Source: Amoebophrya sp. A120 (Eukaryota; Protista; Dinoflagellata). Taken from it: 64,000 nucleotides of DNA. The position numbers and the translations under genes are program-made. The notes beneath the pieces are model-generated. The model was not told where the DNA came from and ran no database searches. It saw nothing but the letters and a program-made list of their open reading frames with translations. Location of the stretch: positions 6,373,207-6,437,206 of the forward strand of contig CAJINV010000005.1 in the NCBI GenBank assembly GCA_905178155.1, in the 5' to 3' direction. Numbering within the stretch: position 1 is the stretch's first letter; each line of letters opens with the position of its first letter. Shown in pieces: positions 1 through 64,000 of this stretch.

Positions 1-1122
1 GGCTTCTCAACATGGAAAAGCAGTTCTAGTTCAAAGCTAGATTGATTTCAAAAGCGTCAACGTTGAATAGGCTGCTCTTAGATGAAGCTAAATCTTGCGG
101 TGAAGATATAGCCTGTGTGATCGGAGCTGGTGCGTGTCACAAGTTTCTTTGCGCGATTCCTTGTCTCCGTGATGTAATGTGTGCGGTTGATGTTGATGAC
201 TAGGCCTCGTCGCAGTCGTACGGACCGCCTAAAAACGTATCCTCGCAATATGAAGGTTCTCGTGCGTTTCTTTCACTCGGGTGCGCTTTCAAAGATCCTT
301 TACGTTAACGTTGCGAAAAAGATTGATAAAAATGGGGGAGTACTATGATGTGCGTGGGTTGCAACAGTGACGAATAAAAATACGCTCCACGAGTCCGATG
401 CTTCGATCGTTTCGAGTTCACCCATCCCGCGGGGGAAGGGGGAGTAAAGAAAACAAAATGCGAAAGTAAAGATGATAGAAAAGTAGTAGACATCAGCGAG
501 AATAAAAAGGTTCGATAACTTTGTCTGCTGGCAGTGAGCAAAAATCATACACAGATTATAGTTGGAGCTTGGTTATTGTAGAAATCATCTTACGTAGAAG
601 TAGGGGGTTGAGCACTTGAGGTAGAACCACATAAGTAACTACAGCGCAAAAAAAGTACAACAAGCTCCGGGCGGCTCAGTTCTTTTTCCATTGGAAGGTA
701 AACCGTCATCTCCTTCTCCCCCATCAACTACATGATCCCTACTCGAAAAATAAATAAAGTAGAGTTTACTTTTTACTCATACTCCGCACAAGGACGGTGT
801 CGAGGTCGTCGAGAGATGAGGTTTACAATAAGTAGGAAGAGCTAAAAACTTGTTTTGTACATCCTTTGCGGGCGGGAAAGTTGATGAGGACGACGCCGGG
901 TGTCCTTAACAACTTGTTTTCCACCTCTACTCGGTCATAAAGCATGTGCTTGCTCTGCCAAAAGATCAAGATTCCATGTGGACGATCCGAGTTTTCTTTC
1001 ACTTCAATGTAATGGGTAAAAGTAAATGATCTTTCAGCTTTCAGAATGCATGCATTTCTTGTAAACAAATCACCCTCCCGCAGCTGAAGGGGCGGGCATC
1101 ACGGGCTACTAGCGTTTTAATA

Positions 1123-4100
1123 CTAGGCCCACCCTTCTACTTCACCAACATGGCCATCGCTCTCCCGTAGAAGCAACTCCGCCTTTTCCACGTCCCCTCC
1201 TGATCTGCGCAAAGCTTCGAGCATTCTCCCCCGATCGGTGAAGCCCCTTTTCAGTAAAGCTTCCACCTCGCGTGCCCACCACGAGACCAAAGGTCGCTGC
1301 TGTGCGGACGGGGCGGAGGAGGAAGGTGCTTGTGCCCGCCGGTAGTCGCGCCCGACCGGTTCCGCTTTTGAAGAGGCAGATGCAGAACGACCAGATCTAC
1401 CTTTCTGTTTCCGAACGACCCTCCGGGGCAGTTCCAGTTTCTGCACCGATATGGAGCCGCCACGAGTTGTAGAAGCTTTTTCCAGGAGCACGCTGGCGGG
1501 TGGATGAGTCCTCGAAGTAAAAGATCTCGATCTACTCTTATTTTTGCCAGGTTTTTTCACCCTCCGGAGCAGACCTACTCCCGGACTCGGTCCAGGACAG
1601 GTGCCGGCGTCATACTTGCGACCATCTTCCTCGCTGCTGTCGCACATGTCGGCCCACTTGTCTTCATTTGCAGTCTGCCGAAGCTCCTGTACCTCCCATA
1701 CAGTTCGAAAGAGGTCGGGCGCCCCCGGCTCATCAGCTTGTCGCTTTTGTAATTTTGGTCGTGACCTCGCGACGGCCGGATCATGGACCGCGTCGACGTG
1801 CTGGTCGGAGTAGTAGAAGCCGGTGCTGCTGGTAGAAGTTCTCATCTTGCCTCTGTCGTTTCCGCCCTCGCTGCCCTCCTGCGGATCCTCGAGAGCCGAA
1901 CCTGCCAAGCAGAGCGGCGGCTGGTAATAGCCCTCACGGAAAAACGCGGCAACGTCTTCCTTGTTCCATCTCCGTTCGCACTGTCGTTTGAAAACCTCGT
2001 CCGGCGTTAGCCCTTTCTGCCGCATCTTTTTCAGGATTCCCGACAGCGTCGCCGGCTCCACCAGTCGGTCGCGGACGCTGTGCGCCACGGCAAGCAGCCA
2101 GTAAACCCCCTTATCCGGGTGCAACTTTTCCGCTTCCAGCGTTTCGTCCACCAATCGTTCCGCTTTCTCCACGTCGCCCGCTTTCGCATGACACCCCAGG
2201 AGCATGGTGTACGTGATCAGGTCAGGCTGCACCCCTTCTCGCTTCATTTCCTCCACCAGTGCCTGTGCCTGCACCGATGTGTCCACTGTCGCTCCCGCGT
2301 AGGCAGACATCAGTGTGTTGTACGTGACCAGGTCGCGGTTAACTTTTTTATCCGCTTTCATCCTCTCCATAATCTCTTCCGCGCCCTGAAACCACGTCTC
2401 CTGGTCGTTCTTGTGGGCGTGCATGAGGATCGCGTAGGTGAAGCCATTGGGGGCGATTTTGTTTTGCGGCATATCCACCTCAAAGACCCGATATGCGGCG
2501 GATGTATCGCCCCCCCCTGCGTAGGTATGGATTGCAAAAATGTCTGGGTCTGGAAGCTTCTAAACTTGTAATGCTGTCTCTGGATTTTAAAAGAATGTGT
2601 ATTGCATGACCAGCAAGAGCACTCCAGTTTGTGCTACGCGGAGAGGGCATTTCTGATGCGGTAGAGGCATCACAAACTCCTCTAAAAATATGTGATGCTA
2701 GGGCACGCATCACAGACATCATGGGCCATGCAAAATATGCATGACAAACCTGGCAATCTTCCAGACCCAGACATTTTTGCAGTTGATAGTAGGCGCGCAT
2801 GAGCAAATTGTAGAGGAAAACGTCGGGGGCGAGGCCATCCTTGGTCCCGATCTCGTCGAACACCGCTTGCGCGCCCTCAGCGTCCCCCCGGGCCGCGTGC
2901 ATTTTCAGCAGGATAGTATACGCGCGAAGGTCCGGCCGCACCAGGCGCCGCATTCGGTCGACCGCGGCTCTCGCACCTTGCAGTAGACTATACGCTTGCA
3001 TTTCTATTTCCGCCACCGGCTTGTCGTCCTCCACCTGCTTCCCGCGACTACGACGGCAGACAGCGTTTAGTACCTTATGCCCCCTGATGACCTCCTCCGC
3101 ATTGTTGATATTGTTGGCATAAGCATGCAGTAGCGTTCTGAGCGTGATCGCGTCCGGCTCTACACCCGTACCAACCATGTCATGCACCACCTTCTCCGCG
3201 CGCTCGACGTCGCCGGCACTGCTATGGGCCTTCAGCAGCGTTGTGTAGGTGGCAGCGTCCGGTTTCAAGCCCTCACCCTGCAGTTCCTCCAACACGCGCT
3301 CCGCACCCGCGGCGTCGCCGGCATTGCTGTGCGCCTTCATTAGCGTCGTGTAATGTGTGGTGGCCGGCTGGAACCAAGGCCTACGCTTCATGTTTTGCAG
3401 GACTCGCTCCGCACCGGCGGCGTTGCCGGCCTCGGCGTAATATCCTGAGTAAAAACGTACCCACACCAGAGTCAGGATGGGGATTTTGCAACACAAACCT
3501 AGGAGTTTTGTGAGTCACGCATCACAAGTTGCACTATGCAGTGTAGTGCAGGTTAGCAAGTGCAGCCGCGTCACAGATTCATCTGCTCATCCTGTTCACA
3601 GCATCACAAATTCCAAAACACGATTGGAAATGGCTCTCATGGGGATGCGCATTACAAGTCTTCCTGTCTTTGCAAATCTGCATTACAACTCTGGTGTGGG
3701 TACGTTTTTACTCAGGATACGTAAGCCTCCAAAAGCGTTCTGTACGTGGACAGCAGAAATCTGCGGGAGAAGTCGTCCCCCTTTATTTCATTATCCACTG
3801 CAAATATGTCTGGGTGTGGAAAGTTGGAACTCGCAATGCTAGCTTTCCATTGCTAGGATTAGGAAATCTGTATTGCATATATAACCAACAAAAGCCGCAG
3901 CCTCTTTTGTCATCCGAAAACGCAGTGTCTCATGCGGGGTTCCTATCCGAAAGCGCTCTGGAAAGTTGTCATGCTGGGCTGCATCCGGAACTGTTTCCAT
4001 CATACACATTTTCGCATCACAAATTTCCAGACCCAGACATAGACATATTTGCAATTCATATTTATCTTGTGTCAACAACTCCGGGTCGTGCGGCTCGATT

Positions 4101-5546
4101 TTTTCTGTTACGACTTTTTGCGCGCACGTGATCTCTCCCGCAACAAGGTACGCCTTCACGAGAGTCAAGTAGGTGACCATGGTGGGCTTCAATCCTGTCT
4201 GGTGGTCCCCACTGGGGTCATCCTTCAGTTCGGCCAGGAGCGCCTCAACTTTTCCCACTTCGCCTCGCCTTGCGTACGCGCCCATCAGTGTGTTATACGT
4301 GTAAACGTCACGACGGATTCCTCTTCTATCGTTTTATCAAAGGGAAAAATCCCCCCTCCCCATAACTAAACGAAGTTTCTGATGCTGGATTTGCGTACAC
4401 AAATCAGGTCTGTTTTGCTGGAGAGGACTGCAGGCATATGCTAAGCCTGGGTCGAGAGGTTTTGACGTAGGGGACTAGCATGACAGATGTCGGCTCTGTA
4501 AGCCCAACAGCATCACAAACCACCGGCATAATGCGGCGGACTCTCTGGCTTTGCCTTCCCGCAAGACAGATAGGATTTGTGACCTCAAATCTGCATCACA
4601 AATTTTCAGACGAATACGTTTTCAATATGGGGAGGGGGGATTTTTCCTCTCAATACGTTTTGCATCCTTCTCAGTACTTCTTCCGCTTCCGATATCGCAC
4701 GAAAAAAGTGTTACAGTTACACATTTGTTGTCAATTCAGCAACACAAATTTCTTTGCATGAGAGAGAAAACTTGCAATGCAGAAATCCTACGGGAAAACA
4801 CCTATGAAACGAAGCTCCTATGCATATCCGGCATGACAGAGCTGGTCTGTCGTGCTTGGCCTGCAACACAATGTGTAACTGTGACACTTTTTTCTTGCGA
4901 TATCCGAAGCCTGGTCTGCGGCCGCGTACACGGTCAGCAGGCTGTTGTACAGCCGACGCAGGTTGCCCTTGCTTAGGAAAAATATGTGCGCGACTTTGAA
5001 AATAGCCTCGGCCGCGGCCGGGTTGGCCATAAGCTTCGCCTGTTCCATTTGCGCCTTCACAGGTCGCCACGGGTCGTCGTTCGCTGCCTCCTGCAAAGCA
5101 TGCTCAAGAGCATCCTCAGACAACAACTCCACCTGCTCTCGTCCTCCTCCTCCAGCCGCCCTACGACTACCACTCCTACGGCTGCTTCCGTTATTGTTCC
5201 CTTTCCCCGGCAGAAGGTGGTCTTGCTTCGTCCCTTTACCGCCCCCGCCCTTGGTCGACGTCGTGTTTCGACCCTTGACATTACTCCCCTTAGTACTTCC
5301 TCTCCCCGGAGGACCGGTCCCCCCCAAGAAGCCGCGCGCGCTTTTGAAGTCCTCCGACGTAGGTGCGAACATGTTGAGCCTGAGAGCTGCGACGCCCGTA
5401 GGTGGCACTGTCACGTTTGGCGGCGCAGTCAGTACATGATCAACACAGGGAAAAAACAAATCACGAACCAAAAAAACCCCGAAACCAACCAGACCTGGGC
5501 CAACAGGCAAGGCGCGGCGCGTTGCCATTGACGAGGAGACGCGCAT
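1123..5546 (-). CDS. Pentatricopeptide repeat (PPR) protein with C-terminal UBA-like domain; 6 exons split by 5 introner elements
   Basis: Many PPR-like 35-aa motifs (PDLITYTMLLGCHAKAGDVEKAE, PDAATYTTLLKAHSSAGDVERAE, RDLVTYNTLMSAYA). Removing 5 elements plus one TSD each gives a continuous frame (LMRAY|AGGGDT, LLEAY|AEAGN, MQND|RRGIRRDVYTYNTLMGAY). Start at first ATG (5546) is tentative. Confidence 0.88.
2526..2788. mobile_element. Introner family A (non-canonical intron)
   Basis: TIR TATGGATTGCAAAAATGTCTGGGTCTGGAAG / CTTCCAGACCCAGACATTTTTGCAGTTGATA; TSD GTAGG; frame restored. Confidence 0.93.
3441..3719. mobile_element. Introner family B
   Basis: Perfect TIR TATCCTGAGTAAAAACGTACCCACACCAGAGT; TSD CGTAA; frame restored. 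Confidence 0.93.
3792..4060. mobile_element. Introner family A
   Basis: Family A TIRs; TSD TTCAT/TTTAT; frame restored. Confidence 0.88.
4335..4655. mobile_element. Introner family C
   Basis: TIR TATCAAAGGGAAAAATCCCCCCTCCCCATA / TATGGGGAGGGGGGATTTTTCCTCTCAATA; TSD CGTTT; frame restored. Confidence 0.92.
4693..4902. mobile_element. Introner family D
   Basis: TIR TATCGCACGAAAAAAGTGTTACAGTTACACA; TSD TCCGA; frame restored. Confidence 0.92.
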
Positions 5547-7205
5547 TCTTGTTTTGCTTTTTCCTTTCCGATTCCGTTTCGAGTCCAAAAATAAAGAAAT
5601 AGAAAATAGAACTGACGCAAAAGATAGCTTAGAGTTCTTGTAGATGAATCTTTTTCGCCTTGATACAGATCAAGCGGAGTGGAGAGTGAGAAAATTGATT
5701 ATGATTGTAGTTGTGTTGTATATTTTTCCACCACATAAACCAATTGAGGGCTGCCTCATCCACCTCTCCGCAGTAAAATTTCGATGATTTATAGACTTTA
5801 GTTTCGCAACAAGATTGATTCAGACAGAAGTTTTCGCCGTGGTCATACAACGAACTACACCAAAAGAGATACACTTTGCACGATTTTTATTTTTTCCGAG
5901 CGGATACTAGTAGTAAGACAAACAGTTTTCGTTGTAACAACGTCGACAAGGTTTATAATCCAAGGACTTCGCAGAGGTTCAAAATATTGTAACTTTGATC
6001 CTTAACGACCTGTTCGATTTTTATACAATGCACGGACAACATCTTTCGAGAAGTAGTAGTTGCGGAAATTCATGAAACCAGCAAGTTGTGAGTGACATAG
6101 CATGCTCCGACCACTTTCACCGATGAAACAGAATTTAGATTTACCATCAAGGAATTCCAATGATTCTTCCAAGGCTAGTATTATTTTTTGAAGATTTAGT
6201 AGATCTTTGCACCGTTCTTGTTCTATTCGGAAAAATTAAAATACCTTGGGATCTTGCATCAAGTAGATGACCTTGACGTTGACCATTTACGGTGCGAAAA
6301 CAACCAATTATTTAGATGACCATGGGATCTTGCATCGAGTAGATGAGTGATGACCTTGTTGTTGACGTTGACCATTTAAATTTATTCTCATTGTGTGAAA
6401 ACAATAATCCCCTGCGAAATGAACAAACCGACTCAGTGTTCTATCTTCTTGAGAGCAACAACCGATACATTCATAATCGAACTTGAACTTCTGTACTCGT
6501 TTATTTTGACCTCCTGGCTCCTTCCAAGCGGAAGAACGGTTCGGTCGTTCTCGGGGTGCTTCTTGATCTACTTCATGGCATCTAAGTATACATATTTTCA
6601 AAAGCAAAAGTGTCGGGTCAACATGTGCAGCTGCCTCCACGGGGGGCCATGACAACGGTGCAAACAGGTAGTTGCCAGAAGCGCTGCAACAACGCTCGTG
6701 CGTGCACGAACATTCGAAAGATGCGGACGAGATGTTGGATTAGGCGCTTCGCCTCCTGCTCCTTCAAAGGGGTAACTAGTACAGGCAAGCAGTGTATACA
6801 ACTATTTATCGCATTTGTGGGCATCAAGCAGTAAATGTAAATGATCGCAAGCACAACAAGCTATGTGTAGTATGTAGAACGAGAAGGAGAACCTGAACCT
6901 CGCTTGTTTTTGTTAGCATTAAAAAAAAAATAAGAAGCCATCAAACGCGGCGAAACAAGAACGGTTGATTCCCTACAGCTGCAGGGCTCTCCATCTGCTA
7001 CTGCTTTCTCTATCTGCCAAAAATAAATAGGAAGGTATTACTATCGTACATATGTCAATAAAATTCAAATTCAAAGTGATAGTGAAACTCATGCGGTGCA
7101 TGAGCAAGATCGTTGTGGACCTCTACTGCCCGGACCCTTGCTGGCGATAGTCCTCGTCCCGGCGAAAAAAACGACCTCACTACTCCCACCTCCGCGCAGT
7201 GCAAA

Positions 7206-10200
7206 CTAAGTACCGGGCTGCAACAGGAAGGAGTTCATCCGCGCAGGAGTCCCTGTCCCCTCGAAGACGACCTCCCGAGGACTCCGGTCCCTTCCCCGCA
7301 TGGCCGCGTTGTGTTCCGCAATCAGGTTCAAAAATGTATTTGACGGCGGCCCGCGATACAGAACGGGATAATGATGTTGCTCTTGATGTTTCGGGAGATC
7401 TTGTTGAACATCTCCGGCTAGTGTTCCTGCTGCACCGGCAGGAGCACCATAACTTCCCGTAGTTGCGTTCACCACACGATTGATTGTGGGCTGATTGTTG
7501 TGGTGCAACTGGTGGGGAAGGTGAATCACTTGCGGAGATTCCCGCTCTTGTTCTAGTAGTCCACTAGCAGGAGCACCTCCACAGCTCGGAGAAAATATCA
7601 CGCAAGATTTTTGGGACGGCGGGGGCCCGCTCCTGGCAGAGGACGGTAAGAACCTTCCCGGGACAACTGCTGGTCCCTTCGGGCTTCGGCTCCGACTCTT
7701 CGCGCGCTTGATGTTGAATTCTGTTGTTGACTCCAAAATGTTATCACCATTTTTAATACCGCCGGGGCTTCTACTTCTTCTACTTCCTGCAAGTAGAACA
7801 GCTCTTGCACCGGAGGGGGAAGACCTACTTCGTGTTCGTAGGTGAGAACTGGCACTACTTTCATCTATCCTGTTCCCAGTTGGCGACACGAAACGCGTCG
7901 AAGTACTGGCGCGGGGAGAACTTCTCGTCGCGAGTTGTGAAAATTTCTGTTCCCACATTTTCTCCTGCTCCTGGAGCTTTTGCTGCCATACGGTTTCTGA
8001 CTCGAGACGCCGGGCCTGATCAGGTGGAGAAGATAATTGAATCACATTTTTCGGTGGATGAAGATGAATTTATGTGTACACCCTCTGTTGAAGACGCGAC
8101 ATGCTGCACCCGTTCACTTGGTATGTAAGAGTTTGAAACTATATGAAAATTTCCCAAAAAATCACAAGCAACTTCCAAAGTACCTCCGCCGCCTCCTCCA
8201 GTTCCCGCATCTTCTCCTTCATTTGTTCGTCGAAAGCTCCCGCATTTCGCGCGTCCTCCTCCGCAATTCGCTTTTTGAACATGCTTATGGATTGCAAAAA
8301 TGACTGGGTCTGGAAGATTGCAACTTGTCATGCTAAATCCGACTCATGCAAAAATCTGTGTTGCATGAGTACCAAAAGCTGTCCACTTTCGACCAAGTTG
8401 GGAGGGAGAATCTCATGCAGGATAGGCATGAAAGAAACCTCAGAGACTCTGTCATGCTAGGTCCCGCATGCCAGACCTCAACCTCAAGGGTCATGGAAAA
8501 CCTGCATGACAAGTTCACACTCTTCCAGACCCAGACATTTTTGCATTTGATAATGCTCATCAACGCGTTGAGCTCCGTCTCGTGCTCCGCTTTCAATTTT
8601 TTCACTTGCTCCTGTAATTCCCAATTTTCCCGTTGTAGCGAGTTTGCTCTGCGACCGTGTCTGTCCAAATTCCGCTCCAGGTCCTGATACGCAGAAATCG
8701 CGTCTTGCTTTTCCTCCAGAGCCTTTTTCACAAACAGGTCCCGCTCTTCCTCAAATTTCCTGCGCAGCTCCGGAATTTGTTTTTCCTCCAGAATTTCCTT
8801 CTCCCTCAGCCACTGTTTCTTCTCCTTGGCCAGAAAATCCCGTTCGGAACCTAACTTCGCGTTCTCTGCCGCATGGAATTTCACCTTTTCAGTTAACTGA
8901 TTCACCTCGTTTTTCATGGAGTCACACACCTGTGTGAATTCCCTCGCTTCGGTGTCGTTCTGGTCGCTGAGCTGCTTGCATTTCAAATTCAATTCCCGCA
9001 GCTCGATCTCCTTCAAGTAGTCTAATTCACTTTTTGTCTGTTCCAAGCAGTCCGCAGTCTTGTTGAGAAGCGTTGTTTTCTCTTCCAAGTCTTTCTCCAT
9101 CAATTTGTATTTTTTCTTCATCTCAATGTTCTCTTCCAAATACTGTTTGCTATCCCGTTTCTATCGTGAGAAAAAAGTGCTACAGTTACTTACACACTCT
9201 GATGGAAGACAAGCAAGACAGACAACCTCTGTCATGCAGGAAATGCTTGCCTGTCTCGGTTCGTGCGTTCTCTTATAGTCTGCGCATTACAAGTTTTCTT
9301 TGCCATGTCGAGCGAATTTATCATGCTGAAATTCCATAGCAAATGTGTAACTGCAACCCTTTTTTCCTGTGATAGTATCGCCTTTTTCCGTTGGTGGATC
9401 AGTTCCCGCATCTGATCTTGCAAGTCCAGGATGAATTTCTTCTGGAAATGCTGATTGCGGGAGTCGGAAAGCTCGGAGAGGTACTGGTAATTCGGCTCTG
9501 GTGGTGGTGGATGTTGATGTGCGAGCGAATGTTGAAACTGCTCTCGTCCACCACCTCGCGGGGGAGTCGTATTTTTCACATTTTTACCTCCAAATCTACT
9601 TCTTATCAACAACTCTGGAGAACAAGTTTTTCGCCGGCGGCTGGGTGATGTTACGGCGCTATTAGAGTTTATTTCACCGTTTCTTCCAAATTCGAGGCCT
9701 CCTTGCAGCTGGGTAGAAGAAGTGTTCCCTGGGCTGATTCCCCGTCTAGTAGTAGTTGTGCGACTTGTTCTGTTCCAATTGGTGCGCGCATCAACATGTT
9801 GTCCTTGTCCTGGCGACAGAGATGAAAGTGGAAAGGGCAACCGAAATTGATTCGTGTCGTTCTTCCTTGAAACTAGAGCCGTTTTCTTTTCATCAGTATG
9901 AAGTAGATCATTATCCGGCGGTGGCGTTCGGTCGGAAATCCCGGATTTTGCGGACAGTTTGACGCTTTTACTCAAAAAAACCCGGCTCTGGGTCGAATCG
10001 AGCACAAAATCTGCTGCTGCTGCACCAGCAGCTCCCGTAAAGCTAGACCCACCGCCCGTCTGCGTATTCATTTTCTGAGCAACGTCCGTTCGCGATTGAT
10101 CGTGTTCCGCCAGCGCGTTCCTTGGCGACTTCGCACCACGAGATGGAGTTCTTGTAGTAGATGAGAAACTTCTACAATTCGGCACCCCAAACGTCGGCGG

Positions 10201-13200
10201 CAAGGGAGACAGCTTGCGCTGCCCGATTAATTCGAAAGTTTTTTCGTCGTTCCTCTCCTTCACTACCTGCGCAGGAACGCGGCCGCCGCCAAAGTTTTCG
10301 TTTGTTGTTTGAAGAATACCGGTCTTGGGCTGGTCCTCGTGGAGGTTTTCGTCTAGTGCGTCTACAACTTCTGGTGCTCTTGCTCCTCGGGTAGTTGTAC
10401 TCAAAATTTTTGAAGAACTCGCATTCTTAATGTTCTTGGCTGCAGATGACCCGATGTTGAAACCAGGATTGTTCTGTCCATCGCACATGTTGAAAATGTC
10501 GAGGTCAAATTTGAAACGTGAGGAGCCCGTCTCTGCTGCTTGAAAAATATTTCCAAAGGCAGAAGAACTCGTGCTTGTCGCCTTTTCCGGATTATTCGGC
10601 GGAGGGGTTAGCACAACGGCTCTACTGCTTTTTATCTTCGTCGCAGAAACGGAAGTAGAACCTGCACCTCCACTACTGCCAATTGTACCCCCACCCCTGC
10701 TCGACGACGCCCGCGGTGTCCATTGCGCCTTTGACGAGTCTTGTTTCACCCGTGTCCCATTCGCCTCCTCGGCGTTTGTTTGGTACTTTCGCAACAAAGA
10801 GGATTTCGTTTGCGGGATGTGCACCGCGGTGGCGAGCATTTTGCACACGGATTCTTGCTGCGAAACTTTCCTGGTAGCAGCCGCCGTCGTCGTGTTCGTG
10901 GAAGAAGCGCGTCGGGGCGTGGTCTGTGGCGTGGAAGCGGAGAGGGCGTCGAAAGTAGGAAGCGGTGGGAAATGTTGTTGGCCTCCGACTAGCCCCTTAT
11001 TCATTTCATCGTCCTGAACAAAGACAGTGGCTCCATGATTCCCCACCTGTTCTTGCTGCTCCCGTTTCCAAACTTCCAGCTGTTTCCTCAGCAGCAATTG
11101 CTTCTTCCCCGTAGTGCGGGTCAGCGTGTTGGGCGTCGTGTGCAAGGCGTGCGGATCTCTTCTCCTGGAAGAGTTAGAACTGGTACAACTCCGAGCGCTG
11201 CCACTACGTTCTTTCGACGAGCTGGTGGATGCAAGTCTACCTCCGTGGTTGAGCTTCACCGGACTTTGACTATGACTTTCACCGCCACGCATCACAAGTT
11301 GGTTGTTGATCTTCGCAATCTGGACAGGGGCTGGAGCGGCCTGGTTCAGAATCTTACTCGTCGTGGCCCCTATTTTCATCCCGTTTGAAGATGCAGCTCC
11401 GTCAAGACCCTCTACACCCTCGAAGTCGTCCACCTCTGGATTCAAAATCACCTCCGCAGTTGTCGCAGAGGAAGAGGACGAAAGTTCGTCCTCGTGAAAA
11501 GGCAAGGAAAGAACGCCAACGCCCCCTCCTACTGCTCTATTAACAACACCAGCACCTGGACGAGGCTGTGCTTGCGTGAAAACTGCTTGTGAAGATCCTG
11601 GCTCTACTACTTCGCTTGCCCCTGAAGTGGTCCTCCTCCGGATATTATCTGTTTCGCTGTTCTTGTTCGACGAACCAGCACTACCCGCACCCGGGGGGTA
11701 GAATTGAAACGTGGGGAGGTGCTGATGAACGAAGCTATTCACTCGACCAGCATCGACAAACGCCGATGGCTTTTTCAAATTCTTGTTTGGAGTTGATGAA
11801 CTTGGTCCTCCGCTGGTGTCAAGAACTACAGGAGTCTTCGTTTCATGATCTTGATTCCCGGTCGTCATCCCTTCAGGAGGAACAATAATCGTGCCGAAAG
11901 ACGGGACGCGGTTGGGGGAAGAGATAACATCGTGCTCCAGGTTCTTGCGCGCAGCGCTACGCGGTGCTGCTGCAGCTGCTGAGTGGTCGTGGTCCATGTC
12001 CACGTTAGTACTGTACGCACACGAATTACTGCTAGAAGTGCCGGAAGATATCGTGGCACGACGACCACTTGATGCGCTACCATTGTTCTCCGCAGATGAG
12101 TTGCTGGACGAGGCTGCCGAAGTAGAGAGCGCGTCAGCGGCGGTTGTCGTTGCGGTGCCACTCACCAAGTCGAAAAGCTGCTGTTGTGCCACCTTGTCCT
12201 GGGTTTGATTTGCATTTGTGTTTGTCTTGCCAGTTTCTAACATGACAGCTGCCTGCTGTTCAAAACAAACTTCGTCCACCGCTGATGAGGAGACGGAACT
12301 GTATGAAAGTGCACAACTCGTCCCCCTCCCCCTCATTTGTCATGCATACCCGACTGCACCACATCGAAAACCTTTGCACCGTCGCCGCAAGCAGCTACGG
12401 CCGCAGGAGATCTAGGGTCAGAACCCTCATTTGTCATGCAAAATTCCAAATCCACCATTTGCCTGTTGGCACTGTTTGCATGACAGATTCCGGAATCCAA
12501 AACAGCACTGCAATCCCCTAGGAATTTGTCATGCAAAAAATGCATCTTTGCCAGCGCTTGCGTTGCTATTCATGCAACACAAATGAGGGGGAGGGAGAGT
12601 TGTGCACTCTCATAAACTGGGCGGACCGTGCACAACTATCCGGTACCGTTCCTTGTACCGCTTTAAAATCTCTTCCTTCTGCTTCTCCAACTCCTGTAAA
12701 GACTTTGTTCCGCGTGACGAAGAACTGGAAAGCCTTGATGTCGACGATTTATTGATATTCCTCGAGGGGGCTCCTGCAGTGACAGTATCTTTCTTCCTTA
12801 CCGATGAACATGATGTTGAAGACGCGCCTCCGTGAAGAACCAGCTGCTCCTCTTTCTGCAGTGCCTGGATCTCCTTATTCACGCTGAGGAGCTTCTGTTG
12901 CAGCTGTTCGAAGGTTAAGGAAGGTGAAGTTTTTGCACTAGTAGCCGCAACATCTACAACTTCCAATTCCTCTGGTCGTGGATCCAAACACCCCGTAACG
13001 ACGCGCGACGAGGAAGATGTAGAAGTCTTTAACATTGTGCTTCTTGAACAAGCGGGCGACGCTGGAGATTCTTCTTCCCCTGCAGATGATGAAATTGAAA
13101 CACCTTGAGGTGGAGCTTCTCCTGCTAGTTCTGAATCAACAGAAATTCGTCCACAACCACCTGGGGCCGCTGTATTGGTCGTGCCAGCAGGTGGTGGTCC

Positions 13201-13641
13201 AGGTCCTCGTCTCTGCTCAGCATTGCAAACTGCGACCTCGACTTGTTCCTGTACTTCCTTCTCATCTTCGTGGGTCTCGGAATCCTCGTTGGAGGAATTT
13301 TTATCTTCTTCGTCTTTTTCGAAAGAATGTTCCATTTCGTCTGGTTATGCAAGAAAAAAACTGTGTAAGTGTAAGTCTGTCATGCAAAGTGTGCAACACT
13401 GTTGCACTTGTCGTGTTATCCAACCATGAAGTCTTATTTCGTTTGTGTTTTCACTTATTAGCTGCCCACGACAGGCTTTGTCTAACATGCAGAACAGATT
13501 TGTCATGCTGTCACCTCAAGACACCTACACTAACACAATTTTTTTCTTGGATACTGGTTTCAAGCTCGGAAGACTGATGCTCGGACTCACGGACCGGTCT
13601 CGCATGGACTTGTGCAACGATTTTACCGGTTTGTGGAACAT
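7206..13641 (-). CDS. Large S/T/P-rich low-complexity protein with coiled-coil segments, function unknown
   Basis: ORFs 12610-13335, 9232-12336 and 8333-9139 join in frame after removing 4 introners (LKPD|EMEH, GPPS|SVSS, KAI|RDSKQ, LMSM|FKK); ATG at 13641. The link to ORF 7206-8045 needs further splicing around 8046-8183 (probable GT donor at 8183), not resolved. Confidence 0.72.
8286..8552. mobile_element. Introner family A
   Basis: Family A TIRs; TSD ATGCT; frame restored. Confidence 0.92.
9162..9374. mobile_element. Introner family D
   Basis: Family D TIRs; TSD GTTTC/GTATC; frame restored. Confidence 0.9.
12302..12614. mobile_element. Introner family E
   Basis: TIR TATGAAAGTGCACAACTC..CCCTCCCCCTCATTTGT; TSD AACTG; frame restored. 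Confidence 0.92.
13346..13553. mobile_element. Introner, D-like variant
   Basis: TIR TATGCAAGAAAAAAACTGTGTAAGTGTA / TACACTAACACAATTTTTTTCTTGGATA; TSD CTGGT; frame restored. Confidence 0.88.
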
Positions 13642-14771
13642 CTTTTTTGTGTATTCACAATATGGTGTTAATCGTTGTGGAAAATCAAAATGTGTAGCAA
13701 ATGATCAGGCTTGTTAGCCGCAGCGGTAGCCGTATTCACAGTGGGGTACAATCATATATTCTCTTAGTTCATCTTCATCTGTTCTGCGGTTTTTATAGGG
13801 ATTATTTTTCAAGGTGTAGCGGAATCGCGTGATGAATGAGTGTAGCACGAGCACTCAGCTAGTCGTGTATGTACTCTTCAGCGATTGCAAAAAATTTCGC
13901 CTTACTTTCCTACCCGGTTTTTCATGATCTCCACCCCCCACCCGCTTTCCCGCCCGTTTTTGCCGCCTTTTTGCAACACGCTTCTTGTTCTTGTTAAGAA
14001 CAGGCCTTTGCACGCAAAAGAAAACAAATGTCTACAAAGTGTTTGACTTCGCACGGTCGTAAGAACTGCTCGATTTATTGTTCCGGTTTTTTTCATCTGC
14101 ACGAAGTTTGAGGCACGAATATTGAACGAGAGCACACATCAATTCGAAAAGTTCAAAGGTGGTAGATGTGAACGAACGGAGGCGAGAGCGCAGCTACTTT
14201 GATGCTGACATATGTTGCGATGAACTTTGGCAAAATGGAACGACTAGACTACTACGACATGATCGGAACTCGTTGCACGAAAAATTATGTGGAAGACGAC
14301 GTAAGTACCAACGTTGTTACTAGGAGTAGAACGCGTTTTGACCAACAGCAACAGGCAAACAAAGTCAAATAAAACGAAGAAGACCAGCATCGGCGCAATA
14401 TCCTTCAAGTAGACGAAAGTCGTGCGGAACACGAACATTACGTATTACGTCGAGGGATGGTGATCTACCTGTAAGGCGGTCCATAGGACGGCGGCAATGT
14501 GCCTCTTTGCGTGCTCCAAAGGAACACCTTCTTGACACCTTGTTTAATGTACCGTTCAAAGTCATGACCTTAGTTCTGTACCGAAGAAGTGCTGTGTCGG
14601 AACTCTTCTAATGGCAGATAAGCGTCCACTTCTAAGTTGTCACGACTTAGAAACTCTTCTAATGGTAAAGAAAGTTCATCTGAAGGGACCACATCAAGAA
14701 CTCCAACAACTCGCACCAACAAAGCGATGTTGGATTTGTTCTATCTTGCGGCACTTGTTCTACATTTCTTC

Positions 14772-17700
14772 TTAGTTACTCGCCACCAGCACGCTATTCC
14801 GCCACACGCCGTTTTGGATTTCTCTTTTTAAAATCTTCGTGTCGTCTCCCTCTAATCCATCTGCGGTTCTGTTGAATCCGCCCAGGTTGCTGAACACCGT
14901 CGACTATCAAATGCAAATATGTCTGGGTTTGGACGGATGCAAGGTTGGTCATGCTGTTTTTGCATGGCACAGAAGGTCTATCATGGCAGACCTAGCATCA
15001 CAGATTTCGAGAAGCAGCCTCTGCAATGCCTAATCTGCATGACAGATCTCCCATTTTGGTGACAGGAAGTGGCCATCTTTTGCTGCCTATGCATGAGAGA
15101 GATTTGTGGGCGTTGTGAAATACGCATCACAAGTTCGCGCCCTTCCAGAGGACCCAGACATATTTGCAATGCATATCGACACCATTCTCCCGCGGCCGTG
15201 ACGTCTTCCCTGCTCAAAAATCCCCTCGAAACGGACCTGTTCCAGCAGGTAGGACGCCTTTCCGCGGCGTTTCGGGTAGTGATAAACACCGAACCCGTGC
15301 ATTTTGTCGTGAAGAAACTCACCGACGTAACTAGAATTGTTCGCATTCATGTCGCCACTACTTGTACCTCCACCGCCACCGCCACCGCTTTCCCACTGGC
15401 AGATTCCGAACCCGTTCCGTTTGTTATTCGCGTGCTGCCCCACGTAGAGATCGAAAACTAGGTGTGCGGATATGGAAGCGTCAGGTTTGAAATCGCCAAA
15501 GTTGAAATGATTTGTCATGCATAAAACTGATACCAGTTACCTACAGTTTGTAGTCGGTGCATGACAAATTATCCCGGTCCTGGAAGCGAGTCTGTCATGC
15601 GGCTTAGGGCAAAAGAGCTGGCTTCTGTTATGCTAGTCAGGAGTCCAACTTTTGACCCTTGCCAGGACTATACTCTGCCTCCCGTGCGTCCTCTGCAATA
15701 GAGTCAGTTTTGGTATCTTCGCATTTTATGCATGACAAATCATTTCAACTTTGACGATTTCGATCCTGACACTCCCATAGCGGAAGACATACTAGTACTC
15801 GCTGTCGCACCTTCTTGTTCCTTCAAAACCATGTTTTTCGCCCGTTGACTTCCCGCCGATGCCAGATTCTGTCGCGTCGACATAGTAGCCGCAGTTTTGT
15901 CCCACAGCTCGAACCCTGGGCCCTCTTTCCGCCCGTTGCGCCACAAGCCGTAGTAGATCGGAGCAGCAGGAGGTTTATCTTTATTTAGTATCGCGCTTCT
16001 AGAAGAATAATTTCCCATTGCTGTAGTGCTAGTTCCGTTAGTAACGCCACTGCCCCTCGTGGACGATCGTGCAGCTGTTGCTGGTGTGAACAAGCCGACG
16101 CCGTGCGGTATGACCTTCGTTTTCCCGCGGCCATCTCGCCCTTGGATTACCACGTGCTCGCCCTGGTAAAATCCGTTTAACTCCGGAATTTCGACCAATG
16201 GCAACTCGCTCAGATTTCTCCTCCCGTGGTCCTCCCCGAGCCGGTATGCACTGCCAAAATGTCTGGGTCTGGAAGGATGAGACTTGTCATGCTGTCTTTG
16301 GATTCTAGAAGAATCTGTATTGCGTAAACCGCAAGAGGAGTCCAGTTTTTGTTCACGCGGAGAGGGCATTTGCCATGCGGTATAGGCATCAGGAAGGCCT
16401 CACAAAATCTGTGACGCTGGCGCATACATCACACACATTATGGATCATGCAAAATGTGCATGACAAGTCCTCCAATCTTCCAGACCCAGACATATTTACA
16501 TTTGATAGCCGCGCGATTCGCTCCGCGATCGCTTGCATTAGCGTTGGTTGCAGCTTCTGAGGTGAAGAGGATTTATTTCCTGGTCCTATTATCCCGAGAT
16601 ATTCCTGCACCAAGGTCGGGATCTGCGGTTTGTTCATATGTTTTGCACCACCTCCAGCAGCTCCACGAAGACCATTTCTATTAAACTCCTCTGCGTACTC
16701 CTGGTCCTGCAGTTTATGGTTTGTCAAGGACTCCCGAAACTGAACCTCTGGGTCGTTTATGCAGTGATAAAGGATCGCACTCGTATAAATGCATTACAGA
16801 TTTCCTCAGCATGAGAAATAGAATTTGTAATGCTAATTTATCTTAAGAAAAAGATTTGTAATGCATGATTACAATACGAGTGCGATGCTTTTGCAATGCA
16901 TATCATTCGCGAACATCTTGTCGAAGAGAAAATTCACCGGGAACGTGCCGTCGTCCTGGAGATACTGCTGCAGCTCCGTTGAAAGCGGGGAGAGAAGTTT
17001 TGGTGAATAAAAGTGGTCTTGTTCTTCATCTTGTCGTTTGATATTAGGAACTGCCATTTTGTCACTCGTCGTTGTCGTCCTCGTCTCGTTCGATGCAGCA
17101 GAAACTCGTGGTCTATGTCTATCGAATGCAAATATCGTCCCTGGGCTAGTACGTCTGGAAGCAGATTGGACGTTGCGAAATGGAGGTTTGTACGAAAATG
17201 CACCTCGTCGCGGCGGTGGACCATGCAGCTGCACATCGTTTGGGGAACAATGCGCACAGATGAAGCTGCACCACAGATTTATTTGCGAGACGTTCACTTC
17301 GATACCCTATCAATCCCGCATGAAAAAGAATGAATCCACGAGGAGCGATCCACCTTTTGCTTACCAAAAAGTGCGAACAAGCTTTTGGCGTTTTGTTCAT
17401 GCAACACAGATTTTTTGTGGTCCGCGTCCGTCTCGAGATGACTTCGCATGACAAGCCCAATCCTGCTTCCAGGAGTAGACCCCGAAGATAACCTATTTGC
17501 AATGCATATCGACCTGCTTCTGCCGGGTGTATCGCCATTGACGGGGAGTGTAGTTCTTGAAGACCGGAATTATTCGCAGGAAGCTGTTGTAGAACGTTGT
17601 CCAAATAAAACTCCTCCACGGACCCGCGGGAGGGGTTCGTGCCACGGGTAGACAATACTTTCTGGCCAGCCCGAAATGCTACTGCAGCACTACTAGTACT

Positions 17701-20700
17701 TCCGGCGGGCAGCAGCCCGAGCTCTTCGCCTTCCGGTCGAGGTTGATATTGGTGTTGATGAAATGGGAACAATTCTTGCGCCGGATCTGTATTTATTTGA
17801 CTCTGGTCGTGGTCAAGAACTACATCTTCGTATGAGCCGGCAGCAGCAGAGGAACCAGCACCTGGTATCAAAATGAAAAATCCCCCCTCCCCATATCAAA
17901 ACGGAAATTTGTGATGTTGATTTGTGCCCACAAATCATCTTTGTCTTGCATATAGGATCATAGGAGCCATTTGACGCATTCCAGAGCAAGTCTTTCATCC
18001 GCTTTCGACTACTGCAAACCTGTTTGTCATGCGCAATTACTAGCCTTCTGCATACCCAAACAGGCTGAGAAAATGCCGCCAAGCACTTTCTGCAGGACAG
18101 ATCTGATTTGTGTACGCAAATCCAGCATCAGAAACTTCGTTTCGATATGGGGAGGGGGGATTTTTCCTCTCAATACCTGGTGGTTTTTTCCTGATGGTAA
18201 TGTTTATCATGGACGTCTTGGAGGAAGGCGAAGCAGAGCATCAAGTGCAAAAGTGTCTGGGTCTGGAAGAATGCATGTTTGTCATGCTTGCATGGCGTGA
18301 CTCTCTATTCTGTCACGCACGTTACCCAAGAGCTCCATTTTTCCGTGATGCAGAAACGCAGTCTGTCATGCAGAATAGGCAACACCTAGAAGCTCAGAAA
18401 CTAGTCATGCTGAGCCAGCACTTGTGGCCTCATCATGAGACGCCAGCACCCAGCATCACAAGTTTCCAGACCCAGACACTTTTACATTTGATACAGAGCC
18501 CGCTCCCGCATAATTGACCAGCACACCACCATCGTTCATTGCATTTCCTGCCTGGAAGGCAGCTGCGCCCGTCGGGCTCGGCTCCCTGGAAGTGATGACC
18601 GGGGTCGTGGAGGAGGACATTAGGCGAAATACAGACTCCGCCGCGTCCGCCATGGTCTGCGCAGCGGAAACAGGACCGGCACCGGCTGGGGGACTCCTAC
18701 TTCGTATGCCGCCACTAGTAGTTGCAGAGTCATAATTGTAGCGACCTCCCTGCTCATTGATGTAAAAAGCATTGTTCAACATCCCACCCGTGGCCGCTGA
18801 GGACTTTGAAACCGTCTTTGCAGCCTCGTTTACCTTCTCCGCTAGGTTCGGAGTGAAGTTGGCTCCTCCGAGCGGAGACGACCGGCTGCGGCGGCGCGAA
18901 TTCGCTAACGAGAACACGCTGTCTGCATGGGGGTGGCCAAAATCTCCTCGTGTAGAAGGAGGAGAAAGCGCAGTTCCTCCTGCAGATTCATTCTTATTCC
19001 TCGAAGCCCCCGTAGTCTCTACTTGTTCTGGTGCTTCCGCCGAACCTGCTGCGTAATTTCCTGCAGCTGCTCCGTAATTTCTGTAGACTCCCCGGCTTTG
19101 CTCGGGTCGTGAAGTACTTCTAGTAGTAGATCCTAAATCTCTGAGCAGCTCCGAGTTGTTGTTCATCCTATCACCCCCACGTCCGTCGCCGCGCCCGGGA
19201 CTGATTTCGATGCGGTCCGAGGGGTTGTAGTGCAAATTTCTCCCAGCGCTGTTTTTCTGAAAGCGGTTCAGAAAAATTTCCATCACGGGCATGCTACTGC
19301 GCATAGCGTTTTCCGATATTGGCATGCCGCTGTCCGCGGCGTGCAGCTCCTCCCGCAGCTCGCGTGCGCGCCCGCGCTGAGTAGAAGTAGATGTGGAAGG
19401 GCTATTTGCGATGATTCTACTTGTCGGAGTTATCTTTAGCGGACTACTGGTGCGCTCGAAGCTTCTTCCACGGCGATCTGCCGCTCCTGGAGGACTTTGC
19501 GTGCTTGTTCCCGGTTTTTCGAGCAACATCCGAGGACCGAGAAGGCGGGGCAGGAAATCAAGGGACAAATTGTTTTTTAAAAGTGACAGCGGGGGTGAAC
19601 CTCCACGAGCAGGAGCTACATCTTCTAAGAGAAAATTCTCCGGATCCACCGTTGCGGTGAAGAAATCTCGTCCAAGTCCCTTGATTTTGCGAATTCCCGG
19701 AACCACCAGGCATCCCGCGTTAAATTCCTGATATTTGTCCGCGTCTTTCGAATTTTTATCTGAAAGGCCCCGAGAGGTACTGGCCGCTTGTCTTGTCGCC
19801 GGTCCTGTTAACGAAAAGCTTCGTAGTCCACCTCCAGGACCTTTTCTGCCTCCACCCAGGATGTTTGTGCTAGTCACATCATTCGCCAGAGTGGGGGCCC
19901 CGTCTGGGCGACTGGTGTTGTTTTCCGAAGTTGGGTAGTTGTTCGTACCCTTGTTTTTACTATCCTCATTCATCCTCAGCTCTGCTTCTTCTTCCCGTGA
20001 TATCAAGTGGTACTCGTGCAGCAGTGCCTCCGCCTCGTCTGGTTCCTGCTCCAGTTGCCCCCCGGCCGCGGCTGCAGGCACGTCGGTGATAAAAGCCGTG
20101 TCAAATGCAAAGATGTCTGGGTCTGGAAGATTGCCAGGCTTGTCATGCATGTTTTCTATGACTCAGGGTGTCTGTAATGCATGATCTAGCATCACATATT
20201 TTTAGAGGCCTTCCTGATGCCTATCCCGCATGACAAATGCCCTCCCTGCGTAGGACAAACTGGACTCCTCTTGCTGGTCATGCAATACAGATTTTTTTAG
20301 AGTCCAAAGTTAGCATCACAAGTTCCAACCTTCCAGACCCAGACATATTTGCATTTCATAAGCCGTCCGCTTGGACGAGGTGGTCATCGGCGCGTTCTGC
20401 TCCTCCAGCATCTGCCGCAGCTTCTTGTGTCCGTCCCTAGTTGTCGAAGAAGACGAAGATGTTGAGGACATTTGTTGCATCTTCGTCGAATTTGGTGGTG
20501 GTGGTGTTTTTTCTGCTGCTTCTGCAGAAGTTCCCGCGGGTTCATAATTGCGATCAACAGCATTATCCGTGGCTACAACAGAAGTGGAAGTCGTTTGGTA
20601 CACGTTTCGCTTGTCTGCATGGAGGTTTTTCGAGGAGAAGTCCTGCGCCACCCGGCGGTCTTGTTCAGTTTCGAACTCAACAAAGTCGACGTCGTGCATA

Positions 20701-23587
20701 GAGGCCGAGTGTCGTGCGTGAAATTCGTCTTTCAGCTTGGAAAATCCTGCGCAAAAGTATCGTATTCGTATAAATGCAAGTCTTGCATTTTACAAATCTT
20801 TGTCTTAAGGCAAATCTGCATTACAAATTTTATTTATCACGCTGGGGAAATTTGTAATGCATTTATACGAGTACAATGCTTTTGCATTGCATATGGCAGC
20901 TCTACTTGTTTCCTCGGACGTCGTTGGCGCCGTGGGGTTGCTGTTCATCTTGCGGCCTTCCTGATCTTCTGTGCGCGGAGGTTGCTCCTCATGATCGTGA
21001 AACTCTACCATGGAGCGCATGCTGCGATCTGGCAGAGAGTCTATCAAATGTAAAAATGTCTGGGTCTGGAAGAATGCAACTTGTGATGCTGCATTTGGAT
21101 TCCAGAAAAATCTGCATTGCATGAGTACCAAAAGGAATGCAATTTTTGCTACGCGGAGAGGGCATTTGTCACGCGGAATAGGCATCAAGAAACTCTCAAA
21201 CAATCTGTGATGCTAGGGCATCCATCACAGACATCAGGGCTCATGCATAACGTGCATGACAAGTGTCAGAATCTTCCAGACCCAGACATTTTTACATTTG
21301 ATAGAGTCTTCCTCTTCCCCATTTTCCGATGAAAAATCGACGTGCGACGACAATACGTCAGTTCTTGTGCCGCCGGGCTTTTTGTCGACAGCCTGCGGCC
21401 CACGACGGTCGTCGTATTTGTGTCTTACTCTCTCCCGTTCAGCTTCGATCTTCGGATCATATCCTGAGTAAAAACGTCCCCACACCATAGTCAAGATGGG
21501 GAATCGGCAAGACAAATCCACAAGTTTTGGCTGTTTTGCATGACAAATTTGCATTCGTAGTGTAATGCTGTTTGAGCTAGCTCAGCAGCATCACAGATCT
21601 AGCATACCATGCTGATTGGAGCATGACAAATTGCAAAACACGATTAGAAAATGCTTCTCATGGGGCTCCGCATGAGAAACATTTTCAGCATGCAGATTTG
21701 CATTACATCGGACAAAAGCCGACACAACAGCGTAAATGGCCCCAGATCCGTGATCACAAAATGCACAAGGAAGAGAAAGCAAGAGAACACAAATAGGAAC
21801 GAAGGAAAACAAGCACAAAAGAAAAATGCCAAAGGTCTGAAAATTTGAAGGAAGCGAAAGAATTAGAGCAACAAAGAAAAAGTGAAAACATAGCACGAAA
21901 GCGAAACGAAGTGGACACTGCCTCGAGCTCTTCACCTCACCACAGGCTTCACATTCGCCGCACATTGATGGGCTCAGTAGAAATATTGGGTTTAGGCTAG
22001 CGCTCAAGGCGAGGAAGAAAAGAATTTTTTTCGAGAAGACCAAAACCGCAACAAGGAAATGCGCAATGAACGCAAGCGCAAAGCGCCTTTTTTTCGTGTG
22101 AAGATGTAGCTGTTCCGAGTACAACTTATTACAATTTAGTATTTCTCCTTTTCTATTAGTTGTAGCGCTAGCTCCTATAGACTGCGAGTATACTTAACAG
22201 ACAACTGCCCCGGGAGTTGAAGAAGGAGAACCAACTCGATGGAGCAGGTGCGTCGTCCGCCTAGATTTCGCCAAAAGCAAAGCAGCACGAAAGACTACGA
22301 AACGAAATGGCGCAGCTGGGCCGTTGGGCGAAAAATAGCACAGACAGAGAAGCCCGGAAGCCCGCAGCGCCAGAAAAATTTGAGCCGCAACGAAAGAAAA
22401 GACCAAGCGAAACGACGGGCCAGGAGCATGCACCGGCCTAGGGCGCCCCTAGGGGTGCATTGACCGCGCGCACGTGGTCCCCACTACATGCCACCGGGGG
22501 AGCGAAGACAAGGCAACAGCAACCGAGGCGAGGAAGACGCCTATTGCCCTACACACGAGACTCAGCACCACGAAGAAGACAGGAAAGTCGAGCACGAAGG
22601 CAATGGGGGTTCTGCAGTCTGAAATACAGACGCAGCACCGGAAGAGAGGCTGTAGAACCGAGGAGGCAACGATAGTGAGAAGTAAAATAGTGTAGATAGT
22701 ACTATTTGAGTTGCTTGACGATCGCGGACTGGGGTCTTTTTTCATTACATCGGCAAAAGCCGACACAACAGCGTAAATGGCCCCAGATCCGTGATCACAA
22801 AATGCACAAGGAAGAGAAAGCAAGAGAACACAAATAGGAACGAAGGAAAACAAGCACAAAAGAAAAATGCCAAAGGTCTGAAAATTTGAAGGAAGCGAAA
22901 GAATTAGAGCAACAAAGAAAAAGTGAAAACATAGCACGAAAGCGAAACGAAGTGGACACTGCCTCGAGCTCTTCACCTCACCACAGGCTTCACATTCGCC
23001 GCACATTGATGGGCTCAGTAGAAATATTGGGTTTAGGCTAGCGCTCAAGGCGAGGAAGAAAAGAATTTTTTTCGAGAAGACCAAAACCGCAACAAGGAAA
23101 TGCGCAATGAACGCAAGCGCAAAGCGCCTTTTTTTCGTGTGAAGATGTAGCTGTTCCGAGTACAACTTATTACAACTATGGGCTGGGGACGTTTTCCAAT
23201 AGGATAGATCAAGCTCTTCGGTCATCATGCGGTCCATGGCTCGGTAAAATGGGTTCTTGCTGTCCTTCTCGTCCCGCCTCGAATCGTCAAAGGCGGGTCG
23301 GTTTTTAATGGGAGAAATAAAAGCCCGACCACCATCGCCCTCCAGCTGTGCGCCCGGCTCCTGTTGAGTATGAAACGCAAAAGCATCGTCCTAGTCAAAA
23401 TCGCATGACAAATTCCCTCACCATGAAAAATGAAATTTGTAATGCAAATATCGGCTAAGCAGGAGATTTGTTGTAATGCATGACAGCGATTTTTACTACG
23501 AGTACGGAACTTTTGCACAGGATATTGAGGCTCACCGTGCAGTTCATCCTCGACAAGCGACGCCCGGTGCACGGCGATCTGGTCCAT
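14772..23587 (-). CDS. Large disordered protein with C-terminal MORN repeats; 13 exons, 12 introner introns
   Basis: MORN-like motifs YYGLWRNGRKEGPG, YVGQHANNKRNGFG, YVGEFLHDKMHGFG, FEGIFEQGRRHGRG. All 12 junctions translate in frame after element+TSD removal; ATG 23587 (MDQIAV), TAA 14772. Confidence 0.83.
14905..15175. mobile_element. Introner family A
   Basis: Family A TIRs; TSD TCGAC; frame restored. Confidence 0.9.
15471..15779. mobile_element. Introner family G (long ~55-bp TIR)
   Basis: TIR TATGGAAGCGTCAGGTTTGAAATCGCCAAAGTTGAAATGATTTGTCATGCATAAAA and near-complement at the right end; TSD GCGGA; frame restored (MSSA|HLVF). Confidence 0.9.
16245..16507. mobile_element. Introner family A
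   Basis: Family A TIRs; TSD GCCGG/GCCGC; frame restored. Confidence 0.9.
16758..16902. mobile_element. Introner family F (short, 145 bp)
   Basis: TIR TATGCAGTGATAAAGGATCGCACTCGTAT / ATACGAGTGCGATGCTTTTGCAATGCATA; TSD TCGTT/TCATT; frame restored. Confidence 0.88.
17120..17508. mobile_element. Degenerate, expanded family A introner
   Basis: Decayed A-type TIRs with insertions; TSD diverged (ATGTC/TCGAC) but element+5 nt removal restores frame. Confidence 0.7.
17866..18175. mobile_element. Introner family C
   Basis: Family C TIRs; TSD CCTGG; frame restored. Confidence 0.92.
18239..18493. mobile_element. Introner family A
   Basis: Family A TIRs (left end CAT variant); TSD CAGAG; frame restored. 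Confidence 0.9.
20099..20360. mobile_element. Introner family A
   Basis: Family A TIRs (left end TGT variant); TSD AGCCG; frame restored. Confidence 0.9.
20743..20893. mobile_element. Introner family F
   Basis: Family F TIRs (left end AAT variant); TSD TGGAA/TGGCA; frame restored. Confidence 0.85.
21042..21303. mobile_element. Introner family A
   Basis: Family A TIRs; TSD GAGTC; frame restored. Confidence 0.93.
21460..23206. mobile_element. Introner family B enlarged to 1.75 kb by a nested insertion
   Basis: B TIRs at 21460 and ~23178-23206; TSD GATCA; frame restored (EELD|PKIE). Confidence 0.9.
21701..23175 (-). mobile_element. Non-autonomous LTR-like (TRIM-like) element nested in an introner
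   Basis: Near-identical direct repeats 21701-22134 and 22743-23175 (one 1-bp indel seen) around ~610 bp with no recognisable coding domain; purine tract AGAAAAGGAGAAA on the minus strand just before the downstream repeat. Confidence 0.8.
23369..23524. mobile_element. Introner family F
   Basis: F-type TIRs; TSD TTGAG; frame restored. Confidence 0.87.
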
Positions 23588-24661
23588 GAGAAATTGAATA
23601 TAATTATTTGCGGCCCAGCACAAGATCTTTTACATTACATGCTTCAGATGAAGTACAAGTACATAATGAAAGCACAAGTAGAAGTTGAAGTAGTGCTAGT
23701 GGGGTAGAGAAAAATAACCAGGAGTTGGGGCGGGGGGGGGAAAGACAAAGAGGCTCTTCAACGACCATCTACATCTTGCTGATCAGATGAGGGTAGGCAT
23801 GATGCGTGCCGAAATTTGGAAAATCTATGATTCTATCTATGAAACAAGTCGTGGACGAAACAAGAAAATCGATCGGAAAAATCTGTGGCACGACCAGAAC
23901 GGGGCTGCAAAAAAATCACACGTCTTGAAAACAAAGTAAAGTGATTTTCATTTTACCAGTTGCACGATGAGCACCGAGAAGATCTATTTTGTTGCACGAA
24001 ATAGAACCGAGCCTAGATGTGAAAGGTTTGCGTTGTGTCTGCGTACGTGGTTGCACGATGTTGACAAGGGACCGAGGGTGGACGATGTTGACACGATTTG
24101 TGGTACTTCTACTTTGTATAATACGACGTGCCTTTGATTTGATTCAATTAGACACCAGCGCTACTACCGAGTTACATCTTTGGAGCAGCTGCAAAGGCGG
24201 ACCGGGTGCCTGTTTGCACGACTTCTTTTCTACTTTGTAGACAACTTTCATAAAAGAACCGACATTAGCATATGGTCATCTCGTGCTCTGGCTAGCTCCG
24301 GCTGCTGGACGTGTACCGAAGTTGTTCTTGTAATAAAGTAATTACCGAAAAGAACGCTGACATTGACGTGTTGCATCATCAAAGCCAGAAACTTATTGCA
24401 GCTAGCGCGACTCACATTCCGGAGGACACCACCCTCACAAAAGTGGGCTCTGTCACATAGCAACTGCTGCACGACAAACGTCTCTCTCTATCCTCCTCGA
24501 CATCCTGCATGACAAACTTGTGAATGATTCTGTTTTTGAAGATTGGGCCACACTTTTTTGCAATTCCAATTACAGACTGCTCCAGCCTCCGTAACGACCC
24601 TCATCGGCCTTTGTGGTGCCCTCCTCAAACAAAAGGCACGAAGATGGCAAGAAGAAGAACT

Positions 24662-25498
24662 CCGAGCAACTACAGGTGAGAGAGAGAGAGAGAGATAACC
24701 TATATAGCAAGCTAGACAGGACTAGTAAACAACGCACACCACACAGTAGAACGAAGGCCTTGTATCCGCTCTCCCGCTATCGTGATGTCGTTTCCACCTC
24801 GCAACGCCTTTCTGTGGTCCGTCTGATCTACCCGCGGATTATGCGGTGGCGTTACCCTCGTCGAAGGCTTTCGTGGGTGAATCCGGGACAGTTTTGGTAG
24901 TCAGTTCGTCAAGGTCAAACCGGAAGGCGTAGGGATGGTTTACCTGTGGCCTTGTAGCACCGCTGCTGTCTTGAGCGTACCGTTCTTGGCGCGCACGTAA
25001 AAATCAAGACTTAGGCTTAAAGCGGGCTATTGTTTGAATGAACCTGAAAAGCTGAACAAAAGACGACAGGTCCCCGCAGGTGCTCTTCCACGCTACCTGC
25101 TGGCGAACCGAACTAAGGAAAACCCCTCCTCAGACTAGCCATCGTAAGCCGAGCGGATCCCCTGCGACGGCTCGACGCGGCTATTTTAGCGCGTAAGCCT
25201 TATGGGCTTAGACGTCTTGAGCTTTTTGTATACTTTCGTGGCACTTTTATCTAAGCACTTCTATCTAAGCTCGTTGCTCTAGGAAGGGCTTAGCGGGTGA
25301 GCGACAGCTGCGTTTTATGTATACTGTTCTCCTCTGATGCCCTCCGCGCTTTGCGCTCGCGATCGAGCTCAGTAGGGACAGTCTTCGCGTTCTTCGTCCT
25401 TCTTAACTATGCACTGCAGCTCGGTGCCTGTAGCTAAATTTCAGCCTCAACACACGCCTCAACATCATCTCACTTTTCCCCCGAGCAACTACAGGTGA
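24662..25498 (-). mobile_element. Retroposon-like insertion with 18-bp TSD and (TC)n tail
   Basis: CCGAGCAACTACAGGTGA at 24662-24679 and 25481-25498; (GA)n run directly inside the left copy; no long ORF. Confidence 0.6.
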
Positions 25499-26264
25499 AG
25501 AACAACCATTTTATCCCGTATCACAGCACCTCGGAAGCTGTACTTCTACGGTTCTGCTGCGCTTTGCACTGCGTCGTTCTTTCTTTATTTAAACTGCAAT
25601 TTCGCTTGTTTGTTCTCTTATGCATTTAATCCTACCGTTTTCGTCGATAAGGTCATGTTCCAATTTACCTTCAAACAAGAAAAATGGGAAACACAAGGAG
25701 TAAATCTATTAATTTTAATCTATTCTAGTAGTAGAGAAATGATAATAAAACGTATGACAAACAAACATCGGTTTTTAAACAGAAAATCACTGCGGTGAGA
25801 CGATTCCGTACTTATCTTGTTTTGTACTGTCGTGTATAAAAAGGAAAATGCACAACAACTCGTCCCATCTTCTCCCCCCACGCCCGGTTCCGACCCTGGT
25901 CATTGTTCCCGTGAAAGTGCATCACCAGACAGCCTCTGCATGCTGAGCAGTCGACGTGCGTTTTAATACAAGACAATCGTGCATCTTTTTCTATCGATAT
26001 CGTAAAGTTGTAGTACTAACACTGCGTTTATTTCATCTTGGCAGCAAAGGACCAGGAGAATCGGGAGTACCGGGGAAGGGAAATTCGAGTTGTTGTCCGA
26101 GGATTATTTTGGTTTTGTTGTTCTTAATCTTATTCATATTCGTTGTCCGATAGTAAAACAAAATAACTACAACGTCTGTAGTGATCGAAGATGCTAACAG
26201 AAACAGTGAGCAGTTTCGTATCGAAAGGAAAAACCTCTACCCCATCTTCGCAAGAACCCTTTGC

Positions 26265-26556
26265 TATGCACTGCAAAACTATCTGGGTCTGGAATAAAGG
26301 AGGAACTTCTGATGCTTGTCTTGCAAGCCTGCGAAACCCGTGTTGCAATTGCATGACCAGCAGAAAATATGAACGTGGCCGCGCTTTCTACTCGGCACGG
26401 TGTAGAAACGCAGTTTGTAATGCGTCCTCCGTACGAGAAAGCTCAATAAATTTTGTCATGCTTGGCAGGCACCGGGAAAAAGTGGTTGAACCATCTTCCA
26501 GGGTTCAGCATCAACACAAGCTTCTTCCAGACCCAAACGTATACGTGCAGTTGATA
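26265..26556. mobile_element. Degenerate family A introner
   Basis: A-type TIRs recognisable; TSD decayed. Confidence 0.7.
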
Positions 26557-26858
26557 ATCTGTGCGCATGGTGCAGAGACCACAGTGGTGGATCGTTTGAC
26601 ACTTCTGATCCCACTCCATGGTCATTACCACGAGTTCGCCGTCCTTCAATGCATACGATCATATCCGTCATATGCCACTCCCATCCCGGTGTTGCCGTTA
26701 TTTCTCTACTGCATGACAGGCTCTGCACAGGAGGAGCCTGTGGTTAGTTCTTGTGCAGGGGAGCCAAAACGAGGGCGGTCCACATCTCGTTTCAGCACAG
26801 TTTTACAGATACAGGTGGGACGAAGGTTTGGTACACCGCACAGAAGGACTCTCGCGAT

Positions 26859-27112
26859 TATCCTGAGGAAAAACGACCCCAGCACAGAGTTAAGATGAGG
26901 AATCTGCTGCACGAAGCAAGAGGTTTTGGCTGTTGCGCATGACAAGTTGATCACTTTATGCTCATTAGAGCATCACAAGATCATCCCAGATAGCATTGGA
27001 AAATGGTGTTCATGGAGATGCGCATGAGAAGTTGCATTTTAGCTTTAGGCATTGGCATGCAGACTTGCATTATAACTCTGGGGTGGGGACGTCGACGTTT
27101 TTCCACAGGATA
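26859..27112. mobile_element. Introner family B
   Basis: B TIRs; TSD GCGAT. Confidence 0.85.
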
Positions 27113-27352
27113 GCGATGGGGTAGCGTTTTTCCCGCGATAGTACATCTCTGTTGAAATAAATATCCTAGCATTTTTCATACATAATCATGATCTTTAATT
27201 TGTTCTTAAATGCTTGTTTGTCCGTTCTCCGTGTATAAAATATTGCACAGCGGCTGCTCCCTTGGATGGAAGCTCAAAAATTTTCAAAGTCCTTTTACTT
27301 CTTCTCGCGGTTTTCGTTTTTTTACTTCGTGATTTGATAGAATTTAAGAAAG

Positions 27353-27654
27353 TATCCCACAGAAAATCACACCCATACCAGATGAAGAAAATTGAATTTT
27401 TGTAAAAGTGCTGTTTTCCTGTCAGCACCAACACAGCTTTATTAATGCAGAGCTGCAAGATGTAGTTGAGCAGCTATCCTCTGGCATACAGATTGAAGAC
27501 TGTAAAAAATGCCAATGCGGAATAGCAGCTACAGATGTGCCGAAACAACTTGTCGTGCTGAACACGACACAGCTGGCCGCACTTTCTTGTGATGCTAAGC
27601 AAGGTTGCAAGATTCATATAACAATCTGGCATGGGTGTGCTTTTCCGTAGGATA
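27353..27654. mobile_element. Degenerate B-like introner
   Basis: TIR TATCCCACAGAAAATCACACCCATACCAGAT / ATCTGGCATGGGTGTGCTTTTCCGTAGGATA; TSD GAAAG/GAATC. Confidence 0.75.
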
Positions 27655-29359
27655 GAATCGGTTCGAAAGGTATGGGCGCGGCAGGTGGGGAATCTTCGTC
27701 AAAAGGGAAATATATCTACTTCCAAATCTTGCATCGCAATGCCTCTACTTCACACGGCAGTACTATGCAAAGGGATGCCGCTCGCACGGCAAGGGTAATA
27801 AAACAGTCGTGCTCTTTTCCAATGACGAGCATGTTGACAGCCTGGCCTTGCTGCAATGCCAGAAAAATAGATTAGCGGGCCCAGCTATAAATTCATGCAA
27901 GACAACTGATCCTGTCCATTTTGAAAATTTCCCACCTGGTGCTGCTTCCATAGAGACGAGATGATGTTCTTATTCTTATTCTTAATTGGTGAGACGTGAA
28001 AAAATAAAAAAGCAGATTGGAATGGTTCGCAATACTATCGCCGGCGTCCTGGACGCCGGCGTAGTAGTCTAGTACAATTATAATAATTTTAGTTTCTCTG
28101 TAGCTGTAGTCTGTGAATGAAAAAGCAATGTAAGTATGTTAATGTTTAAGATTAGTCTTGCTCGCCTACAGTATTTTCATTTTAATCGTGCATAACAAAA
28201 TTGTGCGCAAAAGTGCAAAAAAGTGAAAACGCTCCTCCTCAGACGGCTGTCGAAACAACCACCTCGATTGCGAAATCAATCAAATTCAAAAAGATATCGA
28301 GTACAAATATGCCTGCTATACTCGTAATCTTAAGTGTGAGAAAACAATTAGAGAGCTAGACGGATCATCCACACTCTACGTCACAAACTGTTCCGCTCCA
28401 CGTTGTTCCATAATTTGAGGGGGGCATACTGGAAATTGTATGTCGCTCCTCTGCTATGGAAAACAAAAAAAAAGCGCAACAAAAAAAAAAGAAAAAATGA
28501 GCCTCCAGGAAAAAACGCTTATGAAAAAACGCGCCATCCTAGGAAGCGGTTTGTGTTTGTTAGTTCTGCACATGCGTCATTAAAATCGGCTGCTCCCGCG
28601 GAAAAGAAAGAGAAAAAAAGTTCCTTCCTTTCCGTTTTGAAAACCTCCGAACCCGAAGACGGCAAAAAACTCGCATATCCTCTTCACGCACTGGCGCTTC
28701 TTCACATCATGCAAATCTTGCGTCACAAAGCCTGACACAGACAAATTTGCAATGCATATCAAGTTGCGCGAAGCTATGGCAAAAAAAAAGTCCAAAGCCC
28801 CGCAATAAAGCAAAAAATGTGAAAAAAAAAACGCACGTGCGGAAAACAACAGCAACTAAGCGGTTTATGTCGCTTTTTTGGCGCTGCTCTGGCGCGAGAG
28901 AAAAAAAAAGGCGAGTCCTTCATCTTTCGAAAGATTGGCGCGATCGCGAAAAATTAATCCTATAGATTTGGTCATGATTCTACTTGGTTTTCCCTTTTGA
29001 AGAACAGAACTGTCCGCCATTGCTGTTCTTCTCTTTGCGCTGCGCATCTTTGACGTGAGGCACGCACATTTTGATTTCAGCCGCACCGAAAATAAAAGAA
29101 TACTTATATCGGGAAAACTTTCGTAGAAGTAAGAGTATTAAAGTCCTCTCTTTATTTTAAAATTTGTCCGGAGAGGGCAAGCGCATGCGTCGATGCTTAC
29201 CATTATTTTCCAACTCTGTCCGCAAATGTCTGCAAGGCAGTGAACAGTGTGATAGTTGCTGGAGCCGATTTTCTTCGGAACTAGTATTCTTGTTTCAACG
29301 TACAGCACGATTGCAAATCTACAAGTGCTCAGCCCTTTTCAACAATACGTCTGTCATGC

Positions 29360-30273
29360 TCAGCCCTCTTGCGGGGTCGTCTGATGGTCAAAATACGTTT
29401 CCGGTACTGAATAATTCACCAGAAAGTTATTTTCGTTTAGAAAAAATCTGTACTCCTCGTCATAGAACCCGCCCATGCTGCTCGCATCAGAACCTCCCGG
29501 CCCGTTGAAGTTAAGCAAATTCAAAAGCCTGAGCCGCAATTCCAATAGAGTCGCTTGCGATTTGTCTCGCAATTTCTTTTCCGACGGCGCTTCTGCGACA
29601 GGTGGGCGAAGGTCAGCGGGGGACTTTTGCTTGTAATACATTTCGCACATTTCTTCCATGTTGTTTCCGGTTAAGGCGATCGCAAAAATTTTGTCCTGGT
29701 CGTAGCCATTAACACTCGTCGGGCCTGTAGGCTGTTTTGTACAAAAATATTTGAAAAAATCGCGCGCCCACAGCGTTTCAACTCCTTGGGCAACAGAGTT
29801 AAACGGGCGCCGGTACTGGTTCGGGAACAAGCCCGTAAGCCGGTTTTTTGGGAGGAAGCTGCTAACCTTGCTGCTGCCTTTCGTGGTCGTGTGCACTTGC
29901 GGCGAGACCGCAAAATCTTCCCAATCCGCGTCGACCCACTTTTGTAGCTCCCGGAAAACCAAGGCGCCGAAAGATGGGTCCTTCCAGTCAATTCTCCAGC
30001 TGTCCCAACCAGTCGCCTTCACATTGTTTAACGCTAGGTCTTCTTGCTCACAGTGTGGAGCGATTTCCTCCTGCACTTTTAGTGGCAGGAATCGAAAAAC
30101 ATCCAGCCGCTTGAACATGTCGTAGTAGCTAAATACAGCCTGCCACTCAGTGGCCTTCCTGATTTCTGCCGCCCCGCTCAGGATCGCCTTCTGCAACATC
30201 TGATCACACACACTCGCGAGGCTTCGAACCTTCTTGTCGGTGTACAAGATAGCGCACTTGTCTTGCAGGTTCT
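29360..30273 (-). CDS. Exon encoding the last Cys-patterned repeat module (ENLQDKC...FRFLPLKVQ...HC) plus C-terminal tail
   Basis: ORF 29360-30319; motif shared with upstream modules. Confidence 0.65.
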
Positions 30274-32099
30274 CGGGTGCAAGGAAAATAGGCCCCACAC
30301 CGCACACCCCCATCGCCACTCCATGATAATCGTGCGGGCGCGCCCTATTCTAGCACACCCAAGCCCGTGGCCCACTCGGGGCTGAGAGGGCGGCCAACCA
30401 AATTCAGAACGCACCGCCCCGCCGCCCCCCTAAAAAATGAGAAGAGCACCCACAGCAAAAGACGCGCAGACAAAGGAAAACCAAACCTGTCAGAAAAAGA
30501 TAAGGAGGCGCCCTGCCTGTGAATGGCGAATCCCCAAAGGGCTGCGGTGCTTAGTTATGGGCCTACCGGGAGCCGATGCCACCTAGCGAACAAGACGCAA
30601 AAACAAAAGCAGCCACGGCAGCTTGTGCGCACGTGCTAGATGGCGGGCAAACTGCGAGCGCGCCCGCGCAAATCCCCCCGCGGCGGCCGTAAATGAATAC
30701 CAATAGTAGCCGCCAAGGCGAGGGTAATGAGGTCACGCCGGTTTTGTTGAGTGGCGGAGGGGCTGCCCCTCCGCCACCGGGGCAGGAGGGCGAGTGCGCC
30801 GACTTAGGGCCCCCTGTGTCTCCCTTGGCCCGCCCGACTAGGTAGATACGCACGGCCGCGCGGCCCTTTTCCAATCGCCCCCCGCGCGCCAACCCGCGGG
30901 CGTGGCGTCTGAATCTTAGTGGGAAACTAACACGACACACGGCGGGGCCACGACGACCAGTTGGCCACCCCTACTTTGACTAGCGCGGCGGGGCGTCTCT
31001 GCCGGGCTTGGGGTCATGCAGGTGCAAAACCCTCGCCAAAATGATTCCGCAACCCTGCCTGCCGGCACGACGGAGGCGGCCCGGTGTAAAGCCCACACCC
31101 ACCATCCAAGGCCCCGCGGCGTGGCGGGTTCGAAAACCCCGAGGCGCCGAGCCCCACCCGGGGCAATGCGCTTGCCTCCGAACACTACGCGCAGGGGCGG
31201 CCGGGGAGGCTTGCGGTGGTTGCGCGCGTCGTGGCGCGTGTCGCTCGCCCAAGGGAGGGCCGGCCGGCGCGGCAGATGGGGCGCCCGCCTTTGCGGCGTC
31301 AATACCCGTTGCCGTGCAATGGGAGAGAAGCCTGGCTGCCAGCGTTTGAAGAACTGCCAGCGCAAGAACACGATCGGCGCAAAATAGAATGCGCCACGAA
31401 GGGCCACCTGGCGTCGCATCCGATGTAGCAGCAGGCGCCAGCCTGCGGGCTGTTTGGTTTTGACTTTGGCGCCACGACTGTTTCTCGGGCGCACTCCTTG
31501 GCCACAACTTCTTGACCGTGCGCGCAGTTTTTGGAAAAGGCATCACAGCCGCCATCGCGCAGAAACCTTGACGGCCTTCTTTCTACATGGCCCAGGCCTG
31601 CGCCTGGACCTGAGAAGCCAATGGCGCGCGCCCTCGTCAGAATCAAAACCGTGCCGGACCGACGGGGGCCTGCTTTGGTAAGCTGCGGCCCCTGGCCAAT
31701 GTGAGAAAGGGCGCCGCGCCCCTGTTGCGCCGCCTCGCAATGCGCCGGAGCTTGCCGGCCGAAGGAACGAAAAAGCAATGCGAGCGCAAGCTTTTTTGAT
31801 AATGCTGAAGAAAAAGGCAACACTATCAGGCGCGCCTGGAGCGAAAAAAGAAAACCGGCCTTGTCCTGACTCACTGGCCTGCCACGACAGCGCGTGGCCC
31901 CTGTCATTGACTTAGGCAAGGCCGCGAAGCATTTGCCCCAAGCAGGCGCGGAAGCGCACCCGGTCTGCATACTGGATCCGAAAAAAAGTTCAATGCGGGC
32001 GCGAAACAAAGCACCGAAGGCGCCCTTGGTGCGTCGATAGCAAGGCGATAGCGATAGCGGTATCGGGACGGGGTGGGGCGCTCTTGTTCCGCGTCCTAT

Positions 32100-32634
32100 C
32101 CTTCCGAAGCGGGTCGCCGCCTCGACTTTTTCTTCGTGGAACACGAGCTCGTGGCCGCCCGGGCTCTCGCGAAGCTGCTCCCCGCACCACTCGCCCAACC
32201 CAGAGCTGTCCCTTTTCATTTGCAAGACGAATGCTTCGACCGCCTTCGGATAAACTTCATCCGGGGCCGCCTTACTCGCGAGGCTCACCACCGGTTCGTC
32301 GCCGCTCTGCATCTCAAAGACACTGCGACCGAGAGACGCGAGTTGAGACCGCAACAATGCGTCGAACGTCACCGGCATCCCCGAAGCAATGGCCGCGCGT
32401 GTGCAATGTCTGCTAAGGAGCCCCTGCGTTTCTTCCGGGAGTAGTCGAAACGCCTTGAGACGCGCCTGCGCTTTCTTCGTGGATTCGGCGTCTCGTTCGG
32501 CATGCCTTCGCTCCAACTCTTGGTCCAGCCGGTCATTGCATTCGCTCGCCTGCTCCACCAGATCCCTTGCCAGAGCGGGGTCAAGTGCTTTCTTGCCAAG
32601 ATAGACAAGCTTGCACTTTTCTTCGAGATTTTCA
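32100..32634 (-). CDS. Exon encoding a Cys-patterned repeat module (ENLEEKC...FRLLPEETQ...HC...WC)
   Basis: 5' part of ORF 31299-32657; similarity stops at RFG. Confidence 0.65.
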
Positions 32635-35218
32635 TATCGAGGGGAGATCAGCTGCATAACACAGAGGGCCCCGGTACATGGTCACACGGCTACGCATGCA
32701 ACATCGGGAAACAGGATCGCCCAAGCCATGACCCCACGAAACCCTGCCTTCCAAGAAGCAGGCGGCTAAGCCAGGCATGAAAGGACCTGCGCTCCGCCGC
32801 TTCCTAACTTAGCCAGCGAGCGCACCGTCGCGGCGATCAAAGATGGGAAATCGCGGGAAACTTTCGGCACTGTTACCCGCCCACCGGCTCCCACTGCGGG
32901 CGTACCCCACTACACCAGGGTCGCGAAGCTGCTGCGCGATGCATGCGCAACTATCGCGTGCGAAGCACTGAAGAAGCCAAGCGCCCTTAATGGCAAAAAG
33001 AAAGCCGAAAGGGAAAGCGCGGCCGCCTCTATATCCATGAAAGAAAAGAAATGGCCCCGCGGCCGCATATTGGGCGCAAGGGTATCCCAGCGAAGAGCGC
33101 TAGCATATGCATGCATGGCGCGGGCGGGTGCCATGTGCGCCCAGGCGTGCGACAATACAAAGCGGTCTACCGCCAACAGAATCGCAGACCACAAAGCCGC
33201 GCCCCCTTGCGGGACGCAGAACGAAATACCCCTGGCGCCTACGATAGGGCCCACCGCCCCCCTCTCTGCGCCGGGCGCTTAGCCCGGGAGCAGGGCCGCC
33301 CTGCTGCCTGATACCGGGCGCAGAGGCATTGCGTACGCCACACATTCAGAATCTGCAATGCTGGGCCCCGCTTTCCAGGCCTCGCGGGCCATGAAAATGA
33401 ATGCCGCGCAGCAAGCAGATGCACTGCTCGACGGAGACCTAGACGCGCTCGCGGCTGATAGCAATGCAGAGGCGCCAATGGCAGCAGAGCGGGGGGCGGG
33501 GGCGGAGATGAGAAGCCGAGGCCCCGCTCCTTCAACTTGCTGCAACTATGTTTCCACCAAGAAAAAAAGCCTGCGGCGCCGAGGCACTACCCGGAGGGAA
33601 AGCGAACAAAACTGGGCCCCGGTGGCCGCATAAGCGTTGCGCAGCATCTTCCCCCGCATATTTTCCCGAAGTCAATAGCCAAAGCAACCTGGCTCGCTGC
33701 AGGAATCTGGCCCCGCCCTTTCGCGGAAGCCATACCAAGGACAATCACGACGAAAACACGCCCCACGCCCCGTAGAGGATGCCCAACAAAGAAGACGCCC
33801 CGAAAACAAGGGCCGGCCTGGGCGGGCAAAAGGCGCAACCGCGGGGGCGGTTGGCGAATTGCAAAAAACCACACGCACAGCGAGGCCGCAGTCGCGGCCG
33901 GACGCAAGGTCAACGCGTCAAAGCAGACAACGCTCCCCGCGGGCCAGTGCCATGGGGCCAATGAAGCGCGGCCGCCGCGCAGCTGGCGCAACTGGAGATC
34001 CCACATGACCTCGCCGAAGCGTTCGCGCCCCCGCCATTTTCGCTTCCGGAGACGGCGGCGGCGCGGTTCGATATCTGGGCGCGCGGCGCGCTTTTGGTTG
34101 CCCTGCGCGCCCGCGCCGGCGCGGCGGGGCCGCCTGCTTGGGTGGCCGGTTGCTGGCCGACCGCCGCATCGCACCCGGAGGGCGATCGGTTGGGGGGACG
34201 GAGGGGGGCGGGCCGGCCCTCCGTCAGCGGAAGTTATAGGGCCGGCCCGCGCGTCGCCCCTCCCAAATACAATCCGCCGCCGGGGCGGGGGTAGTGAGGC
34301 CGCCGCCGTTTTCTTGCGCCTTGGCTCGCTGCGGGCCCACCGCGGCGCCTTGGGTAACGTTATGCAACCGCGGCTGCCCCAGTGCCACCGCTGCTTTTGG
34401 CACATTCCGGCGCCCCTCTCCGAAACCCTGTCCCGGCGCTTCGGGGCCGACCCGGGAGCCGCGGGAGGCGTCCCAACAACGAAGGGAAAAGGGGCCAGTA
34501 GATTACGAGGGCATTTCTTTTATTTCCGCTCGGCCAGCTTTCGAGGATGCATTTTTTCCGGGGCTCTGTGACCAGCACCGCGAAAGGTAAGGCAGCCGCC
34601 TTTGCGGCCGCCAAAAATGTCCCGAACACGAGGACACGCCGCGCGGTTTCGCCTACGTAGCAACCCTTGCGCGCGGTTTTTCCTGGCACTCGTTTGGGCG
34701 CCCCAAAGATCCAGGCAGGGCCCCCGGCGGCAGGCGCCTCCGAACGAGCCGCCTTTGCCGGCCCGCCACCGTTGGTCTTTGGGGCGTTGGAGGATGGGGC
34801 GCCGCCGTGCTTCGTTGATCAGTCACAGAGCCAAACAGGCTGGGTAGCTTGATAGGCTTTTTCCCAAGTCAGCAGACGCGCCCTAGAGCCAAAAACTGCC
34901 GGCTGTTTTCGGGGCACCATGTCAAGCAGGCTCCCGCGCTGGGGTTGTTCGTTGGCCGCAATACATGCCACGCGGCCGGACCACTAAAGGCAGCAACAAC
35001 ACGCAGGCCCCCCGCCCTTTGCGATGCCTTGCGCCGGGAGCGCGAACTGGGCTGGCCCCTGCGCCTAGCTAAGCGAAATCGGGGGACGCGGCCGCGCCCG
35101 CGACTCTGCTTGGTCGGCCAGTGTTCATAACCTGCGCAGAGGGCCCGCGCGGGTGCTTTCAAAACGGGTGGGGGGCTGGCTCTCCAGGCCGGGTGGTATG
35201 GGGCGTGTTTTCGACATA

Positions 35219-36672
35219 ACGCCGACGCTGGGCCTGCAAAAGTTTTTGAACTGCACTCCGCCCCCCTCGAGAAGCTTCTCAAGCAATGCCAGAATGGGCG
35301 CGAGGCCCCCGCCTGCTGCCGCCCGCGCCTTCCCGACACTCTCGGCACCGGCGTCGAAGCTTTCGGCGACTGTGGTGCGAGCGTGTTCTTTCAAAGCGTG
35401 GTCAAAGCCGCTTCCGAGACGGCCGCTGACACCGCTCGAGCATGAGCTGGCGAGGTCCGCCTGTTTTTTCAGCGGAAGGAAGTTGAACAACGCGACGCGC
35501 GCCTGCGCTTCCGGATCTGTGGCTTTGTGCTCGGCAACATCCTCCAGGAGGTCGCGACATTCCGCTGCCCGTGCCCCCAAGTCCCCCGGGGCGGCCGGTT
35601 CCAGCGCTTCGCGGCCGTATGCCCTTTTGCATATGTCTTCCAGATTTAATCCGACCCTAATGGCTCCGTCCATTTTGGCCAAGAACGCATCGCGGCTGGG
35701 CTCGCGTTGGAAGTCCTCCGCGCCCACACGCAATCTGCACCAACTTTCGGCCACGTCGCTCTGCAGGCCTCGCGTGAGGGCGCCCTCCATCTGCCCGTAG
35801 GTCATATCAGATCGATAATGTGGGCCAGGAAGAGCGTCCGGGAGCTCGTTCTTCGTTAACGCGGTCACTGCCTTCTTCAGCATTTTGTCCAGATTCTCAG
35901 GCGTGTCGCAATGCTTTTTCAGACCTGCTTGGAATTCCACTGGCAAGAGCCGAAACACCCGGAGGCGTGCTACGGCCTCCTCCTTCATGATCGCCTCCGC
36001 TTCGTTGGCGAGAGCCAGGACTTGTGTGTGCGACATTTCGGCATCTCTCATCACGGCATCTGTTAGCTTTTCTGGGGCAGCAGTTCCTTCTCCATACACA
36101 ATTTTGCACTTCTCCTCGAGGTTCTTTGCGAATTCCATAGCGGAGGTGACCTTGTCCTCCTGGTGCACGAGTTTGGCCTCGAGTCCCAGCGCATGGCGTC
36201 TGCACCAATTTTCAAGGTCGTGGACGCCGTCCAGAAGCGCGGTGAGGAACTCGTTGATCTGCGCAAATTTCTTGTCTACGACCGATGCTCCTTGTAGGAA
36301 TAGCCGAAGTCGTTCATGGCCATTCATCAAATTTGTTTGATCACTAACCCAGTCCTCAAGCGCCTTTTTTAATGTGTCTTCGAACCCCTTTTTCTTGCCG
36401 GTTGCAGTCAGATCAAAACTCCTGGTGGAGCCGCAATTTGTTGACGTGGCCACCCGTGACTGAACCTCTAGCGGTAGAAATCGAAATACGAGGAGGCGCC
36501 CTTTCGTTTCTTCGATCTCACCCGGTTTGCTGTAGTCAACATTTTTTCGCAAAGCCTCGTCACACTTCATGGCGACTCTCTGAGATTCTTTAACAGGGGC
36601 TTTGCTCGTGTCTTCTGTGTCAGAGGCTGTTCTGTCACCGTAAACAAATTCGCATTTTTCCCGCAGATTCTC
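35219..36672 (-). CDS. Exon encoding three tandem Cys-patterned repeat modules
   Basis: ORF 35125-36807: ENLREKC/KNLEEKC/LNLEDIC, each followed by F(R/N)(F/L)LP and spaced Cys. Confidence 0.7.
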
Positions 36673-37857
36673 CTGTCGCAAGGAAAAACGTTGCACACCA
36701 CACACGCGCGTGCCATCTTCAAGCCACATGCTTCTTCTCGTCTCCCTGCACACTGACTGTAGCTGGACTACTTTCATTGATCTCCAGCTGACAGTGCCTG
36801 AGCCCATTCAAGAACTGCAAATCGCTTTCTTTGTCTTCATCAACAAGCTTCCTCGTTCTTTAACCGACGTCATCATCATCTTTCTAGCGGGGGGGGGGGT
36901 GCTAGGGGTTTTAGGACGTGTTCGAATTCCGCCTGTTCCAGCATCGGATGTAAGGGTAGTGCAGGATGCTGAGATCAAGATTTCTAATTTCGGTCACTCG
37001 TCACATCATCGTGGGTAGAGGAAAGTAGCCGCGCAGAGACATTGTATTGCTGTCATCCGGCGCGTGCTGATGTGCCTCCTGGACCTCGCACTGCAGCCGC
37101 TGGAGGCGTGCAATGCACAGATGTTGATGCTAATTGTATGTAGCCACTGCAAGCGTGCATGCCAGCCTTTTCTTCCCATAATAAACACTACCTGCATATT
37201 TTTGTAGTCGAGAAGGAAGTCGGAAACTTCTATTAAAATTTCACATGCAAATTTTTACGTGACTAGAGCTAGACGTGGTTGATGTGCAACATTATTCTCT
37301 CGATATCTTCCCGTCCTTGAGAGCGGCAGGGACTTCAAGCGGCTTGTACTTAAGTTCTACAACGTCCTTCATTATCAAGTCGAAAGCATTTCCAATGACC
37401 AACACAACAAAAACACAACCCAGGTAACCGTGAATATCGACAGGGAAACGCAGACGCGTAAGAAGCTCTGAGCCATCTACAACTTGGCTTCATCTCATAA
37501 AACCATACTCCTCCTCTGTGTTCTGCGGGAACTCGGACGCGAACCGGCAGTGCGGTGCCTCCGGCAAACAAATGCAAACAATGCTTTACTCCTTGCTTCA
37601 CACACGCATGCCATAGAAAAAAACTCAGGCTCGCTGACTGAGTAGAGCATGACACTAGGAGGAAAAATCTTTCGCGCAATTCGTACACGACACGAAATAA
37701 GGCATCTAAATCAACCCAATGGGCAGTACAGCACAAAGGACATTAGTCCTGCGGGCACCACACGCACAGCTGTGATGTAAGGCCAGAGACGACACACCTC
37801 CGCGATAAGTGTGTTGCTTTTTCTTCAGGTGCTCGTATTGGAAAATGTTTTCGACAT

Positions 37858-38427
37858 GATATTGCCCATTTCGGTACGGCACACGTCTTGGAAGCCATAT
37901 TGCCGATTCAGAATCAACGAAAGCTCTTTGGCGATTGTTTGGGAGTTGAACATTGGCTCCGTTTCCGTTATGATTTCGTCCCAGCTCCATTTGGATTTCC
38001 GCACATTGTTGAACTTGTTTTCCCAAGACGCATTCGTGACCATCGCCAGAGTTAACTTTTTTTTCTTTGCCCAATCCCTGAGCTTTACTTTCATCGCGAC
38101 GTCGAATTTTTTTGCAGATGGCGCTAATTTGTTGCTTGTCATGTACGGGCTGTCACAATATTCGGTCGCGAGGTCTGCCTGTATTTCCAGTGGCAGAAAC
38201 CGAAACGTATTCCGGTCCGCTGTTTCCTTTTCAAGGATCGCGCCGTAATTATTCGGCTCCGCAATCCTTTGCTGCAACTGATCCTCGCAGCGCGCGGCCT
38301 TGCTTTTCCGGTCGTCTTCGGTCTTCTTGTCTTGTTGCATTTTTTGGTCCGCTGCGACACGTTTCTTCTCCTCTTGATCCCGTTGCTTCTGCGCCTTTTG
38401 TTCGTCGGTTAGTCTAAATCCCTCAAC
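37858..38427 (-). CDS. Exon encoding a coiled segment and a repeat module (FRFLPLEIQADLATEYC)
   Basis: ORF 37825-38430. Confidence 0.65.
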
Positions 38428-38654
38428 CATACTGGAGAAAAAGAGGTCATCGCCACCACCCTTTTGCAGCTATTTCCTTCAAAATTAAGTCCATTGCCTG
38501 CGGTGGCGCAAGACGAATTCCAGAAAACTCTGATAAATCTCCGTGCAGTTATCTTCCCCACGACGAGATACGTTATTTTTGCGCCAGCAGCATCAAAACA
38601 TGTTACTTATAAACTACAATTTGAATGCACCAAGGCTGCAGATAGTGGCGCTCG

Positions 38655-39018
38655 TATCGTATTGAAAAGATGCCCTACCCCAGATGACTTCCGTGACATT
38701 TGTATTGCAGAGATGCAAGGAAACACTTGCCACCTTGACGGTATCCGCAGTGCAGATCCGTATTGCTGGAGGCAAAAACCGTCTTTTGCCTTCGCACTAG
38801 AGCAGTGGGTATAATCGGGAGACAGCTATGCTACGCATGTGCAATTCAGCCCGCCGAACTACTGAGTTCATCTCGTTCGGGAGGAAAAAGAATTTTCTCC
38901 GTCTTCAATCCAACAACTGAACAATGCTTCCGGTTTTCATCTTGGAAGAACAAGACCTGCAGCAGTAAGTTCTGCATTTGCCACATCATCGGGGGGCAGG
39001 GCATTTTTCATTTTGATA
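38655..39018. mobile_element. Degenerate family C introner
   Basis: Decayed C-type ends; TSD GCTCG/GATTG. Confidence 0.55.
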
Positions 39019-39085
39019 GATTGACCGCAACGCTTTATTTTTCCGTACTTGTCAAACTGCCGAGCCCGAGACTAATACCCGCCAG

Positions 39086-39418
39086 TATGCATTGCAAAAA
39101 TGCGCAAAGTAGTTCTCCCTGTGCAGCTGCCTGTCTTTTTGCGGAGCCCGAAGCGAGGAAACACAAGACGGTCGTATTTGCTGCAAAACTAGAGATGAGC
39201 GTGCGAGGAAGATATCATCGTAGTTCGGCACATAGTTTTCTTCACAATGTATCTATCCTACTAGCAGCGCATCACTCGCCTTCTTTCTTTTCGAGAACAT
39301 GCTCCTGTTGCTAGAAGTCAAAGTGGCAGAAGTCTAAAAAAATAGAGGCGCATGAAGATACATGTTGATCCATGCATGTACCACCAGCCACTTTTGCGCA
39401 TTTCTTTCTACTTTGATA
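39086..39418. mobile_element. Degenerate introner
   Basis: TATGCATTGCAAAAATGCGCAAA / TTTTGCGCATTTC..TTTGATA; TSD decayed. Confidence 0.5.
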
Positions 39419-39734
39419 ACCCTGGAGGAGGAACTCGAAGTGGCGACTGGGAGTATGAAACAGCAAACCAAAATTCTATCAACAACCCCCGCCCAGCGCA
39501 GCCCAAGCAAATCTCGCTATCCGGAGGGCCGCCACGACCACTGTGTAGGACGCTGATCTTCAACAAGCAGGAAAGTGCAAGAAAATCGTATTTGGCATGC
39601 AAAACTAGATACACAGGGCACACAACTAGCGGAGTTCGACGTGTACATCATCTCCAACTTCTGTATCTGTTTCTGTTACACGATACAAAAATCATGCATA
39701 AAACAATATTCAGGCACGAGTTATTGCTTCGCGG

Positions 39735-40032
39735 TATGGTGAGGAAAAACGTCCCCACCCGATAGTCAAGCTGGGGACTTGGCAACACAAATCCGGAAGC
39801 TCTGGGCAGAGTCACGCATGACAGGTTCCTCTCTGTATTCAAGTGCAGTTGACCAAGGACAGTCACATCACAAAATCATTTGCTCATGCTGTTTACAGCA
39901 TATACAAATTCCATAACACGACTGGAAATCCAAATGCCTCTCATCATGCAGATGCGCATTTTTACGCATGTTCCTGTACTTGCAAATCTGCATGACAACT
40001 TTGGCAAGATGGGGACGATTCGACTCAGCATA
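39735..40032. mobile_element. Introner family B
   Basis: B TIRs; TSD CGCGG/CGCGA. Confidence 0.8.
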
Positions 40033-40111
40033 CGCGAGCCCTCAGGATCATCCGCAAGACCCGGTGCGCTTCCGCTTTCGCGTTCGCATTACTTCTTGCA
40101 TAAGCGATACA

Positions 40112-40402
40112 TATCAAAATGAAAAAAGCCCCCACCCCATATTCAAAAGTAGGATCACATATCAAATTGCCATGCCAGAACATCAGAAAAGATGCGGGCT
40201 CTCGTGGTCTCTGACGCGGCAAAGCGCTGCGTGTTGATGGTCAGTATGACGGAATGCAACAGCCTTGCTCAGAATAGCATGACAGATTGCCACCATCAAA
40301 TTAGGCCACTCCTGCGTCGAGTTGTGGTCGTACACAACTTAATGTGCCGGAGAGTTTTCTTTCGAGGATGCTGGGGTGGGTACGTAGTTTTTACAAGTGA
40401 TA
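40112..40402. mobile_element. Degenerate family C introner
   Basis: C-type left TIR, decayed right end; TSD ATACA/TTGCA. Confidence 0.65.
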
Positions 40403-40515
40403 TTGCATCGACAGGTGCTTGATAATATTTTTCGGTGAAGCCGTCGAAACAAGTTCTTCTTCTAGTCCCTCTACCCTTGGACGCTGACGATTTGGAGAGC
40501 GCTGGGGTTAGCTAC

Positions 40516-40785
40516 TATCCGAGGAAAAAAGTGCTACTGGCAGACACATCTAATGTTGCAAGTCGTTTTGATTTAGCAACACAGATTTTCTCAGCAAAAG
40601 AAGAAAAATCTGCAATGCGGAGATAACAAGGTACCACGAAAATAAAACAAACATAAACATGTTCCGAAGCATAGTACCATTTGTCGCATGTTGTTGACAG
40701 GAACTGTCTGTCCTCTTGTTGCCTGTCTTCCTGCTACGACACGATAATGTGTGTCCTTTAAGTGTAACACTTTTTTCTTGCGATA
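40516..40785. mobile_element. Aged family D introner
   Basis: D TIRs; TSD GCTAC/GGTAT. Confidence 0.72.
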
Positions 40786-40835
40786 GGTATTGAATGTTGG
40801 TTCTTCCTTGGTCGGATAAAAGCGCCACTGTCGTA

Positions 40836-41131
40836 TATCGTGCGTAAAAACGTACCCACCCCAAAGTCATCAACATGGTGCTTCTGCTACACAAATCAAG
40901 CAGCTTTCCGAACTTCGCACGACAAGTTCTCTTGGCACGCAGTGGACTGGTCGTGCTTAGCTATCATAACCGCATGGCAAATTTCTAGTACTCTCATCCT
41001 GATTAGAGATTTGGGCATTACAACAAACACGGAAACACAACTTACATAAAAGCCTCTCATGCTGATGGTGAGCCGCGGCAACTTACAAATCTGCATGACG
41101 ACTGCGGGCAGGTACGTTTTTCCACTGGATA
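40836..41131. mobile_element. Aged family B introner
   Basis: B TIRs; TSD TCGTA/TTGGA. Confidence 0.72.
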
Positions 41132-41927
41132 TTGGAGGTGTCGTCGGGAGCTTATTAAATTGAAAAACGCCCCCCCCCACAACACGACTCAGATGGCAGT
41201 AAAACCTATGCTGATCCTAATATCACGAGAAGACAATGTTGGTTTTGGTGTGTACAACGTAAGATACAAAAATGCAGAACTCAGAGGACCTTCTTCAGTT
41301 GACTAGTTGTTTGCTGTACTCGAGTTTGCAGCCGTGGTCCAACATGATGATTCGTAGTTAAAAATCTGTTCGACTCTAAGTCTAACATAGTCCGACATAG
41401 TAAACAACAACGTTAAAGTAGGCGACTATGTACCGCCAGTTGTGCGGCCGGGAATCTTCTAGATGACCTGCTTCTGCTTCTACGATCATCTGGCGATATG
41501 GTGTGAAAGTGAATTATTTGGAAAATACGCTTTGCAGGTGGTTCTGTTTCGTACACAAAAATGGCGATTTTGTCACAGCCAGTGGCACGAAGCAGGTGAA
41601 GATTTTCCTGCAAAGTAGAAAATCATAAGCGTCCCAGTGACACAAGAAGCGGAGCCTGCTTTGTTCGCAGCTCGCCCTTCCGCGGCCAAGCAAAGCAGAG
41701 GTGATGGAGCAAACATCTTCTGTCGGAAGAAATCGAAATGCTTATGCTTCTTGTTGTAGACCGCCGTGCATGATGAAGTAACTTGTTGTCGAAATCTACT
41801 TACTTTGGTTCCACACGACCATGCAAATAAGCAGACTGCTAGTCCTACACGCGTGCACGCTGGTGGACATGCGGCGAAAGCCAATTTGGTTCGTTTTTGT
41901 GGGGGCATTGTGTATTTCTTCGGGATA

Positions 41928-44128
41928 CAACCACTGTGGTACCAGTGGGTGGTCCTCCTGCTTGTGCAAGCGCCGCTTTTTTCTCCACCTCCAGCCTCTG
42001 CTTCTCCGCCTTCTTCCTGGCCTCCTCCGCCACCCGCCTGTCCTCCTCCGCCTTCTTCCTGGCCTCCTCCGCCACCCGACTGTCCTCCTCCGCCTTCTTT
42101 CTCGCCTGCGTGAGCTCGTTGAACATCGCCTCCTGAGCTCGTTGCTGCTCCGGCGTGAGTGATGCCGGTCCCTGCGACTGCTGCTCCTGAAGCTTCTGCA
42201 ACTGGGCGGCAATGTCTCGCGCTTGAGTCGCTGCAGCAGTAGCTGCCGCTTCCGCAGAAGCAGCTCTCGCTTCCGCAGAACCAGCTCTCGCTTCCGCTTC
42301 CGCGGCTTGCCGCTTTTCGTTCTCCCGAAGCTGGTGCAACTCTTCCATGGCTCGTATCCTGAGGAAAAACGTCCCAGCCCCATAGTTAAGATGCTGGGGG
42401 CCTTGCTGCACAAATCCACAAGGTTTGGGCATTCCGCATGACAAATTTCGGGTTTCAGCTTAGTCGTGTTTAGCCTGTGCAGCTGCAACGCCACAAATCG
42501 ATAACCCCATCTCCCTCATTCCAGCATGACAAACTCCCAGATAGCATCAAGCAATACTCCTGCTCATGGGGCTGCGCATAAGAAACGTCTGAGGTTTCCT
42601 GATTTGCATGACAACTCTGGGGTGGAGACGTTTTTACACAGGATAGCTCGAAGATCCTGCGACGGAGCAGCTGCCACAACCCGCGGGTGCGGCGGCTGCA
42701 CGACTGGAGCTGCCAGCAGTGGTTGTGTTGCCACGACTGGTGGTGATGACACGACTTGTGATGGCGGTGGTGGTTCTGTGGTTGCAATTGTAGTTGTTCT
42801 GTGGTTGATGTTCTTGAGATGAACAAGTTATAGTATATTTTCTTTTGACAGGACCTACTTCACCTATGCATTGCAAATATGTGTGGGTCTGGAAGAGCCT
42901 GCTCCAGCTTGTCATGCTAAGATGAAGTCTGCACCAGGCAAAAACCTGTGTCGCGTGATTGTGAAATAAAGTTGTCTGATTTTGACCAACTGTTGAAAGG
43001 ATGTTTCTCATGCAGCGGGATACGCATTTGATAAAGAGCGCACAGAATCTGTCATGCTAGGTCCAGCACTCCATATCCGATGGGTCGTGGAAAACCCGCA
43101 TGACAATTCTTGCAATCTTGTTCCAAACCCAGACATATTTATAATTTGCCGCGTCATTTGATATCACACTGTTGTTGATCATAGCAAGCACTACTGTTCA
43201 TCGCGTAAAATTGTCAATGTGCGTCGATATCGTGAGGAAACATGATCTCCCCTCCCCCCTACTGGAGAAGGGTAATGCAGATTTGTGGCCACAAACCAGC
43301 TTATTTTTTGTCTTGCAGAAACTCTTAAATTAAGGCGTATGCTAAGTCTGTTTCGGTTTCTACTCGTAGATAGATAGAAAGGTGACTTAGACTTACGTTG
43401 TTGAGGTGGTAGAAGTGGTTGCGCCGGCGGTTTTGCAGGAGGGGCGGAAGGTCCGCAGCAACCCTTTTCCTTATCAAATGTAAAAGTGTCTGGGTCTGGA
43501 AACTTGTGATGCTCGGTGGCGAATCATGAGGAGGCCACAGGTGCTGGCTCAGCATGACAAGTTTCTGAGCTTCTAGGTGTTGCCTATTCTGCATGACAAA
43601 CTGCGTCTCTGCATGACAGAAAAATGGGGCTCTTGGGTAATGTGCATGACAAATTCAAGAGTCACGTGAGACAAGCATGACAAACTTGTATTTTTCCAGA
43701 CCCAGACATCTTTACATTTGATATTCCTTCAGCAGAAACGACTCGGCTCCCGCGGCATCCGGATCCTGGTTATGCACTGCAAATATCGATCTGGGTCTGG
43801 AAGGTTGCAACTTATGATGCTGCCTTTGGATTCTAGAAAAATTTGTGTTGCATGACCAGCAAGAAGGGTCCAGTTTGTGCTGCGCTGGGAGGGAATTCCT
43901 CATGCGGAATAAGGAGGCATGATCAAGAATCCATTTAAAAATCTGTGATGCTAGGGCACGCACCACAGACATCATGGTGCATGCAAGATGCCCATGACAA
44001 GTCTTGCAACCTTCCAGACCCAGACGTATTTGCATTTGATATTGGTCAGGATCAGGCATTTCCTTCTGCTCACCCGAATTAGAATTTGGCGGCGGCGCTG
44101 TTGTATGTGAAGATACGTTGGGTTGCAT
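41928..44128 (-). CDS. 5' exons of a Pro-rich, A/E/K coiled-coil protein; probably continues leftwards, possibly into the repeat modules
   Basis: MQPNVSS...DPD|QDPD...LLKE|KGCCG and QDLR|AMEEL join in frame; RKKAEED(S/R)RVAEEA repeats; canonical GTAAGT donor at 43396; middle exons unresolved. Confidence 0.6.
42355..42645. mobile_element. Introner family B
   Basis: B TIRs; TSD GCTCG; frame restored. Confidence 0.92.
42865..43163. mobile_element. Introner family A (insertion in right TIR)
   Basis: A TIRs; TSD TCACC/TCACA. Confidence 0.8.
43472..43723. mobile_element. Introner family A
   Basis: TSD TTCCT; inverted close copy of 18239-18493. Confidence 0.92.
43771..44041. mobile_element. Introner family A
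   Basis: A TIRs; TSD CTGGT/TTGGT. Confidence 0.9.
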
Positions 44129-44134
44129 CCAAAC

Positions 44135-44351
44135 TATCGCAAGAAAAAAGCGTTTACAGTTACACATTGTGTTGCAAGATCGGCAACACAGACAACCTTT
44201 CTCATGCAGGAAATACTTTGGAGCCTCGTTTCCTTCCCGTTTTGTTTTCCCTTATGATCTTCGCATTACAAGTTTTCTCTGCCACACAGAGAAAATTTGT
44301 GATGCAGAAACTCCAACAAATGTGTAACTGTAACACTCTTTTCTCGTGATA
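44135..44351. mobile_element. Introner family D (just 5' of putative ATG)
   Basis: D TIRs; TSD CAAAC. Confidence 0.9.
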
Positions 44352-44733
44352 CAAACACAAGCAACTTACTTTGTTTTACTTTTCACACAATCGTGTGAAA
44401 GAAAGTACTTCATTCCTGAAGCGAAGCGACGAAAAACAGAAATTCTTCAAGATTTGTATTGGTAGCGTGCTCTGCGCTGTATTTGATCGCGCCCATGAGA
44501 ACTACTGCTTCTACTGTTATAATAGTGCAATGCAAAATCAAAATAGAAGTTTGAGTAGATCAGTGTAGCCGGAGCGAACTGCGAAACATACGGTGTCATG
44601 CGGAGAACGGAAGCATATGAAGTACTGAAGTCCAAAGCTTAATACTTCTAGTAGACGAGGTGATTTCCTAATTCCATCTTTTGATTTATCAATCGAGCTC
44701 CCCAAGAAAAATGAGAGTAAAACCAAAAAAATA

Positions 44734-44995
44734 TATCAAATGTAAAAATGTCTGGGTCTGGAAGATTGCAACTTGTCATGCTAGATCTGCAGCATGCAAA
44801 AATCTGTGTTGCATGATTACCAAAAGCCGTCCAGTTTTGACCAAGTCGGGAGGTAGTTTCTCATGCAGGATAGGCATTAGAAAGGTCTCGCAGAATCTGT
44901 CATGCTGGGTCTCGCATTCCAGACCTCATGGGTCATGGAAAACCTGCATCACAAATCTTGCATTCTTCCAGACCCAGACATTCTTACAGTTGATA
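44734..44995. mobile_element. Family A element just 3' of a stop codon
   Basis: A TIRs; TSD AAATA/ATCTA; similar to 8286-8552. Confidence 0.85.
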
Positions 44996-45014
44996 ATCTA
45001 GTATGTAAGTATAT

Positions 45015-48001
45015 TTATAGAAGGGTGACATACGTTGTTGGCCCGACGGTGGTGTCGTGGGATTCGTTTTTCCGCCCCCGTCTTCGCAACCGTTGCAACG
45101 CATTTATCGTGACGAAAAACCCACCCTCCCCATATTGAAAACGATCCGTCTGAAAATTTGCGATGCAGATTCGTGACCACAGATCCTGTCGGTCTTGCAG
45201 GAAGGCAAAGCCACAGAGTCCGCCGCATTATGCAGGCGGTTTGTGATGCTGTTGGGCTTACAGCATAGACATTTATTGCCATGCTCGTCGCCTACGTCAA
45301 AACCTCTCGACTCAGGCATGGAATATGCCTGCAGTCCTCTCCAGCAAGACAGACCGGATTTGTGTACGCAAATCCCGCATAAGAAACTTCGTTTCGATAT
45401 GGGGAGGGGGGATTTTTCACTTTGATAGCATTTGAGATGCCGCTTCCGGGGCGCCGTGGCGCTCCTCCTCCAGCTCGGGCAGATCTTCGCTGGGCTTGGT
45501 CTATCAAGAGGAAAAATCCCCCCTCCCCACACTGAAAAGGTATATTGTTGGAAATTTGTGATGCTGATTCGTGGTCACAAATCGTGTCTGTCTTGCAAGA
45601 AGGCAAACCCAAAAGGCCCCCACGCATTATGCGGCCGGTTTGTGATGCTGTTGGGCCTACAGCATGGACTTTTGTCATGCTGAGCGCCTAGACCAAAACC
45701 CTTCCACTCCGGCTTGGTATGGGCCTGCAGTCCTTCACTGCAAGACAAATCTGATTTGTGTACGCAAATCCAGCATCACAAATGTCCTTCTCGATACGGG
45801 GAGGGGGGCTTTTTCCTTTTGATATGGTCTCCAAGAACTTCGTCGGCTTGGAGGTTGCCACGTGGCCAGGATGAAGATTGGCGGTGCCGTATCCTGAGTA
45901 AAAACGTCCCCACCCCATAGTTGTTATGCCAAAGGAATTGCAGCACACTTTGCCCCCCCTCTGCCCCAGGCCGCAGATGGCTTGACACGCAGGGGGGGTA
46001 GGTCAGGCGGACACCGAAGTGCCATCACCCCATAGTTGTTATGCAGATCTGCAAGCAAAAGAGCATTTGTAATGCGCATCCCAATGAGAGGCATTTCCCA
46101 TCGTGTTTTGGAAGTTGCAATGCTGTCAACAGGATAAGGAGATGGATTTGCTATGCGGCTTCCCTTGCTAAAATGAATTACACTACAGCCTGCAGTTTGT
46201 CATGCGTGGCTCCCAAAACTTTCAGGCTTGTGTTGCAAAATACCCATCTTGACTCTGGGGTGGGGACGTTTTTACAAATGATATGTCGTGCTGGTGGCCG
46301 GGTTCGGACGTGCTGGCATCGTCGTGGGCCACCGCTGCGCATCAAAAGCAAAAGTGTCTGGGTCTGGAAACTTGTGATGCTGGGTGGCGTATCATGAGGA
46401 GGCCACAAGTGCTGGCTCAGCATGACAAGTTTCTGAGCTTGCTTCTAGGTGTTGCCTACAATTCTGCATGACAAACTGCGTGTCTGCATGACAGAAAAAT
46501 GGGGCTGTTGGGTAATGTGCATGACAAAGTCAAGAGTCATGTGAGACTAGCATGACAAACTTGCATTCTTCCAGACCCAGGTACTACGTTTGCATTTGAT
46601 ACTGCGGGGATGGCTTCGTCCGGAGTCACGGTGGCCGCCGGACGCTATCCCTTGTAAAAACGTCCCCACGACGACCCCGTCGTCACGTTGGGACCTCTGC
46701 AACACAAATCCAGAAGTTTGAGGTGTCACGCATGACAAGTTTCTCGCTGTATTGTAGTTCAGTTTAGCAAGGACATTCGCATCACAAAGCCATCTCCTTA
46801 TCCTGTTTACAGCATTACAAGTCCCAGAACACGACTGCAAGTGCCTCTCATGGGGACGCGCGCATTACAAACGCTCGGTTCCTGTAATTGCAAGTCTGCA
46901 TGAAAAACATAGGGGTCGTGCGGACTTTTTTTACTCGGGATAGACGCTTCTTCTTCTTCTTCCTGGAAGACGAAGAGGGCTTGTTCCGGCGGGGAGTGGT
47001 GGAGAAGCCCGCAGGCGTCCACAGGTCGTCAATGGCAGGAGGGGCCTCGCTGCCACGGTCTATCCTGTGCAAAAACGTCCCCACCGCCCGCCCTAGAGTC
47101 CTCAAGATGTTGCTGGGAATTTCGCTACGCAAATCAACAAGTTATGGCTGCTGTGCATGACAAGCTGGGGGCTGTAATGGCCTCCTGATGTTGTTTTAGG
47201 TAGTGCAACTGCAACATGACGAATCAAGTGCCTCATCCTCATTCCAGCATGACAAACTCCCGGTCTACATTAGAAAACGTCGGTTTTCATGTGGCTAAGC
47301 ATGAGAAACATTTTAAGAATGTAGATTTGCATCACAAATCCCAGGAGGTGAAGGAGAATTATGTGGGAACGTTTTTCAAAACGATACTGGCAAACCGCTT
47401 GTCATCGTCGTCGTCGTAAAAACCGAAGGAGTATGCATTGCAAATAATGTGTCTGGGTCGTCTGGAAGAATGCAAACTTGTCATGCTCTCTGTCAGTCAC
47501 ACAAAAATCTGTCTTGCGTGAACAGCAACACCAGACGAAGCAGGTGCTCTTTATTTGTGGCTACGCGGGCAAAAAGTTTCTCATGCAGCATACAGATTAT
47601 AGGCACAGAGACCTCATAAATTTGTGGCTTTCATAAAACCTGTGATGCTATGCTGTGCATTCAGAAGAACCTGTGTGAGGCAAACGGTGCATGACAAAGT
47701 CCGGATGTTTCCAGACCCAGACCTCGATATTTGCATTTGATAAGGGGTCGCCCTGCTCCATGAAGGAAGCTGCTCCTTTGCCCTTCCGCGCCGCCGCCCC
47801 CGAACTACCCGCACCGCGGCGCCGCGAGTTCCGAACGGCCTTGGCGGACCCCGACGCCCAGAAGAGCTGCCCGGTGCCCAGGAAATAGGCGCCGGGGAGT
47901 TGCAGCAGGTGCGCGATGGAACCCATCACAGACTTCTTGACGAGGACGTTCTTGAACATGGCCGATGCTGCTCCGTGCTGTCCTCCACCCCGAGGCACCA
48001 T
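45015..48001 (-). CDS. Hypothetical protein, 8 exons and 7 introners; paralog of the gene at 50835-52358
   Basis: All 7 junctions in frame: GDP|FGFYDDDDDKRFAS|GSEAPPAIDDLWTPAGFSTT...QM|RCNGC...TLL*; start ATG tentative. Confidence 0.8.
45105..45427. mobile_element. Introner family C
   Basis: TSD GCATT; frame restored. Confidence 0.92.
45502..45824. mobile_element. Introner family C
   Basis: TSD TGGTC; frame restored. Confidence 0.92.
45890..46283. mobile_element. Introner family B carrying a 96-bp insert
   Basis: TSD TGCCG/TGTCG; frame restored. Confidence 0.88.
45930..46025 (-). other. Structured 96-bp insert flanked by a 19-bp duplication
   Basis: CACCCCATAGTTGTTATGC at 45911-45929 and 46026-46044; hairpins inside. 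Confidence 0.75.
46340..46601. mobile_element. Introner family A
   Basis: Left end CAT variant; TSD CTGCG; frame restored. Confidence 0.9.
46646..46942. mobile_element. Introner family B
   Basis: TSD GACGC; frame restored. Confidence 0.9.
47061..47386. mobile_element. Aged family B introner
   Basis: TSD CGGTC/CTGGC; frame restored. Confidence 0.82.
47432..47742. mobile_element. Aged family A introner
   Basis: TSD AGGAG/AGGGG; frame restored. Confidence 0.85.
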
Positions 48002-48198
48002 TTTCGCGTCTCGCCCTCCGCGGCGAGAATGTACTACGAGTGGTCCCGGCAAAGATCAATTAGGGGATGATGAAGAAAAAAAAGTCCGCGCTGCCCCTTT
48101 TTATTCCACAACTCTACGTCTACGTCCCGGCTCCGAATTGCGTTACTCCACCTCGCGGTCTGCTCGTCCTTGTGGTGCTGAGACGACAGTACTGCGCG

Positions 48199-48940
48199 TT
48201 TTTCTCCTCTGTATTTACTCCTTGTGCTGGGAAACAGAAACTTCCCGAGCAGTTTTGCTCCTGGTGTAGTACTCCTTGTGCTGGGAAAGGATTATTTCCC
48301 GAGTTTTGCTCCTGGTGTAGTACTCCTTGTGCTGGGAAGGAAAGATTTCCCAAGGTCTGCTCCTCTGCGTGCTCCTTCTTGTGCTGGGAAAGAAAGATTT
48401 CCCGACTTTTGCTCCTCTGTATACTCCTTGTGCTGGGAAACAAAAATTTCCCGAGTTTTGCTCCTTTGTATGCTCCTTAAGCTGGGAAACAAAAACTTCC
48501 CGAGTTTTGCTCCTCGCTCGTCTGTGTGCTCCTTGTGCTGGGAAACTGAAATTTCCCGAGTTTTGCTCCTCTGTGTGTAGTTCCTTGTGCGGGAAAACAA
48601 AAATTTCCCGAGTTTTGCTCCTTTGTGTGCTCCTTAAGCTGAGAAACAAAAATTTCCCGAGCTTTGCTCCTTTGTATACTCCTCGTGCTGGGGAACTAAA
48701 AAGTTTCCCAAGTTAGTTTTGCTCCTCTGTCGTGTGCTCCTCGTGCTGGGAAACAAAAATTTCCCGAGTATTGCTCCTTTGTATCCTCCTTCAGCCGGAA
48801 AACAAAAATTTCCCGAGTTTATTTGCTCCTCGTTTGCTCCTTAAACCTGGAAACAGAAATTTCTCGAGTTTATTTGCTCCTCGTTTGTTCCTTAAGTAAC
48901 CCTGGGAAACAGAAATTTCCCGCCGAGTTTTGCTCCTTCT
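48199..48940. repeat. Minisatellite, ~14 copies of ~50 bp, each with a GGGAAA-N-TTTCCC inverted repeat
   Basis: Unit approx. TTTTGCTCCTCTGTGTACTCCTTGTGCTGGGAAACAAAAATTTCCCGAG. Confidence 0.92.
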
Positions 48941-50062
48941 TCTCTGCTCCTACTTGTTTTGCTCTAAACAGCAATGCTCCGTGGAGTTTGTTCGTTTGTT
49001 GTTCTGCTCCTCTCGCCGCGAACGTGACTACCTACTCGTCTCCTGCCCTTCAATTAGACGTAGTAGAAGTGCTGATCGTGGCGTTTTTCTTCAAGTCGTG
49101 GACAGGGGGCGTCCACGTCTGAAAGGGAAAGTTCTTCAAGTCGTGGGAATGGGGGGAAATCTCCACGTCGAGAATTGTAATAAACTTGATGAAAAACAAA
49201 CACAAAAAATCGATGCACTTCAAAACGGAAACGCGATTTGGTAGTACGACTTGCGGTTCTTTTAAAGTAGCTCCTCAGTAGTGTACAAAACGACAAGTAT
49301 TTTATCCGGAGAACGCGTCGAAATGATATTTGAGTTTCAACAAGAGACACGGCGAGGGAAAAATAAAATGCTTTTGATGATGTTGTAAAGATTTTGTTCG
49401 ATTTTTGGAAGGGAAGTGACAGAAAGAAATTTAAAGTCGTGATAGTATAATGATGCTTTTACAGTATAGGGAGTTCTTGAGATTTTTTTAATTTTAGAAA
49501 ATGAAAAGAGTATGATGTTAAGTTTTTAAAAAAACAAGTTTTTGGGTAGTGCTCGAAGTTAGTTGGTGGGATGTTTTTGCAAAATTTTTTTTAGTCGTCG
49601 GGTGAAAGTTGATGTTGAAAACAAGAGTTTTCCCGCCTGTGTGGTGGTGTTTGTCATGGGAATTAATGGGCTTTTCGACTTTCTCAAACCGCAACTCCAA
49701 GAACGCTCTTTTCACCATGCACGAACCAAAAATCTTCTTCAAAAGGCCGTCAGCTGGACAAGACTTGTAGTAAGTTACTTCTGTTGGTGGACGATTTAGA
49801 AGTTTTTTTTGCCTTAAAAACTGCACGATGTTGACACGAGTTGTACGGCAGATGAAGATAGTAGATGAAGAACGACCACTGGTCATAGTCGAACTGACCG
49901 ATTTTCTTGCCGAAATTGCTATTGCACAAAACCGAAGAAAAGTAAGTACGATGTGGACGAAACGATACAAAAAAGTCTCGCGCACGACTTTTATCGCACG
50001 GGGACTACGGCATCCATTGTGCCACGGGGTGAAAAGGACTAGACGTAGACTATGTAGACGGA

Positions 50063-50216
50063 CGGACCGAACGCCAAACCTACAGTTTTATCGTGACTAA
50101 ACATGATACCGACAAGACCTTCTACAGTAAACCGTTAGGACCGAACGAACGAAAAACCTACAGTTGATTGATCGACTAAACATACCGAAAAGACGAACTT
50201 CTTCTACAGTAAACCG
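50063..50216. repeat. Imperfect tandem duplication, two ~75-bp copies
   Basis: GGACCGAACG..AAACCTACAGTT..GACTAAACAT..ACCGA..CTTCTACAGTAAACCG twice. Confidence 0.75.
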
Positions 50217-50834
50217 ACATTGGACGGCGCCTCGGGAAAGTAAGAGGTCTTCGGCGAAGGCCGAGCCTCGGAAGTGGACGATGAAACAGCGCGGGGGAAC
50301 AAGTTAAAGTTTCCATTGAGATGTAGTTGTTGTTCAACATGTTTGTTATATCCTCAAAAAGAAAAAGCGCGCAGAACAGGTTCATGCCGTACTTAATATC
50401 ACGGTTGGTTCCTGAAGCGAACAGTGCTGAGCTCGAACTCTGAGAGATGAGAGGTAAAGGCTGTAAAAACTTTCTTATGCAAAAATCTCTGACACCGAAC
50501 TGTCTTCCGTTAATTATTTGTTTCTGCGCTTGTGACGCAGTCGTGGTGGTTTTCACGACTGCCAACAACATCTAGAGAGAACTACGCGAACGCGATGTGT
50601 TGTGCGAAAGTTTTATTCCAACATTTGTCTTCATGCTCGGCTGCATATACAAGACTTTTTAAACGAGCTGAAGCTTTTGTGTCCTCAACATCGAGATCGA
50701 GTAACCATAAGTAGTACTGGCTGAAATACAATCAAATGACTGCTACGTACAAAACTCCCTGTCCGATACAGCAGCTCATCTCCATCTCCAAACTGGGAGA
50801 AAGAACGGCATGCAGCGTAAGTACCCACGTCGAC

Positions 50835-52358
50835 CTAGTGGTGTACATCTGCGTCTTCCGTGCTGAAAATGTTATCGCCGTGTTCTTTCGCCAAATCCGC
50901 AAGAGACGGTGGACGGAGCAAGTCCTCCTTGTGCTCATTTGCCAGTCGCCATTGCCTTGCTGCTTCCAGCTCTAGTGTCACGGCTTGGTCATACTCTTCC
51001 TTTTTGCGCTGCTCTTCTGCTTGCGCCTCTTCGATTCTCGTCTCGAGGGCTTGAAGAGTGCTTGGGTCGCCTCCCAACGCACCACCTGCGTCTTGTTGGC
51101 GTGCATACTTTGCGGTTTTGGCATGCTCGTACTCGTCTTTCTTCACCTGCTCAAAATTCCGGGCACGATTCAAATCCTCGAGCGCTTCTGCTATCCTTTC
51201 GTCCGCCTCTGCCAGCCGCTCCTCCAGCGTCAGACCCGACGTCGACGAATCTTCGCTCGCAACGCTGGCAACAGACGGAACAAATGGCGCTGACGCGCTA
51301 CTTGAAAGGCCTGATGGAGTAGAGGACGAAACGCTTGACAGTCCCGCTGCAGTAGTGCTGCTTCCTCCATCCGATCTACTCGAAGATGTAGTTGGAACGC
51401 TTGATGCTACTGCAGCTGCATCTAGGCTACCACCTACCGGAACTACAAGCGCAGAACTTGCAGCTCCGGGCGGCGCAGAAGACGTCGAATGGAGTCCCGC
51501 GACGTCGGGTGGGCGGGAAAGGGAATGAACTGGAGACGTCAACATCCCCGCGCCGGCTGGTGGCACTGCCCCCATACGTCCTTGCGGCTGTTGTGGCACT
51601 GATCTCGGCATCAAAGGTGGTCCTTGCTGCTGCGGGCCTTGAGATCCACTCGCAACAGCGTGCGGCGTCGTCACAACAGCGGATGGTACAGCCACGCGAG
51701 GTTTTGGTGCTCCTGCGCCGGATGGTGTAGTTCCAGTACTAGTTGCTCCACAGCCCACGCATTTCTCGACTTCTACAGTGCTTGTTGGGCGGAGAACAGC
51801 AGCCGGGGCTCCCTCGTAGTCTATCACGACATATCACAGGAAAAAAGTGCTGTTACAGTTACACATTGTCTTGCAGGAGCCGCAAGACAGACAACCTTTG
51901 TCATGCAAGAAGTGCTTACGAACTTCATTCTGTAAGTGTAGTTTTCCCTAGGGATATCCGCACTGCAAGTTTTCTCTGCCACACAGAGAAAATTTGTGTT
52001 GCTGGACTTACAAGAAATGTGTAACTGTAACACTTTTTTCTTGTGATACGACGCCAGGAAGGACTTCTACTACGTCTTCCTCGACGACCTGCTGCGCAAC
52101 TGGCGCGGCGCTTTCTGTGAAAGACGTAGCTCCTGTGCTAGCAGAATTTGTACTGTATTGCCGCCGCGTCGTGGAGAACCCCGCCGGCATCCACAGATCC
52201 TCCAAGGCCGGAGCAGCCTCGCGGCCATTCGCAAACTTTTTATCGTCCTCCTCGTCATAGGAACCGAAAGGACTAGTAGTGGTTCCCGCGTCTACCTGGG
52301 CGTGATCTACCCCGGAGGAGGTGGGAGACGATGCTGTTATATTTTTTCGTACTAGCAT
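50835..52358 (-). CDS. Hypothetical protein with S/P-rich linker and C-terminal coiled coil; one introner
   Basis: LPGV|VIDYE joins ORFs 52008-52370 and 50835-51827; shares PFGxYDxxDDKxFAxG..AP.(L/I).DLW.PAGFSTT and CxGC with the neighbouring gene. Confidence 0.78.
51832..52048. mobile_element. Introner family D
   Basis: TSD CGACA/CGACG; frame restored. Confidence 0.92.
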
Positions 52359-53394
52359 TTTGTTAGACAATTTTGCACGACAGATCGGAGCTTGAGCTTA
52401 TACACACACACGCATGTTGACAAATGCCTGGCACATCGAGTAGATCTGGTTTATACATGTCGGCACTGAGCAAGTTTGTCGGAACAAAAAGTAAGACGAT
52501 GAATCGATAGTCTACTGTGAAATCAAAAAAAAACCTTTAAAACTCGCCGCAGCTTTTTTCTCCCCGGAGTTATTGTCGTGGTCCTTATTTGGGCCTACAC
52601 TCGGACTGCGCACTGCCTCAGTCACGTCAACATCGAAAGAGATGCCCAGAAGCCGAAGCAGCCTCACAAAAACCAGGCTCATTTGGATTCGCATCTGCTT
52701 CCTCTGCCGCGAGACAGACATTTTTGTAGAAGTGAAAAATCTGAATCAGGCTAGTTAGTACAACTTAATAAATAATAGGGACGTACAACCTATTGGAAGG
52801 GAAGCTGAAGAGGGAAAAATTTCACTGTTCTGTTTTATTTCGTCGCCGAAAAATTCTATACACAGTTGTTGTTTTGTAAAATACGCATTAGTACGGGACT
52901 TTTATGTACAAAATCGTGAATAAATGGACGAGCACAGGGTTGTTCTGTGTCTATCGCACGATAGGTTTCCACGATAAATTAGTCCTTCGACGTACGAAAA
53001 CATTAAAGAGAACGAGGAATGCACGACGAAACAAAACGACACTGCCCAAACTTGAGGTACACCAGGTAGCCGTGTGGCGCACGAAAAAATAATGACCAAA
53101 AATTGTCATCGTATTTACGCAACGAAACGCTACACACACACAGCGAGCAACTGATAAGATCCACGATTTCACGACGACGACACACCATCCTCGCGCCCGC
53201 CAACAACAGAGGCAGTCAAGTATCATCTAAAGCGCATCAAGAACAGCACTATTGCACATTTTCATTTTTGCACCGGCACAAGAAACGCGATCGGCGTAGT
53301 GTGAAAGTGTTCTTTATTTCATTCGCACTGGCTTCTTCAATACTCAGATCGGCTCTAGTACTTAGCCAGCCTTTCGACTAACAACTTGTTTCTA

Positions 53395-56300
53395 TCAACT
53401 TCTGGTCATTCTAGTTTTTTGCGAAAAAAACGCTCCATCTTGAAAGAAGAATGAGACGAAGGAGGTGGCGCCAGCTTTCCTCTCCGTAATCACCCTCGCG
53501 TCTGAAGATGAGGCCGCAGCAGTCGAAGTCGCAGGCCGAATTATAAACTCGCTCTGCTCTACTTCTTTGTTCCCGCAGACTTTATTGCCACCGCTTCCTC
53601 CCGCGTGTTGTAAATAGTTCTTCTTATTGGCATTGTAGTTAGACCGACTGTGCGCCTTGCTCTTTTCCAAAGCCGCGAGTAACCGCTTCGGCACGGGTAA
53701 AAGGTCGTCGCTTTTGCTAGTATTGTTTGCGGCCTTGGCTTTTCTATTTTCTCGACCAAAATTCACTAGACCCGGAGCTGCATCTCCAAAACGTGGTCCT
53801 CGGGGCGGCGGAGGAAGTGGTTTTCCTATGGTGCTGTCCGTGTGGTCCTCTCCTGGAGGTCTTTCTTGCCCGCTGTTTTTACACTGTGATTGTTCCGCTT
53901 CCGGCTCTTGTACCGCACTACTTCTCGTCATCTCTCTCTTCCTCGAACCAACGTCAAACGCGTCAATCAAGCTCCACACCGTTTTGATCTTCGAGTTGTC
54001 CACTTTCACCAACACAGCGTCCTGCAACCGGTTTTTGAAGTGATTCGGTTGGTACTGGGAGTGGTTTCTTTCAACGTGTGTAGTCGAGGACGAGGAAGAG
54101 GATGTTGTTGATTCACCTGATTTAGAAGCGGATCCAGTCGACGACCTACTTGCGGAAGCAGAGCTGACAGTGGCCGAGGAAAGCGCTCCACCTACTTTTG
54201 AAGACGAGGAGCTGGCTGAATGGTTTTTTGTCGTCTCGAGGAGGGCAAGAGTGGTGGTGGTGTTGCTTTTTTCATACGTGGCGTCGTCCCTGTTATCGGC
54301 ACCCTCTCCATTTCGACTTTCTCTGAAGTAGCCGCTGCCAGAATCTTCATTTTCTACCGGAGCTGCGTGGGTGCCGTCGTCGTGCTCTTCTTCATCTTCT
54401 TGCGATCTCCGCATGACAAAGAACGGGTACTTCCATTGGGGGTCGAAGTCGGCGAAGTTGGTATTTTTCACCACCTCCTTCACAAATTTTCTCACCTTCT
54501 TGTTCGTGTCTCCTGCTCCTTGATCAGGATCCCCCGCGGCAGTTCCGCTTGACAATGCGACGTGGTCGTCCTCGGGAGACACAGCGATTTTCGTACTGCC
54601 TTTGCTCATCATGTCGTGCCGCGTTCGAAGACCATGCTCGTGAAGATCCTCGGCTTGTTCTCCACCCTGGCTCTGGACTGTCGCCGCCAAAATCTGCCGA
54701 AACAACGTTTCTGCTCCTTCACGACGAAGTAGCTCCGTAGCAGTTGCAGCCTGAGACATATGCTCATCGTCCGCAAGATGGGCGTCTTCGCCTTTCATAT
54801 TTTCGGGGAGACCACAAAGGTAATCGAAATTTACCGTGGCTAAATCAAGGAGCTTCGTAGTATTCGCAGCAGCGGTCGAGGTGTTTCTATTTCGATTTCC
54901 GTCGACTGTTGTCTGCAATATTAAATTCCGGTTCACAATCTGCGGTATCCGCCTTGCCAGTCCTTCCGCAGCTGCAGTAACGGTGGATAATGTTTGTTCC
55001 GGCGCTGCTGCCTTCCTCGCTTCCTCGTCCACCAGACTCCAGCTTGCAGACTCGTCGTGGTCCTGCTTCGAAAAGTAAGTGCGGGCCCCAACATCTTCTC
55101 GTCCTCCTGCTTCACGATCTTCTTTTGTGACAGCAACTTCTTCTACCGACGAGCTGCCGGAAGAAGAACTCATCTCCTCCCCGACCTGCCTCCTGCCACG
55201 ACAATAATTTTCCACAATGTCCGCAACGATCTCCTTCACCACGCCCGCAATCATCTTCCGCTTGTGCCGGCGCTGCGGCGTCCGGAAGGGAAATCTGGAC
55301 AAGGGCGAGCGGGGACGCTGCCGGTCTTCCGCTTCCTGCTTCGTAAAGGGCATGATGGGGTCGACAAACTTGTAGAGCGTCTTCTCCCTGTCACTCTGCG
55401 CTCGAGCTGCATTTGGGAAAGTAGACCCGCCTGTTCGAAGATGCAACGGTGGTCCTGGCATCATTTGGGCGCCAACATCAACTCCTCCTTCCTTCGCCTT
55501 GACTTGCAGTTTACTCGGTTTATTCTTCGAAGACGATTTCTTCAGTCTGATTTCAAACGCCGGAATCGGCGGCCGCGTTTGCACCGAATCCAAATCCAAG
55601 GATTGCAGCAGCTCACTCGCTTCTGTCGAGTTTTTCTGGTTCTTATCAAATGCAAATATGTGTCGGTCTGGAAATATGTGAAATTTGTCATGCTAATCTG
55701 ACATGTTGGCCCTGCGCTCTGTATTGCGTGGCAACGAACAGCTTCCCCTGTCCGTCATGCAAGAACGCTGTTTCTCATGTAAAATACACAACGCAGAGCC
55801 AGGAAAAAATCTGTCATGCTTGGCGGTGCATCACAGCATGCTCATATCATTCACTCACATGCATTACAAGTTTCCACCCCCAGACATATTTGCAATGCAT
55901 AGTTCTTCTGTGCGAACAAAAAGCGGTCCACCTCGTTCTCCGCTAGGGTTGCGTCGCAGGTATGACAGTGCACAACTCCCCCTCCCCCTCATTTGTCATG
56001 CAAAATCCCAAACCCAGTTGCAGCCTTGTAGCACTGTTGGCATGACAAATGCTGCAAGCCGAAACAGTACTTCGGTCGGCGCATAAATTTGTCATGCACA
56101 GGCTCCAGGAGTGCTGGCTTTTGTATTGCTGTTCATGCCATACAAATGAGGGAGAGGGGGTGTTGTGCACTGTCGTAGCAGGACTCGGACTTTTCAAAGT
56201 CGAAGGGCTTGAAGTGGTAGTCCAGGGGTAAATGAGGTTTTTTGTTCATAGTGAAAGTGTTTCTGTTTGATGTTCTGGGAGATGAGAAAATGACCGCAGA

Positions 56301-59300
56301 TGAACAAGAAGAAGTGTTGCTGCTATCGAAGTCGAGCGACAGAGTGCGAGGCGTGTGGAGGTCAGATTCGACTTGCTGTTCACTGTCTTTGTCATGCGGT
56401 GATGAAAAAGGGGATTTTGTCATGCCAGACCTCCTTACCGATTCCACCGACTCCGAATCGTCCTCGTCTTCCTCGGTGGTTGACCCGGGTAAAATCCAAT
56501 CCATCGTGTGTCGTCCTTCGAAAAAAAGGCTGTTTTTGCGGTTGTTTGTTGTTGTTCCTCCTGCAACTCCTCCTACTGCGCCACGAATAATTCTACTTGG
56601 CGGCTGCAGGCCTTCCAAAGGCAGTTGTACCGCGCCGATTTTTCGAAATACTTCACCGAGAACTTGTTCGCCGCTGGCATTGCTGCTCGAGCTGCTGAAG
56701 AGGTCGTCGGAAGTGGAGGAGAAGTCCTCAAGATCTTCTACCAGTGTTTGAGGTCGTGCTGGACCAGCGGTGATCCCCGGTACTGATGTGTCCTGCGGCT
56801 GATGATTGTGTTCTTCTTCTTCATCTCTCGCTCTCCTATCCAGTTTCGCATCACAAATCAGTTTTTCCAGCAATTCTTCGTCGAAATTCGCAACCCGTTT
56901 AAGCAGAAACTTTGCCAGTTCCGGGTGAAGTTTTTCCGGACGGAGGGGCTGTTCCTTTCGCTGCTGATCTTCTCTGGTCGAACCAGAATTATGCTGAGAA
57001 TCAGGTCCACCTGCGCCCTGACCTGTTGAGTCGGCATCTTCGTGGTCCAGAGCGACACTATCACCGACGTTTTTGCAATCCCCGAACGGAACAATCTGCA
57101 GATTTGTGAAGTCTAAATTTTCGAGATCAGAAGTTCCTCTGCCGCCCCTTTGGTCTGAAGTCAAAGTGATTCCCGATGACAGGTTCTTCGCGTTTTTTTC
57201 ACTAAACAGATATTTCTCCACAACAGTCCGATACACCTGATGCACAACCGCGTCAATCAGCTTCGCCTTTTCCTTCACATTTACCAGCAAAACCTCAACG
57301 ATTTTCATCACCGCCTGCTTCCGCGTTTCGGGGGACATTTCCGCTTCTTTCACGTGCTGTTGGATATTAAACTGCTTGTCTTGCAAAACAGTCCTTGTAA
57401 CCTTCTGCACGATCTGTCTCGCGTGCCTCCGATCCGTGTTGTACCGTTTCAACAACTTGATTAAGTGCTGTCCGAAGGGAGAAGTAGGGGTTTGATGTCG
57501 TGAAGCTGCTGTGCTTGTTTGGGTCGTTGGCAGTTGATGAAAACCACGACGACCTTGGTCCTCTTCTGTAGATGAGACCGCGTAGTTCCTCTCTTCTGGT
57601 TCGTGCAAAATCTCGGACACCACAAAAACCTTCTCCTTCGCGGCACCGTTCGGGTAGAAAATTTGTTTTTCTGCAATACGGAACGGGAGACGTGTCGTTT
57701 TAATATTTCTCGTGCCACCAGTGCTCTTCCTGGTGCAGCTGCTGTCGAAGGGAGTAGAAGTAGTACTTCTTGCTCCTGCATTTGTTCCACCAACCAGAAC
57801 CGGATACTCGTACAGCGGAGGAGTTGCCGGTCGCGGAATGTCTTTCTGGATCTTGTTCACCGTTTCCGCCACCTTGACTAAAGCGGTGGTTTGCAGGAGC
57901 TCTGTGGACGAGGACCCAGTAGTACCACCACGAAAAGGCACGACCGCGAGAATCGGGTTTTGGTTCCGCAGAGCAATGGCTTCCTCCTCTGCAGTCGCGA
58001 TTGTGCCCGTGCTGATCGTGCTTGCGGTGTCTTGGTGGTGGTCTGGGTAGTTGTGTGCTCTTTTGTTTTTCCTGGAGGACGAAGACGAACTGGAGGTGGA
58101 AGATGAGGAGAGTAAAAACGCTTCGTCAAAGTGCTTGATCTTTTCCTGCAGTTCCAAACGCCTGTAATGGTCATCGACAGAGCCAAAATTTGTTTTCAAG
58201 GAGAAATTTGTCGATGACGAGGTGGGAGAGGACGCAGCAGAACTAGTATCGTTCCCACCACCTTGAAGTCCCCGGCCTAGAAACAAAGATCCCGATCCGA
58301 AACTCGCTTTTTCAGCATCATCTTCGTGGAGGCGGACTTGTTGGTCAGCCGTAAAAAAGCCTCCTCCTTGTTGGCAGCTCCCACCTGTTTCTGCCGGCGA
58401 GGGGGCTGCGGAACCGGAGAAAGAACTCGCTTTCGACGAAGAAGAAGAGGAGCATTTACTGCTCGACTGCACTTCCAGCATGTGATCCCCCTCGTCGAAG
58501 ACTTTGTACGCGTGTTTCCTCTCCAATTCAAACTCCAGAAACTTCTCCGTCGGTTTCCGGGTGAAATCGTTCTCGGGCTTATGCTTTTCCGCATCCACTT
58601 CAAACCAGTCTCGGTTTTTCTTTGCATTCATCAATCGAAATTCCTTGTCCGTTTCCAACCTTTTCTGCTTTTCCCGGTATTTCTTTACCCAGATTTTCAG
58701 CTTCTCGTGCGCGTTTTCCTCTTTCTGCTTCTTCTGCTTTTCTAAAAGGAGCGGGGATTTTGTCGTGTTTTGCCTTTGAATCAGCCTTGCTTTTTCGTTG
58801 ACATTTTTCTCCTGCCGTGCCAGCATCGCGGTTAAGGTTGGACCCTGCAGGAGATGTTCAGTGCCAGTGGGGGAGGGAGGAGGGGAGAGTAGACCAGCCG
58901 ATGTTGTACTGACGAGGACTTTGTCAGGCTTTGCATCCTGTTCCTGCGAAACTTCTGTTGCAGACGAAGAAGAGGAGTGTTCTTTGTCATGCTGATCTAC
59001 TTGGGCGGTCGCACCATCAAAAGCAGCGTCCTCCGCTTCTTTTCTCTTCTCCTTCACCATAGCCAGCACCGTGTTGAAAAACGCCGTTCCGGATTTTATT
59101 GTGAGGAAAAATCCCCCCTCCCCATATTGAAAAGGTATGCTTCCAAAGCTTTGCGTTGCTGATTTGAGGTCACAAATCACATTTGTCTTGCAAGAAGACA
59201 AGGGTAGAAGCTTCCGCCCCATTATGGAGGCGCTTTGTCATGCTGTTGGGCCTAAAGGGGAGCCGTTTGCCATGCTGAACAACTAGACCCATACGCTCGT

Positions 59301-62300
59301 AGCTACCCTTGGTATCTGGCCGCAGTGCCTTCCTGCAATACAAAGCTGATTTGCGTACACAAATCCAGCATCAGAAGTTCCGTTTTGATATGGGGAGGGA
59401 GGTTTTTTCCTTTTGATAGATTTTTTCAAAGATTTCCAACCACGTCGTTTGCCTTCGCTCTTCATCAAGTCGTCCGTGTCGTGCTTCTCTTGGTCGTGTT
59501 GTGGTTTCGCACGAGCAGCAGCTCCAGACGTTGTAACACCTTCGTCAATTATGTCGATGACGTGATGCTCTTTCCCACCGTCCTCCGCCCCGCCCGCGTC
59601 CTCCACATCTTCTAGATCCACTACCTGTCTCCTCCGTCTCGCGAGAATCTCGCTCTGATGCGGCAACGGCTCGAACACGTCACGGAAATTAACTGTTGCA
59701 TCCTCGTGAACATCCGCATTTCCAGCTATCGCAGAAGCCTTATCACCACGGCCTCCTCGATCAAGATCCAAAACCTCTTCCACCATTCCCTTTTCCACAA
59801 CCCTTTCCCCGCAATACTTCTTTTCCGCCACCCTCTTCCGCATGCCCTCCAATTCCCGAAACGCAAGCCACTCAACGAACGGGAGATCTTCTTGTCTCAG
59901 CGTGTTTTGCCGGTAGTTTTCCTTCAACCGGTGGAGCAGCAAATCCTTTTTCGTGTTCGAGCCGGAAATGAAGGGGTCTTTTCCACCTTCTTTTTCGGAA
60001 GCTGTATTCATCCGAAAAACTTTTTCCAAACTCGGCTTCATCACATCCTGATACAAAAACTTCTCCCCGTTGTCGTCAAAGAGTCGCGGGATCTCCCCGT
60101 CGTGAATCGCCAGGGTTCTCGGGTCGCAGTTGGCAAGCCGGATGCGGTCTGGGGAAAGCGAAAGACTTCTTCTAGCACGATGACCGTCCTCGTGTTGTCC
60201 TTTTCTCACGGAAACAACCACAGAACAACGAGTCGTGGGGTATTGCGGCGGGATTAGCAAGGTTTCGATGTCTGCCCGACGTAACTTCCACTGCTTCACG
60301 GTACTGACGGGAATCGCAAATTCGTCGTCCTCTTCGTCTTGTTGTTGTTTTCCCGCAGCTCCTGCTTCTCCGCTGTGCACCATCCCGTGCTTCAATGGGA
60401 AAACTGGTTTGTCGAATTCCGACTCTTCAGCAGCAGCGGTTGTCTTGTTCAACCCGTAAATCGGATGTCGGTACTGTTTTTCAAACTGCTTATTGACTTC
60501 TCTCTGCGCTAGCTCCGCTACTCGATTTGCTTCTTGCTCCAGGTAGTCGTGGTCTTTTTTGTCATGCAAACGCTGCGTAATTCCAGCTGACGGTTGTCCG
60601 TCTTCATCCTCACCCTCAACACCCCCCTCTCCCGCCGATGTTCTAGTTGGAAAGTGCTTGAAATACCCCCGGTCAACGAAGTGAAAGCCCGTCCCGGTTT
60701 GAATATGCACTGCAAAAGTGTCTGGGTTTGGAAGAATGTCATGCTTGTCTCACATGACAGCTGAATCTGCAATGCGTGAGCAGGAAGCGAGCCTCTTGCC
60801 TGTCATGCAAAAGCGCAGTTTGCCATGCGGAAAGCGAAACACAAAGGAGCCCAGAAACTTGTCATGCGTGGCTGCGTATTGCAGTACGCGGCCCATCATT
60901 GGCAAGCTAGCATCACAAGTTATTTCCAGACAAAGACATATTTGCATTTGATATTGAAAGTTCTTCGACAAATTCAATTGCTGTTTCCTCATCCGGTTCC
61001 TTTCCAGTTCCTCTTTCTGAAACTGAATCTCTTCCGGGTTTAGAATGGTATCCCGCCGGAGTTTTCGCTTTAGCAAGTAAGAAGCGGAAACGGGGCGGTG
61101 GGTTATTGATGCTCCTGTAGACGCAGTAGTTGTACTGGCATTGTTTCTTCTCAAATCCAGTTTCTTATCGTCCAAATTGAACAAATCCTGTTGCTTCGCC
61201 TTTTCCTCCAAAATTTTTTCGATTATCAAATGCAAAAATGTCTGGGTCTGGTGGAAGATTGTCATGCTAGTCTGGCATGACTCTGCACTCTGTATTGCGC
61301 GGCCACCAAGAGGTCCTCTTGCCGGACATGCAAAACCGCAGTTTCTCATGCGAAATACGCATCACAGAAGCACGAAAAAACTTGTCATGCTTGGTGGCGC
61401 GCATTCCAGAGCACTTATTGTTCACGGACTTGCATCACAAGTTGCCAGACCCAGACATATTTGCAATGCATATCCGTCACATACTTCGTAAATCGGTTAA
61501 AATGCGGATTCAAACTATTCGGCGGAGCGGAAATCGGTCGGGTACGCTGGAACTGTGGTGCGGAGGAACCGCGAGAAGTCAGCACGTTGTTCGGCAGCAG
61601 AGAAGCTTCCTGCAACGGTGGTGGATCGTCGCCATTTACTCGCTGTTCGTCCGTCCCGTCAAGATCAAAATCCGGGGTTGACAAAGAAGAAGCACCATTC
61701 CTTTCCTTTTTATCAATCGCCACAATCCTTTTCTCGAACGCCAATTTCTCCTCTTTAATCTTCTGTGCTTTCAACATTTCCGCCAAATTCCCCGCTTTGA
61801 TTTCCTCCAGTTGTTTCTTGTTCTCGGCTGATTCTGTGAAATCCAAATACTCGAATTCCTCGCAGTCATTTATCCCTTGCTTCGATACCTTCAAAACCGC
61901 ATTTTCTACCTTCGTCGCTTGCGGTTTCTCCTTTACAAAATCGCCCCGGGCTAACTTGATGAATTTACTCATGTTCAACTTGTACCTTCGTAGAGAAAAT
62001 TGTGAGCTCTCCCTTGCTTTTCGCTTCTCTTCTTCCGCTAAAGATTGTGCTTCTCGAATCGTCTCTTGGATTCTCCGCTGTTCCAGTTCTTGGTCAAACT
62101 GGGGGCCTCGGCCGATCACCAAATCGGACGAAGAGGAGGAGGAGACAACATCATCGGCGGTGTTTTCCTCATGCTCCCTCCATCCTCTGTTCTCATACAG
62201 TTCCGGAGACAGAAACTCCATTTTCCCGATCATTTTCTCGACCCGCTTCCCAGCCGCTTCCATCTTCCGCTGCAAGTCCGTGTCGATCTGCGTTAAGACT

Positions 62301-64000
62301 TTCGGGGATAAATGGTTTTTATCAATGAGGTTCTGAAGATCAAATTCGTTGAACTCCTGTTTTTCTGCTAGTTGTTTTTGGAGAGAAAATTCCTGTTCTT
62401 CAATCGTCATTTCCCCGTAGTTGCGAAGAAACTCTGGGTTGTCGATTTCTATTCCGAAGTTTTCCGTTTCTAATTTTTCCAATTCTAATTTCAATTCGTA
62501 TTCATCGTAATCTGTCACACCCCCTGGCTTCTGCTCGTCTAAGTAAAATCGCTTCAGTTGTTCTGCTTTTTGGAGTCTTTTTTCTTGGATCACGTTCTGG
62601 AAGAAGTCTCTGCGGAGCTGTTTGTCGCGGGTGGGAAAGTCCCAGATGTTGGTATTTTCTTGGTCGGTTGTTGTTTGCGCCTCATTCTCATGGTCCAACA
62701 TTTGTTTCAGACCATCGCCGTCGTCGTGTTTTCTTCGCGTTACTTGCGTCTGCTCCATCTCTGCCTTCAACCTCTCCAGCGCTTCCTTGATCCGGCCGGG
62801 TGAAGCGATATCCAGCGGGTGGACGGATATGCGTTGCAAATCTGTCTGGGTCTGCAAACTTGTGATGCTGGTTGGCGAATCTTGACGACGCGCCAATTGA
62901 TGGCCCAGCATGACAGGTTTCGGAGGTACTAGGTGTTGTAAATTCTGCATGCGAAACTGCGTTTTTGCATGACAGAAAAGTGAGGCTCCTTTTGGATGAC
63001 GTGCATGACAGTTTTGAGAATCATGCTACCCGAGCATCACAAGTCGCGCACTCTCCCGGACCCAGACATATTTGCGATGCATAACGGAAACCACAGATCG
63101 ACTGTCGTTACTGTTGGCGTCGTCCCAGTCCACAGAAGTTTCTTCGTCATAGAAACGCTTTTTCGATTTGAAGTTGTTTTTTATCGTATTGTTCAGCATC
63201 GGTATCTGCGACGCAATGGGGTGCTCGATCCGGTGGAGGGTTGTCGGGTGGAGAGGCTGTCGCTGTAGTTCTTGCTTATTGATACTTTCGTCCTGCTCGG
63301 TGGAATTTGTATTGCGATTTTTCATCCCAAGACCACTGTCGCTGTCGTGCTGGGACAGTTCGTCGTGAACAGATCCATCTTCACCGCCCTCGCCGGCGCC
63401 CAACTCCCGAAAGCTGGATACAACCACAGTTTCGACGAAACTCCTCGCCGCTTTCCGGCCTTCGAACCAATCCAACCGGTCTTGCAGTTCTTTTTGGATT
63501 TCCTCGTTTGCGATGCGGTCGCAGGACGCTTGGAGGACGGAGTGGACGTAGGAGTGGATGATGTGAGCCTGGAGTTGATGATGTTCCGCATGTTCTAGTA
63601 GTTGGTCCTTCTCACCATCTTGTTCATCTTCCGACGGTAAAAATGCTTCCACAATGTCGACTGCAGGAGCTGCACCAGATCCAGAACTACGAGCATGCGT
63701 CTTCATCTTCCCCTGACGTTCTTCAGACATCAACCTGGAAGACGCAGAGGCAGATGAACTCGCACTGTCACTGCTGCTAGAGCTGGAAAATATTGAACCA
63801 CCACCGCCACGCCTCCTCCGCGCAGCACGACTTGCTTTCTCCAAGTTCCGTCTTCCCAGTTCGCGGGCCAACTGGTCCTGGCTCGGCTGCACGATGTCCG
63901 AAGGACGGGCGGTCGGGGACAAGCCAAAAGTAGAAGCGGAAGCTTTTTGTAATGCTGCACCGGCTCTTCTTGCGGGAACACCGGTTCTCCTGTCATGCGC
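53395..64000 (-). CDS. Very large charged/low-complexity protein, 5' end outside the window; at least 6 introners
   Basis: Successive long ORFs join in frame (VVS|VHPL, YVT|EKI, KNFQ|TGT, LKKS|GTA, SES|CDA, QKN|QKN); frame open to the window edge. Confidence 0.82.
55644..55901. mobile_element. Introner family A
   Basis: TSD GTTCT; frame restored. Confidence 0.9.
55961..56177. mobile_element. Introner family E (short form)
   Basis: E TIRs, right end GTA variant; TSD GCAGG; frame restored. Confidence 0.9.
59097..59418. mobile_element. Introner family C
   Basis: TSD GATTT; frame restored. Confidence 0.92.
60704..60953. mobile_element. Introner family A
   Basis: TSD TTGAA; frame restored. Confidence 0.92.
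61224..61472. mobile_element. Introner family A
   Basis: TSD TCGAT/TCCGT; frame restored. Confidence 0.88.
62828..63083. mobile_element. Introner family A
   Basis: TSD ACGGA; frame restored. Confidence 0.92.

Follow-up and report, generated by a model that had tools for sequence, protein, structure and literature searches.

The whole stretch of DNA analyzed here (the window, 64,000 nt of Amoebophrya sp. A120) contains elements that are removed from coding sequences as the element plus 5 nt, and one fixed cut fits every informative joint: the intron reads N-TAT…ATA-NNNN, starting 1 nt before the element and ending 4 nt after it (register k = 4). With moderate confidence, we attribute this to removal from pre-mRNA by a relaxed U2-type spliceosome. 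The elements are introner elements of A120, with matching features, and both they and their removal have already been published (PMC7789003), as the original prediction, made from the sequence alone, had recognized; each of three exon queries matches one A120 protein at 100% identity. What is added here is the fixed cut register, which is of interest because neither the intron borders nor the mechanism was settled in the 2021 paper.

Elements and target duplications

We catalogued 59 elements, which amount to 22.4 kb (35% of the window). A curated first pass yielded 51 elements of the TAT…ATA type, and eight older ones were added via transcript joints and public proteins; most elements were found by requiring TAT…ATA, a bias toward intact ends that we count against our preferred explanation. 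The prediction that about 50 elements act as removed introns holds for the 48 that interrupt exons but not for the other 11, of which seven are nested in larger introns and four (26265–26556, 26859–27112, 27353–27654, and 27671–27952) lie outside any mapped gene, in the gene-free stretch at 26 to 28 kb; a probable composite element there (26219–27140) was excluded from the counts.

The flanking repeat is exactly 5 bp, as predicted: per-position identity is 40–46/51 inside it and 8–17/51 outside, and the repeat is perfect in 28 of the 51 first-catalog elements. Pairs that combine a perfect 5-bp repeat with a terminal inverted repeat (TIR) identity of at least 15/20 occur 20 times in the window and not once in any of 100 second-order Markov simulations. 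Among the 48 exon-interrupting elements, the repeat is perfect in 26, identical at 4/5 positions in 10, and further decayed in 12, including five at 2/5 and two at 0/5. The TIRs themselves are imperfect: positions 4–8 pair in only 21–36/51 elements. Positions 11–13 are A in 44–46/51 5′ ends and 45–49/51 3′ ends, which fits the published definition of A120 introners (an inverted repeat of TAT, seven variable bases, and at least AAA, with a 3- to 5-nt direct repeat at the boundary [PMC7789003]). Over 30 positions in the 51 elements, stems contain 85 G-U versus 67 A-C mismatches, which is no clear excess.

The 59 elements form seven clusters (two to nine members each) and 22 singletons, with nested copies partly joining two clusters. 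Families occur in both orientations within genes, and other loci contain relatives, over 80% of the element length, of 37 elements in the window; a similarity scan at a low threshold yielded only noise. No Pfam match was found in the frames scanned inside long elements, and of two long candidates for an autonomous partner (at least 1.5 kb) in the fetched loci, one has no 100-codon frame and the other no Pfam match. The TIR motif has no matches in a viral contig collection, and masked window DNA, searched for an empty-site ortholog, has no match in the 135 fetched loci of another assembly. By their TIRs, fixed-length target duplication (TSD), and absent coding capacity, the elements are non-autonomous TIR DNA transposons (MITEs).

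Precise removal

All window genes lie on one strand (minus), which is also counted against our preferred explanation. The PPR-repeat gene (1123–5669) has a 1,059-codon open frame once five elements are removed, at 2526–2788 (263 nt, perfect TSD), 3441–3719 (279 nt, perfect TSD), 3792–4060 (269 nt, TSD mismatched at its third sense position, k = 3–5), 4335–4655 (321 nt), and 4693–4902 (210 nt). The predicted removed lengths of 268, 284, 274, 326, and 215 nt are exactly those skipped in a single 5,029-nt contig of run X1 on the minus strand, the three pieces listed for it being mismatch-free (joints include 2520>2789 for the first element and 3786>4061, both=2, for the third). As for the proposed rebuilding of PPR motifs on removal, three of the five junctions lie inside PPR-like repeats according to our own HMM, a weak model made from two sequences. 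None of these five lengths is a multiple of 3, a property that does not extend window-wide: 18 of the 48 removed lengths are multiples of 3, and the other 30 are not, so that retention would break the frame. It was also correctly predicted that no sense-strand register of the first element yields GT…AG; an apparent GT…AG label on its read joint was rejected, as it belongs to the antisense strand.

X1 is a probable RNA run (its library type is guessed), with a gene-shaped depth of 34 over positions 1–6003 and 0–7 in element-free bins beyond, and with 15 of 30 bins empty in a second stretch. Its contigs skip all 12 bridged elements by exactly the element plus 5 nt; seven of these junctions come from the PPR gene and the elements at 14905 and 15471, and five come from the 38- to 42-kb part of the P0002 gene. 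That 10 of the 15 exon-interrupting elements in the second stretch have no bridging contig, and that X2–X4 have no joint, reflects lack of cover and not of splicing. The public A120 proteins P0001, P0002, and P0003 agree at 36/36 junctions, in support of the predicted precise removal, and contigs and proteins together support 41 of the 48. Because open-frame length fixes removal only modulo 3 (element plus 8 being equivalent to element plus 5), the exact lengths derive from the contigs and proteins. The raw-read RNA runs X9–X11 leave the genes uncovered and match element ends only. Among the joints listed, there is no back-joint of the element plus 5 nt of the kind that a full-length circle would give, although contigs drop rare forms.

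The gene for P0003 (1,748 aa; 7209–13641) contains four elements (8286–8552, 9162–9374, 12302–12614, and 13346–13553), each removed as its length plus 5 nt, and an ordinary GT-AG intron of 168 nt (8016–8183; +2T, +3A, and T at −7). The gene for P0001 (1,411 aa, MORN repeat; 14775–23587) contains 12 elements, starting at 14905, 15471, 16245, 16758, 17120, 17866, 18239, 20099, 20743, 21042, 21460, and 23369. X1 joints and P0001 both show removal of 276 nt for the element at 14905–15175 and of 314 nt for that at 15471–15779. An old element at 17120–17508 (TSD 2/5, k = 4–5 from the protein) has weakly pairing ends (z = −1.3), and a 1,747-nt element at 21460–23206 carries a nested insertion with long internal direct repeats; neither of the two frames scanned there matches Pfam. 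A joint at 15173>14905 that carries one extra base is explained neither by a full-length circle nor by a simple lariat read; another copy may be its source.

The gene for P0002 (1,699 aa; 29363–48001) contains 20 element-type and two GT-AG introns. Its old element-type introns include those at 30276–32098 (1,823 nt, ends TAG…ACC, TSD 2/5, k = 3–5), 32635–33660 (1,026 nt, TSD 3/5, k = 2–5), 33743–35218 (1,476 nt, ends TAT…ATT, k = 4–6), and 36674–37305 (632 nt, ends TAT…ACA, k = 2–5), all from P0002, and at 41153–41927 (775 nt, TSD 2/5, k = 3–4), from P0002 and an X1 contig. Two further old elements, both with a TSD of 0/5 and both seen in X1 and P0002, permit k = 4 only: that at 38428–39047 (TAC…ATG, with a nested element at 38655–39018) is removed as 625 nt (joint 38423>39049, both=0), and the composite at 39454–40818, with nested elements at 39735–40032, 40112–40402, and 40516–40785, has ends that pair no better than shuffles. 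X1 and P0002 also cover the elements at 39086–39418 (TSD 2/5, removed as 338 nt, k = 2–4, joint 39081>39420) and 40836–41131 (TSD 3/5, k = 4–5 from the contig). P0002 accounts for the remainder, namely 37373–37861 (TSD 2/5, k = 2–5), 42355–42645 (perfect TSD), 43472–43723, 43771–44041, and seven elements separated by 44- to 118-nt spacers between 45105 and 47742 (starting at 45105, 45502, 45890 [k = 3–5], 46340, 46646, 47061 [k = 4–6], and 47432 [k = 2–6]). Both ordinary GT-AG introns of this gene contain nested elements: 42776–43396 (621 nt; +2T, +3A, −7A) holds one at 42865–43163, and 44098–45033 (936 nt; +2T, +3A, +4T, −7A) holds two, at 44135–44351 and 44734–44995. A separate 258-aa gene at 44 to 48 kb was rejected, P0002 and the contig giving one 1,699-aa gene, and a frame at 41576–43056 was rejected on the same evidence.

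Frame evidence alone places the element at 51832–52048, in a 446-codon frame, and the six elements of 55644–63083 (starting at 55644, 55961, 59097, 60704, 61224, and 62828), whose removal gives a frame of at least 3,007 codons that extends past the window end.

A fixed cut register

The X1 joints allow registers 3–5, 2–4, 4–5, 3–4, 4, and 4, and only k = 4 fits them all; the two junctions that allow k = 4 only come from one contig with a depth of 3.4, one side of which is only 24 nt. The k = 4 product reproduces P0001 and P0002 exactly, and of 32 junctions, 15, 15, 9, 6, 0, 4, and 21 exclude k = 0 through 6, respectively; P0003 adds k of at least 3 at the element starting at 9162. The agreement of these public proteins with k = 4 may not be independent, as they could derive from the same RNA data. 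At decayed duplications, the mRNA retains the first four bases from the upstream copy and the fifth from the downstream one, and hence the intron is N-TAT…ATA-NNNN. Families occur in both orientations, and the mirror register (k = 1) is excluded at 45890 as well as at its opposite-orientation relative, 47061, so that it is the transcript that sets the register. The direct repeat, which had been predicted to guide removal, is not the guide, because the elements at 39454–40818 and 38428–39047, with 0/5 identity, are removed as their length plus 5 nt at the same register.

At this register, the 48 exon-interrupting elements all have +2T, +3A, and −7A, with +4T in 45, −6T in 45, and −5A in 42; +1 and −4 to −1 are unconstrained, with no drift toward G at +1 or AG at the 3′ dinucleotide, which likewise counts against our preferred explanation, and 30 different end combinations occur among the 48 introns. 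The original prediction overlooked that a normal splice signal survives in part, as +2U and +3A, once the register is fixed. The predicted absence of GT-AG ends stands for 47/48 elements, the sole exception being the GT…AG intron at 17866–18175, and it coexists with three ordinary GT-AG introns in the window genes; in the other assembly, 4/159 have GT/GC…AG ends. The three ordinary introns have the donors GTATGT, GTAAGT, and GTACTT, and only two of them have A at −7, which again counts against our preferred explanation. The first exon base is a purine in 26/48.

The A at −5 has changed in 6/48 elements versus 0/96 for the As at +3 and −7 on the same strand (p = 0.001, Fisher), which argues that base identity is kept and not terminal pairs. 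An independent set (159 strand-called of 283 elements from 135 loci of one other assembly) points in the same direction as a trend only (4 versus 11, two-sided p = 0.12): changes at +2, +3, +4, −7, −6, and −5 number 1, 1, 5, 2, 0, and 6, such that +2U and +3A (158/159 each) and −7A (157/159) are retained but not invariant. We found no statement of a fixed register in the literature passages searched.

Mechanism of removal

The mechanism that we propose builds on three observations: elements of several families, with TIRs and a fixed 5-bp duplication, lie in genes in either orientation; contigs and public proteins show removal of their length plus 5 nt, which restores the pre-insertion coding sequence at any target; and at decayed duplications the intron is N-TAT…ATA-NNNN. 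The first element bases would then act as donor +2 to +4, comparable to the donors of the three ordinary introns, whereas +1 and the final two bases would go unread, and the internal TIR stem may draw the ends together in young copies. More speculatively, the conserved −7 A would be a candidate branch nucleotide from which the 3′ cut could be measured. Table S4 of Farhat 2021 has T at +2 in all 18 listed predominant non-canonical end motifs of both strains, and the text of that paper reports 83/89 spliceosomal proteins and U2, U4, U5, and U6 in A120, with no U1 snRNA and no minor spliceosome (PMC7789003).

Tentatively, we take this a step further: the Amoebophrya spliceosome may be blind to +1G and the terminal AG, reading U+2, A+3, and the −7 A (probably the branch) and cutting by ruler, such that a symmetric TAT…ATA transposon with a 5-bp duplication would make a perfect intron without a scar, wherever and in whichever orientation it inserts. 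If so, the seemingly random ends of tens of thousands of A120 introns would follow from this one rule, and so, probably, would the TT-NN introns of strain A25. Were the spliceosome responsible, two of the most conserved eukaryotic splice recognition steps would be relaxed, which would explain how a transposon colonizes exons without coding cost. The pattern N-TAT…ATA-NNNN predicts the 5′ base of the intron, a candidate branch A at −7, and the essential bases, and a fixed register would allow most borders of non-canonical introns in A120 to be annotated without ambiguity.

The main rival to a relaxed spliceosome, possible but in our judgment unlikely, is that the same RNA-level register is set by separate, Euglena-like machinery (a nuclease and ligase or a second RNP) that recognizes the stem together with some terminal bases and counts outward from them by 1 nt and 4 nt; the intron would then be released as a linear molecule or a full circle. 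Such machinery would suit the fully free +1 and 3′ dinucleotide, which the spliceosome does not normally tolerate. The geometry of Euglena introns (5′-N3CDG…CH′G-N5-6|R) is comparable, and its authors suggest non-spliceosomal factors (PMC12501133); U1 snRNA is reported as undetected in A120 (PMC7789003). The end duplex is also stabler in the sense than in the antisense strand in 9/12 old elements (p = 0.007, post hoc), but no such excess is seen across the full 48 (p = 0.12), and strand-biased mutation could produce it. Moreover, +2U and +3A also occur in the GT-AG introns within these genes, and they persist where the bases that pair with them have changed; in three old spliced elements, the end duplex is no better than in shuffles (z = −0.2 to −1.3), and the predicted fold of 38428–39047 leaves its two ends unpaired. 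Guidance by the TIR stem, as originally predicted, is therefore only partly supported: even the first element, a strong hairpin (z = −6.5), has its six terminal bases unpaired in the predicted fold.

It is very unlikely that the 5-bp repeats and TIR stem guide a recombination- or slippage-like excision that cuts anywhere in the repeat. Perfect (26/48) or 4/5 (10) repeats and a removal that always equals the element plus one repeat length would be expected of such a process, but elements at 0/5 (two) and 2/5 (five) are removed at the same length and at a register that is fixed, not sliding. Template switching at hairpins flanked by short repeats is a known artifact class; the first element, as a strong hairpin with direct repeats, is a classic substrate, and the transcript evidence comes entirely from cDNA or from libraries whose type is unrecorded. 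That the skips are reverse-transcriptase artifacts, with the real mRNAs processed otherwise, is nonetheless highly improbable, given that skips occur without a repeat and at one register and that skip chains restore frames of 1,059 to 3,007 codons when 30/48 lengths are not multiples of 3. We assign an equally slight probability to IES-like excision from DNA in the transcribing stage: the assignment of X1 as RNA is a guess, and the element ends resemble transposon ends, but X1 depth does not resemble that of genomic DNA, both the cut and the conserved bases show an asymmetry along the transcript that is independent of element orientation, and the recorded RNA runs X9 and X11 contain element ends attached to different flanks. 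We know of no separate germline nucleus in this lineage.

Comparison with known introns

The elements resemble the A120 introners of Farhat 2021 in organism, TAT + 7 nt + AAA repeats, a 5-bp direct-repeat example, families, RNA-seq removal, and variable end dinucleotides (PMC7789003). That paper describes splice sites as variable relative to the hairpin, with the border unknown (Fig. 3 legend) and inverted repeats 1–5 nt from the sites (PMC7789003). In our elements, by contrast, the duplication has a constant length of 5 bp, the cuts lie at set distances of 1 nt and 4 nt, and the rule extends to decayed copies of 0.6 to 1.8 kb, some above the paper's 1,000-nt window. The A120 introners of Gozashti et al. 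2025 are likewise diverse, TIR derived, and present at tens per gene; the text consulted deals with transposon classification and with one family that has integrase-like frames rather than with the cut register (PMC12130899), and no autonomous partner was found here.

Euglena non-conventional introns also have a MITE-like origin, ends that pair, direct repeats that mask slidable junctions, a fixed distance between an internal motif and each cut, and a longer unpaired 3′ tail (PMC12501133, PMC11282704). Their signature, N3-CDG…CH′G-N5-6|R, differs from the N1-TAT…ATA-N4 found here (PMC12501133), and they are reported as circles, not lariats, with no donor-like +2U/+3A described in the available text of these papers (PMC12501133, PMC11282704). 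The non-canonical introns of Fritillaria borealis are also TIR/TSD derived and are removed by an altered U2 spliceosome, but a few end motifs dominate there (AG-AC and AG-AT; Henriet 2019, via PMC11282704), in contrast with the 30 combinations in 48 introns here. In Entamoeba invadens, diplomonads, and parabasalids, the branch A is similarly near-fixed, at −8 from the 3′ cut, but GT-AG and a full AYURAY are kept, as opposed to the single conserved A, a candidate branch, seen here (bioRxiv 10.1101/2022.06.08.495308). Of the features of U2-type introns, GT/GC…AG ends are found in 1/48 elements, and the donor bases +2U and +3A are found in 48/48.

Element content and insertion signature

Three exon queries from the window each matched one protein, assigned to A120 by source name, at 100% identity (P0001, P0002, and P0003), and every mapped window gene lies on the minus strand. 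A search for TAT...ATA pairs and similar ends, followed by curation, recovered a first set of 51 elements; eight older, longer elements, drawn from contig joints and the public proteins, bring the total to 59, or 35% of the window (remnants near 26219, 28758, and 43228 were left out of the count). Exons are interrupted by 48 of the 59, and the other 11 are either nested in larger introns (7 elements) or situated in the gene-free stretch between 26 and 28 kb (4 elements).

The flanking repeat is exactly 5 bp (per-position identity among the 51 elements of 40 to 46/51 inside versus 8 to 17/51 outside) and is unbiased in composition. Pairs combining a perfect repeat with at least 15/20 TIR identity number 20 in the window versus 0 in 100 simulated windows. 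No transposase partner was found in the interiors of long window elements or in long candidates from the loci of another assembly. The 9-mer GCATGACAA, which also has related variants, occurs 56 times inside elements versus 6 times outside across the whole window; it probably marks a binding site for a transposase or other protein. Every tested feature of A120 introner elements, as given in Farhat 2021 (PMC7789003), is present in the window elements, a known class rediscovered, as the original prediction had anticipated.

Removal from probable transcripts and from proteins

In X1 (a probable RNA sequencing run present as contigs), a 5,029-nt minus-strand contig, mismatch-free in the three pieces listed, skips exactly the 268, 284, 274, 326, and 215 nt predicted to be removed from the PPR gene; another contig lacks 276 and 314 nt. 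Within the 20 kb examined, these skips account for 7 of 16 elements. Of the 27 joints there, 15 are listed; besides the 7 skips, they include 8 that fall inside elements or run from one element to another and probably derive from copies at other sites. A third contig (depth, 3.4) spans 5 of the 15 exon-interrupting elements located in 38.4-48.3 kb. All 12 skips equal the element plus 5 nt. The in silico products match P0001 (12 elements) and P0002 (20 elements and two GT-AG introns) exactly, and the mapping of P0003 requires four introns of element length plus 5 and one GT-AG intron. The annotation that supplies these proteins was built on RNA data, and their independence from X1 cannot be assumed. 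Overall, 41 of the 48 exon-interrupting elements are supported by a contig or protein and 7 by an open frame alone.

One X1 contig joint leads backward from 15173 to 14905 and includes a single extra base (element 14905-15175; depth, 6); it does not match what a full circle or a simple lariat read would give and may represent another copy. The element at 21460-23206, removed as a single 1,752-nt intron in P0001, carries a nested insertion that contains a pair of ~440-470-nt direct repeats (LTR-like by eye), and no Pfam match was found in the two frames scanned.

Position of the cut

We number the upstream (sense) repeat copy U1-U5 and the downstream copy D1-D5, with k denoting how many U bases the mRNA retains. 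Where the repeat is perfect, the cut position is masked; it becomes visible where the repeat has decayed. X1 joints allow k of 3-5 at element 3792, 2-4 at 39086, 4-5 at 40836, 3-4 at 41153, and only 4 at 39454 and 38428. Among 32 junctions of P0001 and P0002, k values of 0 through 6 are excluded 15, 15, 9, 6, 0, 4, and 21 times, respectively; k=4 is the sole survivor, and the intron is therefore N-TAT...ATA-NNNN.

Excision guided by the direct repeat, as originally proposed, is unlikely: at both junctions that fix k=4 alone (39454 and 38428), repeat identity is 0/5, so the repeat is a consequence of insertion that allows removal without a scar, not a guide for the cut. Element families occur in both orientations in the window, the mirror register (k=1) is incompatible with 15 of the 32 junctions, and opposite-orientation relatives 45890 and 47061 agree on the register, which together tie the cut to transcript direction, albeit with all window genes on one strand. 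This directionality also argues, indirectly, against elimination of the elements from DNA, as does the gene-shaped coverage of X1, although the RNA nature of X1 is a guess; we consider DNA elimination unlikely, and the same holds for a reverse-transcription (RT) artefact.

Conserved bases at the intron ends

With k=4, the 48 introns display 30 end-dinucleotide combinations, with GT-AG occurring once (1/48), which separates them from ordinary U2 introns and, along with the skips of element plus 5 nt (12/12), bears out the predicted precise removal without GT-AG. Positions +1 and -4 to -1 are unconstrained; +2T, +3A, and -7A are invariant (48/48 each), and +4T (45/48), -6T (45/48), and -5A (42/48) drift. 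Because the hairpin places +2 opposite -5, +3 opposite -6, and +4 opposite -7, each pair holds one fixed base and one drifting partner: A is changed in 6/48 cases at -5 versus 0/96 at +3 and -7 (p=0.001). The three GT-AG introns of the window all begin with GTA, and two of them have A at -7. Table S4 of Farhat 2021 (PMC7789003) has T at +2 in 18/18 predominant non-canonical motifs, which fits the +2T rule genome-wide in both strains.

As an independent test, scanning metagenome_contigs with a TIR motif yielded 135 loci (L001-L135), all from one other assembly, in which window element families recur at up to 97% identity. A terminal-triplet-blind search found 283 elements there, 159 with a called coding strand (77 plus, 82 minus) and 124 uncalled. 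Among the 159, changes at +2, +3, +4, -7, -6, and -5 number 1, 1, 5, 2, 0, and 6, such that none of +2, +3, and -7 is strictly invariant; the direction matches that of the window but is non-significant alone (4 versus 11, p=0.12). Pooling both sets, the outermost TIR base differs in 1 case at the 5′ end versus 12 cases at the 3′ end (p=0.003). The sole strand-called elements with an altered -7 (L001:2873-3123 and L065:1598-1850) both have G at +1 and hence a GT donor, possibly a compensation (n=2). A 2,459-nt element with a perfect TSD (L068:476-2934) has a 415-codon frame with no Pfam match; it looks like a nested foreign insertion rather than a demonstrated transposase.

Contribution of the stem and likely machinery

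The first element has a strong predicted hairpin (z = -6.5) with the terminal six bases per side unpaired, and TIR positions 4-8 are paired in only 21 to 36 of 51 elements. Guidance by the TIR stem, the other half of the proposed mechanism, is only partly supported: end duplexes are more stable than shuffles in young copies but not in three old spliced copies (z = -0.2, -1.1, and -1.3), and the predicted fold of 38428-39047 does not join the ends. Sense and antisense duplex energies do not differ across the 48 (p=0.12); 9 of 12 old copies favor the sense-strand duplex (p=0.007, post hoc), for which strand-biased mutation is an alternative cause. The stem probably helps removal, with no strict need for it apparent.

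We lean, with slightly better than even confidence, toward removal by a U2-type spliceosome with relaxed recognition. The requirement for +1G and a terminal AG would be dropped, the donor would be read through U+2 and A+3, and the 3′ cut would be set six bases past the conserved A, which may be the branch. As described in Farhat 2021 (PMC7789003), the A120 spliceosome is near-complete, with U2, U4, U5, and U6 present and U1 not detected. The main rival, which we consider less likely, is a stem-ruler machinery distinct from the spliceosome, like the one suggested for Euglena (PMC12501133). The window introns lack the signature given there for Euglena non-conventional introns, and they appear to work like a mix of U2-type and Euglena-type introns. 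The Fig. 3 legend of Farhat 2021 (PMC7789003) terms the intron border unknown, and a fixed register is absent from the literature passages searched, although figures and further papers could hold it; a concrete register rule makes the open splicing question testable.

Gene structure around P0002

The GC-rich (62-65%) stretch at 29400-36800 consists of P0002 exons and old introns, both long, and contains many spurious frames; no Pfam matches were found in the frames scanned there. Three old element-type introns (30276-32098, 32635-33660, and 36674-37305) occupy the same position of a repeated P0002 unit, before NLxxKC, and were probably duplicated with the protein unit before diverging to 0.6-1.8 kb. 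Upstream of the P0002 start lies a tandem-like array of ~45-50-nt units (48100-48950). Within 47900-52400, short peptide motifs are common to the first exons of P0002 and a 446-codon gene (50838-52397), suggesting local duplication. At 38428-45033, some elements lie inside other elements and some inside GT-AG introns, a twintron-like arrangement.

Follow-up and report, generated by a model that had tools for sequence, protein, structure and literature searches.

An introner of Amoebophrya sp. A120 contains a non-coding insert that is probably derived, as a partial tandem, from the 3′ end of a Penelope-like element (PLE) of the Naiad/Chlamys type, which has an N-terminal endonuclease; it was probably target-primed at the ATTACAA close to the introner's right end, and is probably removed from the host transcript by splicing. 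Coordinates refer to the window, the whole 64,000-nucleotide stretch of DNA that was analysed. The insert is 1,467 bp long, and its excision in silico restores a normal 280 bp introner. It consists of two direct repeats, A1 (21701-22134, plus strand, 434 bp) and A2 (22743-23175, plus strand, 433 bp), which differ solely by one 1-nt indel, and a non-coding internal piece, I (22135-22742, plus strand), which is single copy in run X1, with no relative of at least 80%. A first-pass annotation had described near-identical repeats of ~433 bp and a core shared by the junctions and the target, and both descriptions hold: ATTACA occurs at all four repeat junctions (21702, 22128, 22744 and 23169). The left target hexamer (21702-21707, plus strand) and its right copy (23169-23174) form a 6 bp duplication. 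A2 is the 3′ end of the element and terminates at the introner's ATTACAA; A1, the upstream pseudo-LTR, is likely a 5′-truncated copy of the same end and likely meets host DNA across a 7-nt match, CATTACA. Additional copies of A without I exist, and a third copy of the repeat is 87% identical.

Within I, a run of pyrimidines and the AG behind it (22142-22159, plus strand) form a possible trans-splice acceptor, and a comparable tract precedes the ORF of locus L002; the polypurine tract noted earlier is present on the minus strand but is antisense to the element. No RT remnant was detected in I, neither a second repeat pair nor terminal inverted repeats were found for the insert, and it contains no spliced leader, poly(A) signal or TATA motif. 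A 313-aa minus-strand ORF (22449-23390) has no Pfam match and was taken as a by-product of composition, and a C-type introner, considered as the template of a tail at the start of I, was dropped because the match is not significant (194 of 2,000 shuffles were equally good).

The possibility of an assembly artefact, raised in the first-pass annotation, is ruled out by junction-spanning contigs, doubled repeat depth and an independent metagenome. One contig (22105-22804, depth 45.6) crosses both inner junctions with 30 letters of A1, just below the 31-letter bar, and 62 letters of A2, and another (23146-23506) crosses the right junction. Among the matches listed, DNA contigs bridge three of the four junctions, and no bridging piece is present for the left one. 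Repeat contigs are at a depth of 82 against 36-46 in unique contigs, or about two-fold, and an estuary metagenome from a separate study contains 23031-23205 with no differences. Contigs with an empty site number 84 in run X1 and 81 in run X2, and in these the introner's right end follows past 21707.

The identity of the insert is indicated by L006, a metagenome relative in which the same 3′ region lies directly behind a Penelope-like reverse transcriptase (RT) gene; the RT is found in this relative, the insert itself being non-coding. I and A2 are collinear with L006 from the RT stop codon to the 3′ end (score 296; 40 shuffles, mean 74, maximum 102.5), and of the seven sub-blocks three score well beyond the shuffles and a fourth is marginal. 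For the central portions of I and A, alignment to L006 is no better than with shuffled sequence. A GC-rich hairpin region in I (22409-22469, plus strand) is homologous to the stretch directly past the L006 RT stop codon (alignment score 67, against a maximum of 28 in 100 shuffles). I-A is continuous in L006, and the insert, in which A1 is followed by I-A2 and both have identical ends, has the geometry of a partial tandem. The L006 ORF matches RVT_1 weakly (E = 0.0015) and has 138 longer homologues in the database. GIY-YIG lies near the N-terminus in all eight homologues tested, five of which have RVT_1 further on, and DKA and CxC motifs, which are Naiad diagnostics (PMC8557442), are present in all 20 homologues aligned. 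The L006 contig starts inside the RT, its N-terminus lying off the contig, and the ORF ends 156 aa beyond the catalytic DD, as in the homologues, with no C-terminal endonuclease. Assignment to the Naiad/Chlamys subclade is by motifs only; the RT alignment matched no PDB sequence, and no coding master of the exact family was seen. As described in the available text of PMC8557442, Naiad/Chlamys elements, including MRC1 of Chlamydomonas, form 5′-truncated partial tandems with pseudo-LTRs, as in the present insert, and have the N-terminal GIY-YIG, CxC and DK(A) found in its relatives. Their non-autonomous copies have been mistaken for LTR elements, and the pseudo-LTRs of MRC1 were likewise once misread as LTRs (PMC8557442).

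The host element is a B-family introner with terminal inverted repeats (TIRs) (21460-23206), 280 bp when empty and 1,747 bp here, whose TIR arms of 32 nt are 78% complementary and which has a 5 bp direct repeat, GATCA, on both sides (21455-21459 and 23207-23211). The host gene is antisense to the element, with minus-strand exons upstream (23207-23368) and downstream (21310-21454, far boundary approximate) of the enlarged intron. In-frame flanks had been claimed for this ~1.75 kb intron, and the host frame does stay open once 1,752 nt are removed. Its splicing, which the same annotation had proposed to check, is indicated by a contig from run X5, presumed to be RNA: the contig joins 21454 to 23207 in frame, and the whole 1,752-nt intron is absent. 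The insert is likely removed from host mRNA together with the intron. Inverted repeats, a short direct repeat and clean in-frame removal (X5 presumed to be RNA) place the host element among the Amoebophrya introners, and it shares with them a non-canonical intron (PMC7789003; PMC12130899); in the available parts of those reports, nested targeted retroelements are not described.

Each repeat contains a ~60-nt RNA fold that we predict to be a self-cleaving ribozyme of uncatalogued form. Copy 1 (21954-22013, plus strand), a candidate twister-sister-like ribozyme, has an invariant core at 21993-22007 and a predicted cut at 22005/22006, and copy 2 (22995-23054, plus strand), 1,041 nt from copy 1, has a predicted cut at 23046/23047. 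The stems covary, and the fold occurs in two circular permutations; folded as a single sequence, the motif does no better than shuffles (z -0.25 to -1.69), and support for the fold comes only from covariation. The two strands of the catalytic loop published for twister-sister-like ribozymes both lie within its invariant 15-nt core; they are unchanged in all six variants but arranged differently from twister-sister, and they occur together in 24 of 2,000,000 random 15-mers, a comparison made post hoc. The fold also occurs in a second Penelope family, flanking an intact GIY-YIG/RT gene, the place where other Penelope elements keep hammerheads; the two RT families match weakly when compared by profile (probability 23%, E = 0.0009, 414 columns). 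The hammerhead core has no match in the insert, L004 or L006, and one stray match deep in L002.

Our own covariance model found no further copy of the fold within the window, and weaker matches to it elsewhere (e.g. L016, 37.7 bits) reflect only the core used for retrieval. In viral sequences an 18-mer had no matches and a 15-mer had nine, none with the partner strand. Eight matches to a 17-mer were found in prokaryote genomes, of which five lacked the partner strand and were discarded as chance; the remaining three (L011 and L012 on one contig, and L013, whose partner strand fits a relaxed pattern but fails the strict one) lie on contigs that are taken as eukaryotic contaminants, and the genome of L013 has no PLE protein match.

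It is also possible, with a chance that we put close to even, that the fold is non-catalytic and acts as a protein-binding or dimerisation signal (an RT loading site). Rfam yields no ribozyme match to it, short windows included, and the Rfam twister-sister covariance model gives none at E up to 10. The two twister-sister-like strands, 1 nt apart, are unable to close the published two-stem loop as such, a four-way model lies 8 kcal/mol above the predicted minimum, and the short inserts L007 and L008 end 5-8 nt beyond the predicted cut. A non-catalytic role is harder to reconcile with the circular permutations, with the invariance of a core that holds both loop strands, and with the placement of the fold where pseudo-LTRs carry the hammerhead.

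The relatives of the element support the proposal of the first-pass annotation that insertion into the introners' CATTACAA motif is sequence-directed. In a flank-blind motif scan that covered nine loci, all three that bear an introner (L003, L005 and L006) terminate at ATTACAA, which occurs at ~2 per 10,000 positions in the window, and the introner's right part follows in register. The end letters of these three and of the present insert are identical across two introner families and two distinct copies of the motif. In a likely-RNA contig, the 22-nt motif, 91 other letters and a B-type right end are joined; an exact metagenome scan with a 20-mer of the 3′ end of A gave no matches. One related copy begins at TTACATCGG like A1 and A2, yet its left flank is foreign and non-introner-looking, which a left end at a set position, or insertion away from the motif, would explain as well as chance truncation. 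The behavior of the sole PLE tested in vitro, which prefers AT-rich rather than fixed targets and starts reverse transcription at an RNA site non-homologous to the cut DNA (PMC11167929), counts against motif-primed, fixed-site targeting.

The same element might have no specificity of its own if the introner motif (GCATTACAA) were a hot spot of nicks or breaks, arising from a transposase cut or an extruded hairpin, that is used by many retroelements and stray DNAs. A second B introner in the window (46044-45911) has a 96-bp unrelated insert with 19-bp duplications starting at the same motif, as this explanation would have it, and no endonuclease lies within the L006 contig. We regard a hot spot as unlikely, though far from negligible, in view of the end letters shared across two introner families and two motif copies, the short target duplications (6 bp at the present insert, 7-8 bp in L005), as from a staggered endonuclease cut, and the GIY-YIG of database relatives of the L006 RT. 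It is improbable that a Penelope-derived RNA was copied in trans, as a SINE-like passenger, by an introner-targeting LINE family; no master was seen and L005 is a 187-nt spliced-leader-headed passenger that carries the same fold, but a poly(A) or simple-repeat tail is absent, partial tandems are a Penelope habit (PMC8557442), and L006 has its own RT and the same end site. Least probable by far, and largely refuted by L006, is the first-pass reading of a non-autonomous LTR element (TRIM) or a tyrosine-recombinase retroelement recombining at the ATTACA core: the LTR-like geometry, the near-identical repeats, the core at four junctions and the A copies without I, as expected of solo LTRs, would agree with it, but TG...CA pairs are missing from both strands and neither repeat is followed by a TGG primer site, much as that annotation had noted, the purine tract is antisense only and 8 nt away, the split-repeat (A..B-A-B) layout is absent, L005 has the same end yet no terminal repeat, and in L006 I and the repeat are one continuous 3′ region behind a Penelope-type RT, with no ATTACA at the place equivalent to inner junction 22744, so that the inner core is no conserved recombination site.

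For the Penelope-derived insert, we propose that cDNA synthesis would begin at the element's 3′ end, primed by a nick at the introner motif. After copying one unit, A2 and I, the RT would either run on into the next unit upstream, the RNA being a tandem or a circle, or switch template; A1 would then be copied until a 7-nt match with the left side of the target ended synthesis. The nicking enzyme would most likely be the family's own GIY-YIG endonuclease, acting in trans. The fold is predicted to cleave the element RNA at C^A, a role like that proposed for the hammerheads of other Penelope elements, with 1,041 nt between the two sites, and because the element is antisense to the host gene, host pre-mRNA would escape cleavage. 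Tx1L of Xenopus, which inserts in Tx1D, is a comparable retroelement in that its target site lies within a non-autonomous DNA transposon; Tx1 belongs to the APE-type LINEs, whereas the present element is Penelope-type and its target is a spliced intron.

As described in the available parts of the relevant reports, hammerheads of PLE pseudo-LTRs and retrozymes (PMC4209133; bioRxiv 10.64898/2026.07.22.740005) place a structured RNA in each terminal repeat, contain a palindromic mini-helix that may require a dimer and occur in non-autonomous derivatives, all as seen here. In contrast, the hammerhead CUGANGA/GAAA core is absent from the present fold, which has a different invariant core. The long strand of the twister-sister and twister-sister-like LINE-1 and OR4K15 ribozymes, G7-C8-U9-C10-A11-A12, is identical in the fold, and a stem after the long strand, a partner strand continuing G-C-A, a five-nucleotide short strand and circular permutation are common to both, as far as the available text goes (PMC11620745). 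The candidate fold differs from twister-sister in that a single nucleotide separates its two strands, both within the same invariant stretch, and in having two extra junction helices.

Most members of the Naiad/Chlamys clade are without the canonical hammerheads carried by other Penelope elements, as is the insert, and the available main text reports no other ribozyme and does not mention dinoflagellates (PMC8557442). The processing of tandem RNAs in this hammerhead-poor clade is a question on which the fold bears: it takes the hammerhead's place in two distant families, fits with its predicted cut site on a 60-nt construct and, if active, would add to the twister-sister class a new topology, carried by eukaryotic retroelements. 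We suggest tentatively, at somewhat less than an even chance, that hammerhead-less PLEs of the dinoflagellate line use an uncatalogued, circularly permuted twister-sister-like pseudo-LTR ribozyme, possibly dimer-dependent, and that one Amoebophrya family has become an introner-specific parasite, lying antisense within self-removing introns so that insert and ribozyme alike are harmless to the host gene. Splicing in Amoebophrya appears to tolerate a six-fold longer intron provided that its ends are kept. Known Naiad/Chlamys targets are microsatellites and, in two endonuclease-less spike-moss families, 28S rDNA (PMC8557442, available text), whereas the target here is a transposon motif; a Penelope-type element aimed at the motif of another transposon in non-canonical introns would represent a new targeting niche.

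Our analysis indicates that the 1,467-bp insert is likely a Naiad/Chlamys-type Penelope-like element (PLE) aimed at introners, with a candidate ribozyme whose form is uncatalogued. In the window, which is eukaryotic DNA, numerous elements of 150-330 bp split the genes; they have inverted ends as well as 5-bp direct repeats and fit the Amoebophrya introners described in excerpts of PMC7789003; a PPR-repeat gene at 1123-3514 (-) is broken in this way. The insert lies in a B-type introner (21460-23206, GATCA on both sides) that would otherwise measure 280 bp. Its two direct repeats, A1 (21701-22134) and A2 (22743-23175), differ by a single 1-nt indel and are separated by an internal piece, I (22135-22742, +), with ATTACA at each of the four junctions; with + as its sense strand, the insert is antisense to the host gene. 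Elsewhere in the window, 29360-38469 is GC-rich and devoid of introner matches, with four ORFs (-) in all of which a repeated RLxxFxxLP-like motif is visible by eye and which have no Pfam match, and at 48198-48938 a 49-52-bp unit is repeated in tandem about 13 times.

The insertion is genuine as well as recent. Contigs with the site unoccupied after 21707 number 84 in X1 and 81 in X2, which are DNA runs from one sample. One 700-nt contig at single-copy depth spans I and both inner junctions, a further contig spans the right junction, and repeat contigs in X1 have a depth of 82 versus 36-46, about twice single-copy, with contig depth a rough guide only to copy number. These observations bear out the near-identical direct repeats reported in the first-pass annotation. 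The right junction is unchanged in a metagenome run from another study (175 nt, depth 3.3). At 22909, X2 has T versus G in the window, the letter of a diverged third copy at the matching place, and A1 and A2 may therefore truly differ at two places. No relatives of I were found in X1 at 80% likeness; a 48-nt piece of A reaches a depth of 162 in that run, or about four copies, and one further copy of A is about 87% identical across 21752-22119. One contig shares the TTACATCGG start and has foreign DNA to its left, and another, from X5, joins a 22-nt piece of A to 91 other letters and a B right end.

A metagenome scan using only this 22-mer from A returned nine loci on eight contigs. One of these, L006, has a reverse transcriptase (RT) gene, after which comes a 3′ region that aligns collinearly with I and A2 (score 296, shuffle maximum 102.5); alignment blocks at the hairpin, the RNA motif and the 3′ end clearly exceed the shuffles, the block at the I/A boundary does so marginally, and three others do not. 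The L006 RT has 138 longer homologues, with an N-terminal GIY-YIG domain in all eight tested, picked mostly by their precomputed GIY-YIG label, and DKA and CxC motifs in all 20 aligned (20 of 120 listed). Excerpts of PMC8557442 give these features as marks of the Naiad/Chlamys clade, in which pseudo-LTRs arise from 5′-truncated partial tandems and MRC1, a non-coding member, was formerly filed as an LTR element. Since I contains no RT remnant, the copy either is non-autonomous or has been cut short inside its 3′ region.

Three of the nine loci (L003, L005 and L006) carry introners resembling those of the window, and all three end at ATTACAA with the right part of the introner in register, which upholds the proposal of sequence-directed insertion at the introner motif. 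The RNA motif lies 109-118 nt from the end in these loci versus 122 in the window. L005 (about 1011-1212, -) is a mini-element, a 187-nt insert that is mostly just the RNA fold, with a complete spliced leader at its head and a 7-8-bp duplication, and resembles a retrozyme-like passenger; its relative in L003 (406-1070) has an AG acceptor where L005 has the leader, and looks like the unspliced form. Integration would begin with a nick at the introner motif and priming at the element 3′ end, after which A2 and then I would be copied. A1 would come next, through a jump between templates or because the RNA is tandem or circular, until copying stopped at a 7-nt match and repair left a 6-bp duplication. 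In the only PLE tested in vitro, the RNA site of initiation is non-homologous and AT-rich DNA is the preferred target (PMC11167929, excerpts), which counts against a simple version of this scheme. A serious rival is that the motif is a hot spot shared by different inserts, the specificity not being the element's own, because a second B introner (46044-45911, -) contains an unrelated GC-rich 96-bp insert with 19-bp direct duplications starting at the same motif. Within the window there are 110 matches to GCATnACAA or its complement, clustered several to an introner and across different families, with none inside the insert; the motif is likely a shared protein-binding site. The LTR or recombinase identity first proposed gives way to the shared 3′ region of L006. 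At the I/A boundary L006 has no ATTACA, and the inner core is therefore best taken as a match by chance at which the upstream copy ended, not as a site of recombination.

In the Penelope-like element favoured here, the 22-mer is one half of an RNA motif of about 60 nt. Six distinct variants (window, L006, L003/L005, L013, the L002 family and L004) have in common an invariant 15-nt core and a GCA, and the partner half comes first in four and second in two, a circular permutation. The 14 pairs give 84 cells, every one of them a standard pair, and several show double changes. In the four variants with the same order, pairing holds for 98.4% of 63 cells, six pairs are changed on both sides, the covariation score is reached by none of 500 shuffles and slid registers reduce pairing to 25-55%, figures to be read knowing that the structure was drawn from the same sequences, that one stem was partly set by the scan pattern and that four sequences are few. 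The small helix, self-complementary in all five variants tested, resembles the palindromic helix III of dimeric PLE hammerheads (PMC4209133, excerpts); the motif has no hammerhead core, and an Rfam search returned no fitting family.

The fold recurs beside other coding frames. In the L002 family it lies upstream of a 1,118-aa ORF (1662-5015, -, in L002), within a 5,105-nt tandem; the ORF has a GIY-YIG-like N-terminus and DK and RT motifs by eye, no fitting Pfam match, and a weak profile match to the L006 family. L002 and L027 represent a GIY-YIG/RT protein family of about 1,070 aa (six matches) in head-to-tail 5.1-kb units with no Pfam label; one copy, likely a contaminant, is in a bacterial genome bin. 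On contig G001:C642 the motif flanks an unbroken 1,094-aa frame on either side, the position held by the hammerhead in other PLEs. L004 is a whole contig with a 2,885-nt unit, a terminal overlap (circular or tandem), the permuted fold and no significant protein match. Fragments of an L002-type element (43-58 nt) in L007 (3077-3119) and L008 (2904-2961) carry the first half only, end within the fold and may mark the start of reverse transcription; both adjoin unrelated eukaryotic genes.

According to excerpts of PMC11620745, the twister-sister-like catalytic loop sets G7 C8 U9 C10 A11 A12 opposite G36 C37 U38 A39 G40, with cleavage between C10 and A11 and an A at position 38 in twister-sister itself. 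Our invariant core holds both loop strands exactly, a post hoc comparison in which 24 of 2,000,000 random 15-mers do the same. In one reading that retains the published pairs, 22002-22007 would form the long strand, followed by the covarying stem, GCA at 21960-21962 would supply positions 36-38, and AG at 21994-21995 would supply 39-40, so as to close either a small hairpin or a duplex of two copies. Structure prediction does not favour this model (-11.3 versus -19.1 kcal/mol), and dimer prediction pairs the other palindrome of the core. Self-cleavage of the candidate ribozyme would be about an even bet.

The searched literature, with most subscription journals outside its scope, yielded no report of Penelope elements in introners or of the core sequence and, by titles and term counts, none of such a ribozyme in dinoflagellate PLEs; the consensus sequences and hammerhead-core flags supplied with PMC8557442, like Dataset S2 of PMC12130899, lie outside that scope and may bear on novelty. 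The literature covered also took in excerpts of bioRxiv 10.64898/2026.07.22.740005, PMC6765202 and PMC12130899.

A 4,821-nt contig from X5, taken to be RNA by a guess of run type, passes from 23207-23368 to letters identical to 21425-21454. Missing from it are 1,752 nt, made up of the introner with its insert and one 5-bp repeat, and the frame remains open, in agreement with the splicing and in-frame flanks put forward in the first-pass annotation. As had been suggested, the introner is a likely safe haven for the element.
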